DNA from: an uncultured Candidatus Saccharibacteria bacterium
Lineage (GTDB): Bacteria > Patescibacteriota > Saccharimonadia > Saccharimonadales > Saccharimonadaceae
Reading direction: 5' to 3'
Assembly: GCA_964475445.1 (NCBI GenBank)
Contig: CAYYWU010000003.1
Span: 7,269-71,268 of the forward strand
Length of the DNA: 64,000 nucleotides
Shown: positions 1-64,000 of the stretch, piece by piece
How the letters are laid out: each line of letters begins with the position of its first letter
Numbering within the stretch: the stretch's first letter is position 1
The notes under the pieces: model-generated
The model's input: the letters and a program-made list of their open reading frames with translations, nothing else
Databases searched by the model: none
What the model was told of the DNA's origin: nothing
Made by a program: the position numbers and the translations under genes

Positions 1-4
1 GAAG

Positions 5-802
5 TTGTTTTCAACAGGGGACGTCATTGACAAAAATAATAAGGTGTGCTATAATGGAGGGATAGTAGCACAAAACACTCTTGGGCTACCTCTTGAGATG
101 ACTAAGTTGGAAAGCTTAGCAAAGAAGTATCATTTGGCAATTATTGAAGATTTGGCACATTCAGCGGGTCGATTTTATCCCGATGGCCGCGAGGCCGGTA
201 CGGTGGGGGCGGTGACGGCATTGTCGTTTGGCAAGGGTAAAGCCATTGATACAATTGAGGGCGGAGCGGTGGTCGTGCGTGACGCGCATGCAGAAATGTC
301 GGCTGAGCCGGTGCGCCGTCCAAAATGGCAAGATCGCTGGCGGGATCGTTGGTATCCTCTGCTGGGGCTGATGATGCGTGCTGGGTATCATATTGGATTA
401 GGAAAAATTATCACCGGTGGGTTTCTGAAGCTGGGCTGGATTGCCCGCTCGGGCGATGCTGAGCTAGACACGGCGGTGGCGCTGACTAATTGGCAAGCGA
501 AGCTGGCCGCGGCGCAGCTCGAACAGTTGGGGACGGGCCCGTTGCGGGAACATATGTTTGTGCGGGAGCGAGAGCGGCTACTAGACAGCTTGAGACAGAA
601 AGGTTACCATTTGGACGAAATTTGGTATGATGCTCCGGTGGGACCGGCTCGGTGTATGGCAGAGGCGAATTTCCCCAGCGCGGATTGCCCGACGACCGTG
701 CGGGTGGCAGAGGAGATTATCAATTTGCCGACCTGGTATACAGAGGAGCGGCTAAGCCCAGCGCGCGATTTAATTCAGGAGTGGCAAGATGAGCAACGAT
801 GA
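5..802 (+). CDS. DegT/DnrJ/EryC1/StrS-family PLP-dependent aminotransferase (probably 5'-truncated by the window edge)
   Basis: IIEDLAHSAG, SFGKGKAIDTIEGG and INLPTW motifs; the frame is open to the window start. Confidence 0.8.
   Translation: MFSTGDVIDKNNKVCYNGGIVAQNTLGLPLEMTKLESLAKKYHLAIIEDLAHSAGRFYPDGREAGTVGAVTALSFGKGKAIDTIEGGAVVVRDAHAEMSAEPVRRPKWQDRWRDRWYPLLGLMMRAGYHIGLGKIITGGFLKLGWIARSGDAELDTAVALTNWQAKLAAAQLEQLGTGPLREHMFVRERERLLDSLRQKGYHLDEIWYDAPVGPARCMAEANFPSADCPTTVRVAEEIINLPTWYTEERLSPARDLIQEWQDEQR
27..55 (+). promoter_or_regulatory. Consensus sigma70 promoter inside the aminotransferase CDS
   Basis: TTGACA(27-32)-17 bp-TATAAT(50-55), with TG just upstream of the -10. Confidence 0.65.
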
Positions 803-1796
803 CATTCGCGTGATTTATCGAAAGACTTGGAAAGAGATGCAGCGGAAGTTCCCCGAAGCTAACTTCTTGCAATCGCCGGAATGGGGAAAGGTTAATGAGC
901 TGGTCGGGCATCAGGTGAAAATCGAGGATTTTGCGGGACAAGGTTGGTGCCTGATGATTGTGAAGAACGCCAAGCGTGGGCGCTACCTTGAGGTGCCGGG
1001 CGGGCCGTTGATTGACTGGCAGAATCAAGAGCTGGCGGAACAGACGTTCAACAGGATTCGGCAGGTGGCGGTGCAGGCCGGTTGCGTTTTTGTGCGCTTG
1101 CGCCCGCAACTGAAGATGAATGCCGAGAATGTGCAAAAACTGGAAAGCCTAGGCACGCAAAAGGCGCCGATGCATTTGCACGCGGAGCATACTGTGATTC
1201 TTGATCTTGAGAAAAGTGAGGATGAGTTGCTGGCGGGAATGCGCCGGCAGACGAGATATGAGGTACGGCGTGCGGGGAAATTAGGGATTACCGTCGATTG
1301 GGCGAACAATCCGGGAATCTTTACCGAATTCCAGCAGGCGCAAGCTGAGACGGCAGCCAGGCAACATTTTGTGCCACCAGATTTGAAGATGCTCTTGGCG
1401 GAGCGTGAGGGCTTTGGCGAGAATGCGCGCCTGTATGTCGCACGCACGGCTGAGGGGGAGCCCGTGGCTTATGGCCTGATTTTGATTTCTGGTGTTGAAG
1501 CGGAATATTTTGAGGCCGCATCGACGAGCTTGAATCGCAAGCTGCCAGGTTCGTATGCCTTGCAGTGGCAAGCGATTCGAGATTTGAAACAATTAGGTAT
1601 TAAGCGTTACAATCTCTGGGGGATTGCTCCGCCCGGAGCTAAAGAGCATCGCTATGCCGGCGTCACAACCTTCAAAACTGGCTTTGCTGGCGAGATTGTG
1701 GAGTTTGTGCCGGCTCAAGACATTGTGATTAAACGGGTGCGGTATCTATTTAATCTCGCGGTTGAAAAGCTACGTAAACGTCTACGTCATTTGTAA
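789..1796 (+). CDS. FemAB/FemX-family peptidoglycan bridge peptidyltransferase
   Basis: NFLQSPEWG, GGPLIDW, RRQTRYEVRRA, YNLWGI and FKTGF motifs. Confidence 0.9.
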   Translation: MSNDDIRVIYRKTWKEMQRKFPEANFLQSPEWGKVNELVGHQVKIEDFAGQGWCLMIVKNAKRGRYLEVPGGPLIDWQNQELAEQTFNRIRQVAVQAGCVFVRLRPQLKMNAENVQKLESLGTQKAPMHLHAEHTVILDLEKSEDELLAGMRRQTRYEVRRAGKLGITVDWANNPGIFTEFQQAQAETAARQHFVPPDLKMLLAEREGFGENARLYVARTAEGEPVAYGLILISGVEAEYFEAASTSLNRKLPGSYALQWQAIRDLKQLGIKRYNLWGIAPPGAKEHRYAGVTTFKTGFAGEIVEFVPAQDIVIKRVRYLFNLAVEKLRKRLRHL

Positions 1797-1809
1797 AAGA
1801 AAGGAAAAC

Positions 1810-2862
1810 ATGAGAATCGTTGAAGCTAAAAGTCGCAAAGAATGGGATGAATTCGTCACTAGCCACCCGGAGGCTAACTTTTTGCAATCCTGGGACTTTT
1901 ATGAGTTTTATAAGAGTCGTGGCAACGATGTTGTGCGGCGCTTGGTAGTCGAAGAAGTTTTTGACGATCAAGACCAAAAAGTTGCCCGCGAGCGCACGAT
2001 TTTGGGGGCTTATGCTGGGGTCGTTGAGAAAGCGAAACGCGGCCGACACCTGGCAATTGCGGGCGGACCGATTTTAGACTGGGGAAAGCTGAATGTTGTC
2101 GAGGCCGTCTTTCGAGACATGGCTGAGCAGGGCAAGAAATATGGCTGTGTTTTTGTGCGGGTCCGCCCGCAACTCGAGCGCAGCGCCGAAAGTCTGGAGT
2201 TAATGCGCCGCCTGGGCGCCAAGCCGGCGCCAATGTATTTGTCGGTGGAATTTGCTGGCGTGCTAGATTTGCAGAGGAGCGAGGAAGAAATTTTGGCTGG
2301 CATGCGCCAACGCATGCGCCGAGCTCTGCGCAAGGGCGCTAAGAACGATATCCAGATTGAGAAAAGCACCGACCCGGCGGATATTCATGAGTTTTACCAG
2401 ATTGAGCTCCAGACGGCTGGCCGGCATGGCTTCGTAGCGTTCTCGGAAGACTTTTTGACGAAGCAATTTGCAGCTTTTGCCAAGCATGGCGAGGCTGTGC
2501 TCTATACCGCTAAATACCAGGGTGAGATTTTGGCACAAAACTTTATGATTTTCTACGGCAACGAGGCTTCATATCACTATGGCGTCAGCTCTGAATTGGG
2601 CACAAAGCTGTCTGGGGCGCCGCTACTGCATATGGAGGCGATGCGAGATGCGCGGGAGCAGGGAATTAGTCGTTATAACTTCTGGGGAATTGTCGGCGAA
2701 GATGAAACTTGGCATCGTTTCTATGGGGTTTCGCAGTTCAAACGCGGCTTCGGCGTCGACGAGTTCAAATATGTGCCGGCGCATGATTTGGTTTTGAAAC
2801 CAGGGCGCTATCTAGTGACGAAGCTGATTGAACAGGCGCGCAAAAAGAAACGCCATGTCTAA
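1810..2862 (+). CDS. Second FemAB/FemX-family peptidyltransferase
   Basis: NFLQSWDF, GGPILDW, YNFWGI and FKRGFG motifs; ATG 1810 follows AAGGA. Confidence 0.9.
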   Translation: MRIVEAKSRKEWDEFVTSHPEANFLQSWDFYEFYKSRGNDVVRRLVVEEVFDDQDQKVARERTILGAYAGVVEKAKRGRHLAIAGGPILDWGKLNVVEAVFRDMAEQGKKYGCVFVRVRPQLERSAESLELMRRLGAKPAPMYLSVEFAGVLDLQRSEEEILAGMRQRMRRALRKGAKNDIQIEKSTDPADIHEFYQIELQTAGRHGFVAFSEDFLTKQFAAFAKHGEAVLYTAKYQGEILAQNFMIFYGNEASYHYGVSSELGTKLSGAPLLHMEAMRDAREQGISRYNFWGIVGEDETWHRFYGVSQFKRGFGVDEFKYVPAHDLVLKPGRYLVTKLIEQARKKKRHV

Positions 2863-2950
2863 AGCTAACTAGACATGCTTACATTCTAAAGTCAAGTCTA
2901 CCAAGCAATATCATCTTCTGCTACAATGAAGACAAACTAGGAGGTTATTT

Positions 2951-3595
2951 ATGGCGCATATCAAGCGTAAGTATATTGACAGCCACTGGCTGGTATTCAT
3001 CTTTCAGGGAGCAATCGCCCTACTTTTCGGTTGCGCAACTTTATTCACCGGTGACAGCTCATCGACCAGTCTGGTTCCGATCGTTGGGATTTCTCTCTTG
3101 GCGCTGGCCGTAGTTGAGTTTGCCAACTCAATTTATCGCAGTTATAATCGTCAAGGTTGGGGCGTTTCCACTGGGATTGCCTTGTTTGATGCTTTATTCG
3201 GCCTATTGCTGCTCTTTGTAATCAATGAGGGCATGGTGTGGCACCTGGTGTTAGTGTCGATTTATACGATTTTGCGGGGGATTTTCGAGATTGTGATTGC
3301 TTTCCGCACCACCGTCGACCCGACCGATCGCTTTATTTGGGCGCTCTGTGGGGTCTGTGGCATTATCTTTGGCATCGTGATTTTCAACTCGGGCCATCTC
3401 GCCAATGTTGATTTTGTACGCTTTTTCGGGGCTTATATGATGATTCTGGGCGTTTCCAGCCTAATTTACAGTATCCATAACCGCGACCAACAGCGTGAAG
3501 ACCGCCAGGCGCGCTCTGAAGCCGCCAAAGAAGCTAACAAAACCAAAAGCGCTATGGTAGAGCCAGAAAGCCTTAAAACCGCTGAAAACGCCTAA
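2951..3595 (+). CDS. HdeD/DUF308-like membrane protein
   Basis: About six hydrophobic segments; GGAGG SD; TGCTACAAT upstream. Confidence 0.65.
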   Translation: MAHIKRKYIDSHWLVFIFQGAIALLFGCATLFTGDSSSTSLVPIVGISLLALAVVEFANSIYRSYNRQGWGVSTGIALFDALFGLLLLFVINEGMVWHLVLVSIYTILRGIFEIVIAFRTTVDPTDRFIWALCGVCGIIFGIVIFNSGHLANVDFVRFFGAYMMILGVSSLIYSIHNRDQQREDRQARSEAAKEANKTKSAMVEPESLKTAENA

Positions 3596-3645
3596 AATGG
3601 CCTTTTACAGCGAAGTATGATATAATAAAGTCTCAAGGAGAAAAT

Positions 3646-4521
3646 ATGCAATATCGTCAACCCACTAAGGCGATTGTGACCGATGCAGGTTTTGCTAGTC
3701 GCTTTTTGCCAATTACAAAAACCATCCCTAAGGCTATGCTGCCGCTCGGCAACCGCCCAATCATGCAGCTAATCGTAGAAGAATGTGCTGCTGCCGGGAT
3801 TGAAGAAGTAATTATCGTTGCTACTCATGAAGGTAAGGGAATTTACGAGGATTATTTCAACAATAGCTGCAATAAAATCCGCAAACAGCTACATGCGCAG
3901 GGCAAAGATGACCGTTATGCCCCGATTCAGGCAGTGTTGGATTTGCCAAAAATCACTGTAATTGAGCAAGATCCGGCTTATCCGTACGGTAATGGTTCAC
4001 CAATCGCTTCGGCGCGCAAGTTTATTCGTGATGATGAAGCTTTCGTCGCAGTTTATTCCGATGATGTCGTCTTTGGCAGCTCGGATGTCCAGACTCTGAA
4101 AGAAGCTTACGCGGCGCACCCTGATGCTGGCGCAATCATCATTGCTCAGGAAATGCCAACCGAAGTCTTGAACAAATATGGCATTATTAAGTTGGCTGAC
4201 GAGGAGAAAATGACCCTTAGTAGTATCGTTGAGAAGCCAAAAATCGAAGACGCACCGTCAAATCTGACCAGCTATGGTCGGTATTTGTTGACTCCAGAAG
4301 TTTTCCAGTACCTCGACCCGCGTAATACCGGGCTTGACGGGGAATTGTGGACCGTCGACGCAATCACGCGGATTGTCGAAAACGGCGGCAATGTTTATGT
4401 CGAGAAGACTCGAGGAAAATGGCTGACCACTGGCGACCCGAAGAATTACTTCATGACCCAGCTCGAATATACGCTCGATCATGAAGATTTTGCCGACGAC
4501 GTGCGGGCTAAGTTTGCCTAA
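3646..4521 (+). CDS. UTP-glucose-1-phosphate uridylyltransferase-like sugar-phosphate nucleotidyltransferase
   Basis: AGFASRFLPITKTIPKAMLP, IVEKP and GRYLLTP motifs. Confidence 0.85.
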   Translation: MQYRQPTKAIVTDAGFASRFLPITKTIPKAMLPLGNRPIMQLIVEECAAAGIEEVIIVATHEGKGIYEDYFNNSCNKIRKQLHAQGKDDRYAPIQAVLDLPKITVIEQDPAYPYGNGSPIASARKFIRDDEAFVAVYSDDVVFGSSDVQTLKEAYAAHPDAGAIIIAQEMPTEVLNKYGIIKLADEEKMTLSSIVEKPKIEDAPSNLTSYGRYLLTPEVFQYLDPRNTGLDGELWTVDAITRIVENGGNVYVEKTRGKWLTTGDPKNYFMTQLEYTLDHEDFADDVRAKFA

Positions 4522-4563
4522 GCGCGGCCGTGAGACCATAGATATTAAAATTAGGAGGTAAAA

Positions 4564-4959
4564 ATGAATATTGCAGAGTGGATTTTGGTAATGATGCTGT
4601 CGGTGGCATTGTTGACGTTTTTGGTAGTAGGGATTGTATTGCTAGTGAAGCTGATTCACTTGGCTGAGGAAGCCCAGAAAATCGTCCAAACCGGTCAGGG
4701 TATTGCGGAAAAGGCGGATGATATTGTTGATAATGTCAAAGGTATGACCTCTGTTGGCGGCATTGTCAAGACTTTTGCCAACCACGTTATGGAAGGTCAA
4801 GAACGCCGCTATGCCGAAGAAGATGCAGCGCGCGAAGCTGCCCAGGAATCTGCAGACAAAGCCGCCGAAGCGGCTATCAAGCAGGCTCGTACGGCAGAGC
4901 GAAGCACCAAAACAGCCTCAAAATCTGCTGCCAGCGCCAAGAAAGCAGCGAAGAAATAG
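4564..4959 (+). CDS. Small membrane-anchored protein (DUF948-like) with an Ala/Lys-rich tail
   Basis: N-terminal TM helix, coiled segment, AGGAGG SD. Confidence 0.6.
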   Translation: MNIAEWILVMMLSVALLTFLVVGIVLLVKLIHLAEEAQKIVQTGQGIAEKADDIVDNVKGMTSVGGIVKTFANHVMEGQERRYAEEDAAREAAQESADKAAEAAIKQARTAERSTKTASKSAASAKKAAKK

Positions 4960-4979
4960 ACATTAATTTAGTGTAGTAA

Positions 4980-5011
4980 AAAGGCTTCAGCGGTGTTCTG
5001 CTGAAGCCTTT
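4980..5011. terminator. Intrinsic terminator between convergent genes
   Basis: AAAGGCTTCAGC / GCTGAAGCCTTT 12-bp stem. Confidence 0.75.
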
Positions 5012-5046
5012 CGGTTTTCAAGTTGCGTAAAGCATAGTCTAGCGTC

Positions 5047-5433
5047 TCAACGCTTATCATCGGCCGTGTAAATGGTGCATTCAATCGAGCCTCTTCGATC
5101 TTTGGTGCTGTAGTAGCCATTAAAAGGCGTACTGCATTCAGGACGTCCCGGAGATGCGCAAAGATCCAAATAACCCTCAATCATAAAGCTCTCGCCCGTA
5201 CCGTCTTCATGCTTCACTCCTGTGACTTTTGCCCAAAAGCAATCTTCCTTATTCTTGGAGGTTGCCCGCCAGACAGCTTCCTTCAGTGACTTCTTTGTCT
5301 CCGCATCAACCAGATGTAACTTGACCAGAAACTGAGGACGCGTCTTGTCGTAGGCATAAGCTAAAGCCGTGACGAGGTCCATCTTCGATGGACCATTGGT
5401 TACCAATGCTTTAAAAGATTTTTTGTAGATCAT
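5047..5433 (-). CDS. Hypothetical protein (128 aa)
   Basis: AAGGAGG SD and a TTGACA-17-TACAAT promoter upstream on the minus strand. Confidence 0.65.
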   Translation of the reverse strand: MIYKKSFKALVTNGPSKMDLVTALAYAYDKTRPQFLVKLHLVDAETKKSLKEAVWRATSKNKEDCFWAKVTGVKHEDGTGESFMIEGYLDLCASPGRPECSTPFNGYYSTKDRRGSIECTIYTADDKR

Positions 5434-5543
5434 ACAATCTACCTCCTTCTAAGATACTCTACCGTAATGGTAGGCAACATACCGCATACACGATATACTA
5501 CTATTGTAGCATACATTCATTAAAATGTCAATAGCTAACCCAT

Positions 5544-5574
5544 GAAAAATGGCACAACCGTGAGGCTGTGCCAT
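5544..5574 (-). terminator. Intrinsic terminator of the telA-VWA operon
   Basis: ATGGCACA / TGTGCCAT stem followed by a T-run on the minus strand. Confidence 0.6.
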
Positions 5575-5608
5575 AATTTTGGGAGGCGAAAACTTTGTTG
5601 TTCGGTAA

Positions 5609-7309
5609 TTAAAGCTGTACGTTGAACAGATTACGCAGCTGATTGATAATATCGTCGGTCTGCGCATTGATCAAGGTTGCTTCATTAATCTCACTGAGCT
5701 GCTGCAATTCACCCGTGTTTCTCAAGTTATATCCAATTGTATAAACCGGCACTTTCATGCCAGCGACAATGTCGGTAATTCTGCTGAGACCATAGCCACT
5801 ATTTTGCTCACCGTCAGACAGTACAAAAAGCATCAATTTGGCTTCCGGGACCTCGATCGCTCCTTGTCGGAGGATATCCAGTGCCACCAGCACGGCGTCG
5901 TAGGTTGCAGTGCCACCATTGGCGGTTAAAGATTTAACAGCTCCAGAGAAATATGCTCTTTGGGTTTCATCAAACTGCAGAGTATCATAAGTCTTGGTCT
6001 CCTCGTTGAACGGTATCGGATTAAGGTTAATGTAAACGTCGTCCGAATACGATACTAATCCTACATAATTATCACTACCAATGTAGCTGGAAGTTGAAAT
6101 TAAGGATTCCTTCAACGCATTCAGCGGCTCACCATCCATCGATCCAGAAACATCAGCCACGAAAACTGCAATAATTGGTTTGCCACCATCTTTGTTGGCT
6201 TTCCAGATTTTTTGTGCAGCCACGTAGCCTGCTCCGTCCAAACCAGCGCTTTGCTCTTTGTAATCATCGTGCAGGTTGAACCCTTTTTCATCAGCAATTT
6301 CCTGGGCTTCATCACTCAAACAGTATTCGACAAACTTTCTCGCCGCAGCCTGTTTTTCGTCCGACACATAATCGAAAGTATAAACCGGATGATCGTGTCG
6401 AATTCCGGCCGGAACATAGACATAGTCACGCAGTTCCGGTGCATTATGATAGGCCTGTTCCTCCATCACCATTGCCTTGATAATGCCTTTTGAAGCCTGA
6501 TTTCTCAAAACTGCCGTCGTGTAAGCTACCGGTGGTGACTGTTTCTGATAGTCAAGCAATTTCTGGGCGGCTTCATCCGATAAGGGATTATTAGCATCAA
6601 AGCTATGTAACATTGTTGCCAAAATATTCAGCCCAGTTGAAGACGTGTAGGGATTCGTATAGGCAAAGGTTAAATCCCCTGCCAAACTGGCTTCCAACAC
6701 GCTACTGACTGTAACTTCTTTATACTTACTGAGGAACTCCTCATGGGTCTTTTCCTCAATTAAGATTCCAGCAGTATTGCCAGCTATCCGGTCTGTCAGT
6801 TTTATCACTCCGACGCCTTTAGATTTAAGCATCTCTCCCCAAGCATAGGAAGAGGGGATATAAACGTCCGGCTTATAATCACCTTCGGTCATATAGGTTA
6901 AAACTTCACCCGAAGTAATTTTGCGTACGGTCACGCTGATAGTCTTCCCATCGATTTCGTTACGTTGGCTATTGAATTTCTTCGCCAAAATGTTAATTAA
7001 ATCGTCGGGCGCCTCAGCGGATAACTCTGTAGCGGCGGCAATCTCAATATCAATTGTGCCGTTGCCGTTTACGGTTAGCGGGAATGTATTAATATCCGCT
7101 AACGACTTCGGCACCATGTCGAAGTCGTAAATGTCTAATGGCGCTTTCACATTTGATACTGAAATCTTGGTCAGCTTAGACTCAAGTTCCTTTGTTGCTT
7201 CATCGTAAGTATAAACGTCATTTTCTTCATACCCCGGTGTGCCACAGCCACTCAAGCAACAAGTTACTACCAACAAGGCAGCCAAAAACTTTTTTACTAC
7301 ACGTTTCAT
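5609..7309 (-). CDS. Lipoprotein: substrate-binding-like domain + C-terminal VWA domain
   Basis: Lipobox LSGC; MIDAS DVSGS; ANGGTATYDA; LSDG. Confidence 0.85.
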   Translation of the reverse strand: MKRVVKKFLAALLVVTCCLSGCGTPGYEENDVYTYDEATKELESKLTKISVSNVKAPLDIYDFDMVPKSLADINTFPLTVNGNGTIDIEIAAATELSAEAPDDLINILAKKFNSQRNEIDGKTISVTVRKITSGEVLTYMTEGDYKPDVYIPSSYAWGEMLKSKGVGVIKLTDRIAGNTAGILIEEKTHEEFLSKYKEVTVSSVLEASLAGDLTFAYTNPYTSSTGLNILATMLHSFDANNPLSDEAAQKLLDYQKQSPPVAYTTAVLRNQASKGIIKAMVMEEQAYHNAPELRDYVYVPAGIRHDHPVYTFDYVSDEKQAAARKFVEYCLSDEAQEIADEKGFNLHDDYKEQSAGLDGAGYVAAQKIWKANKDGGKPIIAVFVADVSGSMDGEPLNALKESLISTSSYIGSDNYVGLVSYSDDVYINLNPIPFNEETKTYDTLQFDETQRAYFSGAVKSLTANGGTATYDAVLVALDILRQGAIEVPEAKLMLFVLSDGEQNSGYGLSRITDIVAGMKVPVYTIGYNLRNTGELQQLSEINEATLINAQTDDIINQLRNLFNVQL

Positions 7310-8073
7310 TATTCATCCTCCTTTAAAGAATTACGGATTACCGCAATCCAGTTCTCTACTTCACTTCGGTCACTATTTTCGCTATCCATATTATATTGAT
7401 TAATCCAATCTACCGAAGCTTTTAACAGTTTTTTCGCATCATGCAGCTTTTTCTCGTTGTCGTCAAGAATTTTTTGAACTTTCTTTTGGTCAAGACCAGT
7501 ATAGTCCTCAGCCGCTACGCATAAGTTAATTATGTTGCGAAAGTTGCGACAAAGCCTACGTTCAACATTATCTAACACGATGACGGTCTCTCTTAAATAG
7601 AGGGCCTCATTTGTGTCGATTAATATCTGTTGTTTGGTCTGTAGTTTGTCCATTCGATCCATCTGCGCCAAGCACTCGTCAATTAAAGCACTTAATTCAG
7701 GGATTTCAGACTGTAATTGTTGAAATCTTTTCCTGGTAAAATCTGGATTCGTGCTATCCTCAGCGTAGTCCGTCAAAACTTTAGACCGCTGTTGCTGTCG
7801 CTCGAATTCCTTTTCCTGCGTACGTTGCAAAAGTATACGCGTTCGCAGTCGTAATATGCAAAAATGTATTGTTGCTATTACTCCACCGGCCACTATGATA
7901 AAACTAAACCATCGTACAACTTTAAAAATACGAATTCCAAAGCTGATTACGATCCAGTCTCTCCAGAGCGTATTGACTAATAGCGAAGCTACCAGGCCAA
8001 TAATCATCGTTATGACGCCGACCGGAAAAGGGAACGTTCGGGTTTCATCTTCACGTCCTTTCAAAGTCTTCAC
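7309..8073 (-). CDS. Membrane protein, XpaC-like partner of TelA
   Basis: Two TM helices plus a helical C-terminus; position in the telA operon; family assignment tentative. Confidence 0.5.
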   Translation of the reverse strand: MKTLKGREDETRTFPFPVGVITMIIGLVASLLVNTLWRDWIVISFGIRIFKVVRWFSFIIVAGGVIATIHFCILRLRTRILLQRTQEKEFERQQQRSKVLTDYAEDSTNPDFTRKRFQQLQSEIPELSALIDECLAQMDRMDKLQTKQQILIDTNEALYLRETVIVLDNVERRLCRNFRNIINLCVAAEDYTGLDQKKVQKILDDNEKKLHDAKKLLKASVDWINQYNMDSENSDRSEVENWIAVIRNSLKEDE

Positions 8074-8092
8074 CTCCTAATTGTTAATTTGC

Positions 8093-9229
8093 CTAACTTG
8101 TTATTTGCTGACTTGCCCCAATCAACTTCCGTTTCAGATCTTCTTCGATGTTGCGTAATTCGATTTCAGCTTCTGCCCTTCTGCGACGGCCTTCTTCCTG
8201 TATCGCCAGAACATCATCGATCATCTGCAAAGTCTCAGCGTTACTGTTTTTGATTGCCTCGATATCGATAATGCCGCGTTCGGACTCTTTGGCAGCTGCT
8301 ACCATGCTTGTGTGTAAGCGCTTAGCATTTTCTTCCATCATCCGACTAGTCAAATCGGTAATGTTACGCTGCATGTCGGCCGCTTCCTCATTGTGCTGAA
8401 TTGCCAAAGCAATTGCAATTTTTTGCTTCCAAATCGGTATCGTGTTATTGATACTGCTTTGGATTTTCCGCGCCAGCTCATCGTCAGTTTTCTGTACTAA
8501 ACGAATTTGTGGTGCGGTCTGCAAGCAAACGGCTCTAGTCAATTTTAGATCGTGCAGCTGCTTTTCGAAACTCTCACAATGGTCACGGAGATCACTGTAT
8601 AAAAATGCATCTCTCTGATCGCCAGTTTCTGCTGCTTTGCGTTGCAAATCCTGCAATTCACCATTGCGAATTTCCTCGAGTCTTTGCTCGCCTGCCAAAA
8701 TATACAATGTCAACTCCTCATAGTATTCGAGGTTCTGATCGTACATTTCGTCAAGCTTCTTGATGTCTACCAGCAGAGTTGTACGCTGACCAATGAGTTG
8801 CTTTTTGACTCTTTCCAACGTTTCTACGACTCCATCGTATTTGACACGTAAAATCTCAGCTTTGCGTGTCATCGAGCGGAAAAAGTTCAGGAGTTTATTG
8901 TCAGATTCATCATTAAAGTCCTTAATACTAACACTCATCTCCGACAATAATTCGCCTATTTCGCCAACGTCATGTCCAGCTACTCCGCGCAGGGCCTCGT
9001 TGGCAAAAGTTTCTAACTTCTGCTGAGCCACCTCGCCATAACGAGTAATGACTTCACTGTTATGCAAGTCTATTTGCTTCGCAAAACTTTTCACCTGTTT
9101 TTGCTTTTCGGGCGATAAGTTCTCAATCTGTGCTAAAGTTGCACTGACTTCACGCATTACGGCGTTCTTTTCTGTCTGAGCAGCCAAGCCCGTATTCGTT
9201 TCGGGCAGTTGTAATTTAATTTCGCTCAT
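8093..9229 (-). CDS. Toxic anion resistance protein (TelA/KlaA family)
   Basis: ITRYGEVAQQKL, QTAPQIRLVQ and TIPIWK motifs; start taken at MSEIK. Confidence 0.88.
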   Translation of the reverse strand: MSEIKLQLPETNTGLAAQTEKNAVMREVSATLAQIENLSPEKQKQVKSFAKQIDLHNSEVITRYGEVAQQKLETFANEALRGVAGHDVGEIGELLSEMSVSIKDFNDESDNKLLNFFRSMTRKAEILRVKYDGVVETLERVKKQLIGQRTTLLVDIKKLDEMYDQNLEYYEELTLYILAGEQRLEEIRNGELQDLQRKAAETGDQRDAFLYSDLRDHCESFEKQLHDLKLTRAVCLQTAPQIRLVQKTDDELARKIQSSINNTIPIWKQKIAIALAIQHNEEAADMQRNITDLTSRMMEENAKRLHTSMVAAAKESERGIIDIEAIKNSNAETLQMIDDVLAIQEEGRRRRAEAEIELRNIEEDLKRKLIGASQQITS

Positions 9230-9407
9230 TCTATCCCACCTTCCTCTCATTTTTATATCCTGAGCGCATCAACAAACAGATCGTTTTTCGCATACGATCT
9301 AGTTACTTTACTATGATAGCATATAAACCAAAATAAGTCAAGAGTATTTTTCAGTTTCTTGACTAAAAACTCCTGCCCAAAGTGCCGAGCGTGCTATAAT
9401 AATATAC

Positions 9408-12400
9408 ATGACGGAGGTAACTAAGGGTTCAGAAGCGCTCAAGCCGAGCGACTTCGTGCATCTGCACAATCATACGCATTATTCTTTGCTCGACGGACTG
9501 ACAAAAATTCCGGAATTAGTCGATTTTGTGAAATCGGAGGGCATGGAAGCCGTCGCAGTCACCGATCATGGCACCATGAGCGGACTAGTTGAGCTGTATA
9601 AAACTTGTCATGATGCCGGGATCAAGCCGATTTTGGGTCTCGAAGCCTATGTTGCGGCGCGCAAAATGGAAGACCACGATCCGGCGCACGACAAGCAGCG
9701 CTTTCATATCACTCTGCTAGCAATGAACAATCAGGGTTTTGAAAACCTTTGCCATCTCATGTCGGAAGCGGAAATTCGCGGGCGGTATTATAAGCCCCGT
9801 ATTGATCATGCTTGTATGGAAAAATACGCCGAGGGTATTATTTGTTTGTCTGGTTGTGCAGGTTCGGAGATTTCCGAAGCGATTCGCGCCAACGACCTCA
9901 AGCGTGCGCGTGAGCTGATCGACTGGTATCATAATCTTTATGGTGATCGTTTTTATCTTGAAATGCAGGACCATGGCCATCCAGACTCGCCAACTCACTG
10001 GGATGTGCAGAACCAGATTAACCAGCAGCTGATGAAGTATTCCGAAGAAACCGGCATTCCGCTCGTTGTAACTTGCGACGCGCACTATCTTAAGCATGAA
10101 CAACAGGATACGCATGAGATCTTGCTGTGTGTAGGCACGGCATCGAATTTATCCAATCCAAACCGCATGACTCTGAAAGATTTTGAGTTGCACGTGATTC
10201 CGCCCACCGAGATTATCTCCCGTTGGGAAAAGGTTTGTCCAGAAGCCGTGCGCAATACTCGCCGGATTGCTGACCGTTGTGATGTAGACCTGCAGCTCGG
10301 GCGCATTTTGATTCCGAAATTCCCGTTGCCAGAGGGCGAAACTGACGAAAAGGCCTATCTCGATAAACTGGTGTTCCAGGGATTAGTCTATCGTTATGCT
10401 GGGTATAAGTTGGCGGATACGGCGAACTTGAGTGTTGATGAGTGTCGCAAGCTGTTGGAAGACGTTGACAAAACTCCTGAGCGTGAAGCTGAAAAGATGA
10501 AAATTTTGCCGCGGATTGATTATGAGCTCGGTGTAGTCGACAAGATGGGTTATAATGGTTATTTCTTGATTGTACAAGACTTTATTAATTGGGGTAAAAG
10601 CCAGAGGATTGTCTTTGGCCCCGGGCGTGGTTCGGCGGCGGGCAGTATTTTGGCTTATGCGCTTAGGATTACCGAGCTTGATCCCTTGAAATACGACCTA
10701 CTCTTTGAGCGTTTCTTAAACCCGGATCGTATTTCGATGCCGGATATTGACACCGATATCCAAGATACGCGCCGCGACGAAGTGATTGAATATTGTACAC
10801 GTAAATATGGCACTGGGCGAGTTTCCAATATTGCGACTTTTGGTAAAATGATGGCAAAGAACGCCGTGCGCGATGTGGCGCGCGTGCTTGAAGTGCCATA
10901 TGCCGAAGCTGACCGCCTAGCGAAAATCGTGCCTGATCCAGTGCAAGGTCACCATGTACATTTGGTAGACGCCATCCGTGATGTGCCGGACTTGAAGCAT
11001 GAGTATGAAACTAATCCGATTTCTAAGGAGGTGCTAGATTTCGCCAGCCAGCTAGAGGGGACAATCCGCAACCACGGCGTGCATGCCTGCGGTGTGATTA
11101 TTGCTCCAGACGAACTAGATAAGTTCTTGCCGCTGGAAGTTTCGGCAAAAGGCCCAATCGCCGCGCAGTTCCCGATGACCCAGGTTGAAGAGCTGGGGTT
11201 GCTCAAAATGGACTTCTTGGGGCTAAGCAACCTGAGTGTGATTAACAATGCCTTACGTATGATTCGTAAAGTCTATCATGACGATATCGACCTGGTGCAA
11301 ATTCCGCTTGACGACCAGAAGACTTTTGAGCTTTTGCAACGTGCAGAGACAACTGGCGTCTTCCAGTTGGAATCAGCCGGCATGAAGCGCTATTTGAAGG
11401 ATCTGAAAGCCAGCCGGTTTGAGGATATTATCGCTATGGTGGCCTTGTATCGCCCGGGCCCAATGCAGTTTATCGATAGCTTTATTCGTCGTAAGCACGG
11501 CGAGGAGCCAATTACTTATTTGCATCCAGGGCTCGAAAATGCCCTCAAAGATACCTATGGCATTATGATTTACCAAGAGCAGTTCATGAACATCTCGCGC
11601 GAATGGTGCGGATTTACGGGTGGCCAAGCTGATACTTTGCGCAAAGCGGTAGGGAAGAAGAAAGTTGACCTGATGAACAAGGTCAAACCGCAGTTCATCG
11701 AAGGCGCTGTCAAAGTTGGTGGTGCAACCGAAGAAATCGCAGAGACTTTTTGGAACCAGCTGCTTGAGTTTGCGAACTACTGCTTTAATAAGAGTCACGC
11801 GGCGTGTTATGGGTTAGTGGCATATTGGACGGCTTATCTCAAGGCGCACTACCCCGATGCTTTCATGGCAGCCTTAATGACTGCCGATATGCGCTGGACG
11901 GATCGTTTGGCGATCGAAATTACCGAATGTAAGCGCATGGGCATCCAAGTGCTAGGGCCTGACATCAATGAATCTTACGGTGACTTCGGTATTGTGGGCG
12001 GAGAAGGTAAGATTCGTTTCGGCCTGTCTGGTATCAAGTCGATGGGCAAGGCATTGGTTGAGGAGTTTGTAATTCCCGAACGCGACAAGAATGGCCCGTT
12101 CAAGAGTGTTTGCGATTTTGCTGCCCGGGTCAACGCGACGAAGTTTAATAAAAAATCTTGGGAAGCAGCCATTAAGACCGGAGCCTTTGACCGCTTTGGC
12201 GATCGTAGTGATTTACTGTTCAATCTTGAGAATATCCAAGGTTACGGAGCGAAGCGCCAAAAGGATGCCGCCAGTGGCCAGACCGACTTATTTGGTGCCA
12301 TGGGTGATGCTGGCGTCATACCGGAGCCTGAGATTAAACCTGCTCCGACCAAGTTCCCTGAGAAGGACCGCTTACTGTGGGAAAGAGATTTGATGGGCTT

Positions 12401-13169
12401 GTATATTTCCAGCCACCCACTTGATCGCTATGAGACCTATTTTGAGGAGCAGACTCACCCCTATGATTTGGTAACGGCCGAGAATGACGGTAAGCAACTT
12501 AGCATTGGCGGAATTATTAGTGCCGTACGCACAATTTTGACCAAGAGCGGCACGCGCATGGCCTTCGTGAAGCTTGAGAACAAGATTGCCGAGCAAGAAG
12601 TAATCATTTTCCCGAATTTGTATGAACAAGTCGGGGCTAAACTTGAGCAAGATAATGTGATTAAAGTTACTGGCCGGGTGAACGCGAAGGATAAGGACGG
12701 TAATATTTCTAGCGAAGTGAAAATTATTGCTGATACTGTTGAGCTGATTCCGGATGAGGTGTTGGAGAATTATCAAGCCACTGGCCAGAAGTTGCCGGTG
12801 CCAAAAGCTGCCGCCCCAAAGCCAACTCGCCGTAGCCGGGCAGCTAGCGTAAGTGGCGGCTATGGTGGCGCGCGTAGCAGCACTCCAGCGCCAACCGTTG
12901 ATGATGCTCCGCGAGCTCCGATTACTCCGCCCAAAGATCACCGTGGCGAGAAGTTGTATGTTTTGATTGAGGACCCGAATAATGCTGATGCGCTCAGCGA
13001 AATCAGACGGCTGTGCGAGCTTAATCCCGGTGTGCAGGAAATCATCATGGTGTTGAAAGACGAACACGGCAAGCGCCCGCTGCGGTTACCATTCCGCGTG
13101 GATGTGACCGATGAACTGACAGCGCCGCTAGCGAAGCTGTTGGGCGAGAGCTGCGTGAAAGTGCAGTAA
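9408..13169 (+). CDS. dnaE: DNA polymerase III alpha subunit
   Basis: PHP domain (HLHNHTHYSLLDG), GRGSAAGS, PDIDTD, KMDFLGL and FNKSH motifs. Confidence 0.98.
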   Translation: MTEVTKGSEALKPSDFVHLHNHTHYSLLDGLTKIPELVDFVKSEGMEAVAVTDHGTMSGLVELYKTCHDAGIKPILGLEAYVAARKMEDHDPAHDKQRFHITLLAMNNQGFENLCHLMSEAEIRGRYYKPRIDHACMEKYAEGIICLSGCAGSEISEAIRANDLKRARELIDWYHNLYGDRFYLEMQDHGHPDSPTHWDVQNQINQQLMKYSEETGIPLVVTCDAHYLKHEQQDTHEILLCVGTASNLSNPNRMTLKDFELHVIPPTEIISRWEKVCPEAVRNTRRIADRCDVDLQLGRILIPKFPLPEGETDEKAYLDKLVFQGLVYRYAGYKLADTANLSVDECRKLLEDVDKTPEREAEKMKILPRIDYELGVVDKMGYNGYFLIVQDFINWGKSQRIVFGPGRGSAAGSILAYALRITELDPLKYDLLFERFLNPDRISMPDIDTDIQDTRRDEVIEYCTRKYGTGRVSNIATFGKMMAKNAVRDVARVLEVPYAEADRLAKIVPDPVQGHHVHLVDAIRDVPDLKHEYETNPISKEVLDFASQLEGTIRNHGVHACGVIIAPDELDKFLPLEVSAKGPIAAQFPMTQVEELGLLKMDFLGLSNLSVINNALRMIRKVYHDDIDLVQIPLDDQKTFELLQRAETTGVFQLESAGMKRYLKDLKASRFEDIIAMVALYRPGPMQFIDSFIRRKHGEEPITYLHPGLENALKDTYGIMIYQEQFMNISREWCGFTGGQADTLRKAVGKKKVDLMNKVKPQFIEGAVKVGGATEEIAETFWNQLLEFANYCFNKSHAACYGLVAYWTAYLKAHYPDAFMAALMTADMRWTDRLAIEITECKRMGIQVLGPDINESYGDFGIVGGEGKIRFGLSGIKSMGKALVEEFVIPERDKNGPFKSVCDFAARVNATKFNKKSWEAAIKTGAFDRFGDRSDLLFNLENIQGYGAKRQKDAASGQTDLFGAMGDAGVIPEPEIKPAPTKFPEKDRLLWERDLMGLYISSHPLDRYETYFEEQTHPYDLVTAENDGKQLSIGGIISAVRTILTKSGTRMAFVKLENKIAEQEVIIFPNLYEQVGAKLEQDNVIKVTGRVNAKDKDGNISSEVKIIADTVELIPDEVLENYQATGQKLPVPKAAAPKPTRRSRAASVSGGYGGARSSTPAPTVDDAPRAPITPPKDHRGEKLYVLIEDPNNADALSEIRRLCELNPGVQEIIMVLKDEHGKRPLRLPFRVDVTDELTAPLAKLLGESCVKVQ

Positions 13170-13241
13170 GGTAGGACGGAGGTAATTCTTTGCATTTTCT
13201 TCGAAAATAGTGCATGGCTGTGGTATTTTATGCTAAAATGC

Positions 13242-13270
13242 TTGACTTTTTCACCAAAGTGTGCTACAAT
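13242..13270 (+). promoter_or_regulatory. Sigma70 promoter
   Basis: TTGACT-17 bp-TACAAT with TG extension. Confidence 0.65.
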
Positions 13271-13317
13271 AGAAATATAAGGTGCTAATAGTGCCCAGAC
13301 TACTAATGTGTCGTCCT

Positions 13318-13354
13318 GAGGAGCTATATAGCTCCTCTTAATGTACATTAAGAG
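13318..13354. repeat. Two overlapping perfect 20-bp palindromes
   Basis: GAGGAGCTATATAGCTCCTC (13318-13337) and CTCTTAATGTACATTAAGAG (13335-13354). Confidence 0.9.
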
Positions 13355-13395
13355 TTTGTGGTGCTAAAAACAACATAAAAAGGGGAGGTTTTTTG

Positions 13396-14064
13396 ATGTT
13401 GATTTTGTTCATTGTTGGGATTATCATTTTCGTCATTGTTGCGCATATAGTGCGCGTTGCTTGGAAACTCATGCACGACCCGCTCTATCGCTCTTTTGGC
13501 ATTATATTGCAAGGGAATTATAAATATTCCAACCACGGCGACACGATTGAGGATTTTATCCAGAATGTCCGTGGCGAGCAGTATGAATATTTTGCCTTGT
13601 TTCGAAGAAAGAGAAAGCTTTTTGAAGTGACGAGCTTTGAGCGTGGGAAGGTGGGCGTCACGTCGATGCTTATACCGGAAAGGTACACGCAACTAGTTTG
13701 CGTTCATAATCATCCCCCGGCAGATGCAACGTTCACTCTCGACGATATTAAGACTTTTTGCGTCTTGCCAGGTTTGCAAAAGGCAATCGTCGTCGGGAAG
13801 TCCGCTGTACACACCTTGTCGGCGCCACTTGGCTGGCCGGACGTGAATGAAGTGATAGCATATTCCGCCGATGAGTATGGGATTGATATTAGTGGCTATT
13901 TCTCGACCAATATTCCTTCAATGGTGTTACAACGTCTTATAGACAAAGGTTATATCAAACACGACGAAGATGCAGACACCAGTGGAGTCTATGTGCTTTT
14001 GCCAAAATTGATCGAGGAGCTTGCCGACCACTTTAAGCTCACCTATACTATAACTGAACTATGA
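13396..14064 (+). CDS. Membrane-anchored protein with a JAB/RadC-like HNHP motif
   Basis: N-terminal TM helix; VHNHPPADATFTLDD; GGGGAGG SD. Confidence 0.55.
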   Translation: MLILFIVGIIIFVIVAHIVRVAWKLMHDPLYRSFGIILQGNYKYSNHGDTIEDFIQNVRGEQYEYFALFRRKRKLFEVTSFERGKVGVTSMLIPERYTQLVCVHNHPPADATFTLDDIKTFCVLPGLQKAIVVGKSAVHTLSAPLGWPDVNEVIAYSADEYGIDISGYFSTNIPSMVLQRLIDKGYIKHDEDADTSGVYVLLPKLIEELADHFKLTYTITEL

Positions 14065-14080
14065 ATGTTTATTGCACCGC

Positions 14081-14117
14081 AAAAGTGCCCGCAGTTTAAT
14101 TCTGCGAGCACTTTTTT
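14081..14117. terminator. Bidirectional intrinsic terminator
   Basis: AAAAGTGC-CCGCAG...CTGCG-AGCACTTTTTT between convergent genes. Confidence 0.75.
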
Positions 14118-14133
14118 ATTGGACGGCAAACTT

Positions 14134-15414
14134 CTATAGCCCCGTTTTAAACCTCAGCTCCGGCTCGTCTTCGGCGATACGCATCAGCTCGTTATACTTG
14201 CAAATTCGCTCCGAGCGCGACATCGAGCCAGTCTTTATTTGACCCGTACCGAGACCAACCGCAAGATGCGCAATACTCGTATCCTCAGTCTCGCCGGAAC
14301 GATGCGACATCACTGTGCGATACCCAGCTTTCTTCGCCATCATCACAGCCGCAATTGTTTCGCTTACGGTGCCGATTTGGTTCGGCTTGATCAAAATTGC
14401 ATTGGCGGCTTTTTCGGTAATGCCATGCTCAAGCAACTTTGTGTTGGTCACAAACAAGTCATCGCCCACCAGCTGCAAGCGCTCGCCCAGTCGCTCGGTC
14501 ATCACTTTCCAGCCTTCCCAATCCGACTCATCCAGACCATCTTCGATCGAAATCACTGGGTAATTATCAATAATCCACTCGTACCAGTTAATCATGTCAT
14601 CGGAAGTCTTCCACGAACCGTCAGTTTTCAACTCGTAATGGTCATTATTCCAAAACTCCGAAGCTGCCACGTCAAGCGCTAGCGCAACATCTTGGCCAGG
14701 CTTATAGCCAGCGGTCTCGATTGCCATTGTAATCAAGTCCAGGGGCTCATTATTGCCATCGTGGACTTTCGGACCATAGCCACCCTCATCGCCAACCGTC
14801 ACCGGATAACCGTGATCTTTCAGAACTCGGCGCAAAGCATGAAAAACTTCTGCACCCATGCGTACCGCTTCAGCCATCGTGCCAGCACTGCGCGGAATAA
14901 TCATATATTCCTGAAAATCCGTCGCCCAATCCGCATGCGCGCCACCGTTCATTACGTTCATCATTGGACGTGGCAAACACATTTCGTGTGTCGTCCCCGC
15001 CAGCGTGGCAATATAGCGATAAAACGGCATCCGCCGCGCCCGGGCTGCTGCCTTGGCAGTTGCGAGCGAAACCGCCAAAATCGCATTAGCGCCCAACTTC
15101 GACTTATTGTCAGTACCGTCAAGCTCCAGCATTAACTTGTCGACTTGAACCTGTTCGGCGGAATTGCCAACTAGCAGGTCACGAATTTCGTGATTAACAT
15201 GCCAAACCGCCTTTGAAACTCCTTTACCACCAAAAAACTGCTGGTCATTATCGCGCAACTCCAGCGCTTCGCCGGTACCAGTTGAAGCTCCCGAGGGAAC
15301 GATGGCGCGCCCCGCTGCACCTGAGTTAAGATAAACATCCGCCTCTACGGTCGGGTTGCCACGGCTGTCAAGCACCTGCCGGGCTTTAATTTCCTTAATT
15401 GTAAAATTATCCAT
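14134..15414 (-). CDS. eno: Enolase
   Basis: LDSRGNPTVE, GDEGG and SHRSGETED motifs; real start MDNFTIKE at 15414. Confidence 0.98.
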   Translation of the reverse strand: MDNFTIKEIKARQVLDSRGNPTVEADVYLNSGAAGRAIVPSGASTGTGEALELRDNDQQFFGGKGVSKAVWHVNHEIRDLLVGNSAEQVQVDKLMLELDGTDNKSKLGANAILAVSLATAKAAARARRMPFYRYIATLAGTTHEMCLPRPMMNVMNGGAHADWATDFQEYMIIPRSAGTMAEAVRMGAEVFHALRRVLKDHGYPVTVGDEGGYGPKVHDGNNEPLDLITMAIETAGYKPGQDVALALDVAASEFWNNDHYELKTDGSWKTSDDMINWYEWIIDNYPVISIEDGLDESDWEGWKVMTERLGERLQLVGDDLFVTNTKLLEHGITEKAANAILIKPNQIGTVSETIAAVMMAKKAGYRTVMSHRSGETEDTSIAHLAVGLGTGQIKTGSMSRSERICKYNELMRIAEDEPELRFKTGL

Positions 15415-15492
15415 AACCAAATTATAGCAAATAAATCTTTCCCCGTCTAAAATTTGTGTTACAATGGTGTTAAAGCTTAAGCAAGGAGGGCC

Positions 15493-16749
15493 ATGAACCA
15501 GGAAGAAATGGTGGCTGGAGACGTTCAGAATCATTCGGCACAAGGTAAGCGTAGCCAGCGCGAGCCAAAAACGCAGACTGCTGACGGTGGGCATATTAAT
15601 AAAGACGTCAAGTTACAGTCGGAGAAAAGATCTCACAAAACCCCGATTATTTTGGGAATTATCTTGGTGATTTTGGTTTTGATTGGTGCCGGGTTTTTTG
15701 CTTGGTATTTCTGCTTCTATAGCCAGCCCGAAAAGGTGATTTCCGATGCGGTTGATGATTTGCTGAGCGCTGATAACATTGTTTTCGACGGTGCAGCAAT
15801 CTTTACGCCGGCTACGAATGAAGATTCTGCCCTGGAGCAGATTGAGGTTGATTTTGATTCGGCCGCCAATCAGGCTCCAGCTAGTTCGACCACGGTGACC
15901 ATGAAGTTCGTATTTGAGAATAGTGAGATCAGTTTAGAAATTGGTTCCGTACAGGTGAAAGATGGTGTGGCTTATCTACGCGTGAGCGGGATTCTTGACG
16001 CTTTAGAGCGCGCTGGCCTCACTGAGGCGCTACAAGAAGAAGCACGAGTTTTCTTTGATACGCTCGAGATTATTGATGGCGAGTGGTGGGAGATCTCGGT
16101 CACGGACCTGATTGATGAATTTGAACTCGAAGACGAAACCACGAACCAGCTCAAGGCAACTTACGAATGTGCTTACAAAGCCATTAATGACAGCTACCGG
16201 GCGGAGTTTGCTGAGCTTTACCGTGAGCATAGTTTTATGCAACTTTCTCGCGTGCAGAAGTTAGAGTTCCCGCAGGAAAGCAATTATCAAGACGTCGTCG
16301 CCAATGCTGGCTCAACTTATTACCAAGTTGCGTTTGACTATGAGGAACTGGCTAATTTCATCAACGCTTTGCCAGAGTCGGACATTGCCGAAAAACTCTA
16401 CGCTTGCGTGAATGACAACCTTCTAGATAGTGATGCCAGTGCGCAGGATTTCGATGAAGTTAGCGCTGACGAGCTCAAGGAGGCTTTCCCGGAAGATACG
16501 CGGATCTATTTCGAAATTTCCAACTGGTGCCACCAACTCAAGACAATCGTCATGCAGTTAGCTGATGAGGATTTGGCCGTCAATCTTGGGCTAAAAATCC
16601 ATCAGGATCAACAAGCCGTGATTACGGTGCCTGATAGCTATCGGCCGATCACGGAATTAGTTGATGAAATTATGGAAATGACTGTCAATTTGCTTTATAT
16701 CCAGCAAGCCGGCACGATTAATATGACTGAGGAACCGTGGAATAATTAA
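15493..16749 (+). CDS. Membrane-anchored acidic extracytoplasmic protein, function unknown
   Basis: Single TM helix near residue 55; GGAGG SD. Confidence 0.7.
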   Translation: MNQEEMVAGDVQNHSAQGKRSQREPKTQTADGGHINKDVKLQSEKRSHKTPIILGIILVILVLIGAGFFAWYFCFYSQPEKVISDAVDDLLSADNIVFDGAAIFTPATNEDSALEQIEVDFDSAANQAPASSTTVTMKFVFENSEISLEIGSVQVKDGVAYLRVSGILDALERAGLTEALQEEARVFFDTLEIIDGEWWEISVTDLIDEFELEDETTNQLKATYECAYKAINDSYRAEFAELYREHSFMQLSRVQKLEFPQESNYQDVVANAGSTYYQVAFDYEELANFINALPESDIAEKLYACVNDNLLDSDASAQDFDEVSADELKEAFPEDTRIYFEISNWCHQLKTIVMQLADEDLAVNLGLKIHQDQQAVITVPDSYRPITELVDEIMEMTVNLLYIQQAGTINMTEEPWNN

Positions 16750-16759
16750 GAAAGAGAAT

Positions 16760-18163
16760 ATGGGATTAGGAAAAATGAACATCTTGAAAAACGCCAAAGC
16801 TGTCGCCTCCGATAAGCTCGCCCGAGTTGGAAAGTCGGGAAAGCATTCCGAAGAAAAAACTCGCGATAGTAAGTATGACGAACTCGGCAAAATTTATGAA
16901 AGCCAGGAAAATGAGCAGCTGAGTGCGAGTAAAAGTGACGACACGATTTTGGCACTAGATATCGGTACCGAATATGTCAAGGCGGTAATCGCGCGCCAGG
17001 GCAAGGATAATACTCTAGACATTATCGGTATTGGTCGCGCCCATCAGGATGCTAGCAACATGTACGCCGGCGCAATTGCGGATATTCCGGCGGTGGTTGA
17101 TGTTTGCGAACGTGCACTTAGTCAGGCCGAGAAAATGTCCGGCACGACCAGCAAGCTGACGGTGGTCGGCATTGCTGGCGAGTTAATTAAAGGTAATACT
17201 AGCACAGTACGGTATCGCCGTAAGAACGGCAATAAACCATTGTCGGAACAGGAAATGGCGCTGATTATTAAGCGCGTTCAGGATCGCGCCGGCGAACAAG
17301 CACGCAAAGAAATCGCCGACGAAACTAATAATCCGAATGTTGAAGTGCGCTTGATTAATTCGGCAATTGTCAGTATTAGCATTGATGGTTATAAAATTAG
17401 CAACCCGATTGGCTTCAAGGGCACTGATATTGTGATTCAGTTCTATACCGCTTTCGCACCACTGGTGCATATTTCCGCCATTGAAAAGGTTTGCGCTGAG
17501 CTCAGTCTTGACTTGCTCGCGGTCGCAGTAGAACCATTTGCGGTTTGTCGGGCATGTCTGGGCGACGAGCTGGATAGCAATTTTTCTGGCATCGTCATGG
17601 ATATTGGCGGCGGCACGACGGATATTGCGGTGGTCGACGACGGTGGCGTGGAAGGCACGAAGATGTTCGGCATCGGCGGTCGCAGTTTCACCCACCAAAT
17701 TGCTGAAACCCTGGGCGTAGATTTCGATACTGCGGAAAAGTACAAGTTGAGCATTCGCAATCCGGCTAAAGTCCCAGCCGACATCAAGGAACAAATGCTG
17801 GTCGCAATTCGTCGTAACTTGGCAGTGTGGTTATCTGGCGTGGAGATTACGCTGGATGAGTTTAATCTGACCGATATGCTACCGAACAAAATTTTGCTCT
17901 GTGGCGGTGGAGCTGGGTTAAGCGAGTTGCAAGAAGTGCTTGCGACGACAGATTGGTTCAAGGAATTGCCATTTGCACGTCGGCCGATTGTGCACTTGGT
18001 GGAAAGTGCTGATATCCCGGGGATTCACAACCAGACGCAGACAACGCTAGACTATTCGTTTATTACGGCGCTGGGGTTGCTTCGAGTGGCGCTGGATACT
18101 TTGGCTGGTGTGCCCGATGAAGGTGGTATCCGTGCTAAGCTGGCGAAGTTGTTGCAGAATTAA
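16760..18163 (+). CDS. FtsA-like actin-fold ATPase (CPR-type)
   Basis: ALDIGTEYVK, MDIGGGTTD and LCGGGA motifs. Confidence 0.85.
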   Translation: MGLGKMNILKNAKAVASDKLARVGKSGKHSEEKTRDSKYDELGKIYESQENEQLSASKSDDTILALDIGTEYVKAVIARQGKDNTLDIIGIGRAHQDASNMYAGAIADIPAVVDVCERALSQAEKMSGTTSKLTVVGIAGELIKGNTSTVRYRRKNGNKPLSEQEMALIIKRVQDRAGEQARKEIADETNNPNVEVRLINSAIVSISIDGYKISNPIGFKGTDIVIQFYTAFAPLVHISAIEKVCAELSLDLLAVAVEPFAVCRACLGDELDSNFSGIVMDIGGGTTDIAVVDDGGVEGTKMFGIGGRSFTHQIAETLGVDFDTAEKYKLSIRNPAKVPADIKEQMLVAIRRNLAVWLSGVEITLDEFNLTDMLPNKILLCGGGAGLSELQEVLATTDWFKELPFARRPIVHLVESADIPGIHNQTQTTLDYSFITALGLLRVALDTLAGVPDEGGIRAKLAKLLQN

Positions 18164-18168
18164 ACAAT

Positions 18169-19245
18169 GTGGGTTTAGAAGTGTCAGATCAGGCTGTTTC
18201 TTCAGTAAAACGTCAACGAGTTGTGTATTATGATTATTTGCGCGTGTTAGCAACTTTTGCGGTAGTACTGATTCATGAAGCCACAGGTTATTTTCAGATT
18301 TTGCCGGTCGGATCGTATAGCTGGCAGATTGGAAACTTATATAACAGTCTTATGCGTTGGGCGGTGCCAGTTTTCGTGATGATCAGTGGTGCAATTTTTC
18401 TGGGCCGTAAGATTGATACGAAGAAGCTTTACGCAAAAAATATTTTGCGGCTCGTCATTGCTTATTTTGTCTGGAGCATGTTTTATGCTTGGTTGCATCA
18501 ACCGGCTAGTTTTAGTCAATTTGTGCAGATGATGTTTACTGGAGAATACCATATGTGGTTCGTGCCTATGATTATTGGGTTGTATATTTGCGCGCCCATC
18601 ATTAACCAAATTATTCAAAACCGGACTGTCATGAGATATTATTTAGCAGTGGCTTTTGTAGTGGCGTTTCTGTTACCGCAACTGACTTTGTGGTTGAATG
18701 ATCTAGGCGGTCCGCGCATCCAAGTCATCGCTTCAGGCATTAATTATCTGCTAGCTGCTTCGGGGCTTAATTTGGTGCTAGGCTATACCAGCTATTTTAT
18801 TTTGGGCTATTTTCTGAGTCAGCAAGACTTGCCTGCGCGAACGCGACATATAATCTATGCGCTTGGCATCATTGGAGTAGTCGTGACCGCAGGCACAACT
18901 TTACTAGTTTCGTCCGTGCACGGTGCTCACACCGATGCTTATTACGAATCATTCCGTTTGAGTGTACTTTGCGAGAGCATCGCAATATTTGTCTGGCTAA
19001 AGCACTGGCGGTTCCCGCATGTGCGTCTGAATCAGGTGGTTGCTAAGATAGCGCAATATAGTTTCGGGGTCTATTTGGTACATGTTGTTATCATGACGGT
19101 CGTGGAGAACGTTATCGGCCTCGACGGGTTCACTTTTGACCCCTTGTGGTGTATCCCGCTAGCTAGCGGGATAGTCTTTGGACTATCATTAGTTGTTTCG
19201 TGGGTTATTCACCATTTGCCCGTGTTGAAGAAATATCTAGTCTGA
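18169..19245 (+). CDS. Acyltransferase-3 family membrane O-acyltransferase
   Basis: DYLRVLATFAVVLIH, AVPVFVMISG, HMWF and SFGVYLVH motifs. Confidence 0.9.
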   Translation: MGLEVSDQAVSSVKRQRVVYYDYLRVLATFAVVLIHEATGYFQILPVGSYSWQIGNLYNSLMRWAVPVFVMISGAIFLGRKIDTKKLYAKNILRLVIAYFVWSMFYAWLHQPASFSQFVQMMFTGEYHMWFVPMIIGLYICAPIINQIIQNRTVMRYYLAVAFVVAFLLPQLTLWLNDLGGPRIQVIASGINYLLAASGLNLVLGYTSYFILGYFLSQQDLPARTRHIIYALGIIGVVVTAGTTLLVSSVHGAHTDAYYESFRLSVLCESIAIFVWLKHWRFPHVRLNQVVAKIAQYSFGVYLVHVVIMTVVENVIGLDGFTFDPLWCIPLASGIVFGLSLVVSWVIHHLPVLKKYLV

Positions 19246-19917
19246 AACTTCCGCCATTTCACCTGGCTTGAGGCCGCCGAGCTCGTACTTGCCAAAAACT
19301 CTGCGTTTCAGGCCCACTACCGTATAGCCCAGCGCGCCGAACGTTCGTCGAATTTGGCGGTTGCGTCCTTCACCCATCGTCACTTGCCAGTACTTGCGGC
19401 TATCATCCAGCCGAGTCAATCCTAGCCGTGACATGCCGTCGTTCAGCTGAATCCCAAAATCGCTAATCATCTGCTGATGCAGCGGTTCCAACGCCCGGTC
19501 TAGTCTCACCTCATAAACCTTCGTTTTTTGAAACCGTGGATGTGTCATCCGAAAAGCAAAATCGCCATCATTGGTCAGCAAAATCAAGCCTTCAGAATCC
19601 TTATCGAGTCGCCCCACGGTTTTCAGCGTCTGATATTTTTCCGGCAATAGCTCAAAAATTGTCGGAACATCGCCCTGACGTTTGCGTGAGCAGACATAAC
19701 CGACCGGCTTGTTCAAGGCGAGGTAAGTATAATTCGCCAAAATTGGCACTATCTTCCCATTATAGCACACCTTATCATTTTTGTCAACCTTACGACCTAG
19801 CTTGGCCACCTCTTGGTTGACGGTAACGTACCCGGCCGCAATCGAATCGTCAGCTTCACGTCGCGAAATCCCCAACCTCTCCGCTAATAGCTTGTTTAAT
19901 CTTGTCGCTTCTGTCAC
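19237..19917 (-). CDS. S4-domain rRNA pseudouridine synthase (RsuA/RluB family)
   Basis: N-terminal S4 domain; LNKPVG, GRLDKDSEGL and GRNRQIRR motifs. Confidence 0.92.
   Translation of the reverse strand: MTEATRLNKLLAERLGISRREADDSIAAGYVTVNQEVAKLGRKVDKNDKVCYNGKIVPILANYTYLALNKPVGYVCSRKRQGDVPTIFELLPEKYQTLKTVGRLDKDSEGLILLTNDGDFAFRMTHPRFQKTKVYEVRLDRALEPLHQQMISDFGIQLNDGMSRLGLTRLDDSRKYWQVTMGEGRNRQIRRTFGALGYTVVGLKRRVFGKYELGGLKPGEMAEVSD
19757..19787 (-). promoter_or_regulatory. Consensus sigma70 promoter-like sequence inside the pseudouridine synthase CDS
   Basis: TTGACA-AAAATGATAAGGTGTGC-TATAAT-GG; 30/31 identical to 27-57. Confidence 0.5.
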
Positions 19918-19919
19918 GA

Positions 19920-20381
19920 CTATGCCTGCGGGATGTTCAAGACTGTCTCTTCAGCCACCGGCGCCGCCACATCATTAGCCGGCGTTGCCGGATTAATCGT
20001 ACCGTCACTTGCTCGATCGCCCAAGACTTCATGCACTACATTCACCACATCCTCAATCCCAACTTGCGATTTTACCAAATAGCGATCCGCACCCAAACTC
20101 TCACCACGTTCACGTTGATCCTCGCTAGACAGCGCTGTCATCATAATTACCTTAATATCTTTGGTTTCTGGAGTACTGCGGAGAATATCGAGCATATCAA
20201 ATCCCGAGATCTTTGGCATCATCACATCAGAAATAATCAAATCCGGGCGTTCGCGCACCGCCACCGCCAAGGCCTCCTCGCCGTCTCCTGCCGAAACGAT
20301 TTCGTAGCCTTCAGCCGTTAAACGAATACTGTAAATCTCTCGAAGGCTGTTGTCGTCTTCGACTAGCATAATTTTGCTCAT
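19920..20381 (-). CDS. Single-domain response regulator
   Basis: IMLVEDD, LIISDVMMP, MMTA and YLVK receiver motifs. Confidence 0.92.
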   Translation of the reverse strand: MSKIMLVEDDNSLREIYSIRLTAEGYEIVSAGDGEEALAVAVRERPDLIISDVMMPKISGFDMLDILRSTPETKDIKVIMMTALSSEDQRERGESLGADRYLVKSQVGIEDVVNVVHEVLGDRASDGTINPATPANDVAAPVAEETVLNIPQA

Positions 20382-21688
20382 GCGATCTCCTTTTGATTAA
20401 TATTTGACATAGTTGGCTGGCTCAGCTCGGTCGGAAAATAACCTTGAACAGGTGCCACCCCAGCCCCAGGCATTTGCGCAGTCTGCTGCTGTTGTTCATT
20501 CTGGTAGGCAATCAAGCGTTTTTGATATTCCGCGTCGGTCAACCGCGGCAAACTCACATAAAATGTCGAACCGTCACCAAACGCGCTTTCCACCCACACA
20601 CGCCCGTCCATGGCCTCGACGCGCTGCTTCACAAGGTAGAGCCCCAGCCCAGTGCCACCAATCTGGCGGGTTTGCGAGTTGTCCACCCGATAAAACTTTT
20701 GGAAAATATGCGCAGCATCGTCCGGTGACACTCCAATCCCAGTGTCTGTCACATTAATCAATACTTCATCACCATCAGCGCGGGCATTTACCCAGATTTC
20801 GCCTCCATCTGGCGTATATTTAATCGCGTTTTCAATCAAATTATCCAAGATTTCGCGCAAAAAATCCAAATCCACTGCCGCATACACCAATGGTTCAACT
20901 TGTTTCTCATTTGTCACCGCCTCAGCCGTGCCAAAACTGTATTTCAAGTGCTTGTCTTGTAAATCTTTCCCACGTGCGCGCTGCCCAGCCATTTCTTGCA
21001 CCGCCGCCACGATATTTACCGGCACCAGGTGCGCTTTTAGTCGCCCATCATCTAACTTCGTTACGTCTAGTAAATCTTTAAACAGCCTTCCGAGATGCTG
21101 GCTCGAAGCGTGTGCTGCCTCCAAATACTGGCGAGCGCGGTCGTCAATTGTTGCTGTTTGCGGGTTCAACGCCAACCCCAGATAGCCTTCAATCGAAGCC
21201 ACGGGCGTCCGCATCTCATGGCTGGCTGTTGAGATAAACTCACTTTGTTTTTCCTCTTCTTCCAGTTCTTTCGTGATGTCGCGAAAAGTAATAATCTTGT
21301 CGGCATTTGGCCCTCCAGCTGGTGTTAAGCTCAAAAAAATCGCCGATTTCCGCTCGCCCTGAGCCGACAGCAGCAAATACTCACGGCTAGTCATAGCTTG
21401 ATTCAGTCGTACGGCTTGATCCAGTTTGCTACCATCTAGAGGTACTGCCGACCCGTCTGCATTTGCTAAGCGCAACACTGTCTGGTAGTTCAGGCCGACA
21501 ACATTAGTGGGGCTGCCATAGCCCACCATCATCGCTGCTGCTGGGTTTGCAAATTGCACCACGCCAGTTTTATCAATCAGTAATACTCCGTCCGCAATTG
21601 CATTCAAAGCCAACTCCGCGAATGCCGAACTATTTGCCACTTGCACCGCTGGCGCCACTGTAGCCACTTTCTTCTTGAATAAACTCAT
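20378..21688 (-). CDS. PAS-domain sensor histidine kinase
   Basis: SHEMRTP, NLIENAIKY, DTGIG and GGTGLGL motifs. Confidence 0.93.
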   Translation of the reverse strand: MSLFKKKVATVAPAVQVANSSAFAELALNAIADGVLLIDKTGVVQFANPAAAMMVGYGSPTNVVGLNYQTVLRLANADGSAVPLDGSKLDQAVRLNQAMTSREYLLLSAQGERKSAIFLSLTPAGGPNADKIITFRDITKELEEEEKQSEFISTASHEMRTPVASIEGYLGLALNPQTATIDDRARQYLEAAHASSQHLGRLFKDLLDVTKLDDGRLKAHLVPVNIVAAVQEMAGQRARGKDLQDKHLKYSFGTAEAVTNEKQVEPLVYAAVDLDFLREILDNLIENAIKYTPDGGEIWVNARADGDEVLINVTDTGIGVSPDDAAHIFQKFYRVDNSQTRQIGGTGLGLYLVKQRVEAMDGRVWVESAFGDGSTFYVSLPRLTDAEYQKRLIAYQNEQQQQTAQMPGAGVAPVQGYFPTELSQPTMSNINQKEIA

Positions 21689-21737
21689 TATGTTTATTTT
21701 AACACAAGCCTGCAAAAATATGCTATATTTGTTTTAT

Positions 21738-23483
21738 ATGAACAAGGAAGTTATTTATTTGGAGCCGGAAGATGATATCACCGACATCTTGACCAAGCTC
21801 CAAGGCGCCGAACAAAAACTGGTGGCCCTTGTGCCACCCAAAAAAGCCACAATGCTGCGCAACGCGGTGAATATGAAGCTGGTAGCGCGAGCCGCCAAGG
21901 AGTGTGACAAGGTTGCTGTGATCGTAACTGCGGATCCAGCCATCGTTAAGCAGGCCATGACTGCCCAAATCCCGGTGGCAAAAACCTTACAATCCCGCCC
22001 AGTGGTTCCGACTAAGGAAAGCTTGGCTGAGAGCGAGGCCGAAGAACAGGTGATTGATGAGGATTTGACGGATGTCAGTAAGTCAGAAAAGGACAGCTTG
22101 AAGGACAAAAAATCCGGCAAAATCGCCGCAGAGGGTACTAGCGGCGCTTCTGAAGCGGTTAAGGCTAAAAGTAGTAACACTATCGACCTCAGCGACGGTG
22201 ACCTCTCAGACGGCAAGAGAGAGGGCAAAAACGGCCAAAAATCAGCCAAAACCGACAAAAATGGCAAAAAAGTGCCGAATTTCGAACAATATCGCAAATG
22301 GATAATTCTCGGGGCCGCCGCGGTGATTTTATTGGTGGTCTTTGGGGTCTGGGCCTTTGTCTTTGCTCCAGCGGTGAAGATTACTGTCGCTATGAATACT
22401 TCCTCAAGTAGCTTCTCGGAAAATATTAGTTTTACTACCAACCAAGCCGAGGCTAATGCCGCCGAGGGTAAGTTCTTCGTCGAAAAACAGAGCTATGTCG
22501 ACAAGTTTGAGGCTGAATTTGTTGCCACGGGTCAAGAGGATCGGGGCGATAAGTCTAAGGGTACGGTGAGGATTGCCTATACTCTAACGGCAGCATTTAT
22601 TAAGGAACATCTGAACGAAGGTGTGACGATTAGTATTCCTGCCAATTCGCGCCTAGTTTCGAACGACAATGGGCTAGGTTATCATACCATTCAAGATATT
22701 GCTTTGTCCTGGGACGGTACAATTGGCTCCGGCTCGACCTGTACTTCCTCGTCAAGCTGCACCCTCAGCGCAACCGTAGGAATTGAAGCAAATAATAGCG
22801 GTGCGAATTACGACGCCGGCACGAAAACTTCTTGGTCGACCGCTAGCCTGCCCAGCCTCGAGAATGTCTCTGTGCCGAGTGTGACGACGACCGAGCCAAT
22901 CTCTGGTGGTTCGACCAAGATGGTAACTGTAGTTACGCAAGCCGATGTCAATAAGGCCGCCGAAGCCCGTAATGATTCTGCCAGCGCCGATGGTAAAACC
23001 ACTCTGATGGCGCAAGTACCAAAAGATTCAATCGCCATCGAGGCTAGCTATACCGCTGAAGTTGGTGAGTTGAAATCCTCTCCAGCAGTCGGGGAAGAAG
23101 CTAACGGTCAGGTGAAATTGACCGCCGAAACAACTTATTCTATTTATACGATTACCAGTGCCCAGATTGATGAGTTCGTCAAAGCCAAGACTGAGCTCGG
23201 CGAAGACCAGAAGATTTATTCCATCAGCGATACCTATGTGGAGCGCTTTACTAAGATTGAGGAGCCAGCGCGCCTCAAGGCTACGGTTAAAACTGGTCCA
23301 ACCGTGACCGAAGAAGACGTCCTGAACCGCTCTATGGGGCGCAAAACCGGTGAAGTCCAATCGTTGCTGCGCTCAATCAACGGTGTCAGTTCTGTCACTG
23401 TTACGCCATCTTACTTCTGGGTCTGGTCTGTACCAAAGAATGCCGACAAGGTTACGGTCGAGTTAACGGTGGAGGATAAGTAA
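21738..23483 (+). CDS. CPR-type membrane-anchored protein with a baseplate-J-like extracellular region
   Basis: IYLEPEDDITD N-terminus, one TM helix, TGQEDRGDKSKGTV; family recall. Confidence 0.6.
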   Translation: MNKEVIYLEPEDDITDILTKLQGAEQKLVALVPPKKATMLRNAVNMKLVARAAKECDKVAVIVTADPAIVKQAMTAQIPVAKTLQSRPVVPTKESLAESEAEEQVIDEDLTDVSKSEKDSLKDKKSGKIAAEGTSGASEAVKAKSSNTIDLSDGDLSDGKREGKNGQKSAKTDKNGKKVPNFEQYRKWIILGAAAVILLVVFGVWAFVFAPAVKITVAMNTSSSSFSENISFTTNQAEANAAEGKFFVEKQSYVDKFEAEFVATGQEDRGDKSKGTVRIAYTLTAAFIKEHLNEGVTISIPANSRLVSNDNGLGYHTIQDIALSWDGTIGSGSTCTSSSSCTLSATVGIEANNSGANYDAGTKTSWSTASLPSLENVSVPSVTTTEPISGGSTKMVTVVTQADVNKAAEARNDSASADGKTTLMAQVPKDSIAIEASYTAEVGELKSSPAVGEEANGQVKLTAETTYSIYTITSAQIDEFVKAKTELGEDQKIYSISDTYVERFTKIEEPARLKATVKTGPTVTEEDVLNRSMGRKTGEVQSLLRSINGVSSVTVTPSYFWVWSVPKNADKVTVELTVEDK

Positions 23484-23486
23484 CCT

Positions 23487-25043
23487 ATGAAATTAATTGC
23501 CCTTGATGTTGGCACCAAGCGGATTGGTGTCGCTAAAGCCGATTCCAGCGTGCGAATTGCGGTACCATATGCTGCTGTAGAAGTTGATGGCACGGAGCTT
23601 GAGAAAATTGCTTCGCTCGCCCGCGCCTGGGACATTAATAGCTTCGTGCTCGGTATGCCCCGCAACTCCAAAGGTGAAGAAACTGAGCAAAGTCAGTATG
23701 TACGTCGTTTTGCCAAAGAGTTGAAACGCCAGATTCCGGAGGCTAAGATTTGCTTCCAGGATGAGAGTTTGACCTCTGTCGAAGCCGAAAAGCGCCTCAA
23801 GGGCCGCAAAAAGGGCTACAAAAAGGGCGATATTGATTCTGAAGCCGCTACGATTATTTTGCAAGATTTTCTCGAACAGCATACTGGTAAGACAGTGTCG
23901 AAGGCTGCCAGCGCCAAGCGTCAAACCGTGCAAGCCGCCAAGCCTCACCGCATGGGAGTGGTGCTGTTGATTCTGCTGCTGGTGCTCGGGGGAGCTGGGG
24001 CTGGGGCGTATTACTATTATGACCAGAATTTACAACCGGTTTTCACTGATATTGATTGTAATGATGCTGAGGAGAAAACCAGTAGTGCTTGCAAGCCAAT
24101 TGTCTTTTCGATTGAACCCGGCTCGAGTGTCAATGAGATTGCTAATAGTTTGAAAAATGCCGGACTGATCCGTGATTCGCTGGTTTTTCAGATCTATTAC
24201 CGTCTAAATTACGGTAATTCGACGATCAAAACCGGCGATTTTAACCTGACTAAGGTGATGACCCCAGCAGAAATCATCGCAGAAATCAGCGATAGTGCTA
24301 ATGACGATAATACTTTTAGCTTTACAGTACTACCAGGGGAGAGATTGTCCGACATTAAGGCTAAACTGATTAAGCTTGGTTATACTGCGGAAGCAGTAGA
24401 CGCTGCCCTTGCTGCCCCTTATAATGGCGAATACAGCTGGATTTTTGAGGGTCGACCAGAGGGAGCATCGCTTGAAGGTTATTTGTTTGGCGAAACTTAC
24501 GAATTTTACAAAAATGAGGAAGTAACGGCAATTTTTGAGCGCATGCTGGGAGAAATGGCTTCTGTCATAGAGAAAACCGGTCTGAAAGAGAAATTTGCCG
24601 CTCAGGGGTTGAACCTCTATCAGGGGATCACACTAGCTTCGGTGGTACAAAAAGAGGCCGATAACGCCGCTGATTGGGCAAAAGTTGCCCAAGTGTTTTA
24701 TAATCGCATGGCTGCGGGGATGAATCTAGGCAGCGATGTCACCGTTAGCTATGCTTGGGACGTGATGTACCCAGAGCGTGACCCCAGTGAAATCAGTAAT
24801 TCTGAGAAAATTGCTATTGATAGCCCCTATAATACCCGATTACATACCGGTTTGCCTTATGGGCCAATTTGCAACCCTGGTGAAGCCGCTCTACTCGCTA
24901 CTGCCACCCCTGATAATGCCGCCGCAAACCACTTATTCTTCTTGACAGGAGACGATGGTGTGATGTATTATAGTAGTACAGAGGAGGGACATAATCGAAA
25001 TATCCATGAACATTGTCAAAACCTCTGTAGTGTTGCTTTGTAG
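23487..25043 (+). CDS. ruvX-mltG: Fusion of RuvX/YqgF nuclease and MltG endolytic transglycosylase
   Basis: N-term ALDVGTKRIG, QDESLTS and DSEAATIILQ; TM helix; C-term LEGYLFGETY, ASVVQKE, SPYNT and GPICNPG in one uninterrupted frame. Confidence 0.9.
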   Translation: MKLIALDVGTKRIGVAKADSSVRIAVPYAAVEVDGTELEKIASLARAWDINSFVLGMPRNSKGEETEQSQYVRRFAKELKRQIPEAKICFQDESLTSVEAEKRLKGRKKGYKKGDIDSEAATIILQDFLEQHTGKTVSKAASAKRQTVQAAKPHRMGVVLLILLLVLGGAGAGAYYYYDQNLQPVFTDIDCNDAEEKTSSACKPIVFSIEPGSSVNEIANSLKNAGLIRDSLVFQIYYRLNYGNSTIKTGDFNLTKVMTPAEIIAEISDSANDDNTFSFTVLPGERLSDIKAKLIKLGYTAEAVDAALAAPYNGEYSWIFEGRPEGASLEGYLFGETYEFYKNEEVTAIFERMLGEMASVIEKTGLKEKFAAQGLNLYQGITLASVVQKEADNAADWAKVAQVFYNRMAAGMNLGSDVTVSYAWDVMYPERDPSEISNSEKIAIDSPYNTRLHTGLPYGPICNPGEAALLATATPDNAAANHLFFLTGDDGVMYYSSTEEGHNRNIHEHCQNLCSVAL

Positions 25044-25075
25044 CGGGGGTAAAGAGCAATACCGATTAGTCTATT

Positions 25076-26218
25076 ATGAAGAAGAAAAAACGTAGTGAAC
25101 ATCGCTTTAGAGGCTTCATGGGCAAGATTTTGCCCTATGTGGCGATGTTTTTGATGATTTTTGGGATTGCGAAGATTGGTTCTGAAACCAAAAATGACCT
25201 CAGTAGTGATAATCTGAATATGAATCAGATGGCTGCAAACAACTACAACGTTTCGGCCGACCAGCTCTCAGAGCTGTACGTGGTGGCGAACTTATCGAAT
25301 AACTTTGATCTGGCCAGCACTGAAACCGTGGCTGCTAACTATGTCATTGTTTCAGCGATGAAGGAAATTTCCCAGACCACGACCGATCGTCTGGAAAAGC
25401 CGAGTGTGGTCGACACTGGTCAGGGGCGCGGCATCCGGACTTATGTGGTCGCGGACGGAGAAACTATGGCTGGCATTGCTGCCAAAAGTGGTCTCACGAC
25501 TGATCAGATTCGCTGGTCAAACGGCTTGAAAAACACCGATGTTAGCACGGGACAGGTTTTGTATTTGCCGCCGCAGGGAATCTCAGGCATTGTTTATACA
25601 GTTAAGGCTGGCGATACCGCTGATAGCTTAGCTTCCAAATATCAGTCATCAGCGCAAGAAATTATCGCCATTAACGACCTCGAGGTCGACGGCTTGGCTG
25701 AGGGGATGCGTGTGGTTTTGCCGCACGGCGTTCTTCCAGTTGTCGAACGTCCAGAATATGTTGCTCCGCGCCGTTACACCTCAACTTATACTTATTCAGG
25801 TTCGTATGCTAGCCGCCAGAATACGGTAGTTGTGGCTCGGGGCGCCTATAACCCAATCTATAACAACCCGGCAGGCATCAATGGCAACCCAATGGTGCGA
25901 GGTCAATGTACTTGGTTCGCCTGGTACTGGCGGGCAGCGAACGGTCGGCCTTTGCCTGGCGGTGCTACACTCGGCCATGCGCGTTATTGGGCGAACCGAG
26001 CGGCTGCCATGGGTTATCGCGTTGATAAAATCCCAGAATATGGTGCAGTTTTCCAAACAACAGCAGGCTATTATGGGCACGTCGGTATTGTTACTGGTCT
26101 GAACGGCGACGGTTCTATTAATGTCCGTGAAATGAACTTGGATAGCCGCGGGGTTGGTACTTTGACTGACGGCACGATTCCTGCTAGCGCGGTCGGAAGC
26201 TTTAACTATATTCACTAA
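25076..26218 (+). CDS. LysM x2 + CHAP peptidoglycan hydrolase
   Basis: YVVADGET and YTVKAGDT LysM repeats; GQCTWF and GHVGIV CHAP motifs. Confidence 0.9.
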   Translation: MKKKKRSEHRFRGFMGKILPYVAMFLMIFGIAKIGSETKNDLSSDNLNMNQMAANNYNVSADQLSELYVVANLSNNFDLASTETVAANYVIVSAMKEISQTTTDRLEKPSVVDTGQGRGIRTYVVADGETMAGIAAKSGLTTDQIRWSNGLKNTDVSTGQVLYLPPQGISGIVYTVKAGDTADSLASKYQSSAQEIIAINDLEVDGLAEGMRVVLPHGVLPVVERPEYVAPRRYTSTYTYSGSYASRQNTVVVARGAYNPIYNNPAGINGNPMVRGQCTWFAWYWRAANGRPLPGGATLGHARYWANRAAAMGYRVDKIPEYGAVFQTTAGYYGHVGIVTGLNGDGSINVREMNLDSRGVGTLTDGTIPASAVGSFNYIH

Positions 26219-26227
26219 GGAGGGTAA

Positions 26228-27550
26228 ATGTTTGTCGATACGGCAAAAGTTAAACTACAAGCCGGTAAGGGCGGAGATGGTGCAGTTTCATTTCGTCACG
26301 AGATTTATATTCCCAAAGGCGGACCAGATGGTGGCGACGGTGGGAAAGGCGGCAGCATCATCTTCCGGGCTGATAAAGATACTAATACACTGATTGACTT
26401 TCGTTTTAATCCGGAGCTGAAAGCCGAGAATGGCCGCAACGGTGCTGGTCAGCGTAGTGCTGGGCGCAGCGGGAAAGATTTGATTGTCGAAGTGCCGATT
26501 GGTACCGTGGTGCGCAAAGATGGCGAAATTATTGCTGATCTGGTCGCAGACGGGCAAGAGGCAGTTGTTGCGAAAGGTGGTGATGGTGGCTTTGGTAATG
26601 CTCATTTTAAGTCATCAACCCGTCAAACGCCTATGATTGCCGAAGTTGGCGAGCCCGGTGAAGTTTTTGAAGCTGCGCTGGAGTTGAAACTAATTGCGGA
26701 TGTTGGCTTAGTGGGATTGCCGAACGCTGGCAAGTCAACCTTCCTCAGCGTGGTCAGTAATGCTCGTCCAGAGATTGCCGATTACCCTTTCACAACTTTG
26801 ACCCCACAGCTGGGGGTGGCGACGATTGATGATCGCGATATTTTGATTGCTGATATTCCAGGGTTAATCGAAGGTGCTGCCGATGGGCGAGGTCTTGGTC
26901 ATGACTTTTTGCGTCATGTGGATCGCACTGCGGTGCTACTGCATCTGGTCGATGTCTATAATGACGACGCCGGTAAAGCTTACCACACGATTCGCCACGA
27001 GCTGGAGCGTTATGGCGAGCTGCGCGACCGCCCAGAAATTGTCGCTCTGACCAAGTGCGAAGGCGTGGACGAGGATATTCTCAAGATGCAAGAGGACAGT
27101 ATCTGGAAAGTTAACCCCAACGCCCGGATTTTCCGCATTTCGGCGTCGGCCAATCAGGGATTGAAAGAATTGTTGCGTGAACTGGCGAAGCAGGTGTGGG
27201 CGCGGAGCGAGCGCGAGTCGGTGGATGTAGAGGCTAGTAAACTGCAGGATGTGGCTAACAAAGAAGCTGATAAGCAGTCGGGTACCGAGCTGCCAGTAAT
27301 TACTCTATCGCCGGATCAGCTTAGTAAGTCTTGGCAAGTCGCAAAAGTTGATGATAAGTTCGTCGTGACCGGCCAGAAGATTGAAAAGTTTGCCCGTCGC
27401 ACTGATCTTGATAATTATGCCTCGGTCAATCGCCTGCGCGATATTCTCAAGAAAATGGGCATTCGCGCCGAGCTAACGTCTCAGGGCGCCGAGCCAGATT
27501 CAATCATCAGTATTGCTGGCAAAGAATTCACGCTGGTCGAAGATTACTAG
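26228..27550 (+). CDS. obgE: GTPase ObgE
   Basis: GGPDGGDGG, GLPNAGKST, YPFTT and DIPGLIEGA motifs. Confidence 0.97.
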   Translation: MFVDTAKVKLQAGKGGDGAVSFRHEIYIPKGGPDGGDGGKGGSIIFRADKDTNTLIDFRFNPELKAENGRNGAGQRSAGRSGKDLIVEVPIGTVVRKDGEIIADLVADGQEAVVAKGGDGGFGNAHFKSSTRQTPMIAEVGEPGEVFEAALELKLIADVGLVGLPNAGKSTFLSVVSNARPEIADYPFTTLTPQLGVATIDDRDILIADIPGLIEGAADGRGLGHDFLRHVDRTAVLLHLVDVYNDDAGKAYHTIRHELERYGELRDRPEIVALTKCEGVDEDILKMQEDSIWKVNPNARIFRISASANQGLKELLRELAKQVWARSERESVDVEASKLQDVANKEADKQSGTELPVITLSPDQLSKSWQVAKVDDKFVVTGQKIEKFARRTDLDNYASVNRLRDILKKMGIRAELTSQGAEPDSIISIAGKEFTLVEDY

Positions 27551-27646
27551 TTATACTTGCCCCTGTTAGCAAGAGGTGCTAAAATATCCTCAAGGAGAAG
27601 GGGTGGTCTCTGATCCTTAATATTTTAATGAAAGGAGGGATTTATC

Positions 27647-29128
27647 ATGGATAATAAATCCCTGGGTAAGTCGCGGCGACTTACTCCTAATAACCGGTCA
27701 ATTACTGGAGCTGGAATGCTATACGATATTGGCGATCGACCAAAACCTGTAAAACGAACTCTTCTGGCAATTCAGCATGATTTTGCGATGTTCGGGGCAA
27801 CAGTGCTTATGGTAATCTTGGTCAACACCGCACTTGGCGTGGAGGTTTTCCCGATTCCTGTAGCAATTTGCATGGCAGGAGTCGGAACCTTGATTTACCA
27901 GTTCTTCACACGAGGACGGTCACCAGTTTTCCTGGGAAGCAGTTTTGCCTTCATCTCGCCAACTATCTTAGGATATGGTATTGGCGGAACTCCGGGAGTT
28001 ATGACGGCATTGGCGCTGGTTGGCGTCACCTATATTATTGTCGGGCTAATCGTCAAGCTGATTGGCAAGGGCTGGATTGATCGTTTCTTGCCGCCGGTGG
28101 TTATCGGACCGGTCATCATGGTTATCGGCTTAGGGTTATCGACATCGGCCATCTCTCAGATGGGACTAACAGTAGACAGCGGAGCGAGTGTTTTGGAGAT
28201 TTTATCAGGCTTCATAACTTTAGCGGTTGCGATTATAGTCATGGTATTGCTCCGAAAAACTTTCCTTGGTATCATCCCGTTCTTAACTGCCATTGTTATT
28301 GGGTATTGCTTTTGCATTATCACCGGGCAAGTAGACTTTACTCCAGTCAAAGAGGCGGCGTGGGTTAGCATGCCGAATTTCCAATTTATGGGAGTGAACT
28401 ATATGCCGACACTATTAGCATTCTGGCAGATTGTTCCGGTAGCATTGGTTACAATGGCGGAGCATATCGGAGACCACGAGGCGCTTAGTACGATTACCGG
28501 ACGAAACCTATTGAAGGATCCGGGACTTTCGAGGACGCTAATTGGCGATGGATTTGCAACCTTAGCCGCAGCATTGGTCGGAGGCCCGCCGAATACAACT
28601 TACGGTGAGAACACCGCTGTTGTTGGTATGACCCGAGTAGCTTCAGTCTGCGTGTTACGTCTGGCGGCAATCTTTGCAATTTTCCTGGCCTTCCTGGGCA
28701 AGTTTACGGCATTAGTATCAACAATCCCATCTCCAGTGCTTGGCGGAGTATCAGTTTTGCTCTATGGCTTCATCGCCTTGAACGGAGCGAAAATCTGGGT
28801 CGAAAACCAGGTAGACTTCAACGTACCGCGAAATGTGGCGATTACGGCTCCAGCATTAGTTTTCGGCCTAGGCGGAGCGGTACTTGGGAACGGTATAGTA
28901 TCGATTTCGGGAATGAGTATGACGGCGATAATGGCAATTTTGCTGAACTTGCTGCCTAAAGATCCAGAAGAAATCCAGCGCCAAAAAGAGCGCGAAGAAG
29001 ATGCGCGTATTTTGGAATATATCAAAGGCGAGCATGTTTTAGAGGCAATTCAGGCTGATGTAGAGTTGCAAAGAGCAGTTGACCGGGCAGTTGTGATGTA
29101 TTCTGCGACAGTTAGCACCGAAGATTAG
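27647..29128 (+). CDS. NCS2-family uracil/nucleobase permease (UraA/PyrP-like)
   Basis: LGSSFAF, EHIGD and [11 protein letters not shown] motifs. Confidence 0.92.
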
Positions 29129-29159
29129 CTGGCAACCTTTCACAAATTTGGGTGGGCAT

Positions 29160-29187
29160 AACCGTTGTATTTTTTACAACGGTTTTT
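29160..29187 (+). terminator. Intrinsic terminator after the permease
   Basis: AACCGTTGTA / TACAACGGTT 10-bp stem followed by Ts. Confidence 0.8.
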
Positions 29188-29234
29188 GCTTTTTGGGCTT
29201 GACGCCTGGCAAGATTTGGCTTATTATAAACATA

Positions 29235-29380
29235 AGCTGGTACGCTTCACAGGGGTTCCACTGATGTTTAGTGGAGTGTGGAGACTTTAACAAAAACAAA
29301 AACAGCGGATTAAAACAAACCTATGTGCCCCAGGGTGGGCGCGCATCAGCGCAAAAACCGGTTCGAAAGAGCCGGTTTTC
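29235..29380 (+). ncRNA. Candidate stand-alone structured small RNA
   Basis: Promoter TTGACG-17-TATTAT (29199-29227); closing stem 29236-29245 / 29341-29350; GAAA-capped terminator 29354-29379. Confidence 0.5.
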
Positions 29381-29431
29381 TTGGGATTAAGACATTTTCT
29401 TGCAATTTTGCCAATTTTAGCATAAAAACTA

Positions 29432-29460
29432 TTGACAAAAATGATAATCTGTGATACGAT
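29432..29460 (+). promoter_or_regulatory. Sigma70 promoter
   Basis: TTGACA-17 bp-TACGAT; shares TTGACAAAAATGATAA with the copy at 19757-19787. Confidence 0.55.
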
Positions 29461-29549
29461 GGAGGTATAGGCTAGGGCGTGGGAGCTTAAGAAAATTAAG
29501 AAGCTATCCCATAGCCCTCAAAAATCTCAAAAAATGGAGGGGAAAGAAA

Positions 29550-30242
29550 ATGAGTAAAAAAGAAAAGATTTTTTGGTTAGTAGTTGCAGTATTAGTGCTT
29601 ACGCTGGGGATTGCGTTTATGGTAGCGCATTCTAATAGCAAACAAACCACAAGGGCGGTCTTAGAAGCTGAAGCTACGGACAAGCTGGAATATTCAACAG
29701 AGAACCCGACCTATTCTATGGAGAATCCCAAGGAAACCATTGAGTGTAAGTCGGAGATTCTCGACATCATGGACATGAAACCCGTCAACCGGCCGGTAGT
29801 TCATAACATAGACGGTCATTATAATCCCAAGACCGGCAAGCTCTGCAAGGATTCAGAGTACGTCGTTTGGGTGGACTTCCCGGACATGCTTCTGGCGGAG
29901 CTGGAAAATGGCCGCCAGAACTTTGAAGTTGACGCTCGGTATACGTTCAAAGTCGAAGCCGGAGATTGGTTCCGCGCGGAAGTAAAGATTTACTCCCCGG
30001 ACACGGGCAGGCTTTATCGCGCCGAGTGTTCGCTGGAGGCTGCTGACGGTTTGTGCAACAAGCACTGTTTCGAGGCGGACCCGAGGATTGCGCTCAGTCG
30101 AGATTGGGAGTTTGAAGACGGACATTTCGCCTTCAGCTTCTACACTTCGGCCCTGCCGGATGACGGTCCGAAGGCGACTAGCGATGGTATCTCTTCCGAT
30201 TACGCAACGGTTAATGCTTATATCGATGGCGCACAGGGTTGA
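29550..30242 (+). CDS. Membrane-anchored hypothetical protein
   Basis: GGAGG SD; MSKKEK followed by a TM helix; the longer ORF start 29451 is unlikely. Confidence 0.7.
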   Translation: MSKKEKIFWLVVAVLVLTLGIAFMVAHSNSKQTTRAVLEAEATDKLEYSTENPTYSMENPKETIECKSEILDIMDMKPVNRPVVHNIDGHYNPKTGKLCKDSEYVVWVDFPDMLLAELENGRQNFEVDARYTFKVEAGDWFRAEVKIYSPDTGRLYRAECSLEAADGLCNKHCFEADPRIALSRDWEFEDGHFAFSFYTSALPDDGPKATSDGISSDYATVNAYIDGAQG

Positions 30243-30300
30243 GCCCATAGCTATGGGAGGCGATATGCTGGTACTTCATTGTACCAGCATATTTTTGTGG

Positions 30301-30544
30301 TTAAAAGGTGTTTTGTAGGCAGCGGAGGGGGAGACCAGCCCAGCGATGATGGCTGAGCGACGGGTTGACACCAGCAGCATCGAAGTAGAGGAAGGACGCG
30401 CGGGCATCAGTGTCAGAGGTATAATAGCCCGCCGAAGCCGACCACCCGTAGCCGCTCAGGCCGGCGCTGTTCAAGCGGCCGTAGTAGATACTGACAATCC
30501 CGCTGCGCACAAAGTATAATGGAGCTTTAGCTATATTGTAGCCT
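30301..30544 (-). pseudogene. Silent variable cassette A (FISUMP/CLec-like C-terminal fragment)
   Basis: GYNIAKAPLYFVRSG...RWAGLPLRCL; long 5' arm, short 3' arm. Confidence 0.8.
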
Positions 30545-30565
30545 AGCGGTGATATAATAATAAGC

Positions 30566-32716
30566 ATGGACTTGTCGGCACCAATTGAGGAAGTGAAGGG
30601 GGTGGGGCCAAAAACTGCAGCTGCCCTGAAACGTGTCAATCTGTGTACGGTTGGCGACTTGTTATACTGCTTGCCACGGATTTACGAAAATTATCAGACC
30701 ACAGTGAAAATTGAGGATTTGCGGCCCGGGAAAGTCGTGATTCGCGGTAAAATTAGCGATTTGCACGTGATTCGCACCAGCCGCAAGCGCCTGACGATCA
30801 CTCAGGGCGTGATTCGTGACGATACTGGCGCTATTCGCACGCTATGGTTTAATCAGCCTTATCGCGCCAAGCAGTTCGACGAAGACCGGGAGTATTATTT
30901 TACTGGTAAATATGAGCTGAAGAGCGGACGCTATCAGCTGTCTTCGCCTTCGGCCACTCTTGTGCAGGACGCTGCAACCGACACTAATGCGAGTTTTCAG
31001 CCGATTTATGCCGCAAAAAGCGCTATCAAGCCGCAAACCTTTCATAAGCTCATGGAGAGTTTACGACCAGACTTTGCTAAGATCCCGGATTTATTGCCTT
31101 TTACAGGCGGAAGACCAGAGTTTGTCAATCCGGGCGCGCGTGCGGAGGCACTATATAACTCACATTTTCCCGAAGAACCTGAAGATGCCGAAAAAGGGCG
31201 CGAGTATTTGGCTTATGAAGAACTATTTGAGCTGATTCTTGCGGCCAAGTTGAACAAGCAAGAAAACCAGCGTTTGCAATCCATTCCGCTACATTTTAAT
31301 GCTCGCTTGACGCAGATGCTGGTCAAACATTTGCCGTTTCAGCTCACAGGGGCACAGCGCCGCGCAACCTGGGAGATTCTTCAAGATCTCGAGCGCGGCA
31401 CGCCAATGAATCGACTTTTACAGGGGGATGTTGGATCCGGGAAAACAATTGTGGCGGCACTCGCGGCCGCTCAAGCAACTGCTAATGGTTATCAAACCGC
31501 AATTTTAGCGCCGACCGCTATTCTCGCAACGCAACACTTTGAAAGCCTAGGGAAGCTTTTTGCTGGATTGCAAGGTGCAATTTTAGCCGATTTGCGAGCG
31601 AAAAAAGCTCAAAAGTCGGTAAAAAATGGTCAAGCTGACACCAAAAATTCTAATAGCGCAAGCAAAACCACTTTTCGCATGCCTCGAATCGCTTTGCTTA
31701 CCGGCGCAACCAAAGGGAAACGCCAGCTCAAGCAGCTAATCCAAAACGGCGAGATTGACTTAGTGATTGGCACGCACGCGCTAATTACTGATGACACACA
31801 TTTTAAGTCACTCGCCTTTTGTGTAATCGATGAACAGCATCGGTTTGGTGTGGGCCAGCGCCAAAAACTGTTACTAAAATCTCCGAAGAACACCGCTCCG
31901 CATCTACTTTCGATGACCGCTACGCCAATTCCGCGCTCTTTGCAACTGACGATGTTTGGTGATCTTGACGTTTCCATCGTCAATGAGCTGCCACCTGGCA
32001 GGCAGCCAATCGTGACCAAAATCTTGAATGAAGTCGAACAACGTGATGAGTTATATCCGAAAATGCGCGAGTTGCTAGCAAAAAATCAACAAATTTACTG
32101 GATTTGTCAAGTTATTGAAGAGAAAAATGCCAACACTGCCACGCCAGTAAAGCAACAGGCGAAGAAGCTACAAGAACTTTTCCCTAAAGTCAAAGTTGAT
32201 GTTCTGCATGGCAAAATGAAACCTGACGAAAAGGACGCAGTGATGCAACGTTTTGCTGATAATAAGATTCAAATTCTGGTTTCTACCACCGTTGTCGAAG
32301 TTGGTGTCAACGTGCCGAATGCTAATATGATCGTGATTCAGGACGCCGAAGGCTATGGCTTGGCGCAGCTACATCAGTTGCGCGGACGTGTTGGTCGTGG
32401 TGACCAGCCGGCGAGCTGTTTTCTACTCACGACGGGCGAGGGTAAACCATCAAAACGTCTGCGCGAGATGGAAAAGTCAACCGATGGCTTTCGCCTCGCC
32501 GAGGTTGACCTGAAGATTCGCGGTCCGGGTGAGATTTATGGTGCGCAGCAACATGGTGAGTTGAACCTCCAAGTTGCAAACTTGACTGACACGGAACTTA
32601 TTGCCCAGGCAAACCATCATGCTGGCGAATTTGCCAAGAATCCCGAAAAACTGGCCGACTACCCGGAATTATCCACCCGGATTAAAAAATATCAACAGTT
32701 AACGACGCTAAATTAG
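30566..32716 (+). CDS. recG: ATP-dependent DNA helicase RecG
   Basis: RLLQGDVGSGKT, IDEQHRFG, MTATPIPRSL and QLHQLRGRVGRG motifs. Confidence 0.97.
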   Translation: MDLSAPIEEVKGVGPKTAAALKRVNLCTVGDLLYCLPRIYENYQTTVKIEDLRPGKVVIRGKISDLHVIRTSRKRLTITQGVIRDDTGAIRTLWFNQPYRAKQFDEDREYYFTGKYELKSGRYQLSSPSATLVQDAATDTNASFQPIYAAKSAIKPQTFHKLMESLRPDFAKIPDLLPFTGGRPEFVNPGARAEALYNSHFPEEPEDAEKGREYLAYEELFELILAAKLNKQENQRLQSIPLHFNARLTQMLVKHLPFQLTGAQRRATWEILQDLERGTPMNRLLQGDVGSGKTIVAALAAAQATANGYQTAILAPTAILATQHFESLGKLFAGLQGAILADLRAKKAQKSVKNGQADTKNSNSASKTTFRMPRIALLTGATKGKRQLKQLIQNGEIDLVIGTHALITDDTHFKSLAFCVIDEQHRFGVGQRQKLLLKSPKNTAPHLLSMTATPIPRSLQLTMFGDLDVSIVNELPPGRQPIVTKILNEVEQRDELYPKMRELLAKNQQIYWICQVIEEKNANTATPVKQQAKKLQELFPKVKVDVLHGKMKPDEKDAVMQRFADNKIQILVSTTVVEVGVNVPNANMIVIQDAEGYGLAQLHQLRGRVGRGDQPASCFLLTTGEGKPSKRLREMEKSTDGFRLAEVDLKIRGPGEIYGAQQHGELNLQVANLTDTELIAQANHHAGEFAKNPEKLADYPELSTRIKKYQQLTTLN

Positions 32717-32737
32717 TGCTATAATAATAAAGTATTT

Positions 32738-33586
32738 ATGTATGCTACCACTACGATGGTGAAAAATCCCAAGTTTTCCGGTAAACATATGGGAACTCAC
32801 CAACAACTTGACCAGGCTGCGCGCAAAATCCTGACGCGCCATCTTAAGGGGCGTTATTTTCCGACCAGCAAGGAGATTCTTTATTTCGAAGGTATGCGTG
32901 GCCCGGATGGTCTCAAGCGCAAGAGTCCCGATCACGATGATCCTTCCCATATGCTCGACGATGCTGAGCACCAGCTTTTTGGGCAGATTATGGATCATCA
33001 TTATAATCTTGTGCAGGCACTCAAGCAACGCAATGATGTGCGGGCGGCTTTTGAAGCCGCCTGGATGGCGCACAAGCTGACGGATGGTTTGACGCCAGCG
33101 CACCATTTTCCGCTATCGGAAGCTAAAGAGGAACTGATGTCTAATAAAGAGTTTATCAAGATCTTTGGCGAACCGGTCAAGGGAATTATGCATGGGCGTA
33201 ATGCCCTGGAAACTGCACGCAATAACTGGCTTTATTGGGGGGCTGGTGGGTATATGTCGAAGCATGTTGCTTACGAATACGGCGTGGCAATTATTGCTGC
33301 CGCCCTCCCCGAACGCTCTTTAACACCGCGTGTTGGCCGTTCGGAGTTCCAGTATGTTGACCCCAAGAAAGTTTTTTACGAAGCGCTGGCTAAAATCCAG
33401 GATGCAAAAATGTATGACCGCTTTCGCAAGGATGGCTGGACGACGGATTTGGCGCTAGATACGAAGAATTTACTCTTGCCAGAAATTGTGCGCACAATTG
33501 CGCTAGTGTGGTATTCGGCGGTCGAAGAAGCCTCAAGTCAAAAAGCTAAAACTCCGCGCCAGAAAGCGCAGGATAGCCATGCCTAA
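32738..33586 (+). CDS. Conserved hypothetical protein, possibly Zn-dependent phospholipase C/P1-nuclease-like
   Basis: THQQLD and WMAHKLTDGLTPAHH His/Asp pattern; family tentative. Confidence 0.45.
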   Translation: MYATTTMVKNPKFSGKHMGTHQQLDQAARKILTRHLKGRYFPTSKEILYFEGMRGPDGLKRKSPDHDDPSHMLDDAEHQLFGQIMDHHYNLVQALKQRNDVRAAFEAAWMAHKLTDGLTPAHHFPLSEAKEELMSNKEFIKIFGEPVKGIMHGRNALETARNNWLYWGAGGYMSKHVAYEYGVAIIAAALPERSLTPRVGRSEFQYVDPKKVFYEALAKIQDAKMYDRFRKDGWTTDLALDTKNLLLPEIVRTIALVWYSAVEEASSQKAKTPRQKAQDSHA

Positions 33587-34142
33587 AGCGAGAAACATGC
33601 AAATTATCGCTGGAAAATATAAAGGTTGCAAGTTGCTGTCTCCTGAGAACACGGCAACGCATCCTATGGGTTCACGAGAAAAGCTAGCCCTGATGAACAT
33701 GCTACAGCCCTATCTTAAAAATGCGACCGTGCTCGATGCATATGCTGGGACGGGGGCCTTAGGTCTTGAGGCGCTGAGTCGTGGGGCTAGGGAGGCAGTG
33801 TTCGTTGAGTCTAATAGCAAAGTTGCTCGAACTTTAAATGATAATCTTGATAATGTGTTGGGAAGTGAGTTTACTCTTGCGACGATTTGTATTTACCCAG
33901 TACAAGAATTTACACAAATATCAACTTATCATAACTATTTTAATATTATCATTGCTGATCCGCCCTATAATCGTTTCGAGTCTACGGAAATTGTCAAGTT
34001 GGCGGAATGCTTAGATGCTAACGGTATTTTAGCGCTGTCCTACCCGGCAAAATTGGACGTTCCGATGTTAGACGGGCTAGAGTTGATCACTAACCGGCAA
34101 TATGCAGCTGCAGGAATTGCAATTTATCGTAAAACTCGCTAA
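33579..34142 (+). CDS. rsmD: 16S rRNA m2G966 methyltransferase
   Basis: IIAGKYKG, LDAYAGTGALGLEALSRGA and ADPPY motifs. Confidence 0.88.
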   Translation: MPKARNMQIIAGKYKGCKLLSPENTATHPMGSREKLALMNMLQPYLKNATVLDAYAGTGALGLEALSRGAREAVFVESNSKVARTLNDNLDNVLGSEFTLATICIYPVQEFTQISTYHNYFNIIIADPPYNRFESTEIVKLAECLDANGILALSYPAKLDVPMLDGLELITNRQYAAAGIAIYRKTR

Positions 34143-34186
34143 CTTCGCCTAGCCGATACCGGAAAAATGTGCTAAAATAAAAATAT

Positions 34187-34271
34187 GCCCGTGTGGTGAA
34201 ATTGGTATACACGTATGCCTTAGGAGCATATGCCGCAAGGTGTGCTGGTTCAAGTCCAGTCGCGGGCACCA
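34187..34271 (+). tRNA. tRNA-Leu(TAG)
   Basis: Cloverleaf with long variable arm; TATGC-CT-TAG-GA-GCATA anticodon arm; GGTTCAAGT T-loop; 3' CCA. Confidence 0.96.
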
Positions 34272-34337
34272 TTGACAACTCAACATAACATGATATAAAA
34301 TATGGAAGGTTAAGTTTCGCTGCATAACAGCGGATTT

Positions 34338-34549
34338 TTTGTGCGCAGCGGGTATGTAGGGTTAGATATGGGCAGAATGCGTATGGCGGGGTTCCGTGGC
34401 GTATGGCGGTCAATGACTTCTAGCACAAGTGGACGTGCCCATAATCTTAATATTGAAAATACTGATGTTGATCCATCATACGACACGTCTTATAGCTTGC
34501 ACCATGGTCTCTCCCTCCGCTGCCTGGCAGACTAGTTATATATAGTGAG
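34338..34549 (+). pseudogene. Silent variable cassette B (divergent interior)
   Basis: FVRSG...LSLRCLAD*; short 5' arm, long 3' arm GACTAGTTATATATAGTGAG. Confidence 0.78.
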
Positions 34550-34556
34550 AAAAGCC

Positions 34557-34677
34557 AAAGTAAGCCTAAACCTAACCTGCAGGGACGCGTCGCTCACTCC
34601 CGTCTTCACGGGGTTCGCGCGCTGCATGCTCGCTAGCAAGCTCCGCACCCCCTGCAGGTTAGGTTTAGGCTTACTTT
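34557..34677 (+). repeat. 121-bp long-stem hairpin element 1
   Basis: Perfect 28-bp inverted repeat (34557-34584 / 34650-34677) enclosing a 65-nt GC-rich loop. Confidence 0.9.
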
Positions 34678-34685
34678 AGTTCTTC

Positions 34686-34930
34686 TTATTCATAAAGTTC
34701 AAGGCAGCGGAGGGGGTAACCGCCCCAGCGAGCGGCGTTGTTGTTCGACGGGTTGACATCAGCATTGAAGCTGAGGTTGGACGCGCGGGCATCAGTAACA
34801 GAGGTATAATAGCTCGCTGTGAGTGACCACCAGGAGCCGTTCAGGCCAGAGTACCTCAAGCGTCCGTTATTGATATGGACGTACCCGCTGCGCACAAAGT
34901 ATAATGGAGCTTTAGCTATATTGTTAGCCT
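34686..34930 (-). pseudogene. Silent variable cassette C
   Basis: NIAKAPLYFVRSG...PSNNNAARWGGYPLRCL; long 5' arm, short 3' arm. Confidence 0.8.
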
Positions 34931-34935
34931 TTTAT

Positions 34936-34978
34936 GTCAAGCACAAGAGAAAAGAAAACATAAACACTTGTGCTTGAC
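34936..34978. repeat. 12-bp inverted repeat with a 19-nt spacer
   Basis: GTCAAGCACAAG (34936-34947) / CTTGTGCTTGAC (34967-34978). Confidence 0.8.
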
Positions 34979-35003
34979 TATAATAATGCTAATAAGGTTG
35001 TAG

Positions 35004-35124
35004 GAATAATAAGAAGAGCCCTTGCTAGACAATCCGCAGCGCCACGAGCGAGGGATAGGCGCGGCTCACCCGCGACGGCGGGCTGAGACGACGCCGTGTC
35101 TAGCAAGGACGCTTCTTATTATTC
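35004..35124 (-). repeat. 121-bp long-stem hairpin element 2
   Basis: 27-bp inverted repeat with 2 mismatches (35004-35030 / 35098-35124); 67-nt loop homologous to the element 1 loop when read on the minus strand. Confidence 0.88.
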
Positions 35125-35131
35125 TTGCATC

Positions 35132-35355
35132 CTCACTATATATAACTAGTCTGCCAGGCAGCGGAGGGGGAAAGCGTACCAACGATCGCCCGGGCCGCTC
35201 GACGGGTAGACGTCATCAGCATTGAAGGCGAGGTAGTACGCAGTAGCAGTAGTAGCATTAGTATAAACTGCGGCGGTAGACGGCCAGCCGTAGCCGTAGA
35301 TGTCTGCGTACCTCAAGCGGCCGTAGTAGATATCGATATTCCCGCTGCGCACAAA
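35132..35355 (-). pseudogene. Silent variable cassette D
   Basis: FVRSG...RWYAFPLRCLAD*; short 5' arm, long 3' arm. Confidence 0.8.
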
Positions 35356-35396
35356 CCCTAAAAACCTATGTTATAATAAAAGTATCAAGGAGGTTT

Positions 35397-36362
35397 ATGA
35401 CAATTACGCGCGAAGAGTTCACGCTAAAGAGCGCCCACGATGGGCTGAGGTTAGGAGTTAGTCTCCGTTTCCCGGAAAATCCCCGAGGGATTTTGCAACT
35501 CGTACATGGTATGGCCGAACATCGAGAGCGCTATCATGATTTCATGGATTTTTGTGCTCAACATGGGCTGGTCGTAATCATTCACGATCATCGCGGGCAC
35601 GGCGCCAGTGTTAAATCTCCGGAAGATTACGGCTATTTTTATCAAGATGGCGCAACTGGAATTATCGCCGATGTACACCAAATGACGCAGTACGTACGCG
35701 AACGTTTTCCGGGTTTGCCGCTTACGCTCTTTGGTCATAGCATGGGATCACTCACTGTGCGTGCTTACATGCGTCAGTATGATGCGGACGTTAATGGACT
35801 TATTGTCTGTGGCTCACCAAGTAAACGGGTGGGAGCGCGCACCGGGCTGGCAATTGTCAAACTACTCAAATTGCTTCGTGGCGAGCGTCATCGTAGCGAG
35901 CTAGTCAACTCCCTCGCTTTCGGTGGCTATAATCAGAAATCCGCCAAGCTTGCGCGCCAGAATGGCAACACTGAGGCGGCCAGCACCTATACTCGTGAAA
36001 ATTCGTGGGTGGTCAGCGATCCGGCGGTTGTCGAAGCCTATGACGCCGATCCGCGTGATGGTTTTCGGTTTACTTTGAATGGTTTTGAAGTGCTGTTTAC
36101 GCTAGTAACGCAAGCTTATAACAAAACTGGCTGGAAGATGGCTAATCCTAATGTGCCAATCTTCTTTATTTCCGGTGCTGATGACCCGTGTTTGATTAGT
36201 CATAAAGATTTCTATAAAGCAGTTAACTTCATGCGTCAACGTGGCTATCGCAATGTCTCTAGCAAACTTTATCCGAAAATGCGCCACGAGATTCTCAACG
36301 AGATCGGCAAGGCTGAAGTTTGGCATGATATTATCAAGTGGATTAACCAGGAAGTAGGCTAA
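35397..36362 (+). CDS. Alpha/beta hydrolase (lysophospholipase-like)
   Basis: HGMAEH, DHRGHG, GHSMG nucleophile elbow and RHEILNE motifs. Confidence 0.92.
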   Translation: MTITREEFTLKSAHDGLRLGVSLRFPENPRGILQLVHGMAEHRERYHDFMDFCAQHGLVVIIHDHRGHGASVKSPEDYGYFYQDGATGIIADVHQMTQYVRERFPGLPLTLFGHSMGSLTVRAYMRQYDADVNGLIVCGSPSKRVGARTGLAIVKLLKLLRGERHRSELVNSLAFGGYNQKSAKLARQNGNTEAASTYTRENSWVVSDPAVVEAYDADPRDGFRFTLNGFEVLFTLVTQAYNKTGWKMANPNVPIFFISGADDPCLISHKDFYKAVNFMRQRGYRNVSSKLYPKMRHEILNEIGKAEVWHDIIKWINQEVG

Positions 36363-38903
36363 ATGGCGTTTTATTATAATCAGACCGTCAAGGATACGCT
36401 CGCGGACCTTAAAGTTGACCCAGATCAGGGTTTAAGCTCTCGAGAGGTCGCCAAACGCCAGGAAGCCTATGGCAGGAACCTACTCAAAGTCAAAGAAACC
36501 CCTCTTTGGAAAAAGTTACTTGAGCCGTTTGCTGATATCTTTATGCTCATCTTGGTGGCAGCGCTGATTTTGTCGGCTGTGCAACAAGATTGGATTGAGG
36601 TGGTAGCAATTGCAGTGATTATTCTGGCTGATGCGATTATCTATTATATTCAGCGCTTTTCAACCGACAAGATTTTGCAGTCGCTCAAAGAAAGTACTCG
36701 TCAGACGATTGCAGTTGTGCGCGACGGTAATGAGAGGGCAATAGAATCTGATGAGCTAGTCCCCGGAGATATTGTGATTTTGCGCGAAGGCGATCGTATC
36801 CCGGCCGATGGGCGGATCATTAGCGAAACTGGTCTTTTGTCTGACGAAGCCATGCTGACTGGCGAGTCCGAAGCTATTGCTAAAGATGCTAAGGCGATTT
36901 CTGGAGTAAAAAAGGTCTACGAGCAACGTAACATGGTGTTTTCAGGAGCTTTTGTTCTAACGGGCAGTGGTAAGTTTGTTGTTGCTGCGACTGGCAACCA
37001 AACTGAGTATGGTCGCATTGCTTCCTTGGCTTCGTCAGTTGAAGAAAGCAGCCCGATTTCCGAAAAAATCAACAAATTAGTCATCAAGATTGCAATTGCG
37101 GTTCTGGTCTTGGCTGTAGTAGTATTGATTGTGCAGTTGATTGATGGAATCGATATTTTGAATGCGCTTAAGTTTACTCTTGCCATGATTGTCTCTGCTG
37201 TGCCCGAAGGTTTACCGATTGCGATTTCGATTGTGCTAGCATTATGTGCAAAGCGTATGGCGCGCAAACAGGCATTGATTAAAGAATTGAAAGCTATTGA
37301 GTCGATCGGCATCGTGACAACAATCGCCAGCGACAAAACTGGTACTTTGACCGAGAACCGCTTAGAGCTTCGAGAATTATGGGGTCTAGAACCGAGAACG
37401 GAACTCCTGAAGTTACTTGCGCATAGCGCTCTGCTAGAATCGGCTTCAATTGATGAGGAAGATAATGCTAATCTAACGGCTGTTGATCCACTTGATGCTT
37501 GTATCTGGGAATATCTAGATAGTCAAAAAACTGTTCCAGCACAGGCTGAACCGCTACGTTTCTATGCTTTTGACCAAAAAATTAAAATGTCTGGTAACCT
37601 TTATCGTGGAAAGCAGGGTGAACTACTACTATCTCTGAAAGGTGCGCCAGAAACAATTATTGCCCGTTCCAACTTGTCGGAGAAAGAACGCACGCTAGTC
37701 GAGGCAAAGCTCAATGAACTGGCCAGTCACGGCTATAAAGTCGTTGCGCTCGCTTCGGCTGAGATCAAGCGCGAAATTAACGAACTTGGGCGCCTGGAGA
37801 AATCCGATAAGCTGAAGTTCGCCGGATTTATTGCCATTGCCGATGCAATTCGCCCGGAAGCGGTGCGCGCCATTAAGCAGACTGCCCGGATGGGGGTGAA
37901 GACGAAGATGGTAACTGGTGACCATGCTGGCACGGCTTACGCCATTGGCCGCGAACTTGGCCTCGCCAAAGATTTTTCGGAAGTTCTAGATTGTTCAAAG
38001 CTTGGCAATATTAACGACAATGACCTTGAAGAGCTAGTTAAGACTACGACTGTCTTCGCGCGGGTAACGCCAGAAGATAAGTTTCGCATTTTGCAAGCTA
38101 TCAAGAAGACCGAAATCTGCGCCATGACTGGTGATGGCGTCAACGATGTTCCAGCGCTGGTTGGCGCTCACGTGGGCATTGCTATGGGTGACTCGCCGAG
38201 CATTGTTCAGGATGCTGGCGACATTGTACTACTCAATAATAATTTCAAAAACATCACCGAAGCGATCAAAGAAAGCCGCACGGTTTTGGCTAATATCCGT
38301 CGTATGCTGGGATATCTGCTCGCTACCAATGCTGGTGAAGCGTTGACGATGATTGGCGCGCTCCTCTTTTTTGGCGATCAAATGCTGACGCCAATTCAAA
38401 TTCTCTGGGTGAACTTGGTAACTGATTCGCTGCTTGTAATTCCGCTCGGACTCGAACCGCCAGAGCCGCAAATTTTACGCGAAAAACCTGAGCATAAGGA
38501 CGCGGCGATTTTGCCCGCCAAGATGATTGTGCGCATGATAATCCTGGCGGCTCTAATGGCTGGCGTGACATTAGTCACTTACTTCGTCGCCAAAGTCACC
38601 TTAGAGTCGGCGGCGCAAGCCAATACTTTAGCTTTCACAGCGCTAGTGGTTATGCAGTGGAGCGGTGCGCTGGCAGCGCGGGGAACTTATGAAAATGTCT
38701 GGCGGCGCCTCAAAGTGCGACATCATGGATTTTTCTGGGCACTGATCGTGGCGATATTACTGCAAGTTTCGGCTTTGTTTGGCCCGCTGGCGCCGGTGAT
38801 TGATACGGTGGCCGTTCCTGCTGGGGCACTAGCATTAACCGCCATCGTGGCGTTTGTTTTGCCGCTAGCGGTCATGGAAATTTATAAGAAGCTAACCGCT
38901 TAA
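36363..38903 (+). CDS. Cation-transporting P-type ATPase (Ca2+-type)
   Basis: LTGES, VPEGLP, DKTGTLT, KGAPE and TGDGVND motifs. Confidence 0.95.
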   Translation: MAFYYNQTVKDTLADLKVDPDQGLSSREVAKRQEAYGRNLLKVKETPLWKKLLEPFADIFMLILVAALILSAVQQDWIEVVAIAVIILADAIIYYIQRFSTDKILQSLKESTRQTIAVVRDGNERAIESDELVPGDIVILREGDRIPADGRIISETGLLSDEAMLTGESEAIAKDAKAISGVKKVYEQRNMVFSGAFVLTGSGKFVVAATGNQTEYGRIASLASSVEESSPISEKINKLVIKIAIAVLVLAVVVLIVQLIDGIDILNALKFTLAMIVSAVPEGLPIAISIVLALCAKRMARKQALIKELKAIESIGIVTTIASDKTGTLTENRLELRELWGLEPRTELLKLLAHSALLESASIDEEDNANLTAVDPLDACIWEYLDSQKTVPAQAEPLRFYAFDQKIKMSGNLYRGKQGELLLSLKGAPETIIARSNLSEKERTLVEAKLNELASHGYKVVALASAEIKREINELGRLEKSDKLKFAGFIAIADAIRPEAVRAIKQTARMGVKTKMVTGDHAGTAYAIGRELGLAKDFSEVLDCSKLGNINDNDLEELVKTTTVFARVTPEDKFRILQAIKKTEICAMTGDGVNDVPALVGAHVGIAMGDSPSIVQDAGDIVLLNNNFKNITEAIKESRTVLANIRRMLGYLLATNAGEALTMIGALLFFGDQMLTPIQILWVNLVTDSLLVIPLGLEPPEPQILREKPEHKDAAILPAKMIVRMIILAALMAGVTLVTYFVAKVTLESAAQANTLAFTALVVMQWSGALAARGTYENVWRRLKVRHHGFFWALIVAILLQVSALFGPLAPVIDTVAVPAGALALTAIVAFVLPLAVMEIYKKLTA

Positions 38904-38934
38904 GGTTGTTGTAATTAATACAACACTTTTTATG

Positions 38935-38987
38935 TTGACACGCTATATATAGTGTCTTAAAATAGACATAGACACTAAATGTAGGGT
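38935..38987 (+). promoter_or_regulatory. nrdD promoter with tandem NrdR boxes
   Basis: TTGACA(38935)-17-TAAAAT(38958); boxes ACGCTATATATAGTGT (38940-38955) and ACACTAAATGTAGGGT (38972-38987), 32 bp apart. Confidence 0.8.
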
Positions 38988-39048
38988 CTAAGAACTCAAA
39001 GAACACAAAAATTAACTTAAGAACATAGTAAGAGGAGGTATATTTTTT

Positions 39049-41412
39049 ATGTTCAAAAAAATTGTCAAACGGGATGGGAAAATTGTCGACTTTAATCCTG
39101 ATAAAATTACCGAGGCTATTGCTAAAGCTGGTCTCGTTACGGAAGAATTCAAATATGATCGTGCAAAACAACTTTCCGAGAAAGCTGTGAAGCGCGCTCA
39201 AGAAACCATCAAGCAACGTACTCCGAGTGTTGAGCAAATCCAAGACATTGTTGAGCAGATTTTAATGGAATCGGCTTTCAAGCGCACAGCTAAGGAATAT
39301 ATTACTTATCGCCAAGAGCGCAACCGTATTCGCGAAGCCAAGAGCAATCTCATGAGCATTTACAAGACGATTGCTATTGCTGATGCCAGTGAGGATTCCG
39401 ACGTCAAGAGAAGCAACGCTAACGTCGATGGCAACAGTGCCATGGGGAAAATGCTCCAGTTCGGTGCCGAGGGTTCCAAGATTTTCGCTAAGACCATCTT
39501 GATGAAGCCCGAATTTGCCAAGGCGCACGACAATGGCGATATCCATATTCATGACCTTGACTTTTATGCCACCGGTACTTTGACTTGCTGCCAGACCGAT
39601 CCGTTGCAATTGTTTGCTGATGGCGGATTTAATACTGGACATGGCCATTTACGGACGCCAAACAGCATCGGCAGTTACGGTGCCTTAGCGGCAATTATCT
39701 TGCAAGCTAACCAAAACGAGCAGCACGGCGGTCAGAGCATTCCAAACTTTGATTATGCCATGGCTCCAGGTGTCAACAAGAGCTTTCGTAAGGCTTTGAA
39801 CCGGGCGATTCGCCAATATAATCGCTTCAGTGGCAACAAAGAAATCGAAGTCAAGATTCCAGAAGATCTTGAGTACGGTGACGAAAAAGCTTTGAAGAAG
39901 CTGAAATTGCCCGACGGTATCGTGGAAAGCGCCAACGAAGACGTTGAGCGCCAGACTTTCCAAGCCATGGAAGGCTTCATTCACAATTTAAACACTATGC
40001 ATAGCCGTGCCGGCGCACAGGTGCCATTCACCAGTATTAACTTTGGCACCGATACGAGCGAGGCTGGTCGCCTAGTCAGTCGCTGTTTGCTTGACGCAAC
40101 CGAAGATGGACTTGGCCATGGCGAGACGCCAATCTTCCCGATTTCGATTTTCAAAGTCAAGGAAGGCATAAACTACAACCCTGAAGACAAGAACTACGAC
40201 TTGTTTAAGCGTAGCATGGAGGTTTCCGCAAAGCGCCTCTTCCCGAACTTCGTCTTCATCGATGCGCCGTTCAACCTGAAAGGCTACAAGCCAGGTGACT
40301 ACCGCACCGAAATCGCTACCATGGGCTGTCGCACTCGCGTTTATAGCAGCGTTTTCCCCGAAAGTGATGGCATCACAACCGGTCGCGGCAACTGTAGCTT
40401 CACGACGATTAACTTGGTACGTCTCGGCATTAAGCACGGTATTGCTCTTGGTGAGCGCAAAGAGGCTGATTGGTCCGGTTTCTACAAAGAGCTCGATCAG
40501 AAGATGGACTTGGTGGCTGATGAGTTGCTTGAACGCTACGAGTTCCAAGCCAATCAGCATGTGCGCAACTTCCCGTTCTTGATGGGCGAAGGTAACTGGT
40601 TCGGTAGCGAAAAACTGGGCTGGAACGACACACTGCGCGACGTCATTAAACACGGTACGCTCAGTATTGGCTTCATCGGTCTAGCAGAATGTCTGGTGGC
40701 AATGACTGGCAAGCACCACGGTGAAGATGAAACTTCACGCGAGCTGGGTCTCGACATCATCACTCACATGCGTGAGCGTTGTGACGAGTATGCCAAGAAA
40801 TATAAGTTGAACTTTAGCTTGCTGGCTACTCCAGCCGAAGGTTTGGCAGGTCGCTTCACCAAGATTGATCGCAAGGAATACGGCAAGATTAAGGGTGTAA
40901 CCGATCGCGACTATTACACCAATAGCTTCCATGTACCAGTTTATTATCCGATTGGCGCTTTTGAGAAAATTGAAATTGAAGCTCCATATCACGAACTCTG
41001 TAACGCGGGTCATATCACCTACATTGAGCTCGATGGTGACCCAAGCGACAACATCGAAGCTTTTGAAGCTGTGATTCGCAAGATGAAAGAGAGTGGTATT
41101 GGCTATGGATCAGTCAACCACCCAGTCGACCGTGATCCAGTTTGTGGCTATTCTGGCATCATCGAAGGCGATCGTTGCCCAAGCTGTGGTCGCAAAGAAA
41201 GTGAAGGCGATGTGCCGTTTGAGAGATTGAGGAGAATTACCGGCTATCTCGTAGGATCACTTGAGCGCTGGAACGACGGCAAGAAAGCCGAGGAGCATGA
41301 CCGCGTTAAGCACGAAGTGAAGTGTAATGTCAACGGCGTCTATAGTAAAGAAGAAAAAGCCGAACGCGAGGCCGCGAAAGCTAAGCAAAAGAGCTTGAAA
41401 GGTAAGAAATAG
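39049..41412 (+). CDS. nrdD: Class III (anaerobic) ribonucleoside-triphosphate reductase with an ATP cone
   Basis: IVKRDG ATP cone, LTCC, MGCRT, CPVCG-like Zn site and RRITGYL glycyl-radical loop. Confidence 0.97.
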   Translation: MFKKIVKRDGKIVDFNPDKITEAIAKAGLVTEEFKYDRAKQLSEKAVKRAQETIKQRTPSVEQIQDIVEQILMESAFKRTAKEYITYRQERNRIREAKSNLMSIYKTIAIADASEDSDVKRSNANVDGNSAMGKMLQFGAEGSKIFAKTILMKPEFAKAHDNGDIHIHDLDFYATGTLTCCQTDPLQLFADGGFNTGHGHLRTPNSIGSYGALAAIILQANQNEQHGGQSIPNFDYAMAPGVNKSFRKALNRAIRQYNRFSGNKEIEVKIPEDLEYGDEKALKKLKLPDGIVESANEDVERQTFQAMEGFIHNLNTMHSRAGAQVPFTSINFGTDTSEAGRLVSRCLLDATEDGLGHGETPIFPISIFKVKEGINYNPEDKNYDLFKRSMEVSAKRLFPNFVFIDAPFNLKGYKPGDYRTEIATMGCRTRVYSSVFPESDGITTGRGNCSFTTINLVRLGIKHGIALGERKEADWSGFYKELDQKMDLVADELLERYEFQANQHVRNFPFLMGEGNWFGSEKLGWNDTLRDVIKHGTLSIGFIGLAECLVAMTGKHHGEDETSRELGLDIITHMRERCDEYAKKYKLNFSLLATPAEGLAGRFTKIDRKEYGKIKGVTDRDYYTNSFHVPVYYPIGAFEKIEIEAPYHELCNAGHITYIELDGDPSDNIEAFEAVIRKMKESGIGYGSVNHPVDRDPVCGYSGIIEGDRCPSCGRKESEGDVPFERLRRITGYLVGSLERWNDGKKAEEHDRVKHEVKCNVNGVYSKEEKAEREAAKAKQKSLKGKK

Positions 41413-41903
41413 TGCAGATTCGACTTTCAGGTCCACTAGAGCATGACAATATCGTCAACGGGTACGGCCTTCGGGCCGTGCTCTGGACCCAGGGTTGCGG
41501 ACGCCACTGCCCTGGCTGCCAGAATCCAGAAACCTGGGACTTTGACGGTGGCGTAGTGGTGGATGTGGATGAAGTGAAACGACATCTACGCGAGTTTAAA
41601 GGCCAAGCTGGAATTACTTTCTGTGGTGGTGAACCCTTTGAACAGCCCGAAGCCTGCAAAGAAATCGCCGACTGGTGTCGCGAAGAACTAGGTTGGAATG
41701 TTTGGAGCTTTAGTGGCTACACTTACGAAGACTTGAAAGAGCTTGGCGGGGCAAAATGGGAGTTCCTCAAAAGCCTGGATGCGCTGATTGATGGACCGTT
41801 TATCTTAGCTGAAAGAGATTTGACGTTGAAGTTCCGCGGTTCGAGGAACCAAAGACTATTGCACCTTGAACACGGCACCGGAAAGATTTTGAGGCAAGAA
41901 TAA
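41412..41903 (+). CDS. nrdG: Class III RNR activating radical-SAM protein
   Basis: QGCGRHCPGCQNP, GGEP, DGPF and RGSRNQ motifs. Confidence 0.95.
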   Translation: MQIRLSGPLEHDNIVNGYGLRAVLWTQGCGRHCPGCQNPETWDFDGGVVVDVDEVKRHLREFKGQAGITFCGGEPFEQPEACKEIADWCREELGWNVWSFSGYTYEDLKELGGAKWEFLKSLDALIDGPFILAERDLTLKFRGSRNQRLLHLEHGTGKILRQE

Positions 41904-42394
41904 TGCGCGACTTGTATATGATTGCCTGCGTAAGCAAAGATGGTGGTCTCGGGGATCATGGCAAGTTATTGTGGCATATTCCTGAAGATATGAAGTCCTT
42001 CCGCGAAACCACGCAGGGCAGCGCTGTGATTATGGGACGCAAGACTTTTGAGAGTATTGGTAAAGCTTTACCGGGGCGTGAAAATGTGGTGTTGTCGAGA
42101 AAACAAGGTGGTGACCAAGCGGTGATGTGGTGCGATGAAGGCGAGCTGAAGAAGTTTTTGGACGCTTATCCGGGCAAGAAGTTTATCATTGGTGGCGCTA
42201 GTTTGTACGAGAAGTTTTTGCCTGAAGCAGAGGTAATTTATCTCACCGAAGTCAACGCCGAGAAGCCAGCCGATGCTTATTTTCCGCAGTTTGACCGTGA
42301 GGAGTTTAGCCATGAGGTGCTGCAGCAAGGCGGGCATAATGGTGTTAAATATCAAATAATTAAATATACCCGCAAGGAGATAGCTAATGACTGA
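41903..42394 (+). CDS. folA: Dihydrofolate reductase
   Basis: LLWHIPED, IMGRKT, LPGR, IIGGA and DAYFP motifs. Confidence 0.95.
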   Translation: MRDLYMIACVSKDGGLGDHGKLLWHIPEDMKSFRETTQGSAVIMGRKTFESIGKALPGRENVVLSRKQGGDQAVMWCDEGELKKFLDAYPGKKFIIGGASLYEKFLPEAEVIYLTEVNAEKPADAYFPQFDREEFSHEVLQQGGHNGVKYQIIKYTRKEIAND

Positions 42395-42497
42395 AATTGA
42401 AGAACTAGCCGTACGCGAAGAACACGAAATCCTGGGTGAGCTTTCGGAAGCCGTGATGACGGCTCGGCTTGAAGATTGGATTAGTAGTAATGCCTAA
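42387..42497 (+). CDS. Unannotated 36-aa acidic peptide
   Basis: AAGGAG SD; overlaps the folA stop and the iscS start by 8 nt each. Confidence 0.5.
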   Translation: MTEIEELAVREEHEILGELSEAVMTARLEDWISSNA

Positions 42498-43653
42498 AAC
42501 CGTTTATCTAGACTATGCCGCAACTACGCCCTTGTTACCCGAAGCGCGGACGGCAATGTTGGCAGTACTAGACGGGGGATACGGCAATGCTTCGAGTTTG
42601 CATAGCCCCGGGCATGCTGCTCACGAAATTGTCGAAACCGCGCGTGAGCAAGTAGCCCAGCTAATTGGCGCTGATCCTAGTGAAATTATTTTTACAAGTG
42701 GCGGCAGCGAAGCCAATAATACCGTCATGGAAACTTTTCGCGGGCAGAAAATCGCTGTGAGCAGTATTGAGCATCCGAGTGTGTTCGAGGCGGCTCAGGC
42801 GCGCGCGCAGCAAGTCGACTTGTTGCCGGTTGATGAGGTTGGATGCGTGCAGGTTGAAGATATTCCAAACGATGTAGGCCTCGTGTCGGTGATGCTGGCG
42901 AATAACGAACTAGGCACGATTGAGCCGATTGCAGAGATTGTGGAACGCTGTAGGAAAAACGGTACTTTTGTGCATAGCGACGCGACGCAGGCGCTAGGAA
43001 AGGTCCATATTGATGTTAGCGAGCTGGGCGTGGATTATTTGACTATCAGTGCCCATAAGATTGGCGGCCCAATTGGTGTTGGTGCACTTTATGTACGCCA
43101 GGGCGCGCTATTTGAGAGTCTGATCAAAGGTGGGCACCAAGAGAACCGTCGCCGCGCCGGTACTACGAATACGGCGGCAATTGCTGGGTTCGGCGCCGCG
43201 GCGCAGTGGTGCTGGGACGACTGGAGTTGTAAGAAGTGGCGAACAGTGGCAGAATTGCGTAATTTACTTTGTCAGCGGATTTTGGCGGAAGTACCATATA
43301 GTAGCTGTAATGGCTTTGCCGAGTGCATTTATAACCAGAATGGTCTGCCAAACACTTTGCCGAATATTCTCAATATGAGTTTTCAGGCAGCAGAAGGGGA
43401 AAGTATTCAGCTATATTTGGATGCTGCCGGAATTAGTGTGAGCACTGGCAGCGCTTGTGCCGCGGGAGACTTGCAACCCAGCCATGTTTTGATGGCAACG
43501 CGCGGCGATGCCGAAGTGGCGCATAGTAGTGTGAGATTTTCGCTGGGGTTAGAGACAACACGTGACGATATTGAACAAGTGATGACGGTTTTGCCAGGGA
43601 TTATCAAGCGCCTGCAGGGAATTAGTACAGTACAAATTAAGGAGCAACTATGA
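42490..43653 (+). CDS. iscS: Cysteine desulfurase (IscS/NifS family)
   Basis: YLDYAATTP, SAHKIGGP and STGSAC motifs; start MPKT at 42490. Confidence 0.93.
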   Translation: MPKTVYLDYAATTPLLPEARTAMLAVLDGGYGNASSLHSPGHAAHEIVETAREQVAQLIGADPSEIIFTSGGSEANNTVMETFRGQKIAVSSIEHPSVFEAAQARAQQVDLLPVDEVGCVQVEDIPNDVGLVSVMLANNELGTIEPIAEIVERCRKNGTFVHSDATQALGKVHIDVSELGVDYLTISAHKIGGPIGVGALYVRQGALFESLIKGGHQENRRRAGTTNTAAIAGFGAAAQWCWDDWSCKKWRTVAELRNLLCQRILAEVPYSSCNGFAECIYNQNGLPNTLPNILNMSFQAAEGESIQLYLDAAGISVSTGSACAAGDLQPSHVLMATRGDAEVAHSSVRFSLGLETTRDDIEQVMTVLPGIIKRLQGISTVQIKEQL

Positions 43654-44048
43654 GCGAAGTCAACCAATGGGTGTATTCTGAAGCGGTCAAGGAACACTTT
43701 CTGAATCCGCGCAATTTCCTCATGGGCGACGAAGCTCAATATCAGCATGATGCTGAGGGAGTTGTTGGCAATCCGGTATGTGGCGACCAGATGAAAATGT
43801 TTATCCGCGTTGTCGATGATAAAATCCAGGATGTGAAATGGAAAACTTACGGTTGCGCCAGCGCGATTGCCTCGACTTCGGCTTTGTCGGAACTAGTTAA
43901 GGGCAAAACTTTGGATGAAGCGCTAAAAGTCGGACCGGAAGAAATTACAGCCTACCTTGGCGGTTTGCCAAAACATAAGTTTCACTGTTCTGTGCTTGGG
44001 CATGAGGCACTGGCAGCCGCAATTGCAAATTATCGCAAAACGGTTTAG
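43650..44048 (+). CDS. iscU: Fe-S cluster scaffold (IscU/NifU N-terminal family)
   Basis: GNPVCGD, GCASAIAS and KFHCS motifs. Confidence 0.92.
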   Translation: MSEVNQWVYSEAVKEHFLNPRNFLMGDEAQYQHDAEGVVGNPVCGDQMKMFIRVVDDKIQDVKWKTYGCASAIASTSALSELVKGKTLDEALKVGPEEITAYLGGLPKHKFHCSVLGHEALAAAIANYRKTV

Positions 44049-44057
44049 AATAGACTT

Positions 44058-45017
44058 ATGCATATTGAGAAACGTAGTGCTGTTGCAATTTATCGTTTGG
44101 TAATTGTGATTTTGGCCGTGATTGGTCTATGGATTGAACTTGCGAGCTTTCAGGAGTCGGCTTGGCGTCTGTTCGCCACTTGGACGTTGGCGATTTTGGC
44201 TATATATTATATGGTTGTAACGATTAAGACGGCTTTTTGGAAGCGCAGTGCATTTGATGTTTTGCCGTGTCCGATGTTGCAGGGGATGCTATTGGTCGCG
44301 GGCGTAAGCATGCTGATTGCTAGCGTGAGTGGGCTGCAACTTACTGGGCTGACGGGCTTCAGTAATGTTTTAATTGCCTTTCTAATTCCACTTTTGTTAC
44401 TCGGCGACTATTTTATTTTTAGCAAAAAAGGCAGCTGGCGCACGATTGAACCATTTTATTGGTTGGCTTTTCCAGTAGTTTATGTTGCTAGCATCATCAT
44501 TACGGGCGATTTTATGTATACTACAGACCCAGGTCTAGTTTATCCTTATGGTTTTCTCAACTTTCATGCCATCGGCGTTGATCGAATGCTGTGGTTTTTT
44601 GCGCTGGAAATTGCAGTGGTGCTAGTAGTTGGCTATATACTTGTCGTAATTGATCGCCTTGCCAGTGGTAAAGTCGCCCAGCATATCGTCATGCCTCGCA
44701 TCAAGACTATCGTAATCGAAGAAGAAGTTTCTGATACTGTGCAAATGCCGGAAAAGTCAGTAGGAAAAGTTAAACAGATGAAGTCGACAACACAGAAGAA
44801 GCCGCAAGCGATGCAAGTGACCACGCAGACCAAAAAGTCACTGGCTAAGTTGCAAGATGTCAAGCCAGTTAGTAATAAAACTGGTTCTAGCAAAACTAAT
44901 GCGAAGCCAGCGTCGACGCCTAAGCGTGCCCGGAATGCTGACGTCAAAAAATCTCCGAGTAAGCCAAACGAAGTGAGCAAGCCAAATAAGTCTAATAAGC
45001 CTGCGCAAAAGACCTAG
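44058..45017 (+). CDS. Pr6Pr-family membrane protein with a Lys-rich low-complexity tail
   Basis: Multiple TM helices; YPYGFLN; K/S/P-rich C-terminus. Confidence 0.7.
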   Translation: MHIEKRSAVAIYRLVIVILAVIGLWIELASFQESAWRLFATWTLAILAIYYMVVTIKTAFWKRSAFDVLPCPMLQGMLLVAGVSMLIASVSGLQLTGLTGFSNVLIAFLIPLLLLGDYFIFSKKGSWRTIEPFYWLAFPVVYVASIIITGDFMYTTDPGLVYPYGFLNFHAIGVDRMLWFFALEIAVVLVVGYILVVIDRLASGKVAQHIVMPRIKTIVIEEEVSDTVQMPEKSVGKVKQMKSTTQKKPQAMQVTTQTKKSLAKLQDVKPVSNKTGSSKTNAKPASTPKRARNADVKKSPSKPNEVSKPNKSNKPAQKT

Positions 45018-45101
45018 ATTGTCATTTTGGCGTCACTTTGGGTTGTTATGATGATAATATCGCATATATATGCAAACAATATCATCTAACTTGAGGGTAA
45101 T

Positions 45102-45779
45102 ATGAAAATACTTGAAGTTCAGAATCTCACAAAAACTTATGGTAAGGGCGAGAACCAAGTTCATGCCGTCGACCACGTTAGTTTTTCGGTCGATGAGGGC
45201 GAATTTGTGGCGATTGTCGGCGCTAGTGGCTCCGGTAAGTCCACTTTGCTACATTTGCTTGGCGGAGTTGACCGGCCAACTTCTGGCAAAGTCCTGATTG
45301 ACGGAAAAGATATTTATGAGCTGTCTGATGACGCTCTAGCGATTTTTCGTCGACGCCAAATTGGCATTATTTATCAGTTTTATAATTTAATTCCAATTTT
45401 AGACGTTAAAGAGAATATCACATTACCGTGCGACTTGGATGGCAAGCCCGTAAATAAAAAACGCCTCGAAGAACTTTTACGGGTGTTAGGACTTAAAGAG
45501 CGTGTTACACATTTGCCGAATCAACTTTCTGGCGGTCAGCAGCAACGAGTTTCGATCGGACGCGCCATGATTAATGATCCGGCAATTATTCTCGCCGACG
45601 AGCCTACCGGCAATTTGGATTCCAAGGCTGGCGACGAAATTGTCTCGCTGCTCAAACTTTCCAACAAGAAATACCATCAAACCATCATTATCATTACGCA
45701 CGATCTTGAAATCGCTAGCCAGGCCGACCGCGTTATCACGTTTGAAGACGGCAAAATCATCAAAGACGAACGTATGTAA
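45102..45779 (+). CDS. ABC transporter ATP-binding protein (LolD/MacB type)
   Basis: GASGSGKST, LSGGQQQR and LADEPTG motifs. Confidence 0.95.
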   Translation: MKILEVQNLTKTYGKGENQVHAVDHVSFSVDEGEFVAIVGASGSGKSTLLHLLGGVDRPTSGKVLIDGKDIYELSDDALAIFRRRQIGIIYQFYNLIPILDVKENITLPCDLDGKPVNKKRLEELLRVLGLKERVTHLPNQLSGGQQQRVSIGRAMINDPAIILADEPTGNLDSKAGDEIVSLLKLSNKKYHQTIIIITHDLEIASQADRVITFEDGKIIKDERM

Positions 45780-45792
45780 GGGGGCGCCTAAA

Positions 45793-48030
45793 ATGAAAGT
45801 ATTACAGAAACTAACTTTGGCGAATTTGCGCCAAAATCGTCGCCGCACCACGGTCACAATTATCGGCGTGATTCTCTCCTCAGCCTTGATTCTAGCAGTA
45901 GTGGGAATTGTCGCCAGCATGCGTCAAATGATGATTAACTTTGCAATTGATGAAGTTGGTAATTATCATGATATGTATGAGGAAGTTCCGGCTGAAAAGT
46001 TAAAATATCTCACCGAAAACCAGCATGTGGAGTCGTATTTTTATTCCGAACCTCTGACTGAAGATACACTCAAAGACGGCTTTGATGCGGAAGTACTAGA
46101 AACTTACGAAGTATATCAGCATGCTCCTTATAAAGCAAAGTTTTATGAGAAACTCAATACTTTACCGGCAAATAACGCTAAACCTTATAACGTTTATGTA
46201 CGCTACGATGAGCCGGGAAAGTATGAAACCTTTCGTCAACAAATTCTAGAGACGCTTGGGGGCAATCCACAAATTAATGTCCGCACCAATTCCGACTTAT
46301 TGCGTTACGAGGCGGCTGCCATGAGCGATGTCACCTTAGCGTCGCTGACTAGTCTTGCGATTATTGTCATTGCTATCATCGTAGTCACGAGTATCTTCGT
46401 AATTCGTAACAGCTTTAGTATTTCGGCCACGGAGCGTGCCCGACAATTCGGTATGCTTTCTAGCGTTGGTGCCACACCACGCCAAATCCGTCGCAGCGTA
46501 ATTTTTGAAGGCGCAGTGATTGGTGCAATTGGCATTCCGCTGGGCATTTTGCTAGGCATGTTGGCCGTTGTGATTCTGGTGGCAATTATGAATTACTTGA
46601 TGCGCGATATGCTGGCCTTCACGATCAGTGTTGCAATGCCGTGGTGGATTTTCCCGATTGCCATCCTGCTCAGTGTTGTCACTATCTTTCTTTCGAGCCT
46701 CATGCCGGCGATTCGTGCCGCCAAGATGTCGCCAATTGAGGCTATCCGTGGTAACCAAGATATTAAAATCAAATCCAAAAAGTTGCGTACTCTCAAGTTC
46801 GTCAAACACACTTTTGGTATTGGCGGCGTGATTGCTGATAAAAATCTCAAGCGCAGTCGCAAAAAATATCGCACAACCGTGATTTCGATCGTGCTGTCGG
46901 TAGCAACTTTCATCGGTTTGTATAGTTTCCTGGGCTACGGTCAACAAGTCGTCGGGCTACAATATGATAATAGCAATATCGATCTGACGGTTGGTGGCGG
47001 CGATGCGGAGCTATATCAGGATTTAGCTACCAGATTCAACCTCAAAGACTATGCTTATTATCTGCGCACCAATGTTCTGGACGTTAGCCTTTATCTCGTT
47101 AATCCTGACTACTTTACTAAGTATGCCGAAGAAGTTGGCGTCAAGGCCAAAGACCTGAACAAAGTTGTGATTCTGGATGATCTCGCCATGACGGCAGATG
47201 AGGCTGGCGCGTACAAAGTTGAACGCGTGTATCCTGGCTTGAAATCTGGGGATGAGCTCGAAGTTGAAGCTGTGCTACACTGGCACGAAGAAAAAATTCA
47301 AGACGAAAATGGTGGTGGTTTCATCGCTAAAACTTATGGTGACGCTGACAAAGTAAAAGTTAAAATCCCAATTACGAAAATCACCGACCTTCGACCGCTC
47401 GGCTTTGAAAACTCTCATTACGAAACTGCCTTCGCTTCCGAAGATTACTATTTGCGCGATCGACTCGGTCTCGATGCAGATGCGACTTCGTTCTACGCTG
47501 AGAATGTCGAGGACGTGAAACCGATTATCCAGTATCTCGAGGAGGTTGAGAAAACTGGCAAATACAAATACTTAAACTTCCAAGATGTCGAGGAGGTCAA
47601 AGCCCAATCGCGACGCATCTACTTACTAATTTCGATTTTCTTGTACGGCTTTATTGCGGTAGTAACTTTGATCGGCGTGACCAATATTTTCAATACGATT
47701 ACGACAAACATTGCTTTGCGCGCCAAAGAGTTTGCGATGTTGAAGTCGATTGGTATGACGACGAGAGAGTCTAATCGTATGGTACGGTTGGAAAGTTTGA
47801 TGTATGCTGTGAAAGCGTTAGTGATTGGCATTCCGCTCGGTTTGCTCCTGTCTTACGGTTTTTACCAAAGCATTGCTCAGTCAGTTGACTTTGGTTACAG
47901 TATTCCGTGGATGGCGATTCTGCTTTCGATCATTGCGGTGGGCGCGCTGATCAGTGCAATTATGCACTACTCCGTCAAACAAGTCGAAAAACAAAACATC
48001 ATCGAAACCATTCGCAACGAAAATATTTAA
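45793..48030 (+). CDS. ABC transporter permease (FtsX/MacB type)
   Basis: Two FtsX-like repeats (ERARQFGMLSSVGAT, KEFAMLKSIGMT); start MKVLQK. Confidence 0.9.
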   Translation: MKVLQKLTLANLRQNRRRTTVTIIGVILSSALILAVVGIVASMRQMMINFAIDEVGNYHDMYEEVPAEKLKYLTENQHVESYFYSEPLTEDTLKDGFDAEVLETYEVYQHAPYKAKFYEKLNTLPANNAKPYNVYVRYDEPGKYETFRQQILETLGGNPQINVRTNSDLLRYEAAAMSDVTLASLTSLAIIVIAIIVVTSIFVIRNSFSISATERARQFGMLSSVGATPRQIRRSVIFEGAVIGAIGIPLGILLGMLAVVILVAIMNYLMRDMLAFTISVAMPWWIFPIAILLSVVTIFLSSLMPAIRAAKMSPIEAIRGNQDIKIKSKKLRTLKFVKHTFGIGGVIADKNLKRSRKKYRTTVISIVLSVATFIGLYSFLGYGQQVVGLQYDNSNIDLTVGGGDAELYQDLATRFNLKDYAYYLRTNVLDVSLYLVNPDYFTKYAEEVGVKAKDLNKVVILDDLAMTADEAGAYKVERVYPGLKSGDELEVEAVLHWHEEKIQDENGGGFIAKTYGDADKVKVKIPITKITDLRPLGFENSHYETAFASEDYYLRDRLGLDADATSFYAENVEDVKPIIQYLEEVEKTGKYKYLNFQDVEEVKAQSRRIYLLISIFLYGFIAVVTLIGVTNIFNTITTNIALRAKEFAMLKSIGMTTRESNRMVRLESLMYAVKALVIGIPLGLLLSYGFYQSIAQSVDFGYSIPWMAILLSIIAVGALISAIMHYSVKQVEKQNIIETIRNENI

Positions 48031-48037
48031 AACTCAT

Positions 48038-48066
48038 TCAGCCGGCAGAGTAATTCTGTCGGCTGA
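48038..48066. terminator. Hairpin between the permease and the response regulator
   Basis: TCAGCCGGCAGA / TCTGTCGGCTGA stem; no clear U-tract. Confidence 0.5.
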
Positions 48067-48083
48067 TGTTATAATATTAGTAG

Positions 48084-48776
48084 ATGAAAACTCGAGTTCT
48101 GTTAGTTGAAGATAACCCGCTCACCGCCAAAGGTTTACAGTATTTACTGGAGCGTGAACAATATTTCATTACCCACGCCGCGACTGCACAGACAGCAGAG
48201 GCGGAGCTTTTAGCTCAAGATTTTGATCTCATCCTGCTCGATGTGTCCTTACCGGACGGCGACGGGTTTCAGCTTGCGCAAACCTTGCGTGGTTCTGGCA
48301 AAACCTTACCAATTATTTTCTTGACGGCGCGTGACGACGAAAATGATGTAGTACATGGTCTTGAGCTTGGTGCTGATGATTATATTACGAAGCCTTTTCG
48401 CAACCGCGAATTGTTACTTCGTATCAAAAACGCTTTACGGCGTGAACATAAGTCTTCAGCTAAGTTAGTTGTTGGGCGCATTAGTTATAATCCCGACACC
48501 CTTGAGGTACTGGTGGATGAACATGAGGTTGCTCTTAGCGCTGTCGAACGTAAATTGTTGGTTTGTTTGCTCGAAGCTGCAGGACATATCGTTCCGCGCG
48601 AACGCTTGCTGGACGAAATTTATGATGCCTCTGGTAGTATCGTGAATGATAATACGCTTTCGGTTTATCTTAAACGCTTGCGCGAGAAGCTGGGGCTACC
48701 CGGCGCGATCGAAACTGTCAAAAACTTAGGCTATCGCTTACGCATACCCGAAGCAACAGAAAGTAAAAACTCATGA
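48084..48776 (+). CDS. OmpR-family response regulator
   Basis: Receiver domain plus winged helix (LRIKNALRR, LREKL, IETVKNLGY). Confidence 0.95.
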   Translation: MKTRVLLVEDNPLTAKGLQYLLEREQYFITHAATAQTAEAELLAQDFDLILLDVSLPDGDGFQLAQTLRGSGKTLPIIFLTARDDENDVVHGLELGADDYITKPFRNRELLLRIKNALRREHKSSAKLVVGRISYNPDTLEVLVDEHEVALSAVERKLLVCLLEAAGHIVPRERLLDEIYDASGSIVNDNTLSVYLKRLREKLGLPGAIETVKNLGYRLRIPEATESKNS

Positions 48777-49993
48777 ATCGGCGACGTCTACGACAAATTG
48801 TCCTGCCAATCGTGCTAGTTATGTTAGTGGCCAGTATTTTGGTGACAATTTTCAGTTGCACATTTAGAAAAAATTATCAAGCACAAGTGAATCAAGAAGT
48901 TGCCCAAATTATCGGCGCGGTAGCGGAAACCGATCCCACAATTGACACGGAAACTATTATTCGCGCTCTGCGGAGCGATAATTCGGCAGCATTACAAACA
49001 GGCGAGGCCATTCTCCGCCAATACGGTTTGATGCCAGGAGATTATGCAACCGCAAGTTCTCAGACTTTTACCCTGCAAATGCTCGGCCTAGCGCTTATTA
49101 TAATAGCGACAATTGCGCTAGTTTTGATTAGTTACTTTTGGTGGTTGGATTATCGTCGCCAGCGCAATCTGAACAACCTTGTCACTTATATGCAGGCGCT
49201 TAGTGAGCGCGTGTATAATTTACGCTTAGAAGAAAATCGTGAGGACGAACTATCTCTGCTAACCAACGAATTATATAAGATTACCGTGACGCTCAAAGAG
49301 GCTGCTGAACAAAATCAATCCCGTAGCCAAAGTCTCGAAACGGCTTTGGCTGACATTTCGCATCAGTTACGTACACCGCTGACGTCTTTGCAAGTGGTTT
49401 TGGACAATATTTATGACGATCCAACAATGCCAGCGGAAATTCGCCAAGACTTTTTGCGTTCTGCTAGCCGCCAAGTCACCGTCATGTCCGAGCTGGTCAC
49501 AACTTTGCTCAATCTTGCTAAATTCGACAATGGGTCAATTCAACTCCACCCACGTACCGTAAAGGTTTGCGAGCTATTTAACCAAGTACAGCAAAACCTC
49601 GAGGTTTTGGCCGACCTCCAAGATGTTAAACTGGAGGTCGTAGGTAGCTTAGATGCTAAAGTTGAGCTTGACTTACGTTGGCAGACCGAAGCCCTGACGA
49701 ATATTGTTAAAAACTGCATTGAGCATAGTCGCCCAGGCAGCAAAGTGATTTTGCGCGCTGAGGACTGTCCGCTATATCTCAAAATTACCATCCAGGATTT
49801 TGGTGAGGGCATCGCTGCGCAAGACTTACATCATATTTTTGAACGTTTTTATAAAGCCCAAAATGCCGCCGCAGCCAGTGTTGGTATTGGACTGGCTTTT
49901 GCAAAAGCCATCATTGAGGCTAGCAATGGCCAAGTCTCTGCCAAATCTGATCTAGGAACCGGAACCAAGTTTACGATTACTTATTTTAAATAG
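48773..49993 (+). CDS. Sensor histidine kinase
   Basis: SHQLRTPLT, NIVKNCIEH, DFGEGI and GIGL motifs; two TM helices. Confidence 0.93.
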   Translation: MNRRRLRQIVLPIVLVMLVASILVTIFSCTFRKNYQAQVNQEVAQIIGAVAETDPTIDTETIIRALRSDNSAALQTGEAILRQYGLMPGDYATASSQTFTLQMLGLALIIIATIALVLISYFWWLDYRRQRNLNNLVTYMQALSERVYNLRLEENREDELSLLTNELYKITVTLKEAAEQNQSRSQSLETALADISHQLRTPLTSLQVVLDNIYDDPTMPAEIRQDFLRSASRQVTVMSELVTTLLNLAKFDNGSIQLHPRTVKVCELFNQVQQNLEVLADLQDVKLEVVGSLDAKVELDLRWQTEALTNIVKNCIEHSRPGSKVILRAEDCPLYLKITIQDFGEGIAAQDLHHIFERFYKAQNAAAASVGIGLAFAKAIIEASNGQVSAKSDLGTGTKFTITYFK

Positions 49994-50013
49994 GGCCGTA
50001 TGGTATAATTGAA

Positions 50014-50170
50014 GTGTCAAAGTTATAAAATCCAAGCAGTAAGCTAAGTGATAAGTTTGCGGAACTTTATCGCACGATAGAACGGCACCGTGTGTCGATT
50101 GGCGTGCGAACCCCGTATGCTTATCGCTTGGATCGACTTTGACACCGATTGCACGGTGTCGTTTTGTTTC
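50014..50170 (+). ncRNA. Candidate cis-regulatory leader RNA (attenuator/riboswitch-like)
   Basis: TGnTATAAT at 50001-50009; long basal stem; terminator 50141-50169 overlapping the stem; alternative 11-bp pairing. Confidence 0.55.
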
Positions 50171-50212
50171 TCACGAATCTAGGTCGATACTGCTCTAAAA
50201 GCAAGGAGCAAT

Positions 50213-50620
50213 ATGGAGGAAGTTTTTAACTATCTCAAAGCCCTAGATGTCAACTTCTTAGCCACTAGAAATGGCACAGGTGTCAGTTGTCGTCCGTTCG
50301 GCGACCCAGTGAAATTCGATGGTAAGATTTATATGCTAACGCACGCCGAAAAAGATGTTGCGAAGCAACTCGCCGAGAACAATCAGGTTTGTATCGTAGC
50401 TTATAACTCAGAAAAAGAGAATTGGCTACGAGTTTTTTGTGAAGTGATTGACGATAGCGATAATACCGCAGCCAAACAAGCCATCATTGACGAGTTCGAC
50501 TGGGCGGAGGAAGCTGGTTACACCTTAGATAATCCAAGTTTCAAATGCTACTATCTCGCAAATGCTAAAGCTGAAGTTCGCGATAGTGAGGGAAAGGTGT
50601 TGGCGAGTTATGAGTTCTAA
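50213..50620 (+). CDS. Pyridoxamine 5'-phosphate oxidase-like (split-barrel flavin-binding) protein
   Basis: FLAT...CRPF, KDVAKQLAENNQV and WLRV motifs. Confidence 0.75.
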   Translation: MEEVFNYLKALDVNFLATRNGTGVSCRPFGDPVKFDGKIYMLTHAEKDVAKQLAENNQVCIVAYNSEKENWLRVFCEVIDDSDNTAAKQAIIDEFDWAEEAGYTLDNPSFKCYYLANAKAEVRDSEGKVLASYEF

Positions 50621-50641
50621 TAAAAATAGGAAAGGAATCTC

Positions 50642-50930
50642 ATGAAAATTTGCATTTGTTGTAGCCTGAGTTTTGGCGATGAAGTTCGTCAAATCGCCGA
50701 ACAGCTAGAAAAAGCAGGACACGAAGTTTTGTTGCCGAATGGAGTGATTCATAGATTAAACGAACAGCCTGATTTTGACCCCATAAAAGCCAAACTTGAA
50801 ACCGACCCCTATCATAAGCACACTGACAAAATCCGTGAATCCGTTACCCGACATGCCATATATTAACGATGAGATTAATGCTTTCGAAGCCAAAATCTTG
50901 AATGGTGATTTAGGTAAAATAGCAAAATAG
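50642..50930 (+). pseudogene. Frameshifted gene with an apparent internal deletion (MKIxIC family)
   Basis: Frame 1 stops at 50866; the expected C-terminus NPLPDMPYINDEINAFEAKILNGDLGKIAK* is in another frame. Confidence 0.6.
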
Positions 50931-50936
50931 CAACAT

Positions 50937-51170
50937 TCCATTATACTTTGTGCGCAGCGGAGTCGTCGGTATTAACAGCGGCCGCTTGTGGGACGCAGGC
51001 CTCACCGGCTACGGCTGGCCGTCTACAGCCGCTGTTTATACTAATGCTACTACAGCTATTGCGTACTACCTCGTCTTCAATACTACGGATGTCAACCCGT
51101 CGAGCGGCCCGAACCATCGTTGGAACGGTTTCCCCCTCCGCTGCCTGGCAGACTAGTTATATATAGTGAG
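50937..51170 (+). pseudogene. Silent variable cassette E
   Basis: PLYFVRSG...RWNGFPLRCLAD*; medium 5' arm, long 3' arm. Confidence 0.8.
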
Positions 51171-51409
51171 AAGCCTGTAGGCAGCGGAGGGGGAAACCGT
51201 TCCAGCGTCTATATGGACTAAAGGATGGGCTGACGTCAGTGTTTGTAAAGTCCAGAAAGTGCATAGTAGCTTCGGCAGAACTAGTATATGAAGCTGCTGA
51301 TGATGACATATAAAGACCATTGACTCCAGTATAGCTAAGTTCACCTTCTTTAATAATAACTCGCCCGCTGCGCACAAAGTAAACGAAAGCTTTAGCTATA
51401 TTGTAGCCT
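51157..51409 (-). pseudogene. Silent variable cassette F (divergent interior), tail-to-tail with E
   Basis: GYNIAKAFVYFVRSG...RWNGFPLRCL; long 5' arm, short 3' arm. Confidence 0.78.
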
Positions 51410-51719
51410 TAGCTGGCTTCTGCGCCAAAACATGATAATGCCAAGATTCAAAAACCTTTACCTCATGAGGCTTTTGCACAAAAGTCTCTATTTGTTTCAT
51501 GCTAATCATATTAAATTGCGCAAACAATTCGCGTATCAATTCGTCATCAGCATAAAAGTGTGGGACATTATTTTCTGGGCCATCCTCTTGACGGAGCTTA
51601 GTATTCTCGTCAACTATTGGCCGCCTCCCCAGTCCCAACTTTTGGATTTTATCATAGGCTCTCCTTTGGACAATTATAACATGGCGATGAGAATGCATGA
51701 AAGGCGGCAGGAAGGTCAA
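51396..51719 (-). pseudogene. Probable C-terminal remnant of a SAM-dependent methyltransferase
   Basis: DGPENNVPHFY and WHYHVLAQKP resemble class I MTase C-termini; no SAM-binding N-terminus; 3' end runs into the cassette F arm. Confidence 0.4.
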
Positions 51720-51786
51720 GTTTTATAAATGTCGGCAGGAAGAAAGTCGGCAGGAAAATCAATTCTTTTTGCTGCGGTCGGCAGGA
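51703..51786. repeat. Short copies of the tRNA-Gln 3' segment
   Basis: GTCGGCAGGA at 51731, 51746 and 51777, one imperfect copy at 51703; same 10-mer in the tRNA at 51886. Confidence 0.75.
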
Positions 51787-51840
51787 AAAGTCAATCTCGC
51801 TACGCTCGATAACGAACCGAAGCGAACGTGTCATGCTATC

Positions 51841-51881
51841 CCATAGAATAAACTAGACATAAAGTCTAGTTTATTCTATGG
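51841..51881. repeat. Perfect 18-bp hairpin starting at the tRNA-Gln CCA end
   Basis: CCATAGAATAAACTAGAC-ATAAA-GTCTAGTTTATTCTATGG. Confidence 0.9.
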
Positions 51882-51953
51882 CTGGGTCGGCAGGATTCGA
51901 ACCTGCGAATGCTGGGACCAAAACCCAGTGCCTTACCACTTGGCGACGACCCA
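51879..51953 (-). tRNA. tRNA-Gln(TTG)
   Basis: TGGGTCG/CGACCCA acceptor stem; CTGGG-TT-TTG-GT-CCCAG anticodon arm; GGTTCGAAT T-loop; CCA end. Confidence 0.96.
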
Positions 51954-52033
51954 TCGTCGTCCTCGTTTTAGCTCGCGCTGTACCTAGAAGACATCACTAC
52001 CCTCCAACGCTCTCATTATAGCACGAAACTTCG

Positions 52034-53146
52034 TTACTGGCTAGCGTGGTTTTCGTCAGCCAGCTTGCTAGCTTCGCGCAAGCTTGGCAGTTCCTCAAAC
52101 ACCACCTTAATACAACCAGCAATCGGAATTGCAATAATTGCCCCAACAAAACCAAACAAGTTCATACCAATAATAATCGCAACCAGGATCATCGTTGCTG
52201 GCAGATTCATGGCACCACTTTGAATCTTTGGCGCAATCAGATTGTTTTCGATCTGTGCGTAGACAATATAAAACACCAAGAAAATTGCCGCTGCCACGGG
52301 CGAGCTAAATAGCAGTACTAGCGTAATCAATCCGCAGCTAATAATCGGTCCAAACATTGGAATGAGGTAGAAGACAAACGCTAAGAGCCCCATCGGCAAA
52401 GCCAGATTGCCCGAGAAACCGCAAACTAGCGCTAGTAGCAGAACTGCAATCGTTACCACGCAGCCGTCAAGGAGTGCCACCATCACTTGATGCGATACGT
52501 ACGACGCCACCACATCCACCATGCGCTGTACCAAGCGTTTATAAGCTCGCACTAAGCGGTTCTCGCGCTTACCCTCGATTGCTGACCAGCAGGAATCGAC
52601 AATCGACGGCCCCTCCAGCGAGAAGAACAAAGTCAAAACGATCGTCAAAATCACATTTGTTACCACTTGCGCGATTGTACCCACGCTCATCACTAGAATA
52701 TTACCCAGATTCGAAACAAAACTGCTCGAAAAACTCTGAATCGCATTCATAATTTCACCCTGCAAATTTTCCACCCCCACGCGACGTCCAAAATCATTAA
52801 TTCCGTCCCAACCGCCCAGAGTATGTTCAAAGGTCGCCGGCAGTTGCTGTACAAATTGCGAGGTTTGCTCAATCACTACTGGTCCTACCACTGCCAAAAT
52901 CACTACTAAGACCCCAATCACTAACGCGTAGGCAATCACTGACGAGGCTGTCGAGCGGGTTTTACCCATTAAGTGGCTAATACGGCGTGCCAAAGGCCGG
53001 ATGGCAATGGTTAAAAACAGCGCAATCCCGATAATAATCAGTGATGCCCAAGCCTTCCAGACGAATAACGCGGCTAGCCCAAAACCCAAGATTACCAGCC
53101 AGAAACGCACAAACGTTTTTGTATCGACTTCAATTGCCTTGCTCAC
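52034..53146 (-). CDS. AI-2E family (PerM/UPF0118) transporter
   Basis: IPMFGP, QIENNLIAPKI and GAIIAIP motifs. Confidence 0.9.
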   Translation of the reverse strand: MSKAIEVDTKTFVRFWLVILGFGLAALFVWKAWASLIIIGIALFLTIAIRPLARRISHLMGKTRSTASSVIAYALVIGVLVVILAVVGPVVIEQTSQFVQQLPATFEHTLGGWDGINDFGRRVGVENLQGEIMNAIQSFSSSFVSNLGNILVMSVGTIAQVVTNVILTIVLTLFFSLEGPSIVDSCWSAIEGKRENRLVRAYKRLVQRMVDVVASYVSHQVMVALLDGCVVTIAVLLLALVCGFSGNLALPMGLLAFVFYLIPMFGPIISCGLITLVLLFSSPVAAAIFLVFYIVYAQIENNLIAPKIQSGAMNLPATMILVAIIIGMNLFGFVGAIIAIPIAGCIKVVFEELPSLREASKLADENHASQ

Positions 53147-53163
53147 AAAACCTCCTCTTTACT

Positions 53164-54405
53164 TTATTCTAACACGCTAGTGTCATAATATCTAGATAGA
53201 AACTCTTTCCTGAGTTCTTCAAAATAATCCCCCAACATCGCTGCCCGAATTTCTTCCGTCAGGCGCACGATGAAGCGCAAGTTGTGTATCGAAGCTAAAT
53301 TATAATATTTACGCTTTTTCTCAGCGTTGCCAGAACGCCACAGCGCTCTGAGGCTCCCTCGCGTCCAACCTGCTTGGCAGGTAGCGCAATCACATCCCTG
53401 ATCCAACGGCTCGCCTGACTCGCTCATTTTGCGCAAATTAATGCTGCCATCACGCGTATAGATCTTGCCGTGCCGCGCCTCGCGCATTGGCGCCACGCAA
53501 TCAAACGTATCTGCCCCCATGGCCGCCCCCACAAAGATATCATCCGGATGTGACAACCCTAATAAATGTCGTGGCTTTTCCGCTGGTAATTCTTCGTCAC
53601 ACCAACGCAAAATCTCCCCCAAATCTTCTTTCAGGAACGCACCCCCGAGCCCAAAACCATCAAACCCTACGCCATCAACTTGCATGTTCGCCAAAGTTTT
53701 GGCTGTTTGTCGGCGTAAATCTTCCCAGCGTCCGCCCTGTAAAACGCCATAAAGATTCTGGCGGTATCCGAGATCATCACGGTGCTTGAGATGCTCACGC
53801 AAACTCCGCTCCGCCCACCGCTCCGTCCGCGCCATCGCTTCAATATTATATTCATAAGTATCCGCCAGGGAAGTCAGCTCATCAAACGCCATATGGATAT
53901 CGGCCCCAATCTGGCACTGAATCTGCATTGACTCTTCCGGTCCGATAAAGTCTGGTTCACCGTCAAACGGATCAATGAAACTTACACCTTTTTCGGTCAC
54001 CGTCGCCAAACGTTCTTTGTGTGCGGTATTATGGACTTCATCTACGCGCTCCATCGCCACCACTTTGCCGAGACCTGATCCTAGCGACATCACCTGAAAA
54101 CCACCGCTATCAGTCAACGTCGGACCTTGCCAAGCTAAGTTTTCTATCCCATCAGCTCGTTCCGGCTCCCAATCCGCTAGACCTCCAAGCTTAGCAATCT
54201 CCGGCGCTAGCCGGCGCAAATGATAACCGTTTGACAGCATCGCTTGCGCGCCCAAATTATGCAAATCCGCACTCGAGAGAAAGCGCACATACCCGTGCGT
54301 GCCCACCGCCATAAAGGCCGGCGTTTTAATCTCGCCATGCGCAGTCTTGATCGTCCCCACGCGTCCCAAGCCATTCGGCAGCACTTTCTCAATCGTAAAT
54401 TCCAT
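53164..54405 (-). CDS. tgt: tRNA-guanine transglycosylase
   Basis: TPAFMAVGT, DSGGFQ, GVLQGG, HLLG, FDCV and CDCATC motifs; start MEFTIE at 54405. Confidence 0.95.
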   Translation of the reverse strand: MEFTIEKVLPNGLGRVGTIKTAHGEIKTPAFMAVGTHGYVRFLSSADLHNLGAQAMLSNGYHLRRLAPEIAKLGGLADWEPERADGIENLAWQGPTLTDSGGFQVMSLGSGLGKVVAMERVDEVHNTAHKERLATVTEKGVSFIDPFDGEPDFIGPEESMQIQCQIGADIHMAFDELTSLADTYEYNIEAMARTERWAERSLREHLKHRDDLGYRQNLYGVLQGGRWEDLRRQTAKTLANMQVDGVGFDGFGLGGAFLKEDLGEILRWCDEELPAEKPRHLLGLSHPDDIFVGAAMGADTFDCVAPMREARHGKIYTRDGSINLRKMSESGEPLDQGCDCATCQAGWTRGSLRALWRSGNAEKKRKYYNLASIHNLRFIVRLTEEIRAAMLGDYFEELRKEFLSRYYDTSVLE

Positions 54406-54420
54406 ATAATATATTATAAC

Positions 54421-54448
54421 ATAAAAAATCCCTGCTCGCGTGGCAGGG
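54421..54448 (-). terminator. Intrinsic terminator between yhhQ and tgt
   Basis: CCCTGC / GCAGGG stem followed by TTTTTT on the minus strand. Confidence 0.7.
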
Positions 54449-54491
54449 AAACGGGTAATAATGTGTGGGGGAGGACCAGATGTTGATAGTT

Positions 54492-55241
54492 TCAAGGTAT
54501 AAACTCGCGGCCGCCATAATATAATAAACGATACTTTAACTTATGCGCTGCCCATTTGCCAATCGTTAGAGTCATCGCTAACTCAATTACACAACCAGCA
54601 ACATAGGCGAATAAAGCTTGTTTACAGAATTCTTCTACAGACAATATCCCGAAGAAGGCTAGCAGTTCAAACAACAAGACATCCGGTATGCGTCCGACAC
54701 ATGACGAAACGAAAGCTCGGAATGAGAAGCTATCGTCGTCCTCGGAATCATGGTTAACATCACCTAAAAAATCTTCTGACATCTGTAGGTGCGCTTTTAC
54801 CGCATCAAAGACGAAGTTGTTTATGAGTTGGCTTACCAGGAAGCCAATCACGCTCGCCAAAAATATGCGTCCAGTGGCCCCCTGGACGACAGCGAAACTT
54901 TCGCTGTCGGTACCGGGATAAACTGGCAAAAACGTGATACCCCAGAATATTAACATGACAGCGCAAGCCGCGACTGCCGTCCAGAGTGAGACTAAGTTTG
55001 CCATACGTTTGCCGTAAACCGCCACCAGTAAATCGCCTACCAAATAGGAAATTGGGAATAAAAAAATTCCCGCGTCCACTGGGATGTCTCCGAGCGACCA
55101 AATTCGTAGCGCCGCCAGATTGGAAACAATCAGAACTGTGCCCATAATCACTGAGAAAATCGCCAGCCATTTCATTGCGGTATACTCCAACGCATCCGGC
55201 ACATCGTCCATTCCGAAAAACTTAAGCAAGAACGCCTTCAT
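54492..55241 (-). CDS. yhhQ: VUT-family (YhhQ/DUF165) queuosine precursor transporter
   Basis: SNLAA, FPISYLVGDLLVAVYG and ASVIGFLVSQ motifs; adjacent to tgt. Confidence 0.82.
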   Translation of the reverse strand: MKAFLLKFFGMDDVPDALEYTAMKWLAIFSVIMGTVLIVSNLAALRIWSLGDIPVDAGIFLFPISYLVGDLLVAVYGKRMANLVSLWTAVAACAVMLIFWGITFLPVYPGTDSESFAVVQGATGRIFLASVIGFLVSQLINNFVFDAVKAHLQMSEDFLGDVNHDSEDDDSFSFRAFVSSCVGRIPDVLLFELLAFFGILSVEEFCKQALFAYVAGCVIELAMTLTIGKWAAHKLKYRLLYYGGREFIP

Positions 55242-55295
55242 TTTACATCCTCCTCTCTTAAGGTCCAACCCCATATCACATCACCCTATCTTCTC

Positions 55296-55324
55296 ATTAT
55301 AGCACACTTTATTGAAAAAGTCAA
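55296..55324 (-). promoter_or_regulatory. Sigma70 promoter of yhhQ
   Basis: TTGACT-17 bp-TATAAT with TG extension. Confidence 0.7.
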
Positions 55325-55420
55325 TAATAAAAATAGTCCTAGAGAAGATACTGTGTTTTTCACAACCAAATTAGCAATTAACAGTTGACAGTGCTAAAAA
55401 TTAGCGCTATCATAGGATAC

Positions 55421-57187
55421 ATGCTTAAATTGTTTCGCTATCTCAAACCCTATATTTTACAAGTTCTCGGGTTGCTTGCTGCCCTAACTGTCCAAGTGTG
55501 GGCATCTCTGCAATTGCCGGCATTAATGGCCGATATTGTTAATGACGGGATTATGAAAAACGACCTCAATTTCGTCTGGTTGACCGGCGTCTGGATGATT
55601 GGCTATGCTTTGTTAACTTCGGTCTGTGCCTTTTTAGCGAACTTCCTGTCGTCTTGGCTGGGAGCGAAAATTACGCGTGACATCCGCAATGACTTTTTTG
55701 CACACGTCCTCAGCTTCAGTGTTACCGAAATCGATAGTTTCTCGACCGCATCGTTGATTACACGTACTATGAATGACGTTTTTCAAGCGCAACAAGCGAT
55801 TACGATGATTTTGATGGTGGGTGTGCGTGCACCTCTTACCTGTATTCTGGCAATTGGTCAAGCAATCGCCACGGCTCCAGACATGACCTGGATTATCGCC
55901 CTCGCCGTAGGTATAATCATTCTGCTGACAATTCTGATTATGTCGATTGTGATGCCGAAGTTCAAAATTATCCAAAAACTGGCCGACCGCATCACTTTGC
56001 TCACCCGTGAGAACTTGACCGGTCTCAGGGTGATTCGCGCCTTTAATAACGAAAAACTCGAGAAGCGTAAATTCGATAAGACCAATGATGAAAACGCTAA
56101 GCTTAATACCTTTGTCGACGTCATCATGTCGCTCGAGAACCCGCTGATCAGCCTAGTTTTTAATGGCACAACTTTGCTTTGTGTTTGGATTGGTATTTCA
56201 CTGATTTCAACCAACTTCGCTTATCTTGGCAATATGATGGCGTTCATGCAGTACGCGATTCAAGTCGTGATGGCCTTCCTCTTCCTGACGATGTTGTTTG
56301 TAATTTTGCCACGCGCCAGTGTCTCGGCGAAACGTGTCAACGAAGTGCTCGAGACTAAGCCAAAGATCAAATGGCAACCCGAAACTATTGGCAAGCCTGA
56401 CTTGACTCCGTCGGTTGAGTTTTCGCATGTTGACTTTTCTTATAGTGGAGCAGAGGAGAAAGTTTTACATGACGTTTCCTTTACGGCTCAGGCCGGCCAG
56501 ACAACGGCATTCATCGGCTCGACCGGCTCCGGGAAATCGACTTTGATCAACCTCGTGCCTAGATTTTATGAAGCTACTGGTGGTGAGATTAAAATTAATG
56601 GGATTAAACTCGCTGATTATGCCGAACATGACCTGATGCGACGCATCGGCTATGTACCACAGCGCGGTGTGCTGTTTGCTGGCACCGTGAGGAGCAATAT
56701 CCTCTTTGGTGCTCCAGAAGCGGACGAGAAGCGCTTAGAACTGGCCGCCCGCGTTTCGCAGTCCAGCGAATTTATCGAGAAACTCGATAAAAAATATGAC
56801 AGTCATATCGCTCAGGGCGGGACTAATGTTTCCGGCGGTCAACGCCAACGTCTCTCGATTGCTCGCGCTATAGCGAAAGATCCGGATATCTACATTTTTG
56901 ACGACTCTTTCTCGGCACTTGACATGAAAACCGACGCGAAGCTGCGCCAAGCTCTGAAACCGATTACCCAAAGTGCCGTCACGCTGATTGTTGCTCAGCG
57001 TATTAGCACAATTAAAGATGCCGAGCAAATCGTAGTGCTCGATAAAGGCAGGGTGGTCGGCAAGGGGAATCACTACGAACTTTTAGCAGACTGTCCAATT
57101 TACCGCGAAATTGCTAAATCGCAACTTTCGGAACAAGAGTTTTCTACCGAAATGCAGAACGCTGAAAAGGAGGTACGTCATGCCTAA
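55421..57187 (+). CDS. Heterodimeric ABC exporter subunit 1 (TMD+NBD)
   Basis: GSTGSGKST, VSGGQRQR and degenerate Walker B FDDSFSALD. Confidence 0.95.
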   Translation: MLKLFRYLKPYILQVLGLLAALTVQVWASLQLPALMADIVNDGIMKNDLNFVWLTGVWMIGYALLTSVCAFLANFLSSWLGAKITRDIRNDFFAHVLSFSVTEIDSFSTASLITRTMNDVFQAQQAITMILMVGVRAPLTCILAIGQAIATAPDMTWIIALAVGIIILLTILIMSIVMPKFKIIQKLADRITLLTRENLTGLRVIRAFNNEKLEKRKFDKTNDENAKLNTFVDVIMSLENPLISLVFNGTTLLCVWIGISLISTNFAYLGNMMAFMQYAIQVVMAFLFLTMLFVILPRASVSAKRVNEVLETKPKIKWQPETIGKPDLTPSVEFSHVDFSYSGAEEKVLHDVSFTAQAGQTTAFIGSTGSGKSTLINLVPRFYEATGGEIKINGIKLADYAEHDLMRRIGYVPQRGVLFAGTVRSNILFGAPEADEKRLELAARVSQSSEFIEKLDKKYDSHIAQGGTNVSGGQRQRLSIARAIAKDPDIYIFDDSFSALDMKTDAKLRQALKPITQSAVTLIVAQRISTIKDAEQIVVLDKGRVVGKGNHYELLADCPIYREIAKSQLSEQEFSTEMQNAEKEVRHA

Positions 57188-59015
57188 GATGAATCATGCT
57201 ACTGTGAAACCAAAAAACATGCGCATTGCCGCCAAGAACTTCATTTATTCTTTGCGCCCGTGGGCGGTGTCAATCTTAGTCGCAACTTTACTAGCGATCG
57301 CGTCCACTGTTTGTTCAATCTTCGGGCCCAATATTCTTGGACAAATGACTAACGGCGCCGTGGAAGATTATCAGGCCGCCGTTATCCAAGCCGGTGGCGC
57401 AATTCCGTCTGCCGAACAGCTAAACTCAGCCTTGAACTGGGGAAGACTAGGCGGATTAGCTTTACTGTTGATTGGGCTTTATCTTGCGTCGGCAATCTTG
57501 AACTATATCCAGGGCGCCATTCTCTCGGTTGTAGCTGCGCGTTACGCTAAGAAAACGCGGGCAGCCATTATTGATAAAGTTTCACGTTTGCCGATTTCTT
57601 ATTTTGACCGTCACCAAATCGGCGATACTTTGTCGCGTATGAGCAGCGATGTGGATGCAATTTCTACCACACTCGCAAATGTGCTTACCCAAATCATCAC
57701 CAGCCTCACGATGCTGATCGGCATCCTCATTATGATGATTACGATTTCGCCGTGGTTGTCGTTGATTGCACTGGTTGCCGTGCCGTTGTCGTTAATCTTC
57801 GTTGGCTTGATTGCGAAGAAAGCCCAAGGCTTTTTCCGTAATAGTCGTACTGCCATGGCTAGCCTCAACAGCACGATTGAAGAGGATTATGCTGGGCAGT
57901 CAATCATCAAAGCCAACAGTCATGAAGCGACCGCGATTGATAAGTTCGGACACACGAACAATCGTTTATGCGAGCTGACCTGGAAGGCAAACTTTTTCTC
58001 GCAACTCGCCTTTCCAATTACGAACATGTTTACTAACTTAAGCTATGTCGCAATCTGCGTGGCTGGTGGGCGCTTAGCGATCGACGGAAAGCTACTTATT
58101 GGTGACGTTCAAGCTTTCTTGCAGTATGTTAATCAATTTAATCGTCCAATTACCGAAGTTGCGCAAATCAATGCTAATATTCAGCAAACTCTAGCGGCCG
58201 CGGAACGCATCTTCGACTTTCTAGAAGAGCCAGAAGAGACGCCAGATATCGAACCAGCTTTGGAGATCCAGCAAGTTCAAGGTGCAGTCGGCTTCCATGA
58301 CGTCAACTTTTCTTACGATCATGAACGTCCGATTATTCGCGATTTCTCTGTCGAAATTAAGCCGGGGATGCAAGTCGCAATTGTTGGGCCAACCGGCGCC
58401 GGCAAAACTACCATCATCAATCTCCTGATGCGTTTTTATGATCCGGATTCGGGTTATATTACGATTGACGGCGTGCCAACCAAAGAAATGAAACGTGCTG
58501 ATGTACGTAAACTGTTTGGTATGGTTCTTCAAGATACTTGGTTGTTCTCGGGTACGATTGAAGAAAACTTACGCTATGGTAAGACTTCTGCTACGCATAA
58601 TGACATTGTGAAGGCTACCAAAGCTAGTAGTATTCACCACTTCATTGAATCTTTGCCGCACGGATATAATACTGTGATTTCAGAAGACTCGGATAATATT
58701 TCTGCCGGAGAGAAACAACTGCTCACGATTGCTCGCGCCATGATTGCTGATCCGCCAATGATGATTCTTGATGAGGCCACCTCGAATGTTGACACACGCA
58801 CTGAACAGTTGATTCAAGAAGCTTTTACAAAACTCACTCACGGTCGCACTAGCTTCGTGATTGCTCACCGCTTGTCGACGATTCGCAATTCCGACTTGAT
58901 TCTAGTGATGCGCGATGGCAACATCGTTGAACAGGGCACGCATGATGAACTGTTGGCGCAAGGTGGTTTTTATGCTGAACTCTATAATTCACAATTCGCA
59001 GAGGTCGAGGACTAG
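57180..59015 (+). CDS. Heterodimeric ABC exporter subunit 2 (TMD+NBD)
   Basis: GPTGAGKT, ISAGEKQL and LDEATS motifs; start MPKMNH. Confidence 0.95.
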   Translation: MPKMNHATVKPKNMRIAAKNFIYSLRPWAVSILVATLLAIASTVCSIFGPNILGQMTNGAVEDYQAAVIQAGGAIPSAEQLNSALNWGRLGGLALLLIGLYLASAILNYIQGAILSVVAARYAKKTRAAIIDKVSRLPISYFDRHQIGDTLSRMSSDVDAISTTLANVLTQIITSLTMLIGILIMMITISPWLSLIALVAVPLSLIFVGLIAKKAQGFFRNSRTAMASLNSTIEEDYAGQSIIKANSHEATAIDKFGHTNNRLCELTWKANFFSQLAFPITNMFTNLSYVAICVAGGRLAIDGKLLIGDVQAFLQYVNQFNRPITEVAQINANIQQTLAAAERIFDFLEEPEETPDIEPALEIQQVQGAVGFHDVNFSYDHERPIIRDFSVEIKPGMQVAIVGPTGAGKTTIINLLMRFYDPDSGYITIDGVPTKEMKRADVRKLFGMVLQDTWLFSGTIEENLRYGKTSATHNDIVKATKASSIHHFIESLPHGYNTVISEDSDNISAGEKQLLTIARAMIADPPMMILDEATSNVDTRTEQLIQEAFTKLTHGRTSFVIAHRLSTIRNSDLILVMRDGNIVEQGTHDELLAQGGFYAELYNSQFAEVED

Positions 59016-59074
59016 TTTACCCCTTGTCAAATCTGGCACTTTCGTATATTATGGGGCAAAGGTAATATATAGAT

Positions 59075-62000
59075 ATGTGTAGTAGAAAGCGACGACACTT
59101 AAGCTTGCGGACGGTCCTAGGAGCCGTTGCTATTATCGCTACATTAGGAATTGTAGCAGTTGATCCGTGGAACTTCATTAACCATAATGGGGTTTATCGC
59201 ACGCACGCGTTGACAATTAACCCTGATACTAAGATGATCTATCTTTCAGATCTTGAGTATGATACTGGCAAAACTAGTGTTGGTTATGCGCAGGTGACTT
59301 ATGACCAAAATCTCGAGACGCGCTATAATAATGGCTTGATTGCGCTTAACGTTGACGGCGCTAAGAAAATGTTCATCAAGGGCGTGGTGGCACATGCCAA
59401 CTCGACCGTCGTGTATAATCTCACAGATCTGCAAGATTTTGATTTTTTCACGGCCTATATTGGCAATGACGCCTCGCGTGGAGCTAATGGTGACGGTGTT
59501 AAGTTTATGTTCTCAACTTCCGCCGATGGTGAAAATTGGGAAGATAAAACTCCTGACAATGTTCGGGACGTTGTTTTCAAAGGTGAAAGCGATGCTATAA
59601 AAGTCAGGATCGACTTATCGGGTAGTAAGTATTTGCGTTTGCAAGCTAATGGCATTCGCAACATTACGGCCGATCATTCAACGTATGCCGATGCGAAGTT
59701 AATTAAAGCTGACTACGTTGAGAGCGATAATACGGTCGACTTCATCAAACCAGTCAGCGAATATGATGTGATTTTGCAAAACACTGCACTTGAGAGCCAA
59801 CTCGTCGATAATGAACTGGTGCTCTTGCAGCGTCAGTTCGTAAATGCTTTTGGATACGATATTTTGCAGACCTATGCAGCTTATAGTGAAGACTATCGTG
59901 AGACTTTGAATTGGATTTTGCATGATTTGACGGCGCTACGCTATTATATTACCGGTGGAGCACCGACGGGTAGCTATGTTAATTCTCTGAAAGTTTTGGT
60001 GAGACTTTATACACAATACAAGGATGATCTCAATGACAATAGTGTGACTGCGCTTGGTACGACGCGGAGCGATCTATATCTGCGCATGATGATTTCATTA
60101 TCTTTGACGCATTCAGCCACCGTTGGCAGCTGGGTGGGTGGCGGCCAATATTCCGACGCCGTCAAGCGTTATGAAGTTTACAAAAACCTCCAAGCTCAAG
60201 ATTTGCTCGAAAATCGCATTTTTGAAACCCTAGGTATTGAAGAAATGCGTTGGGTAATGAATAATCAGCTCACTGACGATGAGCTCAGCTGGCTAAATAT
60301 GTATGCTCGCCGTTTCCCAGGTGGTAGTGGGCGTCCAAACGAGCCTTATGAGCGCCAGCCGTATCGCTTCATTCGGTATACTTTTGGGTATAATTATGCG
60401 CGCGACATTTATTACGACCCGTTACGCCAGACAGAGTGGAACGACAAATATGACTTTATGTCTTATGGTGTTCCGTACGGCGAAACTGGCAAGCCAAAAC
60501 TTTGGATGGTCTTTGAGGAAGGTGCAGTTTGCGGCGGTACTTCAAAGACCGGATCAAATCTCAACGCTGCTTTAGGCTACCCGACTGCCGTCATTGGCCA
60601 GCCCGGCCACGCGGCTTATCTTGAATATTGGCAGACCGATAACGGACAGGGCTACTGGGGCATCCAGAATAATATCTCTGGCTGGACCCATTCCGAAAAG
60701 AGCGAACGCATGCTTGCTGGCTGGGGATCGAGTAACTGGGATAGCTATTATCAGGTCAGTTATGTGCCGTATGCTCAGAACGCCCTTAATGATCTTGAGA
60801 ATTATAATCGGGCTTTGGAGACGATTTTACTAGCTAACACTTATCCAAATGATTACTTAAAGCAAGAGCAGATTTATCGCCAAGCTTTGAGCTATCAAGA
60901 TTACCATTTGGACGCATGGTACGGGCTGATTCGCACTTACCAAGCCAGTGGAACTAAGACCGAAGAAGATTTTCTTGCTTTGGCACGCGAACTAGTGGCG
61001 AAGATGTATTACTATCCTTTGCCAATGTATGATTTGCTGAACCTTATGAAGGCCAATATCACCAGTGCCAATGGCGGAGCGCGGCTGATGTCAATTTTGC
61101 ACAACGCCCTGGAAGATGGCACTAAGGTTGGCGACGATAGCGGTCTGCTACAGCCAGCAATCACGCGTACCATGGCTAATTATCTGCTCGGCAATACCGA
61201 CAACTCGGTTGCAAGCTTTTCATTTGATGGTGAGCACGCCGGGCAAATTGTCTTAGCGGAACGTTTCCAAGATAATAATGAGGAGATTTATTACGAATAT
61301 AGCCTCGACGGTCAGGCAACCTGGACTCAGACGCGTAACCCGATCCAGCAGCTAAATAGTGACGAGATTACGGCTATTAATGCTGATAATGATATTATCA
61401 TTCATTTTGTCGGTGCAGCCCAAGATAATATCTTTGTGATTGATATTACGCCCCAGGATGCCCCGAGCGGAATCTATAATAATGATTTGGAAAATAAGGT
61501 CATCGGCGCTAGCGAAATCATGGAGTGGCGTTTGAACGAGAATGATGCCTGGACAAGTTTTCGGACAGCTGCGCCAGATTTGAGTGGCGATAAAACTGTC
61601 TGGGTACGTTATGGTGCTAATAGTACGCGGTTGACGAGTGAGGCAGTTAGCTTGAGCTATACTGCCGATGAGATTAATCCGAAGCGTCAGTATGTGACAA
61701 TTGATCGTCTAGCAATTGCTGGAGTTTCAAGCGAAGCTACTGCACAGAAACGTTATGCTACCAACGCCATTGACGGCAACATTAACACTAATTGGCACTC
61801 AGCCTGGAATGGTAGTGACCGGGAGCGTTATATCACGGTTGAGTTTAATAGCCCAATTTTGCTCTCGGCCTTCGATTACATTCCAGGCGACGGTGGTAAT
61901 GGTCGCGTGCTGGACGGCGAACTGTATGGCAGTATGGATGGCGAGAGCTGGCAGCCACTAGCAAGCTTTGACGGTTGGGCAAATAATAGCAGCACGAAGA

Positions 62001-63271
62001 CTTTGGAGATTGAGAATCCAGAATTGGTAAAATACGTTAAACTCGTTGGTAAACGCACGTCCAGTGCTGGTGGTGGTTCGTTTATGACTGCCCGGATGCT
62101 TAACTTCTATGAAGATGTCACTATGGCACCGACTGCTACCGTGCGTTACAGTACGACTGACCCGACCAACCAAAATGTTACCGCCACCTTGGATAATTTG
62201 ACTGGTGGCGCGAGCATTATAAATAATGATGGCAATGGAGCTTACGTATTTGAAGACAATGGTAGTTTTACTTTTGAAATTGAAGGCACAAACGGACTGC
62301 ATAATTTCATCGTAGCGACAGTTGATTGGATCGACCGGGTTGCACCACAAGCCAGTGTAGTGTATCAAGAACTTAGCGATGGCTCAGTCATGGCCACCCT
62401 TAGCCATGAAAACGAAGAGATCGTAATGCTTGGTGATGGTAATCGCTCGCATCACTTCTTGCAGAACGGGGAACATACTTTTGAATATCGCGATCTCGCT
62501 GGCAATCTTGGCCGCAGTGTTGCTAAAGTGGATTGGATTAAAGAGCGTCAGCCAGATCAACCAGAACAGCCTGGCCAGCCGGAGCGTCCAAGTCAACCGG
62601 AACAACCGAACTGGCCTAGCCAGCCAAGCGGGCGTCCGGGAGGATCAAATGGATCTAGCAGTGTGAGCGGTTCTAACGGGTCTAGCGGAACGAGTAATGC
62701 GGGTAGCACAAGCAATCCTAATGCATCTAGTCAGCTGGGAACTACTAATAATGGCCAGACCGTTGCGGGCGGTATTCAAGCAGTCGTGAAAAATCCCGAC
62801 ACCGTGAGTGCGAATTTGACTCTGAGTACAAAACCCTTGCAACTCACTGGCAGTCTGAAACAGCGTTTTGGTGGTAACAGTGAATACTTCTCGGTTTACT
62901 TCGTGAACGCCAATGGCGAACGCATGCCGAACGATGCCGAAGTAATTATTACGCTACCTCGTCAGACTGATAAGACGCTAAAGGGGGTTTATCGCATTTA
63001 TGCCGATGGCTCTGCTAATCAGCTAGATTACACTTTGCTTGAAGATGGACAGATTCGCATTCTCGCTCCTAATACCGGCGAATATCTAGTGGCTTATGAA
63101 GACGAAGCCCAAAATATTGCTAAGGCAACTGATGTACAAGGTGCTCAAGCGGAGAGCTCTGAATCCGAAACTGGCAGCTCAAATAGTTGGATGTGGTGGC
63201 TCGTAGGCGCCGCCGGCGTGATTTTCTTCCTCGCGATTATTGGTGGCGCAGTTTCGAATCGTCGCCGTTAG
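59075..63271 (+). CDS. Large surface protein: NPCBM-like domain, putative Cys-His catalytic region, discoidin/F5-8C domain, Ig-like repeats, PEQP/Ser-Gly linker, C-terminal TM anchor
   Basis: AYIGND...DGVKF; GAVCGG and QPGHA; AIDGNINTNWHS; QP repeats; WWLVG..TM..RRR tail. Confidence 0.75.
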   Translation: MCSRKRRHLSLRTVLGAVAIIATLGIVAVDPWNFINHNGVYRTHALTINPDTKMIYLSDLEYDTGKTSVGYAQVTYDQNLETRYNNGLIALNVDGAKKMFIKGVVAHANSTVVYNLTDLQDFDFFTAYIGNDASRGANGDGVKFMFSTSADGENWEDKTPDNVRDVVFKGESDAIKVRIDLSGSKYLRLQANGIRNITADHSTYADAKLIKADYVESDNTVDFIKPVSEYDVILQNTALESQLVDNELVLLQRQFVNAFGYDILQTYAAYSEDYRETLNWILHDLTALRYYITGGAPTGSYVNSLKVLVRLYTQYKDDLNDNSVTALGTTRSDLYLRMMISLSLTHSATVGSWVGGGQYSDAVKRYEVYKNLQAQDLLENRIFETLGIEEMRWVMNNQLTDDELSWLNMYARRFPGGSGRPNEPYERQPYRFIRYTFGYNYARDIYYDPLRQTEWNDKYDFMSYGVPYGETGKPKLWMVFEEGAVCGGTSKTGSNLNAALGYPTAVIGQPGHAAYLEYWQTDNGQGYWGIQNNISGWTHSEKSERMLAGWGSSNWDSYYQVSYVPYAQNALNDLENYNRALETILLANTYPNDYLKQEQIYRQALSYQDYHLDAWYGLIRTYQASGTKTEEDFLALARELVAKMYYYPLPMYDLLNLMKANITSANGGARLMSILHNALEDGTKVGDDSGLLQPAITRTMANYLLGNTDNSVASFSFDGEHAGQIVLAERFQDNNEEIYYEYSLDGQATWTQTRNPIQQLNSDEITAINADNDIIIHFVGAAQDNIFVIDITPQDAPSGIYNNDLENKVIGASEIMEWRLNENDAWTSFRTAAPDLSGDKTVWVRYGANSTRLTSEAVSLSYTADEINPKRQYVTIDRLAIAGVSSEATAQKRYATNAIDGNINTNWHSAWNGSDRERYITVEFNSPILLSAFDYIPGDGGNGRVLDGELYGSMDGESWQPLASFDGWANNSSTKTLEIENPELVKYVKLVGKRTSSAGGGSFMTARMLNFYEDVTMAPTATVRYSTTDPTNQNVTATLDNLTGGASIINNDGNGAYVFEDNGSFTFEIEGTNGLHNFIVATVDWIDRVAPQASVVYQELSDGSVMATLSHENEEIVMLGDGNRSHHFLQNGEHTFEYRDLAGNLGRSVAKVDWIKERQPDQPEQPGQPERPSQPEQPNWPSQPSGRPGGSNGSSSVSGSNGSSGTSNAGSTSNPNASSQLGTTNNGQTVAGGIQAVVKNPDTVSANLTLSTKPLQLTGSLKQRFGGNSEYFSVYFVNANGERMPNDAEVIITLPRQTDKTLKGVYRIYADGSANQLDYTLLEDGQIRILAPNTGEYLVAYEDEAQNIAKATDVQGAQAESSESETGSSNSWMWWLVGAAGVIFFLAIIGGAVSNRRR
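62549..62760 (+). repeat. Coding Gln-Pro repeats and Ser/Gly/Asn-rich linker
   Basis: QPDQPEQPGQPERPSQPEQPNWPSQP followed by GGSNGSSSVSGSNGSSG. Confidence 0.85.
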
Positions 63272-63319
63272 ATTAGTCGGTTACTTGTTTCAAACGCAAA
63301 ACTTATATATAATATACAT

Positions 63320-63772
63320 ATGCGCGAGAGAGGTTTTGAGATTGCTAAAGGCTGGGAAAATAGGGGTATCAATTTGCCCAAGCGGAGCACGGCACATGCT
63401 GCGGCTTATGATATTGAGGCCGCCGAAGATGTTGTCGTTTCACCTTTTCGGCCGGGGATGAAGCCGACATTGATTCCGACGGGTCTGAAAGCTTATTGTC
63501 AGCCAGACGAATGCTATTTTGTGATGAATCGCAGTTCGGGCGCTGGCAAAGGTATTGTCTTGGCAAACGGGCTTGGTCTGATTGACGCTGACTATTATCA
63601 AAACCAGACCAACGACGGACATTTTCAGGTGCTAGTTTTTAACGTGCTCGACCACGATTTAATCATTAAAAAAGGTGATCGAGTTGCGCAGGTAATTTTC
63701 CAAAAGTTTTTGACAATTGATAATGACATGGCGGGCGGCGAGCGACAAGGGGGATTCGGTTCGACCGATTAA
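63320..63772 (+). CDS. dut: Trimeric dUTPase
   Basis: AAYDI, NRSSG, GLIDADYY, GDRVAQ and RQGGFGST motifs. Confidence 0.95.
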   Translation: MRERGFEIAKGWENRGINLPKRSTAHAAAYDIEAAEDVVVSPFRPGMKPTLIPTGLKAYCQPDECYFVMNRSSGAGKGIVLANGLGLIDADYYQNQTNDGHFQVLVFNVLDHDLIIKKGDRVAQVIFQKFLTIDNDMAGGERQGGFGSTD

Positions 63773-63796
63773 TAATTATAAGGAGGAAAACCTACT

Positions 63797-64000
63797 ATGG
63801 CAAAAAGCGAAGTTTATTTTACGAAAGAGATTACACCTGTGGCGCTGGTGAAGATTTTTGAAAAGCTGAATCTCCCGACAAAAGGCAAAGTTGCAGTGAA
63901 GATTTCTACCGGCGAAGCTGGCAATCCCAATTATCTTAAACCAGAACTTATCAAAGATTTGGTGAAAAAGGTCGACGGTACGATTGTGGAATGCAACACA
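63797..64000 (+). CDS. DUF362-family protein, 3'-truncated by the window edge
   Basis: AGGAGG SD; KVAVKISTGE, YLKPE and TIVECNT motifs. Confidence 0.75.
   Translation, partial: MAKSEVYFTKEITPVALVKIFEKLNLPTKGKVAVKISTGEAGNPNYLKPELIKDLVKKVDGTIVECNT

Follow-up and report, generated by a model that had tools for sequence, protein, structure and literature searches.

The six cassettes that lie in the window, a 64,000-nt stretch of a Saccharibacteria genome (labelled G000; positions without a prefix are those of the window), are very probably orphan, gene-less variable repeats of a diversity-generating retroelement (DGR), and the fuller statement, that they are orphan DGR variable repeats that are silent in place, is probable. 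Adenine-specific mutagenesis is the source of variation that can be demonstrated, and the resident DGR reverse transcriptase (RT) has very probably written at least some of about 110 start-less copies.

An earlier note on this DNA described six copies at three loci, and each arm is indeed matched at the six places claimed within the window, where about one match is expected by chance (with two or fewer mismatches) and no shuffle gave counts as high as those observed. All six translations have an open frame with the skeleton VRSG..G..G..W..A..L.F..V.P..R.G.(P/S)LRCL, in-frame stops are present 6–12 codons before cassettes B–F, and the frame of cassette A, which lies directly upstream of recG and divergent from it, continues for 57 codons antisense over the recG start; the open frames, the skeleton and the extension of A into recG agree with the note. 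It had also reported the arm GTG to be without a Shine-Dalgarno (SD) sequence, and an SD-like motif is found at only 3 of 112 such positions genome-wide, where the background rate is 6% and that of long ORFs 37%. When a profile HMM of the family is run on the window, it matches exactly these six cassettes, with scores of 65–102 bits. Two classes are distinguished, class I with a short 5' arm and a long 3' arm (GGCAGACTAGTTATATATAGTGAG), and class II with a long 5' arm and a short 3' arm (Table 1). Cassettes E and F are convergent, and the 3' end of F runs through the reverse complement of the long arm of E. A relative (G097) has a cassette at the equivalent site upstream of recG.

Table 1. Cassettes and associated elements in the window, with comparison of each cassette to the template-type copies TR1–TR3.
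Feature	Class	Position	Strand	Description	Differences from templates
Cassette A	II	30301..30543	-	69 codons; HMM 97 bits; long 5' arm 30514-30543, 5' arm 30500-30513, short 3' arm 30317-30329	TR2: 36-38 mismatches, 18 at template adenines (p=5e-5 to 1e-4)
Terminator-like hairpin		34316-34334		abuts 5' arm of cassette B	
Cassette B	I	34338..34549	+	64 codons, diverged core; long 3' arm 34526-34549	mismatches not biased to adenines for any template (p=0.06-0.12)
Palindromic long-stem element, family 1		34557..34677	.	about 121 nt, between convergent cassettes B and C	
Cassette C	II	34686..34928	-	69 codons; long 5' arm 34899-34928	TR3/TR2 mosaic: 26 substitutions, 13 at adenines (p=0.001; single template p=0.025; marginal)
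Palindromic long-stem element, family 2		35004..35124	.	about 121 nt, 7 nt past the 3' arm of cassette D	
Cassette D	I	35132..35355	-	68 codons, TR3-derived; long 3' arm 35132-35155	TR3: 27 mismatches, 17 at adenines (p=1.5e-5)
Cassette E	I	50947..51170	+	68 codons, TR3-derived; long 3' arm 51147-51170	TR3: 19 mismatches, 14 at adenines (p=6e-6)
Cassette F	II	51157..51408	-	72 codons, diverged core; long 5' arm 51379-51408	no adenine bias (p=0.18-0.22)

The library is not one of six members, as had been proposed, because arm-flanked cassettes occur throughout the genome, about 111 in total at 62 loci or clusters; almost all contigs of more than 8 kb carry them, and the number six is therefore an artefact of the window. 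Together they account for 2.7% of the DNA of this 850-kb genome. The cassettes are start-less and body-less copies of the C-terminal 67 or so residues of a surface-protein family of about 550 aa, and their open frames span 62–130 aa with no gene body. A variable repeat placed at the 3' end of a coding gene is not what is seen for the six window cassettes and about 105 others, and only 4 of 116 HMM matches fall within frames of 300 aa or more: one is a cassette that reads into the next gene and three are paralogs that lack the arms.

Could these be stand-alone small genes, starting at the arm GTG and encoding proteins of 62–88 aa? Frames are intact from GTG to stop in about 105 of the 111 cassettes, where a 67-codon frame would be open by chance in about 4% of cases, their length differences are multiples of three, gene callers predict ORFs, and AlphaFold returns a beta-rich, moderately confident model of the cassette alone (pLDDT 76). 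We nevertheless consider this very unlikely, given the scarcity of SD motifs at the GTG and the finding that no cassette in the genome has an upstream in-frame start with an SD motif. In addition, head-to-head partners lie about 12 nt apart, which is all that is left for a promoter, and a terminator abuts cassette B. The cassette corresponds to only the last third of a FISUMP-like domain of about 320 aa (approximately positions 134–186 of the PF09603 profile), no N-terminal segment resembling a signal peptide is seen, and the cassette model resembles no solved fold (best E=2.7). Moreover, the invariant GTG is part of an arm that is conserved as DNA and is also present inside the full-length gene, where it reads ..LYF-VRSG...

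An RT gene, which the earlier note had suggested looking for, is found outside the window at G000:C1:1709-3043 on the minus strand, and is the only DGR-type RT encoded in the genome. The product scores above the RVT_1 cut-off (35–41 bits), with IGNLTSQ and YVDD motifs in an ORF of 396–436 aa, and its best PDB match is 8ub7_A (328 aa, E=1e-21), presumably the DGR RT of a Bordetella phage, while Drt2 and group II RTs match at about 1e-7 (Drt2, 4e-7). Motifs and best structure match thus place the predicted protein in the DGR clade. A 339-aa ORF lies upstream of the RT gene on the same strand and overlaps its start; it matches nothing in Pfam, NCBIfam or the PDB, and an Avd homolog, also sought, was not recognised. 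The genome contains three Asn/AAC-rich template-type copies, TR1 beside the RT gene, TR2 on contig C7 and TR3 on contig C9, each having the tail ..GTCCCCGSTTCGGTGCCGATCTTTT after the common GC-rich 3' arm, in place of the GGCAGACTAGTTATATATAGTGAG of class I cassettes. Templates and cassettes share the block CCCTCCGCTGCCTGG, a candidate IMH*/IMH pair; what comes after it is GGCAGACTAG.. in 65 cassettes of class I and GTATGTCCCCG..GGTGCCGATCT in the templates. The tail motif GGTGCCGATCT also follows the RT-adjacent template-type copies in four other genomes (G014, G097, G088 and G093).

Alignment of cassettes to these templates shows AAC to NNC changes, and the mismatches are biased towards adenines with p<0.001 in 16 of 109 cassettes, including several copies with p=3e-8 to 6e-8. 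At C2:71633, 14 of 17 mismatches are at adenines, and comparison with mosaic templates gives 11 of 11 at C3:74317 and 13 of 15 at C16:15424. About 80 cassettes, including B and F, behave differently, as they differ from every assembled template at 30–45% of core sites and show no adenine bias (pooled, 28% of mismatches at A compared with 20–24% expected), such that a DGR acting on the three known templates cannot be their source. The arms of these diverged cassettes are still intact. The long 3' tail is missing from class II cassettes, yet these derive from templates at the same frequency as class I (6 of 37 and 10 of 65, respectively), and the tail is therefore not established as a homing signal.

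The adenine bias also bears on whether the cassettes form a repeat family of another kind (MITEs, integron-like cassettes or shufflon segments, for instance) that has nothing to do with the DGR, the bias being coincidental. Their intergenic dispersal with sharp ends, the short inverted motif shared by the ends (GCAGCGG / CCGCTGC) and the long palindromic elements that accompany some copies are all consistent with this, but a hypervariable interior between fixed ends is the opposite of a MITE, and 62 loci in both orientations are incompatible with a single integron array or a single invertible region. With p values as low as those above in several copies and every mismatch at an adenine in one, and with template-type copies adjoining the RT gene in at least four species, this reading is disfavoured and most improbable.

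A full-length gene of the form ...GYNIAKAPLYFVRSG...LRCLAD* had been predicted to lie outside the window. A cassette of this form with both long arms is located at C3:74114-74359, 2.8 kb past the window, and its frame is open to the contig end, although the gene itself is cut by that end; this is the cassette C3:74317 with 11 of 11 mismatches at adenines, and it is likely to be the tip of the full-length gene. In the relative G097, a frame of at least 581 aa bears that genome's own 5' arm, and all four of its differences from the template are at adenines, proving it to be a full-length, adenine-mutated DGR target. Proteins of the 550-aa family have a signal or transmembrane segment and a FISUMP-like domain that ends ..YNIAxAPLYFxRxG..RC, and the full-length paralogs carry D.RDG..YW..K..DG.CWMTQNL ... 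CPKGWKLP ... RC. The motifs are like those of Fib_succ_major/FISUMP (PF09603, TIGR02145) and the related DUF1566-type lectin-like domains, but in these proteins the domain extends over about 320 aa and contains long inserts. The Fib_succ_major match that had been put forward is weak, a similarity to PF09603 below the cut-off, at 19.9 bits for one cassette and 21.7 for a full-length paralog compared with 33.9. The six window cassettes have no Pfam match at E<=1, a profile search of the PDB returned no matches, and AlphaFold models the full domain with a pLDDT of 35.

Arms and cores are conserved in different ways. The arms lack synonymous variation (GTG in 85 of 85, CTC in 83 of 83 and CGC in 80 of 81), while all synonymous codons are in use at conserved core residues, from which it follows that the arms are conserved as DNA and the cores only as protein. 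Approximately ten pairs of cores are identical or nearly so, between loci whose flanks are unrelated and across arm classes, showing that whole cassettes are copied arm-to-arm, non-mutagenically, between unrelated loci. The core of cassette B, for example, has a 99.4%-identical counterpart at C22:9679 with unrelated flanks, and cassette C has a near-copy (96% identical) at C15:14295.

This copying is also what would be expected of the functional donor library proposed in the earlier note, in which arm-mediated gene conversion would move silent cassettes into an expressed gene; the DGR would then add a second layer. Several other observations point the same way: the cores, with saturated synonymous sites, look as if they were periodically expressed, one cassette (at C3:74114) combines the two long arms with a frame that is open upstream, cassettes are found at syntenic spots in species whose recG genes are only about 73% identical, each genome has its own uniform arms, one relative has 89 intact cassettes with no detectable RT, and a cassette lies no more than 250 nt from 5 of the 11 full-length paralog genes (7.4% of the genome is within 300 nt of a cassette). 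Even so, we regard a donor library as possible but doubtful. The candidate tip in G000 and the proven tip in G097 both derive from templates, with changes only at adenines, and neither comes from an orphan. The ten full-length paralogs assembled in the genome have no nucleotide arms in common with the cassettes. Segmental mosaics are not seen among diverged cassettes, nor do diverged orphans share tracts of 28 nt or more, and arms of 14 and 13–37 nt are short for RecA-type exchange.

For the orphan-repeat reading favoured here, the following mechanism is proposed. Template RNA would be copied to cDNA with errors opposite adenines, and the cDNA would take the place of the sequence bounded by the 5' arm (TTTGTGCGCAGCGG) on one side and the GC-rich 3' arm (CCCTCCGCTGCCTGG) on the other, the true target being presumably the tip of the 550-aa FISUMP-like surface protein. 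The intergenic, body-less tip copies, having the same arms, may receive the same cDNA, or may be arm-to-arm copies of diversified tips. We infer that the orphans are not translated in place, and that they are not genes but would constitute a standing stock, or a passive record, of former tip variants. The number of intact frames, together with the 89 intact cassettes in the relative without a detectable RT, is easier to reconcile with selection on the cassettes than with a passive relic state.

The prototype DGR is brt/avd/TR/mtd of Bordetella phage BPP-1, and cellular examples include TvpA of Treponema denticola and LdtA of Legionella. A DGR clade has been placed in Patescibacteria (PMC8144416; PMC5758913), and a survey of 2,014 DGR-bearing MAGs gave no more than six target genes per MAG (PMC11661182). 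The system described here is like DGRs in having an RT with DGR motifs, an Asn/AAC-rich template beside it, adenine-specific differences between template and variable repeat, a GC-rich block that ends the repeat and after which template and target sequences diverge, and a variable repeat positioned at the very C-terminal end of a putatively lectin-like surface protein. It is unlike them in its roughly 110 gene-less units resembling variable repeats, most of which the resident templates do not explain, and in its three dispersed templates and the lack of a recognised Avd. In the literature searched we found no earlier description of such gene-less DGR cassettes.

Antigenic variation from silent cassettes is known in Neisseria (pilE/pilS), Borrelia (vlsE/vls), Mycoplasma genitalium (MgPa/MgPar), Anaplasma (msp2 pseudogenes) and Treponema pallidum (tprK donor sites). 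As in these systems, the variable part of a single surface protein exists in many partial copies that lack a promoter and a start, with conserved flanks, hypervariable cores and open frames, and the copies occupy a sizeable share of a very small genome. As in the pilE/pilS type, the cassette arms recur in the candidate tip C3:74317, and, in the version of G097, in a full-length gene. The differences are that cassettes here are at 62 loci instead of in few arrays, that an RT-based mutator is present, that the arms are very short, and that the only copying seen is from cassette to cassette, the known and candidate tips being template-derived.

The pattern extends across a Saccharibacteria genus, with matches in 112 of 121 genomes and more than 100 copies in some. 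Counted as first-look candidates, of which there are up to several hundred per genome, 22 genomes have at least 60, and in 17 of these an RT is present with 61% or more identity to that of G000. In public data, gene callers predict such ORFs (446 matches), none of them named. DGRs have been described with one to few target genes, whereas about 3% of this otherwise streamlined genome is gene-less variable repeats. Pipelines for DGRs seek variable repeats inside ORFs near an RT gene, and most such cassettes would consequently be missed; assemblies are broken by the repeats as well, with consequences for how Patescibacteria genomes are assembled and annotated. Should the cassettes be in use, they would represent a new way to combine hypermutation with a stored repertoire, and would act on what is most likely the protein by which these obligate epibionts attach to their host bacteria, and if unused they are an unusual self-perpetuating by-product of retrohoming that records the history of a hypermutated gene. 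It is tempting, if speculative and on balance unlikely, to envisage two-layer variation in these ultra-small epibionts, in which the DGR writes tips mutagenised at adenines and about 100 dispersed silent cassettes store proven variants that are swapped whole, arm-to-arm, into the expressed adhesin or the template, with a store that is itself selected and outlives loss of the RT, as would be the case in relatives that keep about 90 intact cassettes but have no detectable RT.

Long hairpin or palindromic elements are located after some cassettes only. The family 1 element between cassettes B and C has a predicted fold of about -84 kcal/mol and is also found after cassettes at five other loci, and the family 2 element beyond cassette D, with a predicted fold of about -81 kcal/mol, is carried by four further loci.

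Both arm motifs occur six times each in the window at the positions described in the earlier note, a count that chance alone would put at about one match, and translation gives the six open frames that it reported (64-72 codons, cassettes A-F), all with the skeleton VRSG..G.L...G..G..WS..A..Y......A..L.F....V.PS....R..G.(P/S)LRCL. An in-frame stop is positioned 6-12 codons upstream of the GTG in five of these (B-F), the frame of cassette A runs antisense across the recG start, and a profile HMM built from the family finds these six and none other within the window; the observation was therefore correct. The library is not limited to six cassettes, however. In the 850-kb Saccharibacteria assembly (38 contigs, 93% complete), a genome-wide search finds about 100 occurrences each of TTTGTGCGCAGCGG (5' arm) and CCCTCCGCTGCCT (3' arm). 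Once the arms are paired there are about 111 cassettes, grouped in 62 clusters, with a total of 23 kb or 2.7% of the genome, of which the window (C3:7269-71268) holds only a small part. In all but about five, the frame that begins at the arm GTG stays open up to its stop codon, the differences in length are multiples of three, and only 4 of 116 HMM matches are in frames of at least 300 aa (three old paralogs and one read-through cassette). With variable interiors, 62 loci and both orientations, the anatomy argues against MITE, integron or shufflon readings.

The cassettes fall into two almost mutually exclusive classes. Class I (65 copies, including B, D and E) starts with (ATAC)TTTGTG and has a 24-nt tail after the stop, and class II (37 copies, including A, C and F) has a long 5' arm of 28-30 nt and ends right at ..CTCCGCTGCCT. 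A convergent class I and class II pair is recurrent, sometimes with a palindromic element of about 121 nt in between, and the other common arrangement is a triplet of two divergent class I copies, only about 12 nt apart, with a class II copy following in the same orientation as the second. B/C and E/F, each a class I cassette with a neighbouring class II, were considered as local pairs of variable repeat and template, but their cores are unrelated. A class II cassette on contig C10 lacks a stop and gives a 667-aa open frame into an unrelated gene, which keeps its own Met (MEEIQEKLV...).

Each cassette corresponds to the last ~67 residues of a FISUMP-like domain of about 320 aa (D.RDG..YW..KL.DG.CWMTQNL ... 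CPKGWKLP ... YNIA.APLYF.R.G ... RC) that terminates a parent family of ~550-aa proteins, behind an N-terminal signal or TM-like segment and a middle domain. The genome has 11 genes or gene pieces of this family. One third of the cassettes have the long 5' arm, which codes for YNIAKAPLYF, the stretch of the protein immediately ahead of the cassette start point, and the nucleotide arms are absent from the assembled full-length paralogs. The proposed likeness to Fib_succ_major/FISUMP proteins is borne by the parent-family motifs, but the Pfam score is below threshold and a Pfam search of the six window cassettes gave no match. The structure predicted for the cassette by itself (pLDDT 76) had no matching fold in PDB, that of the full domain reached a pLDDT of 35 from a 9-sequence alignment, and a profile search against PDB was empty. 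For five of the 11 full-length paralog genes, a cassette is no more than 250 nt away from one of the gene's ends, whereas only 7.4% of the genome is as close as 300 nt to a cassette.

A search for reverse transcriptase (RT) genes, as had been suggested, identified one of the type found in diversity-generating retroelements (DGRs), with the motifs IGNLTSQ and YVDD. Among solved structures 8ub7_A, presumably the Bordetella phage DGR RT, is by far its closest relative (E=1e-21). An Asn-rich, template-type cassette (TR1) is located ~290 nt downstream of the RT gene, and two further Asn-rich copies, TR2 and TR3, are on contigs C7 and C9. In all three, ..GTCCCCGSTTCGGTGCCGATCTTTT replaces the tail GGCAGACTAGTTATATATAGTGAG past CCCTCCGCTGCCTGG, and the same GGTGCCGATCT tail is on the RT-adjacent copy in four relatives. 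The motif GGTGCCGATCT(T) is found shortly past the GC-rich 3' arm in template-type copies of at least five species, and is a candidate RNA element that may mark a copy as template. A MazF/PemK-type toxin gene (PF02452, E=1e-10) is beside the DGR locus, ~0.3 kb from TR1.

The mismatches to template of 16 cassettes are mainly at template adenines (p<0.001), and the signal is sharper when mosaic templates are allowed, such that the cassette at C3:74317 matches TR1 in its 5' part and TR2 in its 3' part with 11/11 mismatches at adenines, and C16:15424 has 13/15. Within the window, adenines account for 14 of 19 mismatches of cassette E to TR3 (p=6e-6), 17 of 27 of D to TR3 (p=1.5e-5), 18 of 36-38 of A to TR2 (p about 1e-4), and 13 of 26 of C to a TR3/TR2 mosaic (p=0.001); no adenine bias was seen for B and F when tested against the templates. 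The additional changes outside adenines (E 5, D 10, C 13, A 18) are as expected if these are older products that are no longer refreshed and have drifted since. That the cassettes are orphan (gene-less) DGR variable repeats is well supported. A single template for all of them was rejected, as about 80 differ by 30-45% from TR1-3 with no adenine bias.

The earlier note placed an expressed tip ending in LRCLAD* outside of the window, and a candidate for such a tip is present 2.8 kb to its right, in the sole cassette with both long arms perfect (that at C3:74317). Its frame (..NDQGYNIAKAPLYFVRSG...LRCLAD*) stays open as far as the contig reaches and its adenine signature is pure, but only 42 nt of contig remain upstream of the arm GTG and the gene body is thus out of view; linking of contig ends to find the body gave overlaps of shared arms only. 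The relative G097 has a same-family frame, at least 581 aa long, in which the 5' arm is the G097 version and which leaves the contig inside the repeat. Over the 86 visible bases it has four differences from the G097 template, all four at adenines, and a canonical full-length target therefore exists in the lineage.

Expression of the cassettes in place is not suggested by their sequence context. SD-like motifs precede 3 of 112 arm GTGs genome-wide, compared to 6% for background and 37% for long ORFs, which bears out the lack of SD motifs noted for the window, and none of the cassettes in this genome has an upstream in-frame start with an SD-like motif. A terminator-like hairpin abuts cassette B, divergent partners leave no room for promoters, and each cassette covers only part of a domain. 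All of this evidence is indirect. We compared codons in 86 cassettes with identities below 80% among them. Arm codons lack synonymous variation (GTG 85/85, CGC 82/83, AGC 84/85, CTC 83/83, CGC 80/81, TGC 77/79), whereas conserved core residues use all synonymous codons, with Gly21 as GGA (23), GGT (20), GGG (14) or GGC (22), six codons for Leu53 and five for Arg77; what is kept is thus the DNA sequence in the arms and the protein sequence in the cores. The columns that vary most coincide with the AAY codons of the templates and are enriched in NNY (0.78 vs 0.65). This means that the cores descend from sequences once or still selected as protein, although it does not say where, and the orphans, past templates, or spells in an expressed gene are all compatible.

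The main puzzle is that about 80 cores differ by 30-45% at non-adenine sites with the arms unchanged. The simplest idea is that lost or unassembled template lineages lie behind these, although about 80 such lineages would be a large number. About ten core pairs are 96-100% identical despite unrelated flanks and differing arm classes, including those of cassette B with C22:9679 and cassette C with C15:14295, and the differences within such pairs are not adenine-specific, indicating whole-cassette, arm-to-arm copying without mutagenesis. Segmental mosaicism among diverged orphans was rejected; no tract of 28 nt or more is shared among the ~80 cassettes, and shared tracts are confined to derivatives of TR1-3.

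Searches for the 3' arm DNA in 40 relatives and for the cassette B core in 120 gave no match, and arms and cores are, by this comparison, species-specific at the DNA level. An exact-protein look-up of a flanking gene and a metagenome scan with a unique flank also gave none. With the family profile, 112 of the 121 genomes surveyed in the genus have cassettes, mostly in short frames; first-look candidates number 60 or more in 22 genomes and reach 287 in one, and arms and tail are uniform within each genome, each having its own version. An RT at least 61% identical to that described here is present in 17 of the 22 high-copy genomes, although these genomes are kin, so that the relationship counts only as an association; several of the RTs have in-frame stops. 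The genomes of the genus differ in strategy. In G079 (97% complete) the orphan cassettes are of a different subtype, with longer arms, and 89 are intact; G076 has 58 cassettes. Neither genome has an RT match. In G131, by contrast, full-length paralogs number at least 34. Syntenic cassette sites are kept between species with recG only ~73% identical: G097 has a cassette upstream of recG as in the window, and in four relatives the gene orthologous to window gene 48773-49990 has a cassette downstream. Together with the uniform arms, this indicates that cassette loci are long-lived and that arms evolve in concert within a genome.

A possible use of the cassettes was proposed in the earlier note, in which they were silent donors to an expressed surface-protein gene. 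This would fit the contrast between arms and cores, the arm-bounded copying, and the persistence of cassettes without an RT; we nonetheless consider this unlikely, as both known tips (C3:74317 and G097) are template-derived and the copying seen is from cassette to cassette. In the literature searched there are DGR surveys that include Patescibacteria, and one of these has a maximum of six targets per MAG (PMC11661182), but we found no account of gene-less variable-repeat libraries.

Coordinates of features in the window, on contigs of the same genome (C numbers) and at loci extracted from genomes (L numbers)
Feature	Position	Remark
DGR-type RT	C1:1709-3043(-)	
MazF/PemK-type toxin gene	L013:271-672 (C1:482-883)	
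GGTGCCGATCT(T) sites	C1:1197-1212, C7:42015-42030, C9:18863-18878; also L004, L018, L002, L003, L019	
Cassette with both long arms perfect	C3:74114-74359(-)	
Cassettes near paralog genes	C6:26170-26424, C7:35638-35862, C8:18338-18580, C21:862-1050, C9:27308-27511	
Class II cassette without stop	C10:10817-11008	
Relatives G131, G079, G076	L027-L053, L063-L074	
Palindromic element	window 34557-34677	between B and C
Palindromic element	window 35004-35124	follows D
Further palindromic elements	C2:12072, C6:1227, C7:416, C15:4783, C16:14606, C15:14044, C18:11180, C16:15220, C22:10356, C10:6424, C24:8508	
Copies of GTATAATGGAGCTTTAGCTATATTGTAG	window 30514-30543, 34899-34928, 51379-51408	opposite strand of cassette; first copy on + strand, ~45 nt ahead of recG start codon at 30566
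YTTGTGGTTGC sites	C14:19190-19217, C13:17580-17606, C15:13758-13785	
Promoter-like site	window 34272-34334	directly past tRNA-Leu
Promoter-like repeat	window 29415-29475	just ahead of gene at 29451

Several elements are found near the cassettes. The long-stem palindromic elements belong to at least three sequence families with predicted folds of -64 to -91 kcal/mol, begin a few bases past the 3' arms of a minority of cassettes, and have no clear association with template-derived cores. Read as its reverse complement, the long arm of class II gives GTATAATGGAGCTTTAGCTATATTGTAG, a perfect -10 hexamer directed away from the cassette, and the motif YTTGTGGTTGC is ~15 nt upstream of the arm in three class I cassettes. 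The promoter-like site past tRNA-Leu is near-consensus (TTGACA-18-TAAAAT), with a terminator-like hairpin no more than 15 nt beyond, the T-run of which is continuous with the cassette B 5' arm. The promoter-like repeat ahead of the gene at 29451 is ~50 nt long and recurs at many loci with 80-98% identity in 5/5 relatives examined.

Follow-up and report, generated by a model that had tools for sequence, protein, structure and literature searches.

Rickettsia palindromic elements are reportedly palindromic repeats of about 100–150 bp in a reduced genome, where they lie between genes and also in frame within conserved genes. Their distribution among close relatives is said to be patchy, and their copies are said to share the whole sequence, including the arms. 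To our knowledge, no transposase has been found for them. REP/REPIN sequences and IS200/IS605-derived elements are extragenic, are moved by Y1 HUH transposases (RAYT, TnpA) and conserve a stem and a GTAG or CGTC tag. The inverted terminal repeats of parvoviruses and AAV are the ends of linear viral genomes and are processed by the Rep nuclease. In DGR systems, a hairpin/cruciform whose stem sequence is free marks the target, 4–34 bp after the variable repeat; it has a GC-rich stem of 7–10 bp and a 4-nt GRNA loop, and lengthening of the loop by 2 nt abolishes its function (Guo et al. 2011, PMC3240598).

The window analysed here, a stretch of 64,000 nucleotides from an uncultured Candidatus Saccharibacteria bacterium, contains two hairpin elements of equal length, e1 and e2, next to repeated cassettes (Table 1). 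The arms of e1 pair perfectly along all 28 positions and enclose a loop of 65 nt. Those of e2 (35004–35031 and 35097–35124) are paired at 26 of 28 positions, also around a loop of 65 nt. The two sets of arms have no common sequence and a GC-content of 46% (e1) and 39% (e2), compared with about 70% in the loops. Both elements fold on either strand with z-scores of −8.4 to −12.1, and none of 200 shuffled sequences was as stable. The original prediction, made from the sequence alone, of two 121-nt elements with unrelated arms was therefore confirmed by sequence and by folding against shuffles. Its further claim of homologous, covarying loops was also borne out. The loops align with each other and with six further paralogues, and among these eight sequences 12 of 25 pairs show compensatory change on both sides, the replacement of CCCGT/ACGGG by CCCGC/GCGGG being one of many. 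The inner hairpins of the e1 core are CCCGT-CTTC-ACGGG, which is lengthened by a covarying helix, and GCT-AGCA-AGC.

Table 1. Coordinates of the hairpin elements and neighbouring cassettes in the window.
Feature	Position	Strand	Description
e1	34557..34677	+ (core in model sense)	121-nt hairpin element; model match at 34577-34658, E=1e-24
e1 left arm (AAAGTAAGCCTAAACCTAACCTGCAGGG)	34557..34584		private to the source genome
e1 core	34585..34649	+	Y-shaped GC-rich loop with two inner hairpins
e1 right arm	34650..34677		exact reverse complement of the left arm
e2	35004..35124	- (core in model sense)	121-nt hairpin element; model match at 35024-35103, minus strand
e2 core	35032..35096	-	homologous to the e1 core; both orientations (flip/flop) among paralogous loci
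Cassette B with conserved 3' tail ...TGGCAGACTAGTTATATATAGTGAG	34338..34549	+	context, outside the element
Cassette C with its own 3' tail (34678-34701)	34678..34898	-	3' end faces e1 from the other side
Cassette D with conserved tail	35132..35355	-	3' end faces e2
Cassettes in the window	30317-30513, 34338-34525, 34702-34898, 35156-35355, 50947-51146, 51179-51378		

A covariance model and a scan of the genome and relatives, which had been proposed as a check, revealed a much larger family. With the eight paralogues as the seed, a search of the 850-kb genome (38 contigs) returned 20 copies representing 12 distinct members, three of them outside the seed. BLAST searches with e1 and e2 found the core alone, carrying quite different long stems, at other sites of the genome. 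They also showed that e1 exists in six near-identical genome copies, every one between convergent cassettes, and e2 in five copies in a similar cassette-spacer setting. Three members are intergenic. Ten of the 12 distinct members are located away from cassettes, six of which are inserted in frame within genes. Judging by eye from translated motifs, these six reside in uvrA, uvrB, pheT, der, a tatD-like gene and a cysteine-desulfurase-like gene, all as part of long open frames with no stop. The frame in which the core is read varies from host gene to host gene, which means that it is the nucleic acid and not a peptide that is conserved. Copies were found in 34 of 41 congeneric genomes (1–33 copies each), and the model matched none of 16 other genera of the order. 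In one relative, G021, 17 of 22 copies are situated in open frames. What is conserved is a GC-rich core, about 70–80 nt long, which folds on either strand into a Y with two small hairpins and is closed by a short, semi-conserved inner stem, TTTTCnCGGG.../...CCCGnGAAAA.

Hence, e1 and e2 probably belong to a family of selfish DNA repeats that form hairpins and are confined to one genus of gut Saccharibacteria, and are not a dedicated signal of the cassettes. One of the options first put forward, a REP/MITE-like element with a preference for this site, comes close to the evidence. No published description of such repeats in Saccharibacteria was found in the literature. The ultra-small genomes of Saccharibacteria are considered to have shed superfluous DNA; in this genus, however, genes for repair, translation and a GTPase accommodate dozens of inserted hairpins. 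For annotation, the family accounts for odd GC-rich inserts of 30–50 residues in conserved proteins and for long hairpins in spacers.

The pairing was evaluated over 53 copies. The share of paired cells was 94.3%, with 275 changed on both sides, and none of 500 shuffles matched this. Strong covariation, which extends over three inner helices and the closing stem, would also be expected of a structured RNA, that is, a non-coding or cis-acting motif with a freely varying closing helix, which might act in regulation, in stabilisation or as a substrate of RNase III. One inner hairpin carries an insert of variable length in two paralogues, as happens in many RNA families, and a −10-like TATAGT is present in the cassette tail just upstream. 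A structured RNA is, however, a most unlikely explanation. A permissive Rfam scan (E≤1) of positions 28000–40000 gave nothing at e1 or e2, with a tRNA-Leu as the sole significant match. The stems are perfectly Watson–Crick paired over 28–40 bp. Positions in the inner helices of the 53 copies swap among GC, CG, AU and UA, and the one-sided G-U state is almost absent. The near-absence of G-U would be expected when pairing is required of both strands or when one arm serves as the template of the other, and not for an RNA evolving through wobble pairs.

The orientation of the core also argues against a transcribed function. All six gene-borne copies of the source genome are antisense to their hosts; in G021, sense and antisense cores occur in genes at a ratio of 9:8, and a fixed orientation relative to host genes, which was considered, fails in the relatives. 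Local GC skew fits better. The orientation of the core was concordant with the skew in 63 cases and discordant in 12, which comprise 21:4 in G010, 14:2 in G021, 19:2 in 18 further genomes with one or two copies each and 9:4 in the source genome. Here, the direction of replication was taken from GC skew only, the assembly consisting of 38 contigs, and the G-rich strand was assumed to be the leading one, as in other bacteria. A single orientation can extend along whole contigs (e.g., 13 of 13 copies on contig C1 of G010). The skew itself is very strong on some contigs (e.g., C10, C7, C18 and C1), ranging from +0.35 to −0.30 over 20 kb, and gene strand alone is insufficient as its explanation.

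Both orientations of the core can be found at one and the same place. The der linker carries it in opposite orientations in different species. Within the source genome, C16 and C22 carry the 65-nt core of e2 in exactly the opposite orientation to that in C3, C15 and C18, between arms that are unchanged and in a paralogous block that is otherwise collinear. This inversion is a flip/flop of the kind made by hairpin-templated copying. Parvovirus and AAV inverted terminal repeats offer a functional parallel only: they combine a long stem with two small hairpins in a T or Y and undergo flip/flop by hairpin-templated copying, whereas the elements described here are isolated chromosomal insertions, and no Rep-like gene was identified. 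Pairing on both strands, an orientation linked to skew and inversion in place show that the elements, judged by their sequence patterns, act as DNA and not as RNA.

The cassettes are units of about 196 nt extending from TTTGTGCGCAGCGGG to CCCTCCGCTGCC; the 850-kb genome contains 110 of them, six in the window. The genome encodes one reverse transcriptase, followed by an adenine-rich copy of the cassette (C1:1228-1423), which is the template repeat of a DGR. Mismatches between cassettes and template are enriched at template adenines. All 110 cassettes, where they depart from the template, do so at other bases besides adenines, and not one constitutes the end of a long gene (upstream in-frame codons ≤92). 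These 110 orphan cassettes are the truly unusual DGR feature of the genome. Cassettes mostly alternate in orientation, with 3' arms facing each other and 5' arms adjoining from behind. The spacers between them are near-identical between loci, and the cassette interiors are strongly different. The relatives recovered via the reverse transcriptase are uncultured Candidatus Saccharibacteria, several of them from a mouse gut catalogue.

The original prediction had proposed a role of the hairpins in the cassette system (targeting, nicking or priming). In such a scheme, a cruciform 3' of the variable repeat would direct, stimulate or prime the integration of cDNA into cassettes. The reverse transcriptase, the template repeat and the adenine-biased mismatches speak for it, and so does the location: e1 starts 31 nt after the 3' arm of the cassette, which ends at 34525, and e2 is equally spaced, both within the published 4–34 bp. 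Like the DGR target hairpin, the elements follow a variable-repeat-like cassette on its 3' side at a distance of some tens of bases and combine a free stem sequence with a conserved structure. Cassette 3' ends face 11 of 20 copies in the source genome and 12 of 30 in G010, in the latter at a distance of 74–150 nt and with all arms different; the corresponding value in G021 is 1 of 22.

Nevertheless, a DGR signal is a very unlikely explanation of the hairpins. The known target hairpins are indeed much shorter, as had been pointed out: a GC-rich stem of 7–10 bp with a 4-nt loop in the published case against a 28-bp stem with 39–46% GC and a structured 65-nt loop here. A cassette signal also does not survive the refutation set out with the original prediction, which was an abundant genome-wide element with no association to cassette arms: only 11 elements border cassettes, most of the 110 cassettes have no hairpin, and most family members lie elsewhere, six of them within housekeeping genes. 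There is likewise no link to the reverse transcriptase, and copy number does not correlate with its presence across the 41 congeners. G010, the richest genome, with 33 copies (32 with the stricter multi-genome filters), has no reverse transcriptase, nor do G011 (16 copies) and G012 (11 copies), whereas G022, G048 and G049 possess a reverse transcriptase and zero copies. The model found no match around the template repeat. A homology between the core and the spacer between reverse transcriptase and template repeat, noticed by eye (ACGCGTC...AAGCTCC), was rejected, as the model gave no match there at E≤1. Cassettes adjoining e1 and e2 are not clearly nearer to the template repeat than other cassettes. 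Long hairpins beside cassettes should therefore not be taken as DGR target-recognition signals. In the DGR loci of three relatives (L081, L082 and L085), a family member is present about 2.25–2.3 kb upstream of the start of the reverse transcriptase gene, probably as an orthologous insertion in a neighbouring gene. The DGR locus of the source genome has no such copy.

The offset of both elements from the cassette tails is identical: the GTGAG of the cassette B tail ends at 34549 and e1 begins 7 nt beyond, and the complementary CTCAC starts at 35132, 7 nt from e2. As a sign of precise placement, it loses much of its weight. The tail TGGCAGACTAGTTATATATAGTGAG is present on about 70 cassettes, and directly beyond it every copy diverges into unrelated DNA. 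The conserved cassette unit stops at ...ATAGTGAG, after which about 70 such tails diverge at once; thus, the shared offset is mostly a consequence of where this unit stops. Moreover, five bases of the 7-nt gap at e1 (AAAAG) are an extension of the tail that is also found on element-free tails. The tails of cassettes B and D are linked by a 40-nt inverted repeat with 98% identity.

The excess of copies facing cassette 3' ends is real but lineage-specific, and co-amplification alone does not explain it in full, the pattern recurring with different arms in G010. Tolerance together with co-amplification is the simplest account, because cassette arrays are the main dispensable repeated DNA and large inverted repeats are already present wherever cassettes converge. 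It is also possible that hairpins truly prefer the centres of palindromes, or that cassettes prefer hairpins.

The setting of the two elements within the array could be read as a sign of a function acquired later. A hairpin of selfish origin might have been domesticated as a terminator or insulator, with e1 and e2 being kept to stop convergent cassette transcription or to stabilise 3' ends. e1 occupies exactly the gap between two convergent cassette frames, e2 follows immediately on a third frame, and promoter-like sequences precede the cassette 5' arms. AAAAGCC and, on both strands, T-rich sequence adjoin e1. At other convergent cassette pairs, the cassettes' own 3' arms form a GC-rich hairpin of 20–29 bp. 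However, a simple terminator scan misses e1 and calls only a small sub-hairpin in e2, and the gene-borne copies cannot be terminators. Domestication is compatible with a selfish repeat family, and we consider it unlikely.

Comparison with orthologous loci gives an idea of the mobility of the family. The uvrA site is filled in five genomes and empty in 35, with the context ...SIEDRGAKDSEVITFSQRYAC or similar in the latter, and the uvrA product of the source genome has 43 aa between SIEARG and DSLYTF. Compared with the 35 empty orthologues, the whole hairpin with both arms is therefore extra, and an origin of the arms by inverted copying of target DNA was rejected for this site. In the five filled genomes, the arms have greatly diverged, and in two of them the core has diverged as well. 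At the der linker, 17 of 36 genomes carry an insertion. For e1, the C22 block contains a cassette B identical to that of the window and lacks e1 with its arms, and the sequence on the right-hand side differs. The site coincides with a recombination boundary, so that this filled/empty pair is not a clean insertion or deletion. A target-site duplication could not be delimited for the pair. Near-identical whole copies of e1 (six) and e2 (five) all share one spacer scaffold, and no fresh transposition event was caught. We infer mobility from the patchy distribution and from the filled and empty sites; the empty sites could be precise deletions.

The arms behave differently from the core. The outer arms are 20–40 bp long and private to each insertion, and arm sequences do not recur elsewhere in the genome outside their own duplicates. 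Among 100 congeners, no match to the e1 arms was obtained; all matches cover element positions 25–101 only, with core identity of up to 93%. An origin of the arms by borrowing from elsewhere was rejected, as neither the genome nor the 100 congeners contain a source. Between the e1 core and the uvrB copy, 44 of 45 bases are identical, although the arms of the two are unrelated; hence, the core was inherited or moved independently of the arms. Many arms are two-tiered, with an inner stem of 10–15 bp that has a weak consensus, a short mismatch and an outer stem of 13–17 bp or more. In G010 and G051, the symmetry reaches on into copies of the cassette tail. The outer arm of e2 resembles a second type of cassette tail, and outer flanks in G010 mirror part of the cassette tail. 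This suggests that the palindrome may have grown outward stepwise, a scheme that leaves the private tier unaccounted for. At the der linker of G047 (L072), a long palindrome has the T-rich inner stem typical of the family, TTTTTTCG...CGAAAAAA, around a loop of only 13 nt in which the core is missing. Either the core was lost and its stem stayed behind, or this hairpin was coreless from the start.

With regard to the systems described above, the Rickettsia palindromic elements appear to be closest in behaviour and differ in anatomy. In-frame insertion in conserved genes is common to both, with six such paralogues here and empty orthologues for uvrA and der; e1 and e2 themselves are intergenic. 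Unlike in the Rickettsia elements, sharing between members is limited to the apex of the hairpin (e1 positions 25–101), with arms private to each site; the core can be inverted in place, and its orientation follows strand asymmetry. There is no sequence kinship, and the host belongs to another phylum. REP/REPIN and IS200/IS605-derived elements are similar as hairpin repeats thought to act as single-stranded DNA, with transposition biased to one replication strand. They differ in conserving stem and tag and in their transposase: Y1/HUH transposase (Pfam PF01797) is absent from the source genome and from 39 of 41 congeners, being present in only two, though 34 of the 41 carry the element, so that a Y1 enzyme was rejected as the partner. 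Compared with a MITE, only the inner stem of about 10 bp is semi-conserved, and no autonomous partner was identified. Integron attC sites, which close gene cassettes on the 3' side, resemble the elements in being imperfect palindromes whose folded single-stranded form is recognised, whereas attC keeps its outer boxes and varies in the centre, the opposite of the pattern found here, and members of the present family also occur inside genes.

The combination of a conserved apex, private stems, in-place inversion and strand-linked orientation points to a mode of propagation that no described repeat family is known to explain. For a selfish repeat family, spread would proceed via single-stranded hairpin DNA at the replication fork, either by template switching or with a trans-acting structure-specific enzyme. 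The arms would be built at or after insertion, one being copied from the other. Copies survive at places that tolerate extra DNA: surface loops and linkers of proteins (in frame and with predicted read-through), a few intergenic spacers and the non-essential spacers of the DGR-like cassette arrays. The position of e1 and e2 next to the tails might reflect the end of the cassette unit at that point and the duplication of the elements along with the array scaffold. Between convergent cassettes, the hairpin may also act as a two-way transcription stop.

A bolder version, which we find rather doubtful, regards the core of about 75 nt alone as the mobile unit. It would spread at the fork with no transposase, acquire each time a new, untemplated private stem that is copied to the second arm, and flip by hairpin-templated copying; in some lineages, cruciform-prone sites would attract or seed DGR-type cassettes. 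The latter would explain why cassette 3' ends face hairpins. If true, this would define a new class of self-structuring bacterial repeat that is mechanistically tied to retroelement cassette arrays.

A second family of long hairpins with a different core, GGCTGACGCGGGTCCGAAT...GAGAGCGTCACC, was encountered at C10:6293-6409 and C24:8524-8656, also between convergent cassettes. Its core is opposite in orientation between the C10 and C24 copies, and in another species the insertion sites in der and uvrA are taken up by related cores.

Several further features were noted in the array surrounding e1 and e2. The stretch GGCTAACAATATAGCTAAAGCTCCATTATAC (34898–34927, minus strand), which also precedes many cassettes genome-wide, is located just before the 5' arm and scores as a promoter (CTAACA-18-TATACT). 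The transcript predicted from it starts at or near a GTG within the 5' arm. The cassette frames of 64–69 codons might thus be candidate leaderless small genes. The array begins 67 nt past the tRNA-Leu gene (region 34187–34337), and the interval between them contains a near-consensus promoter, TTGACA-18-TAAAAT (34272–34301). The same interval holds a small terminator-like hairpin (34316–34334) that continues into the 5' arm of the cassette. Positions 34938–34990, which separate cassette C from e2, form a 19-bp hairpin, TGTCAAGCACAAG...CTTGTGCTTGACA, with an A-rich loop of 15 nt. The C16 and C22 blocks contain this hairpin too, and the motif CAAGCACAAG appears again near the reverse transcriptase locus.
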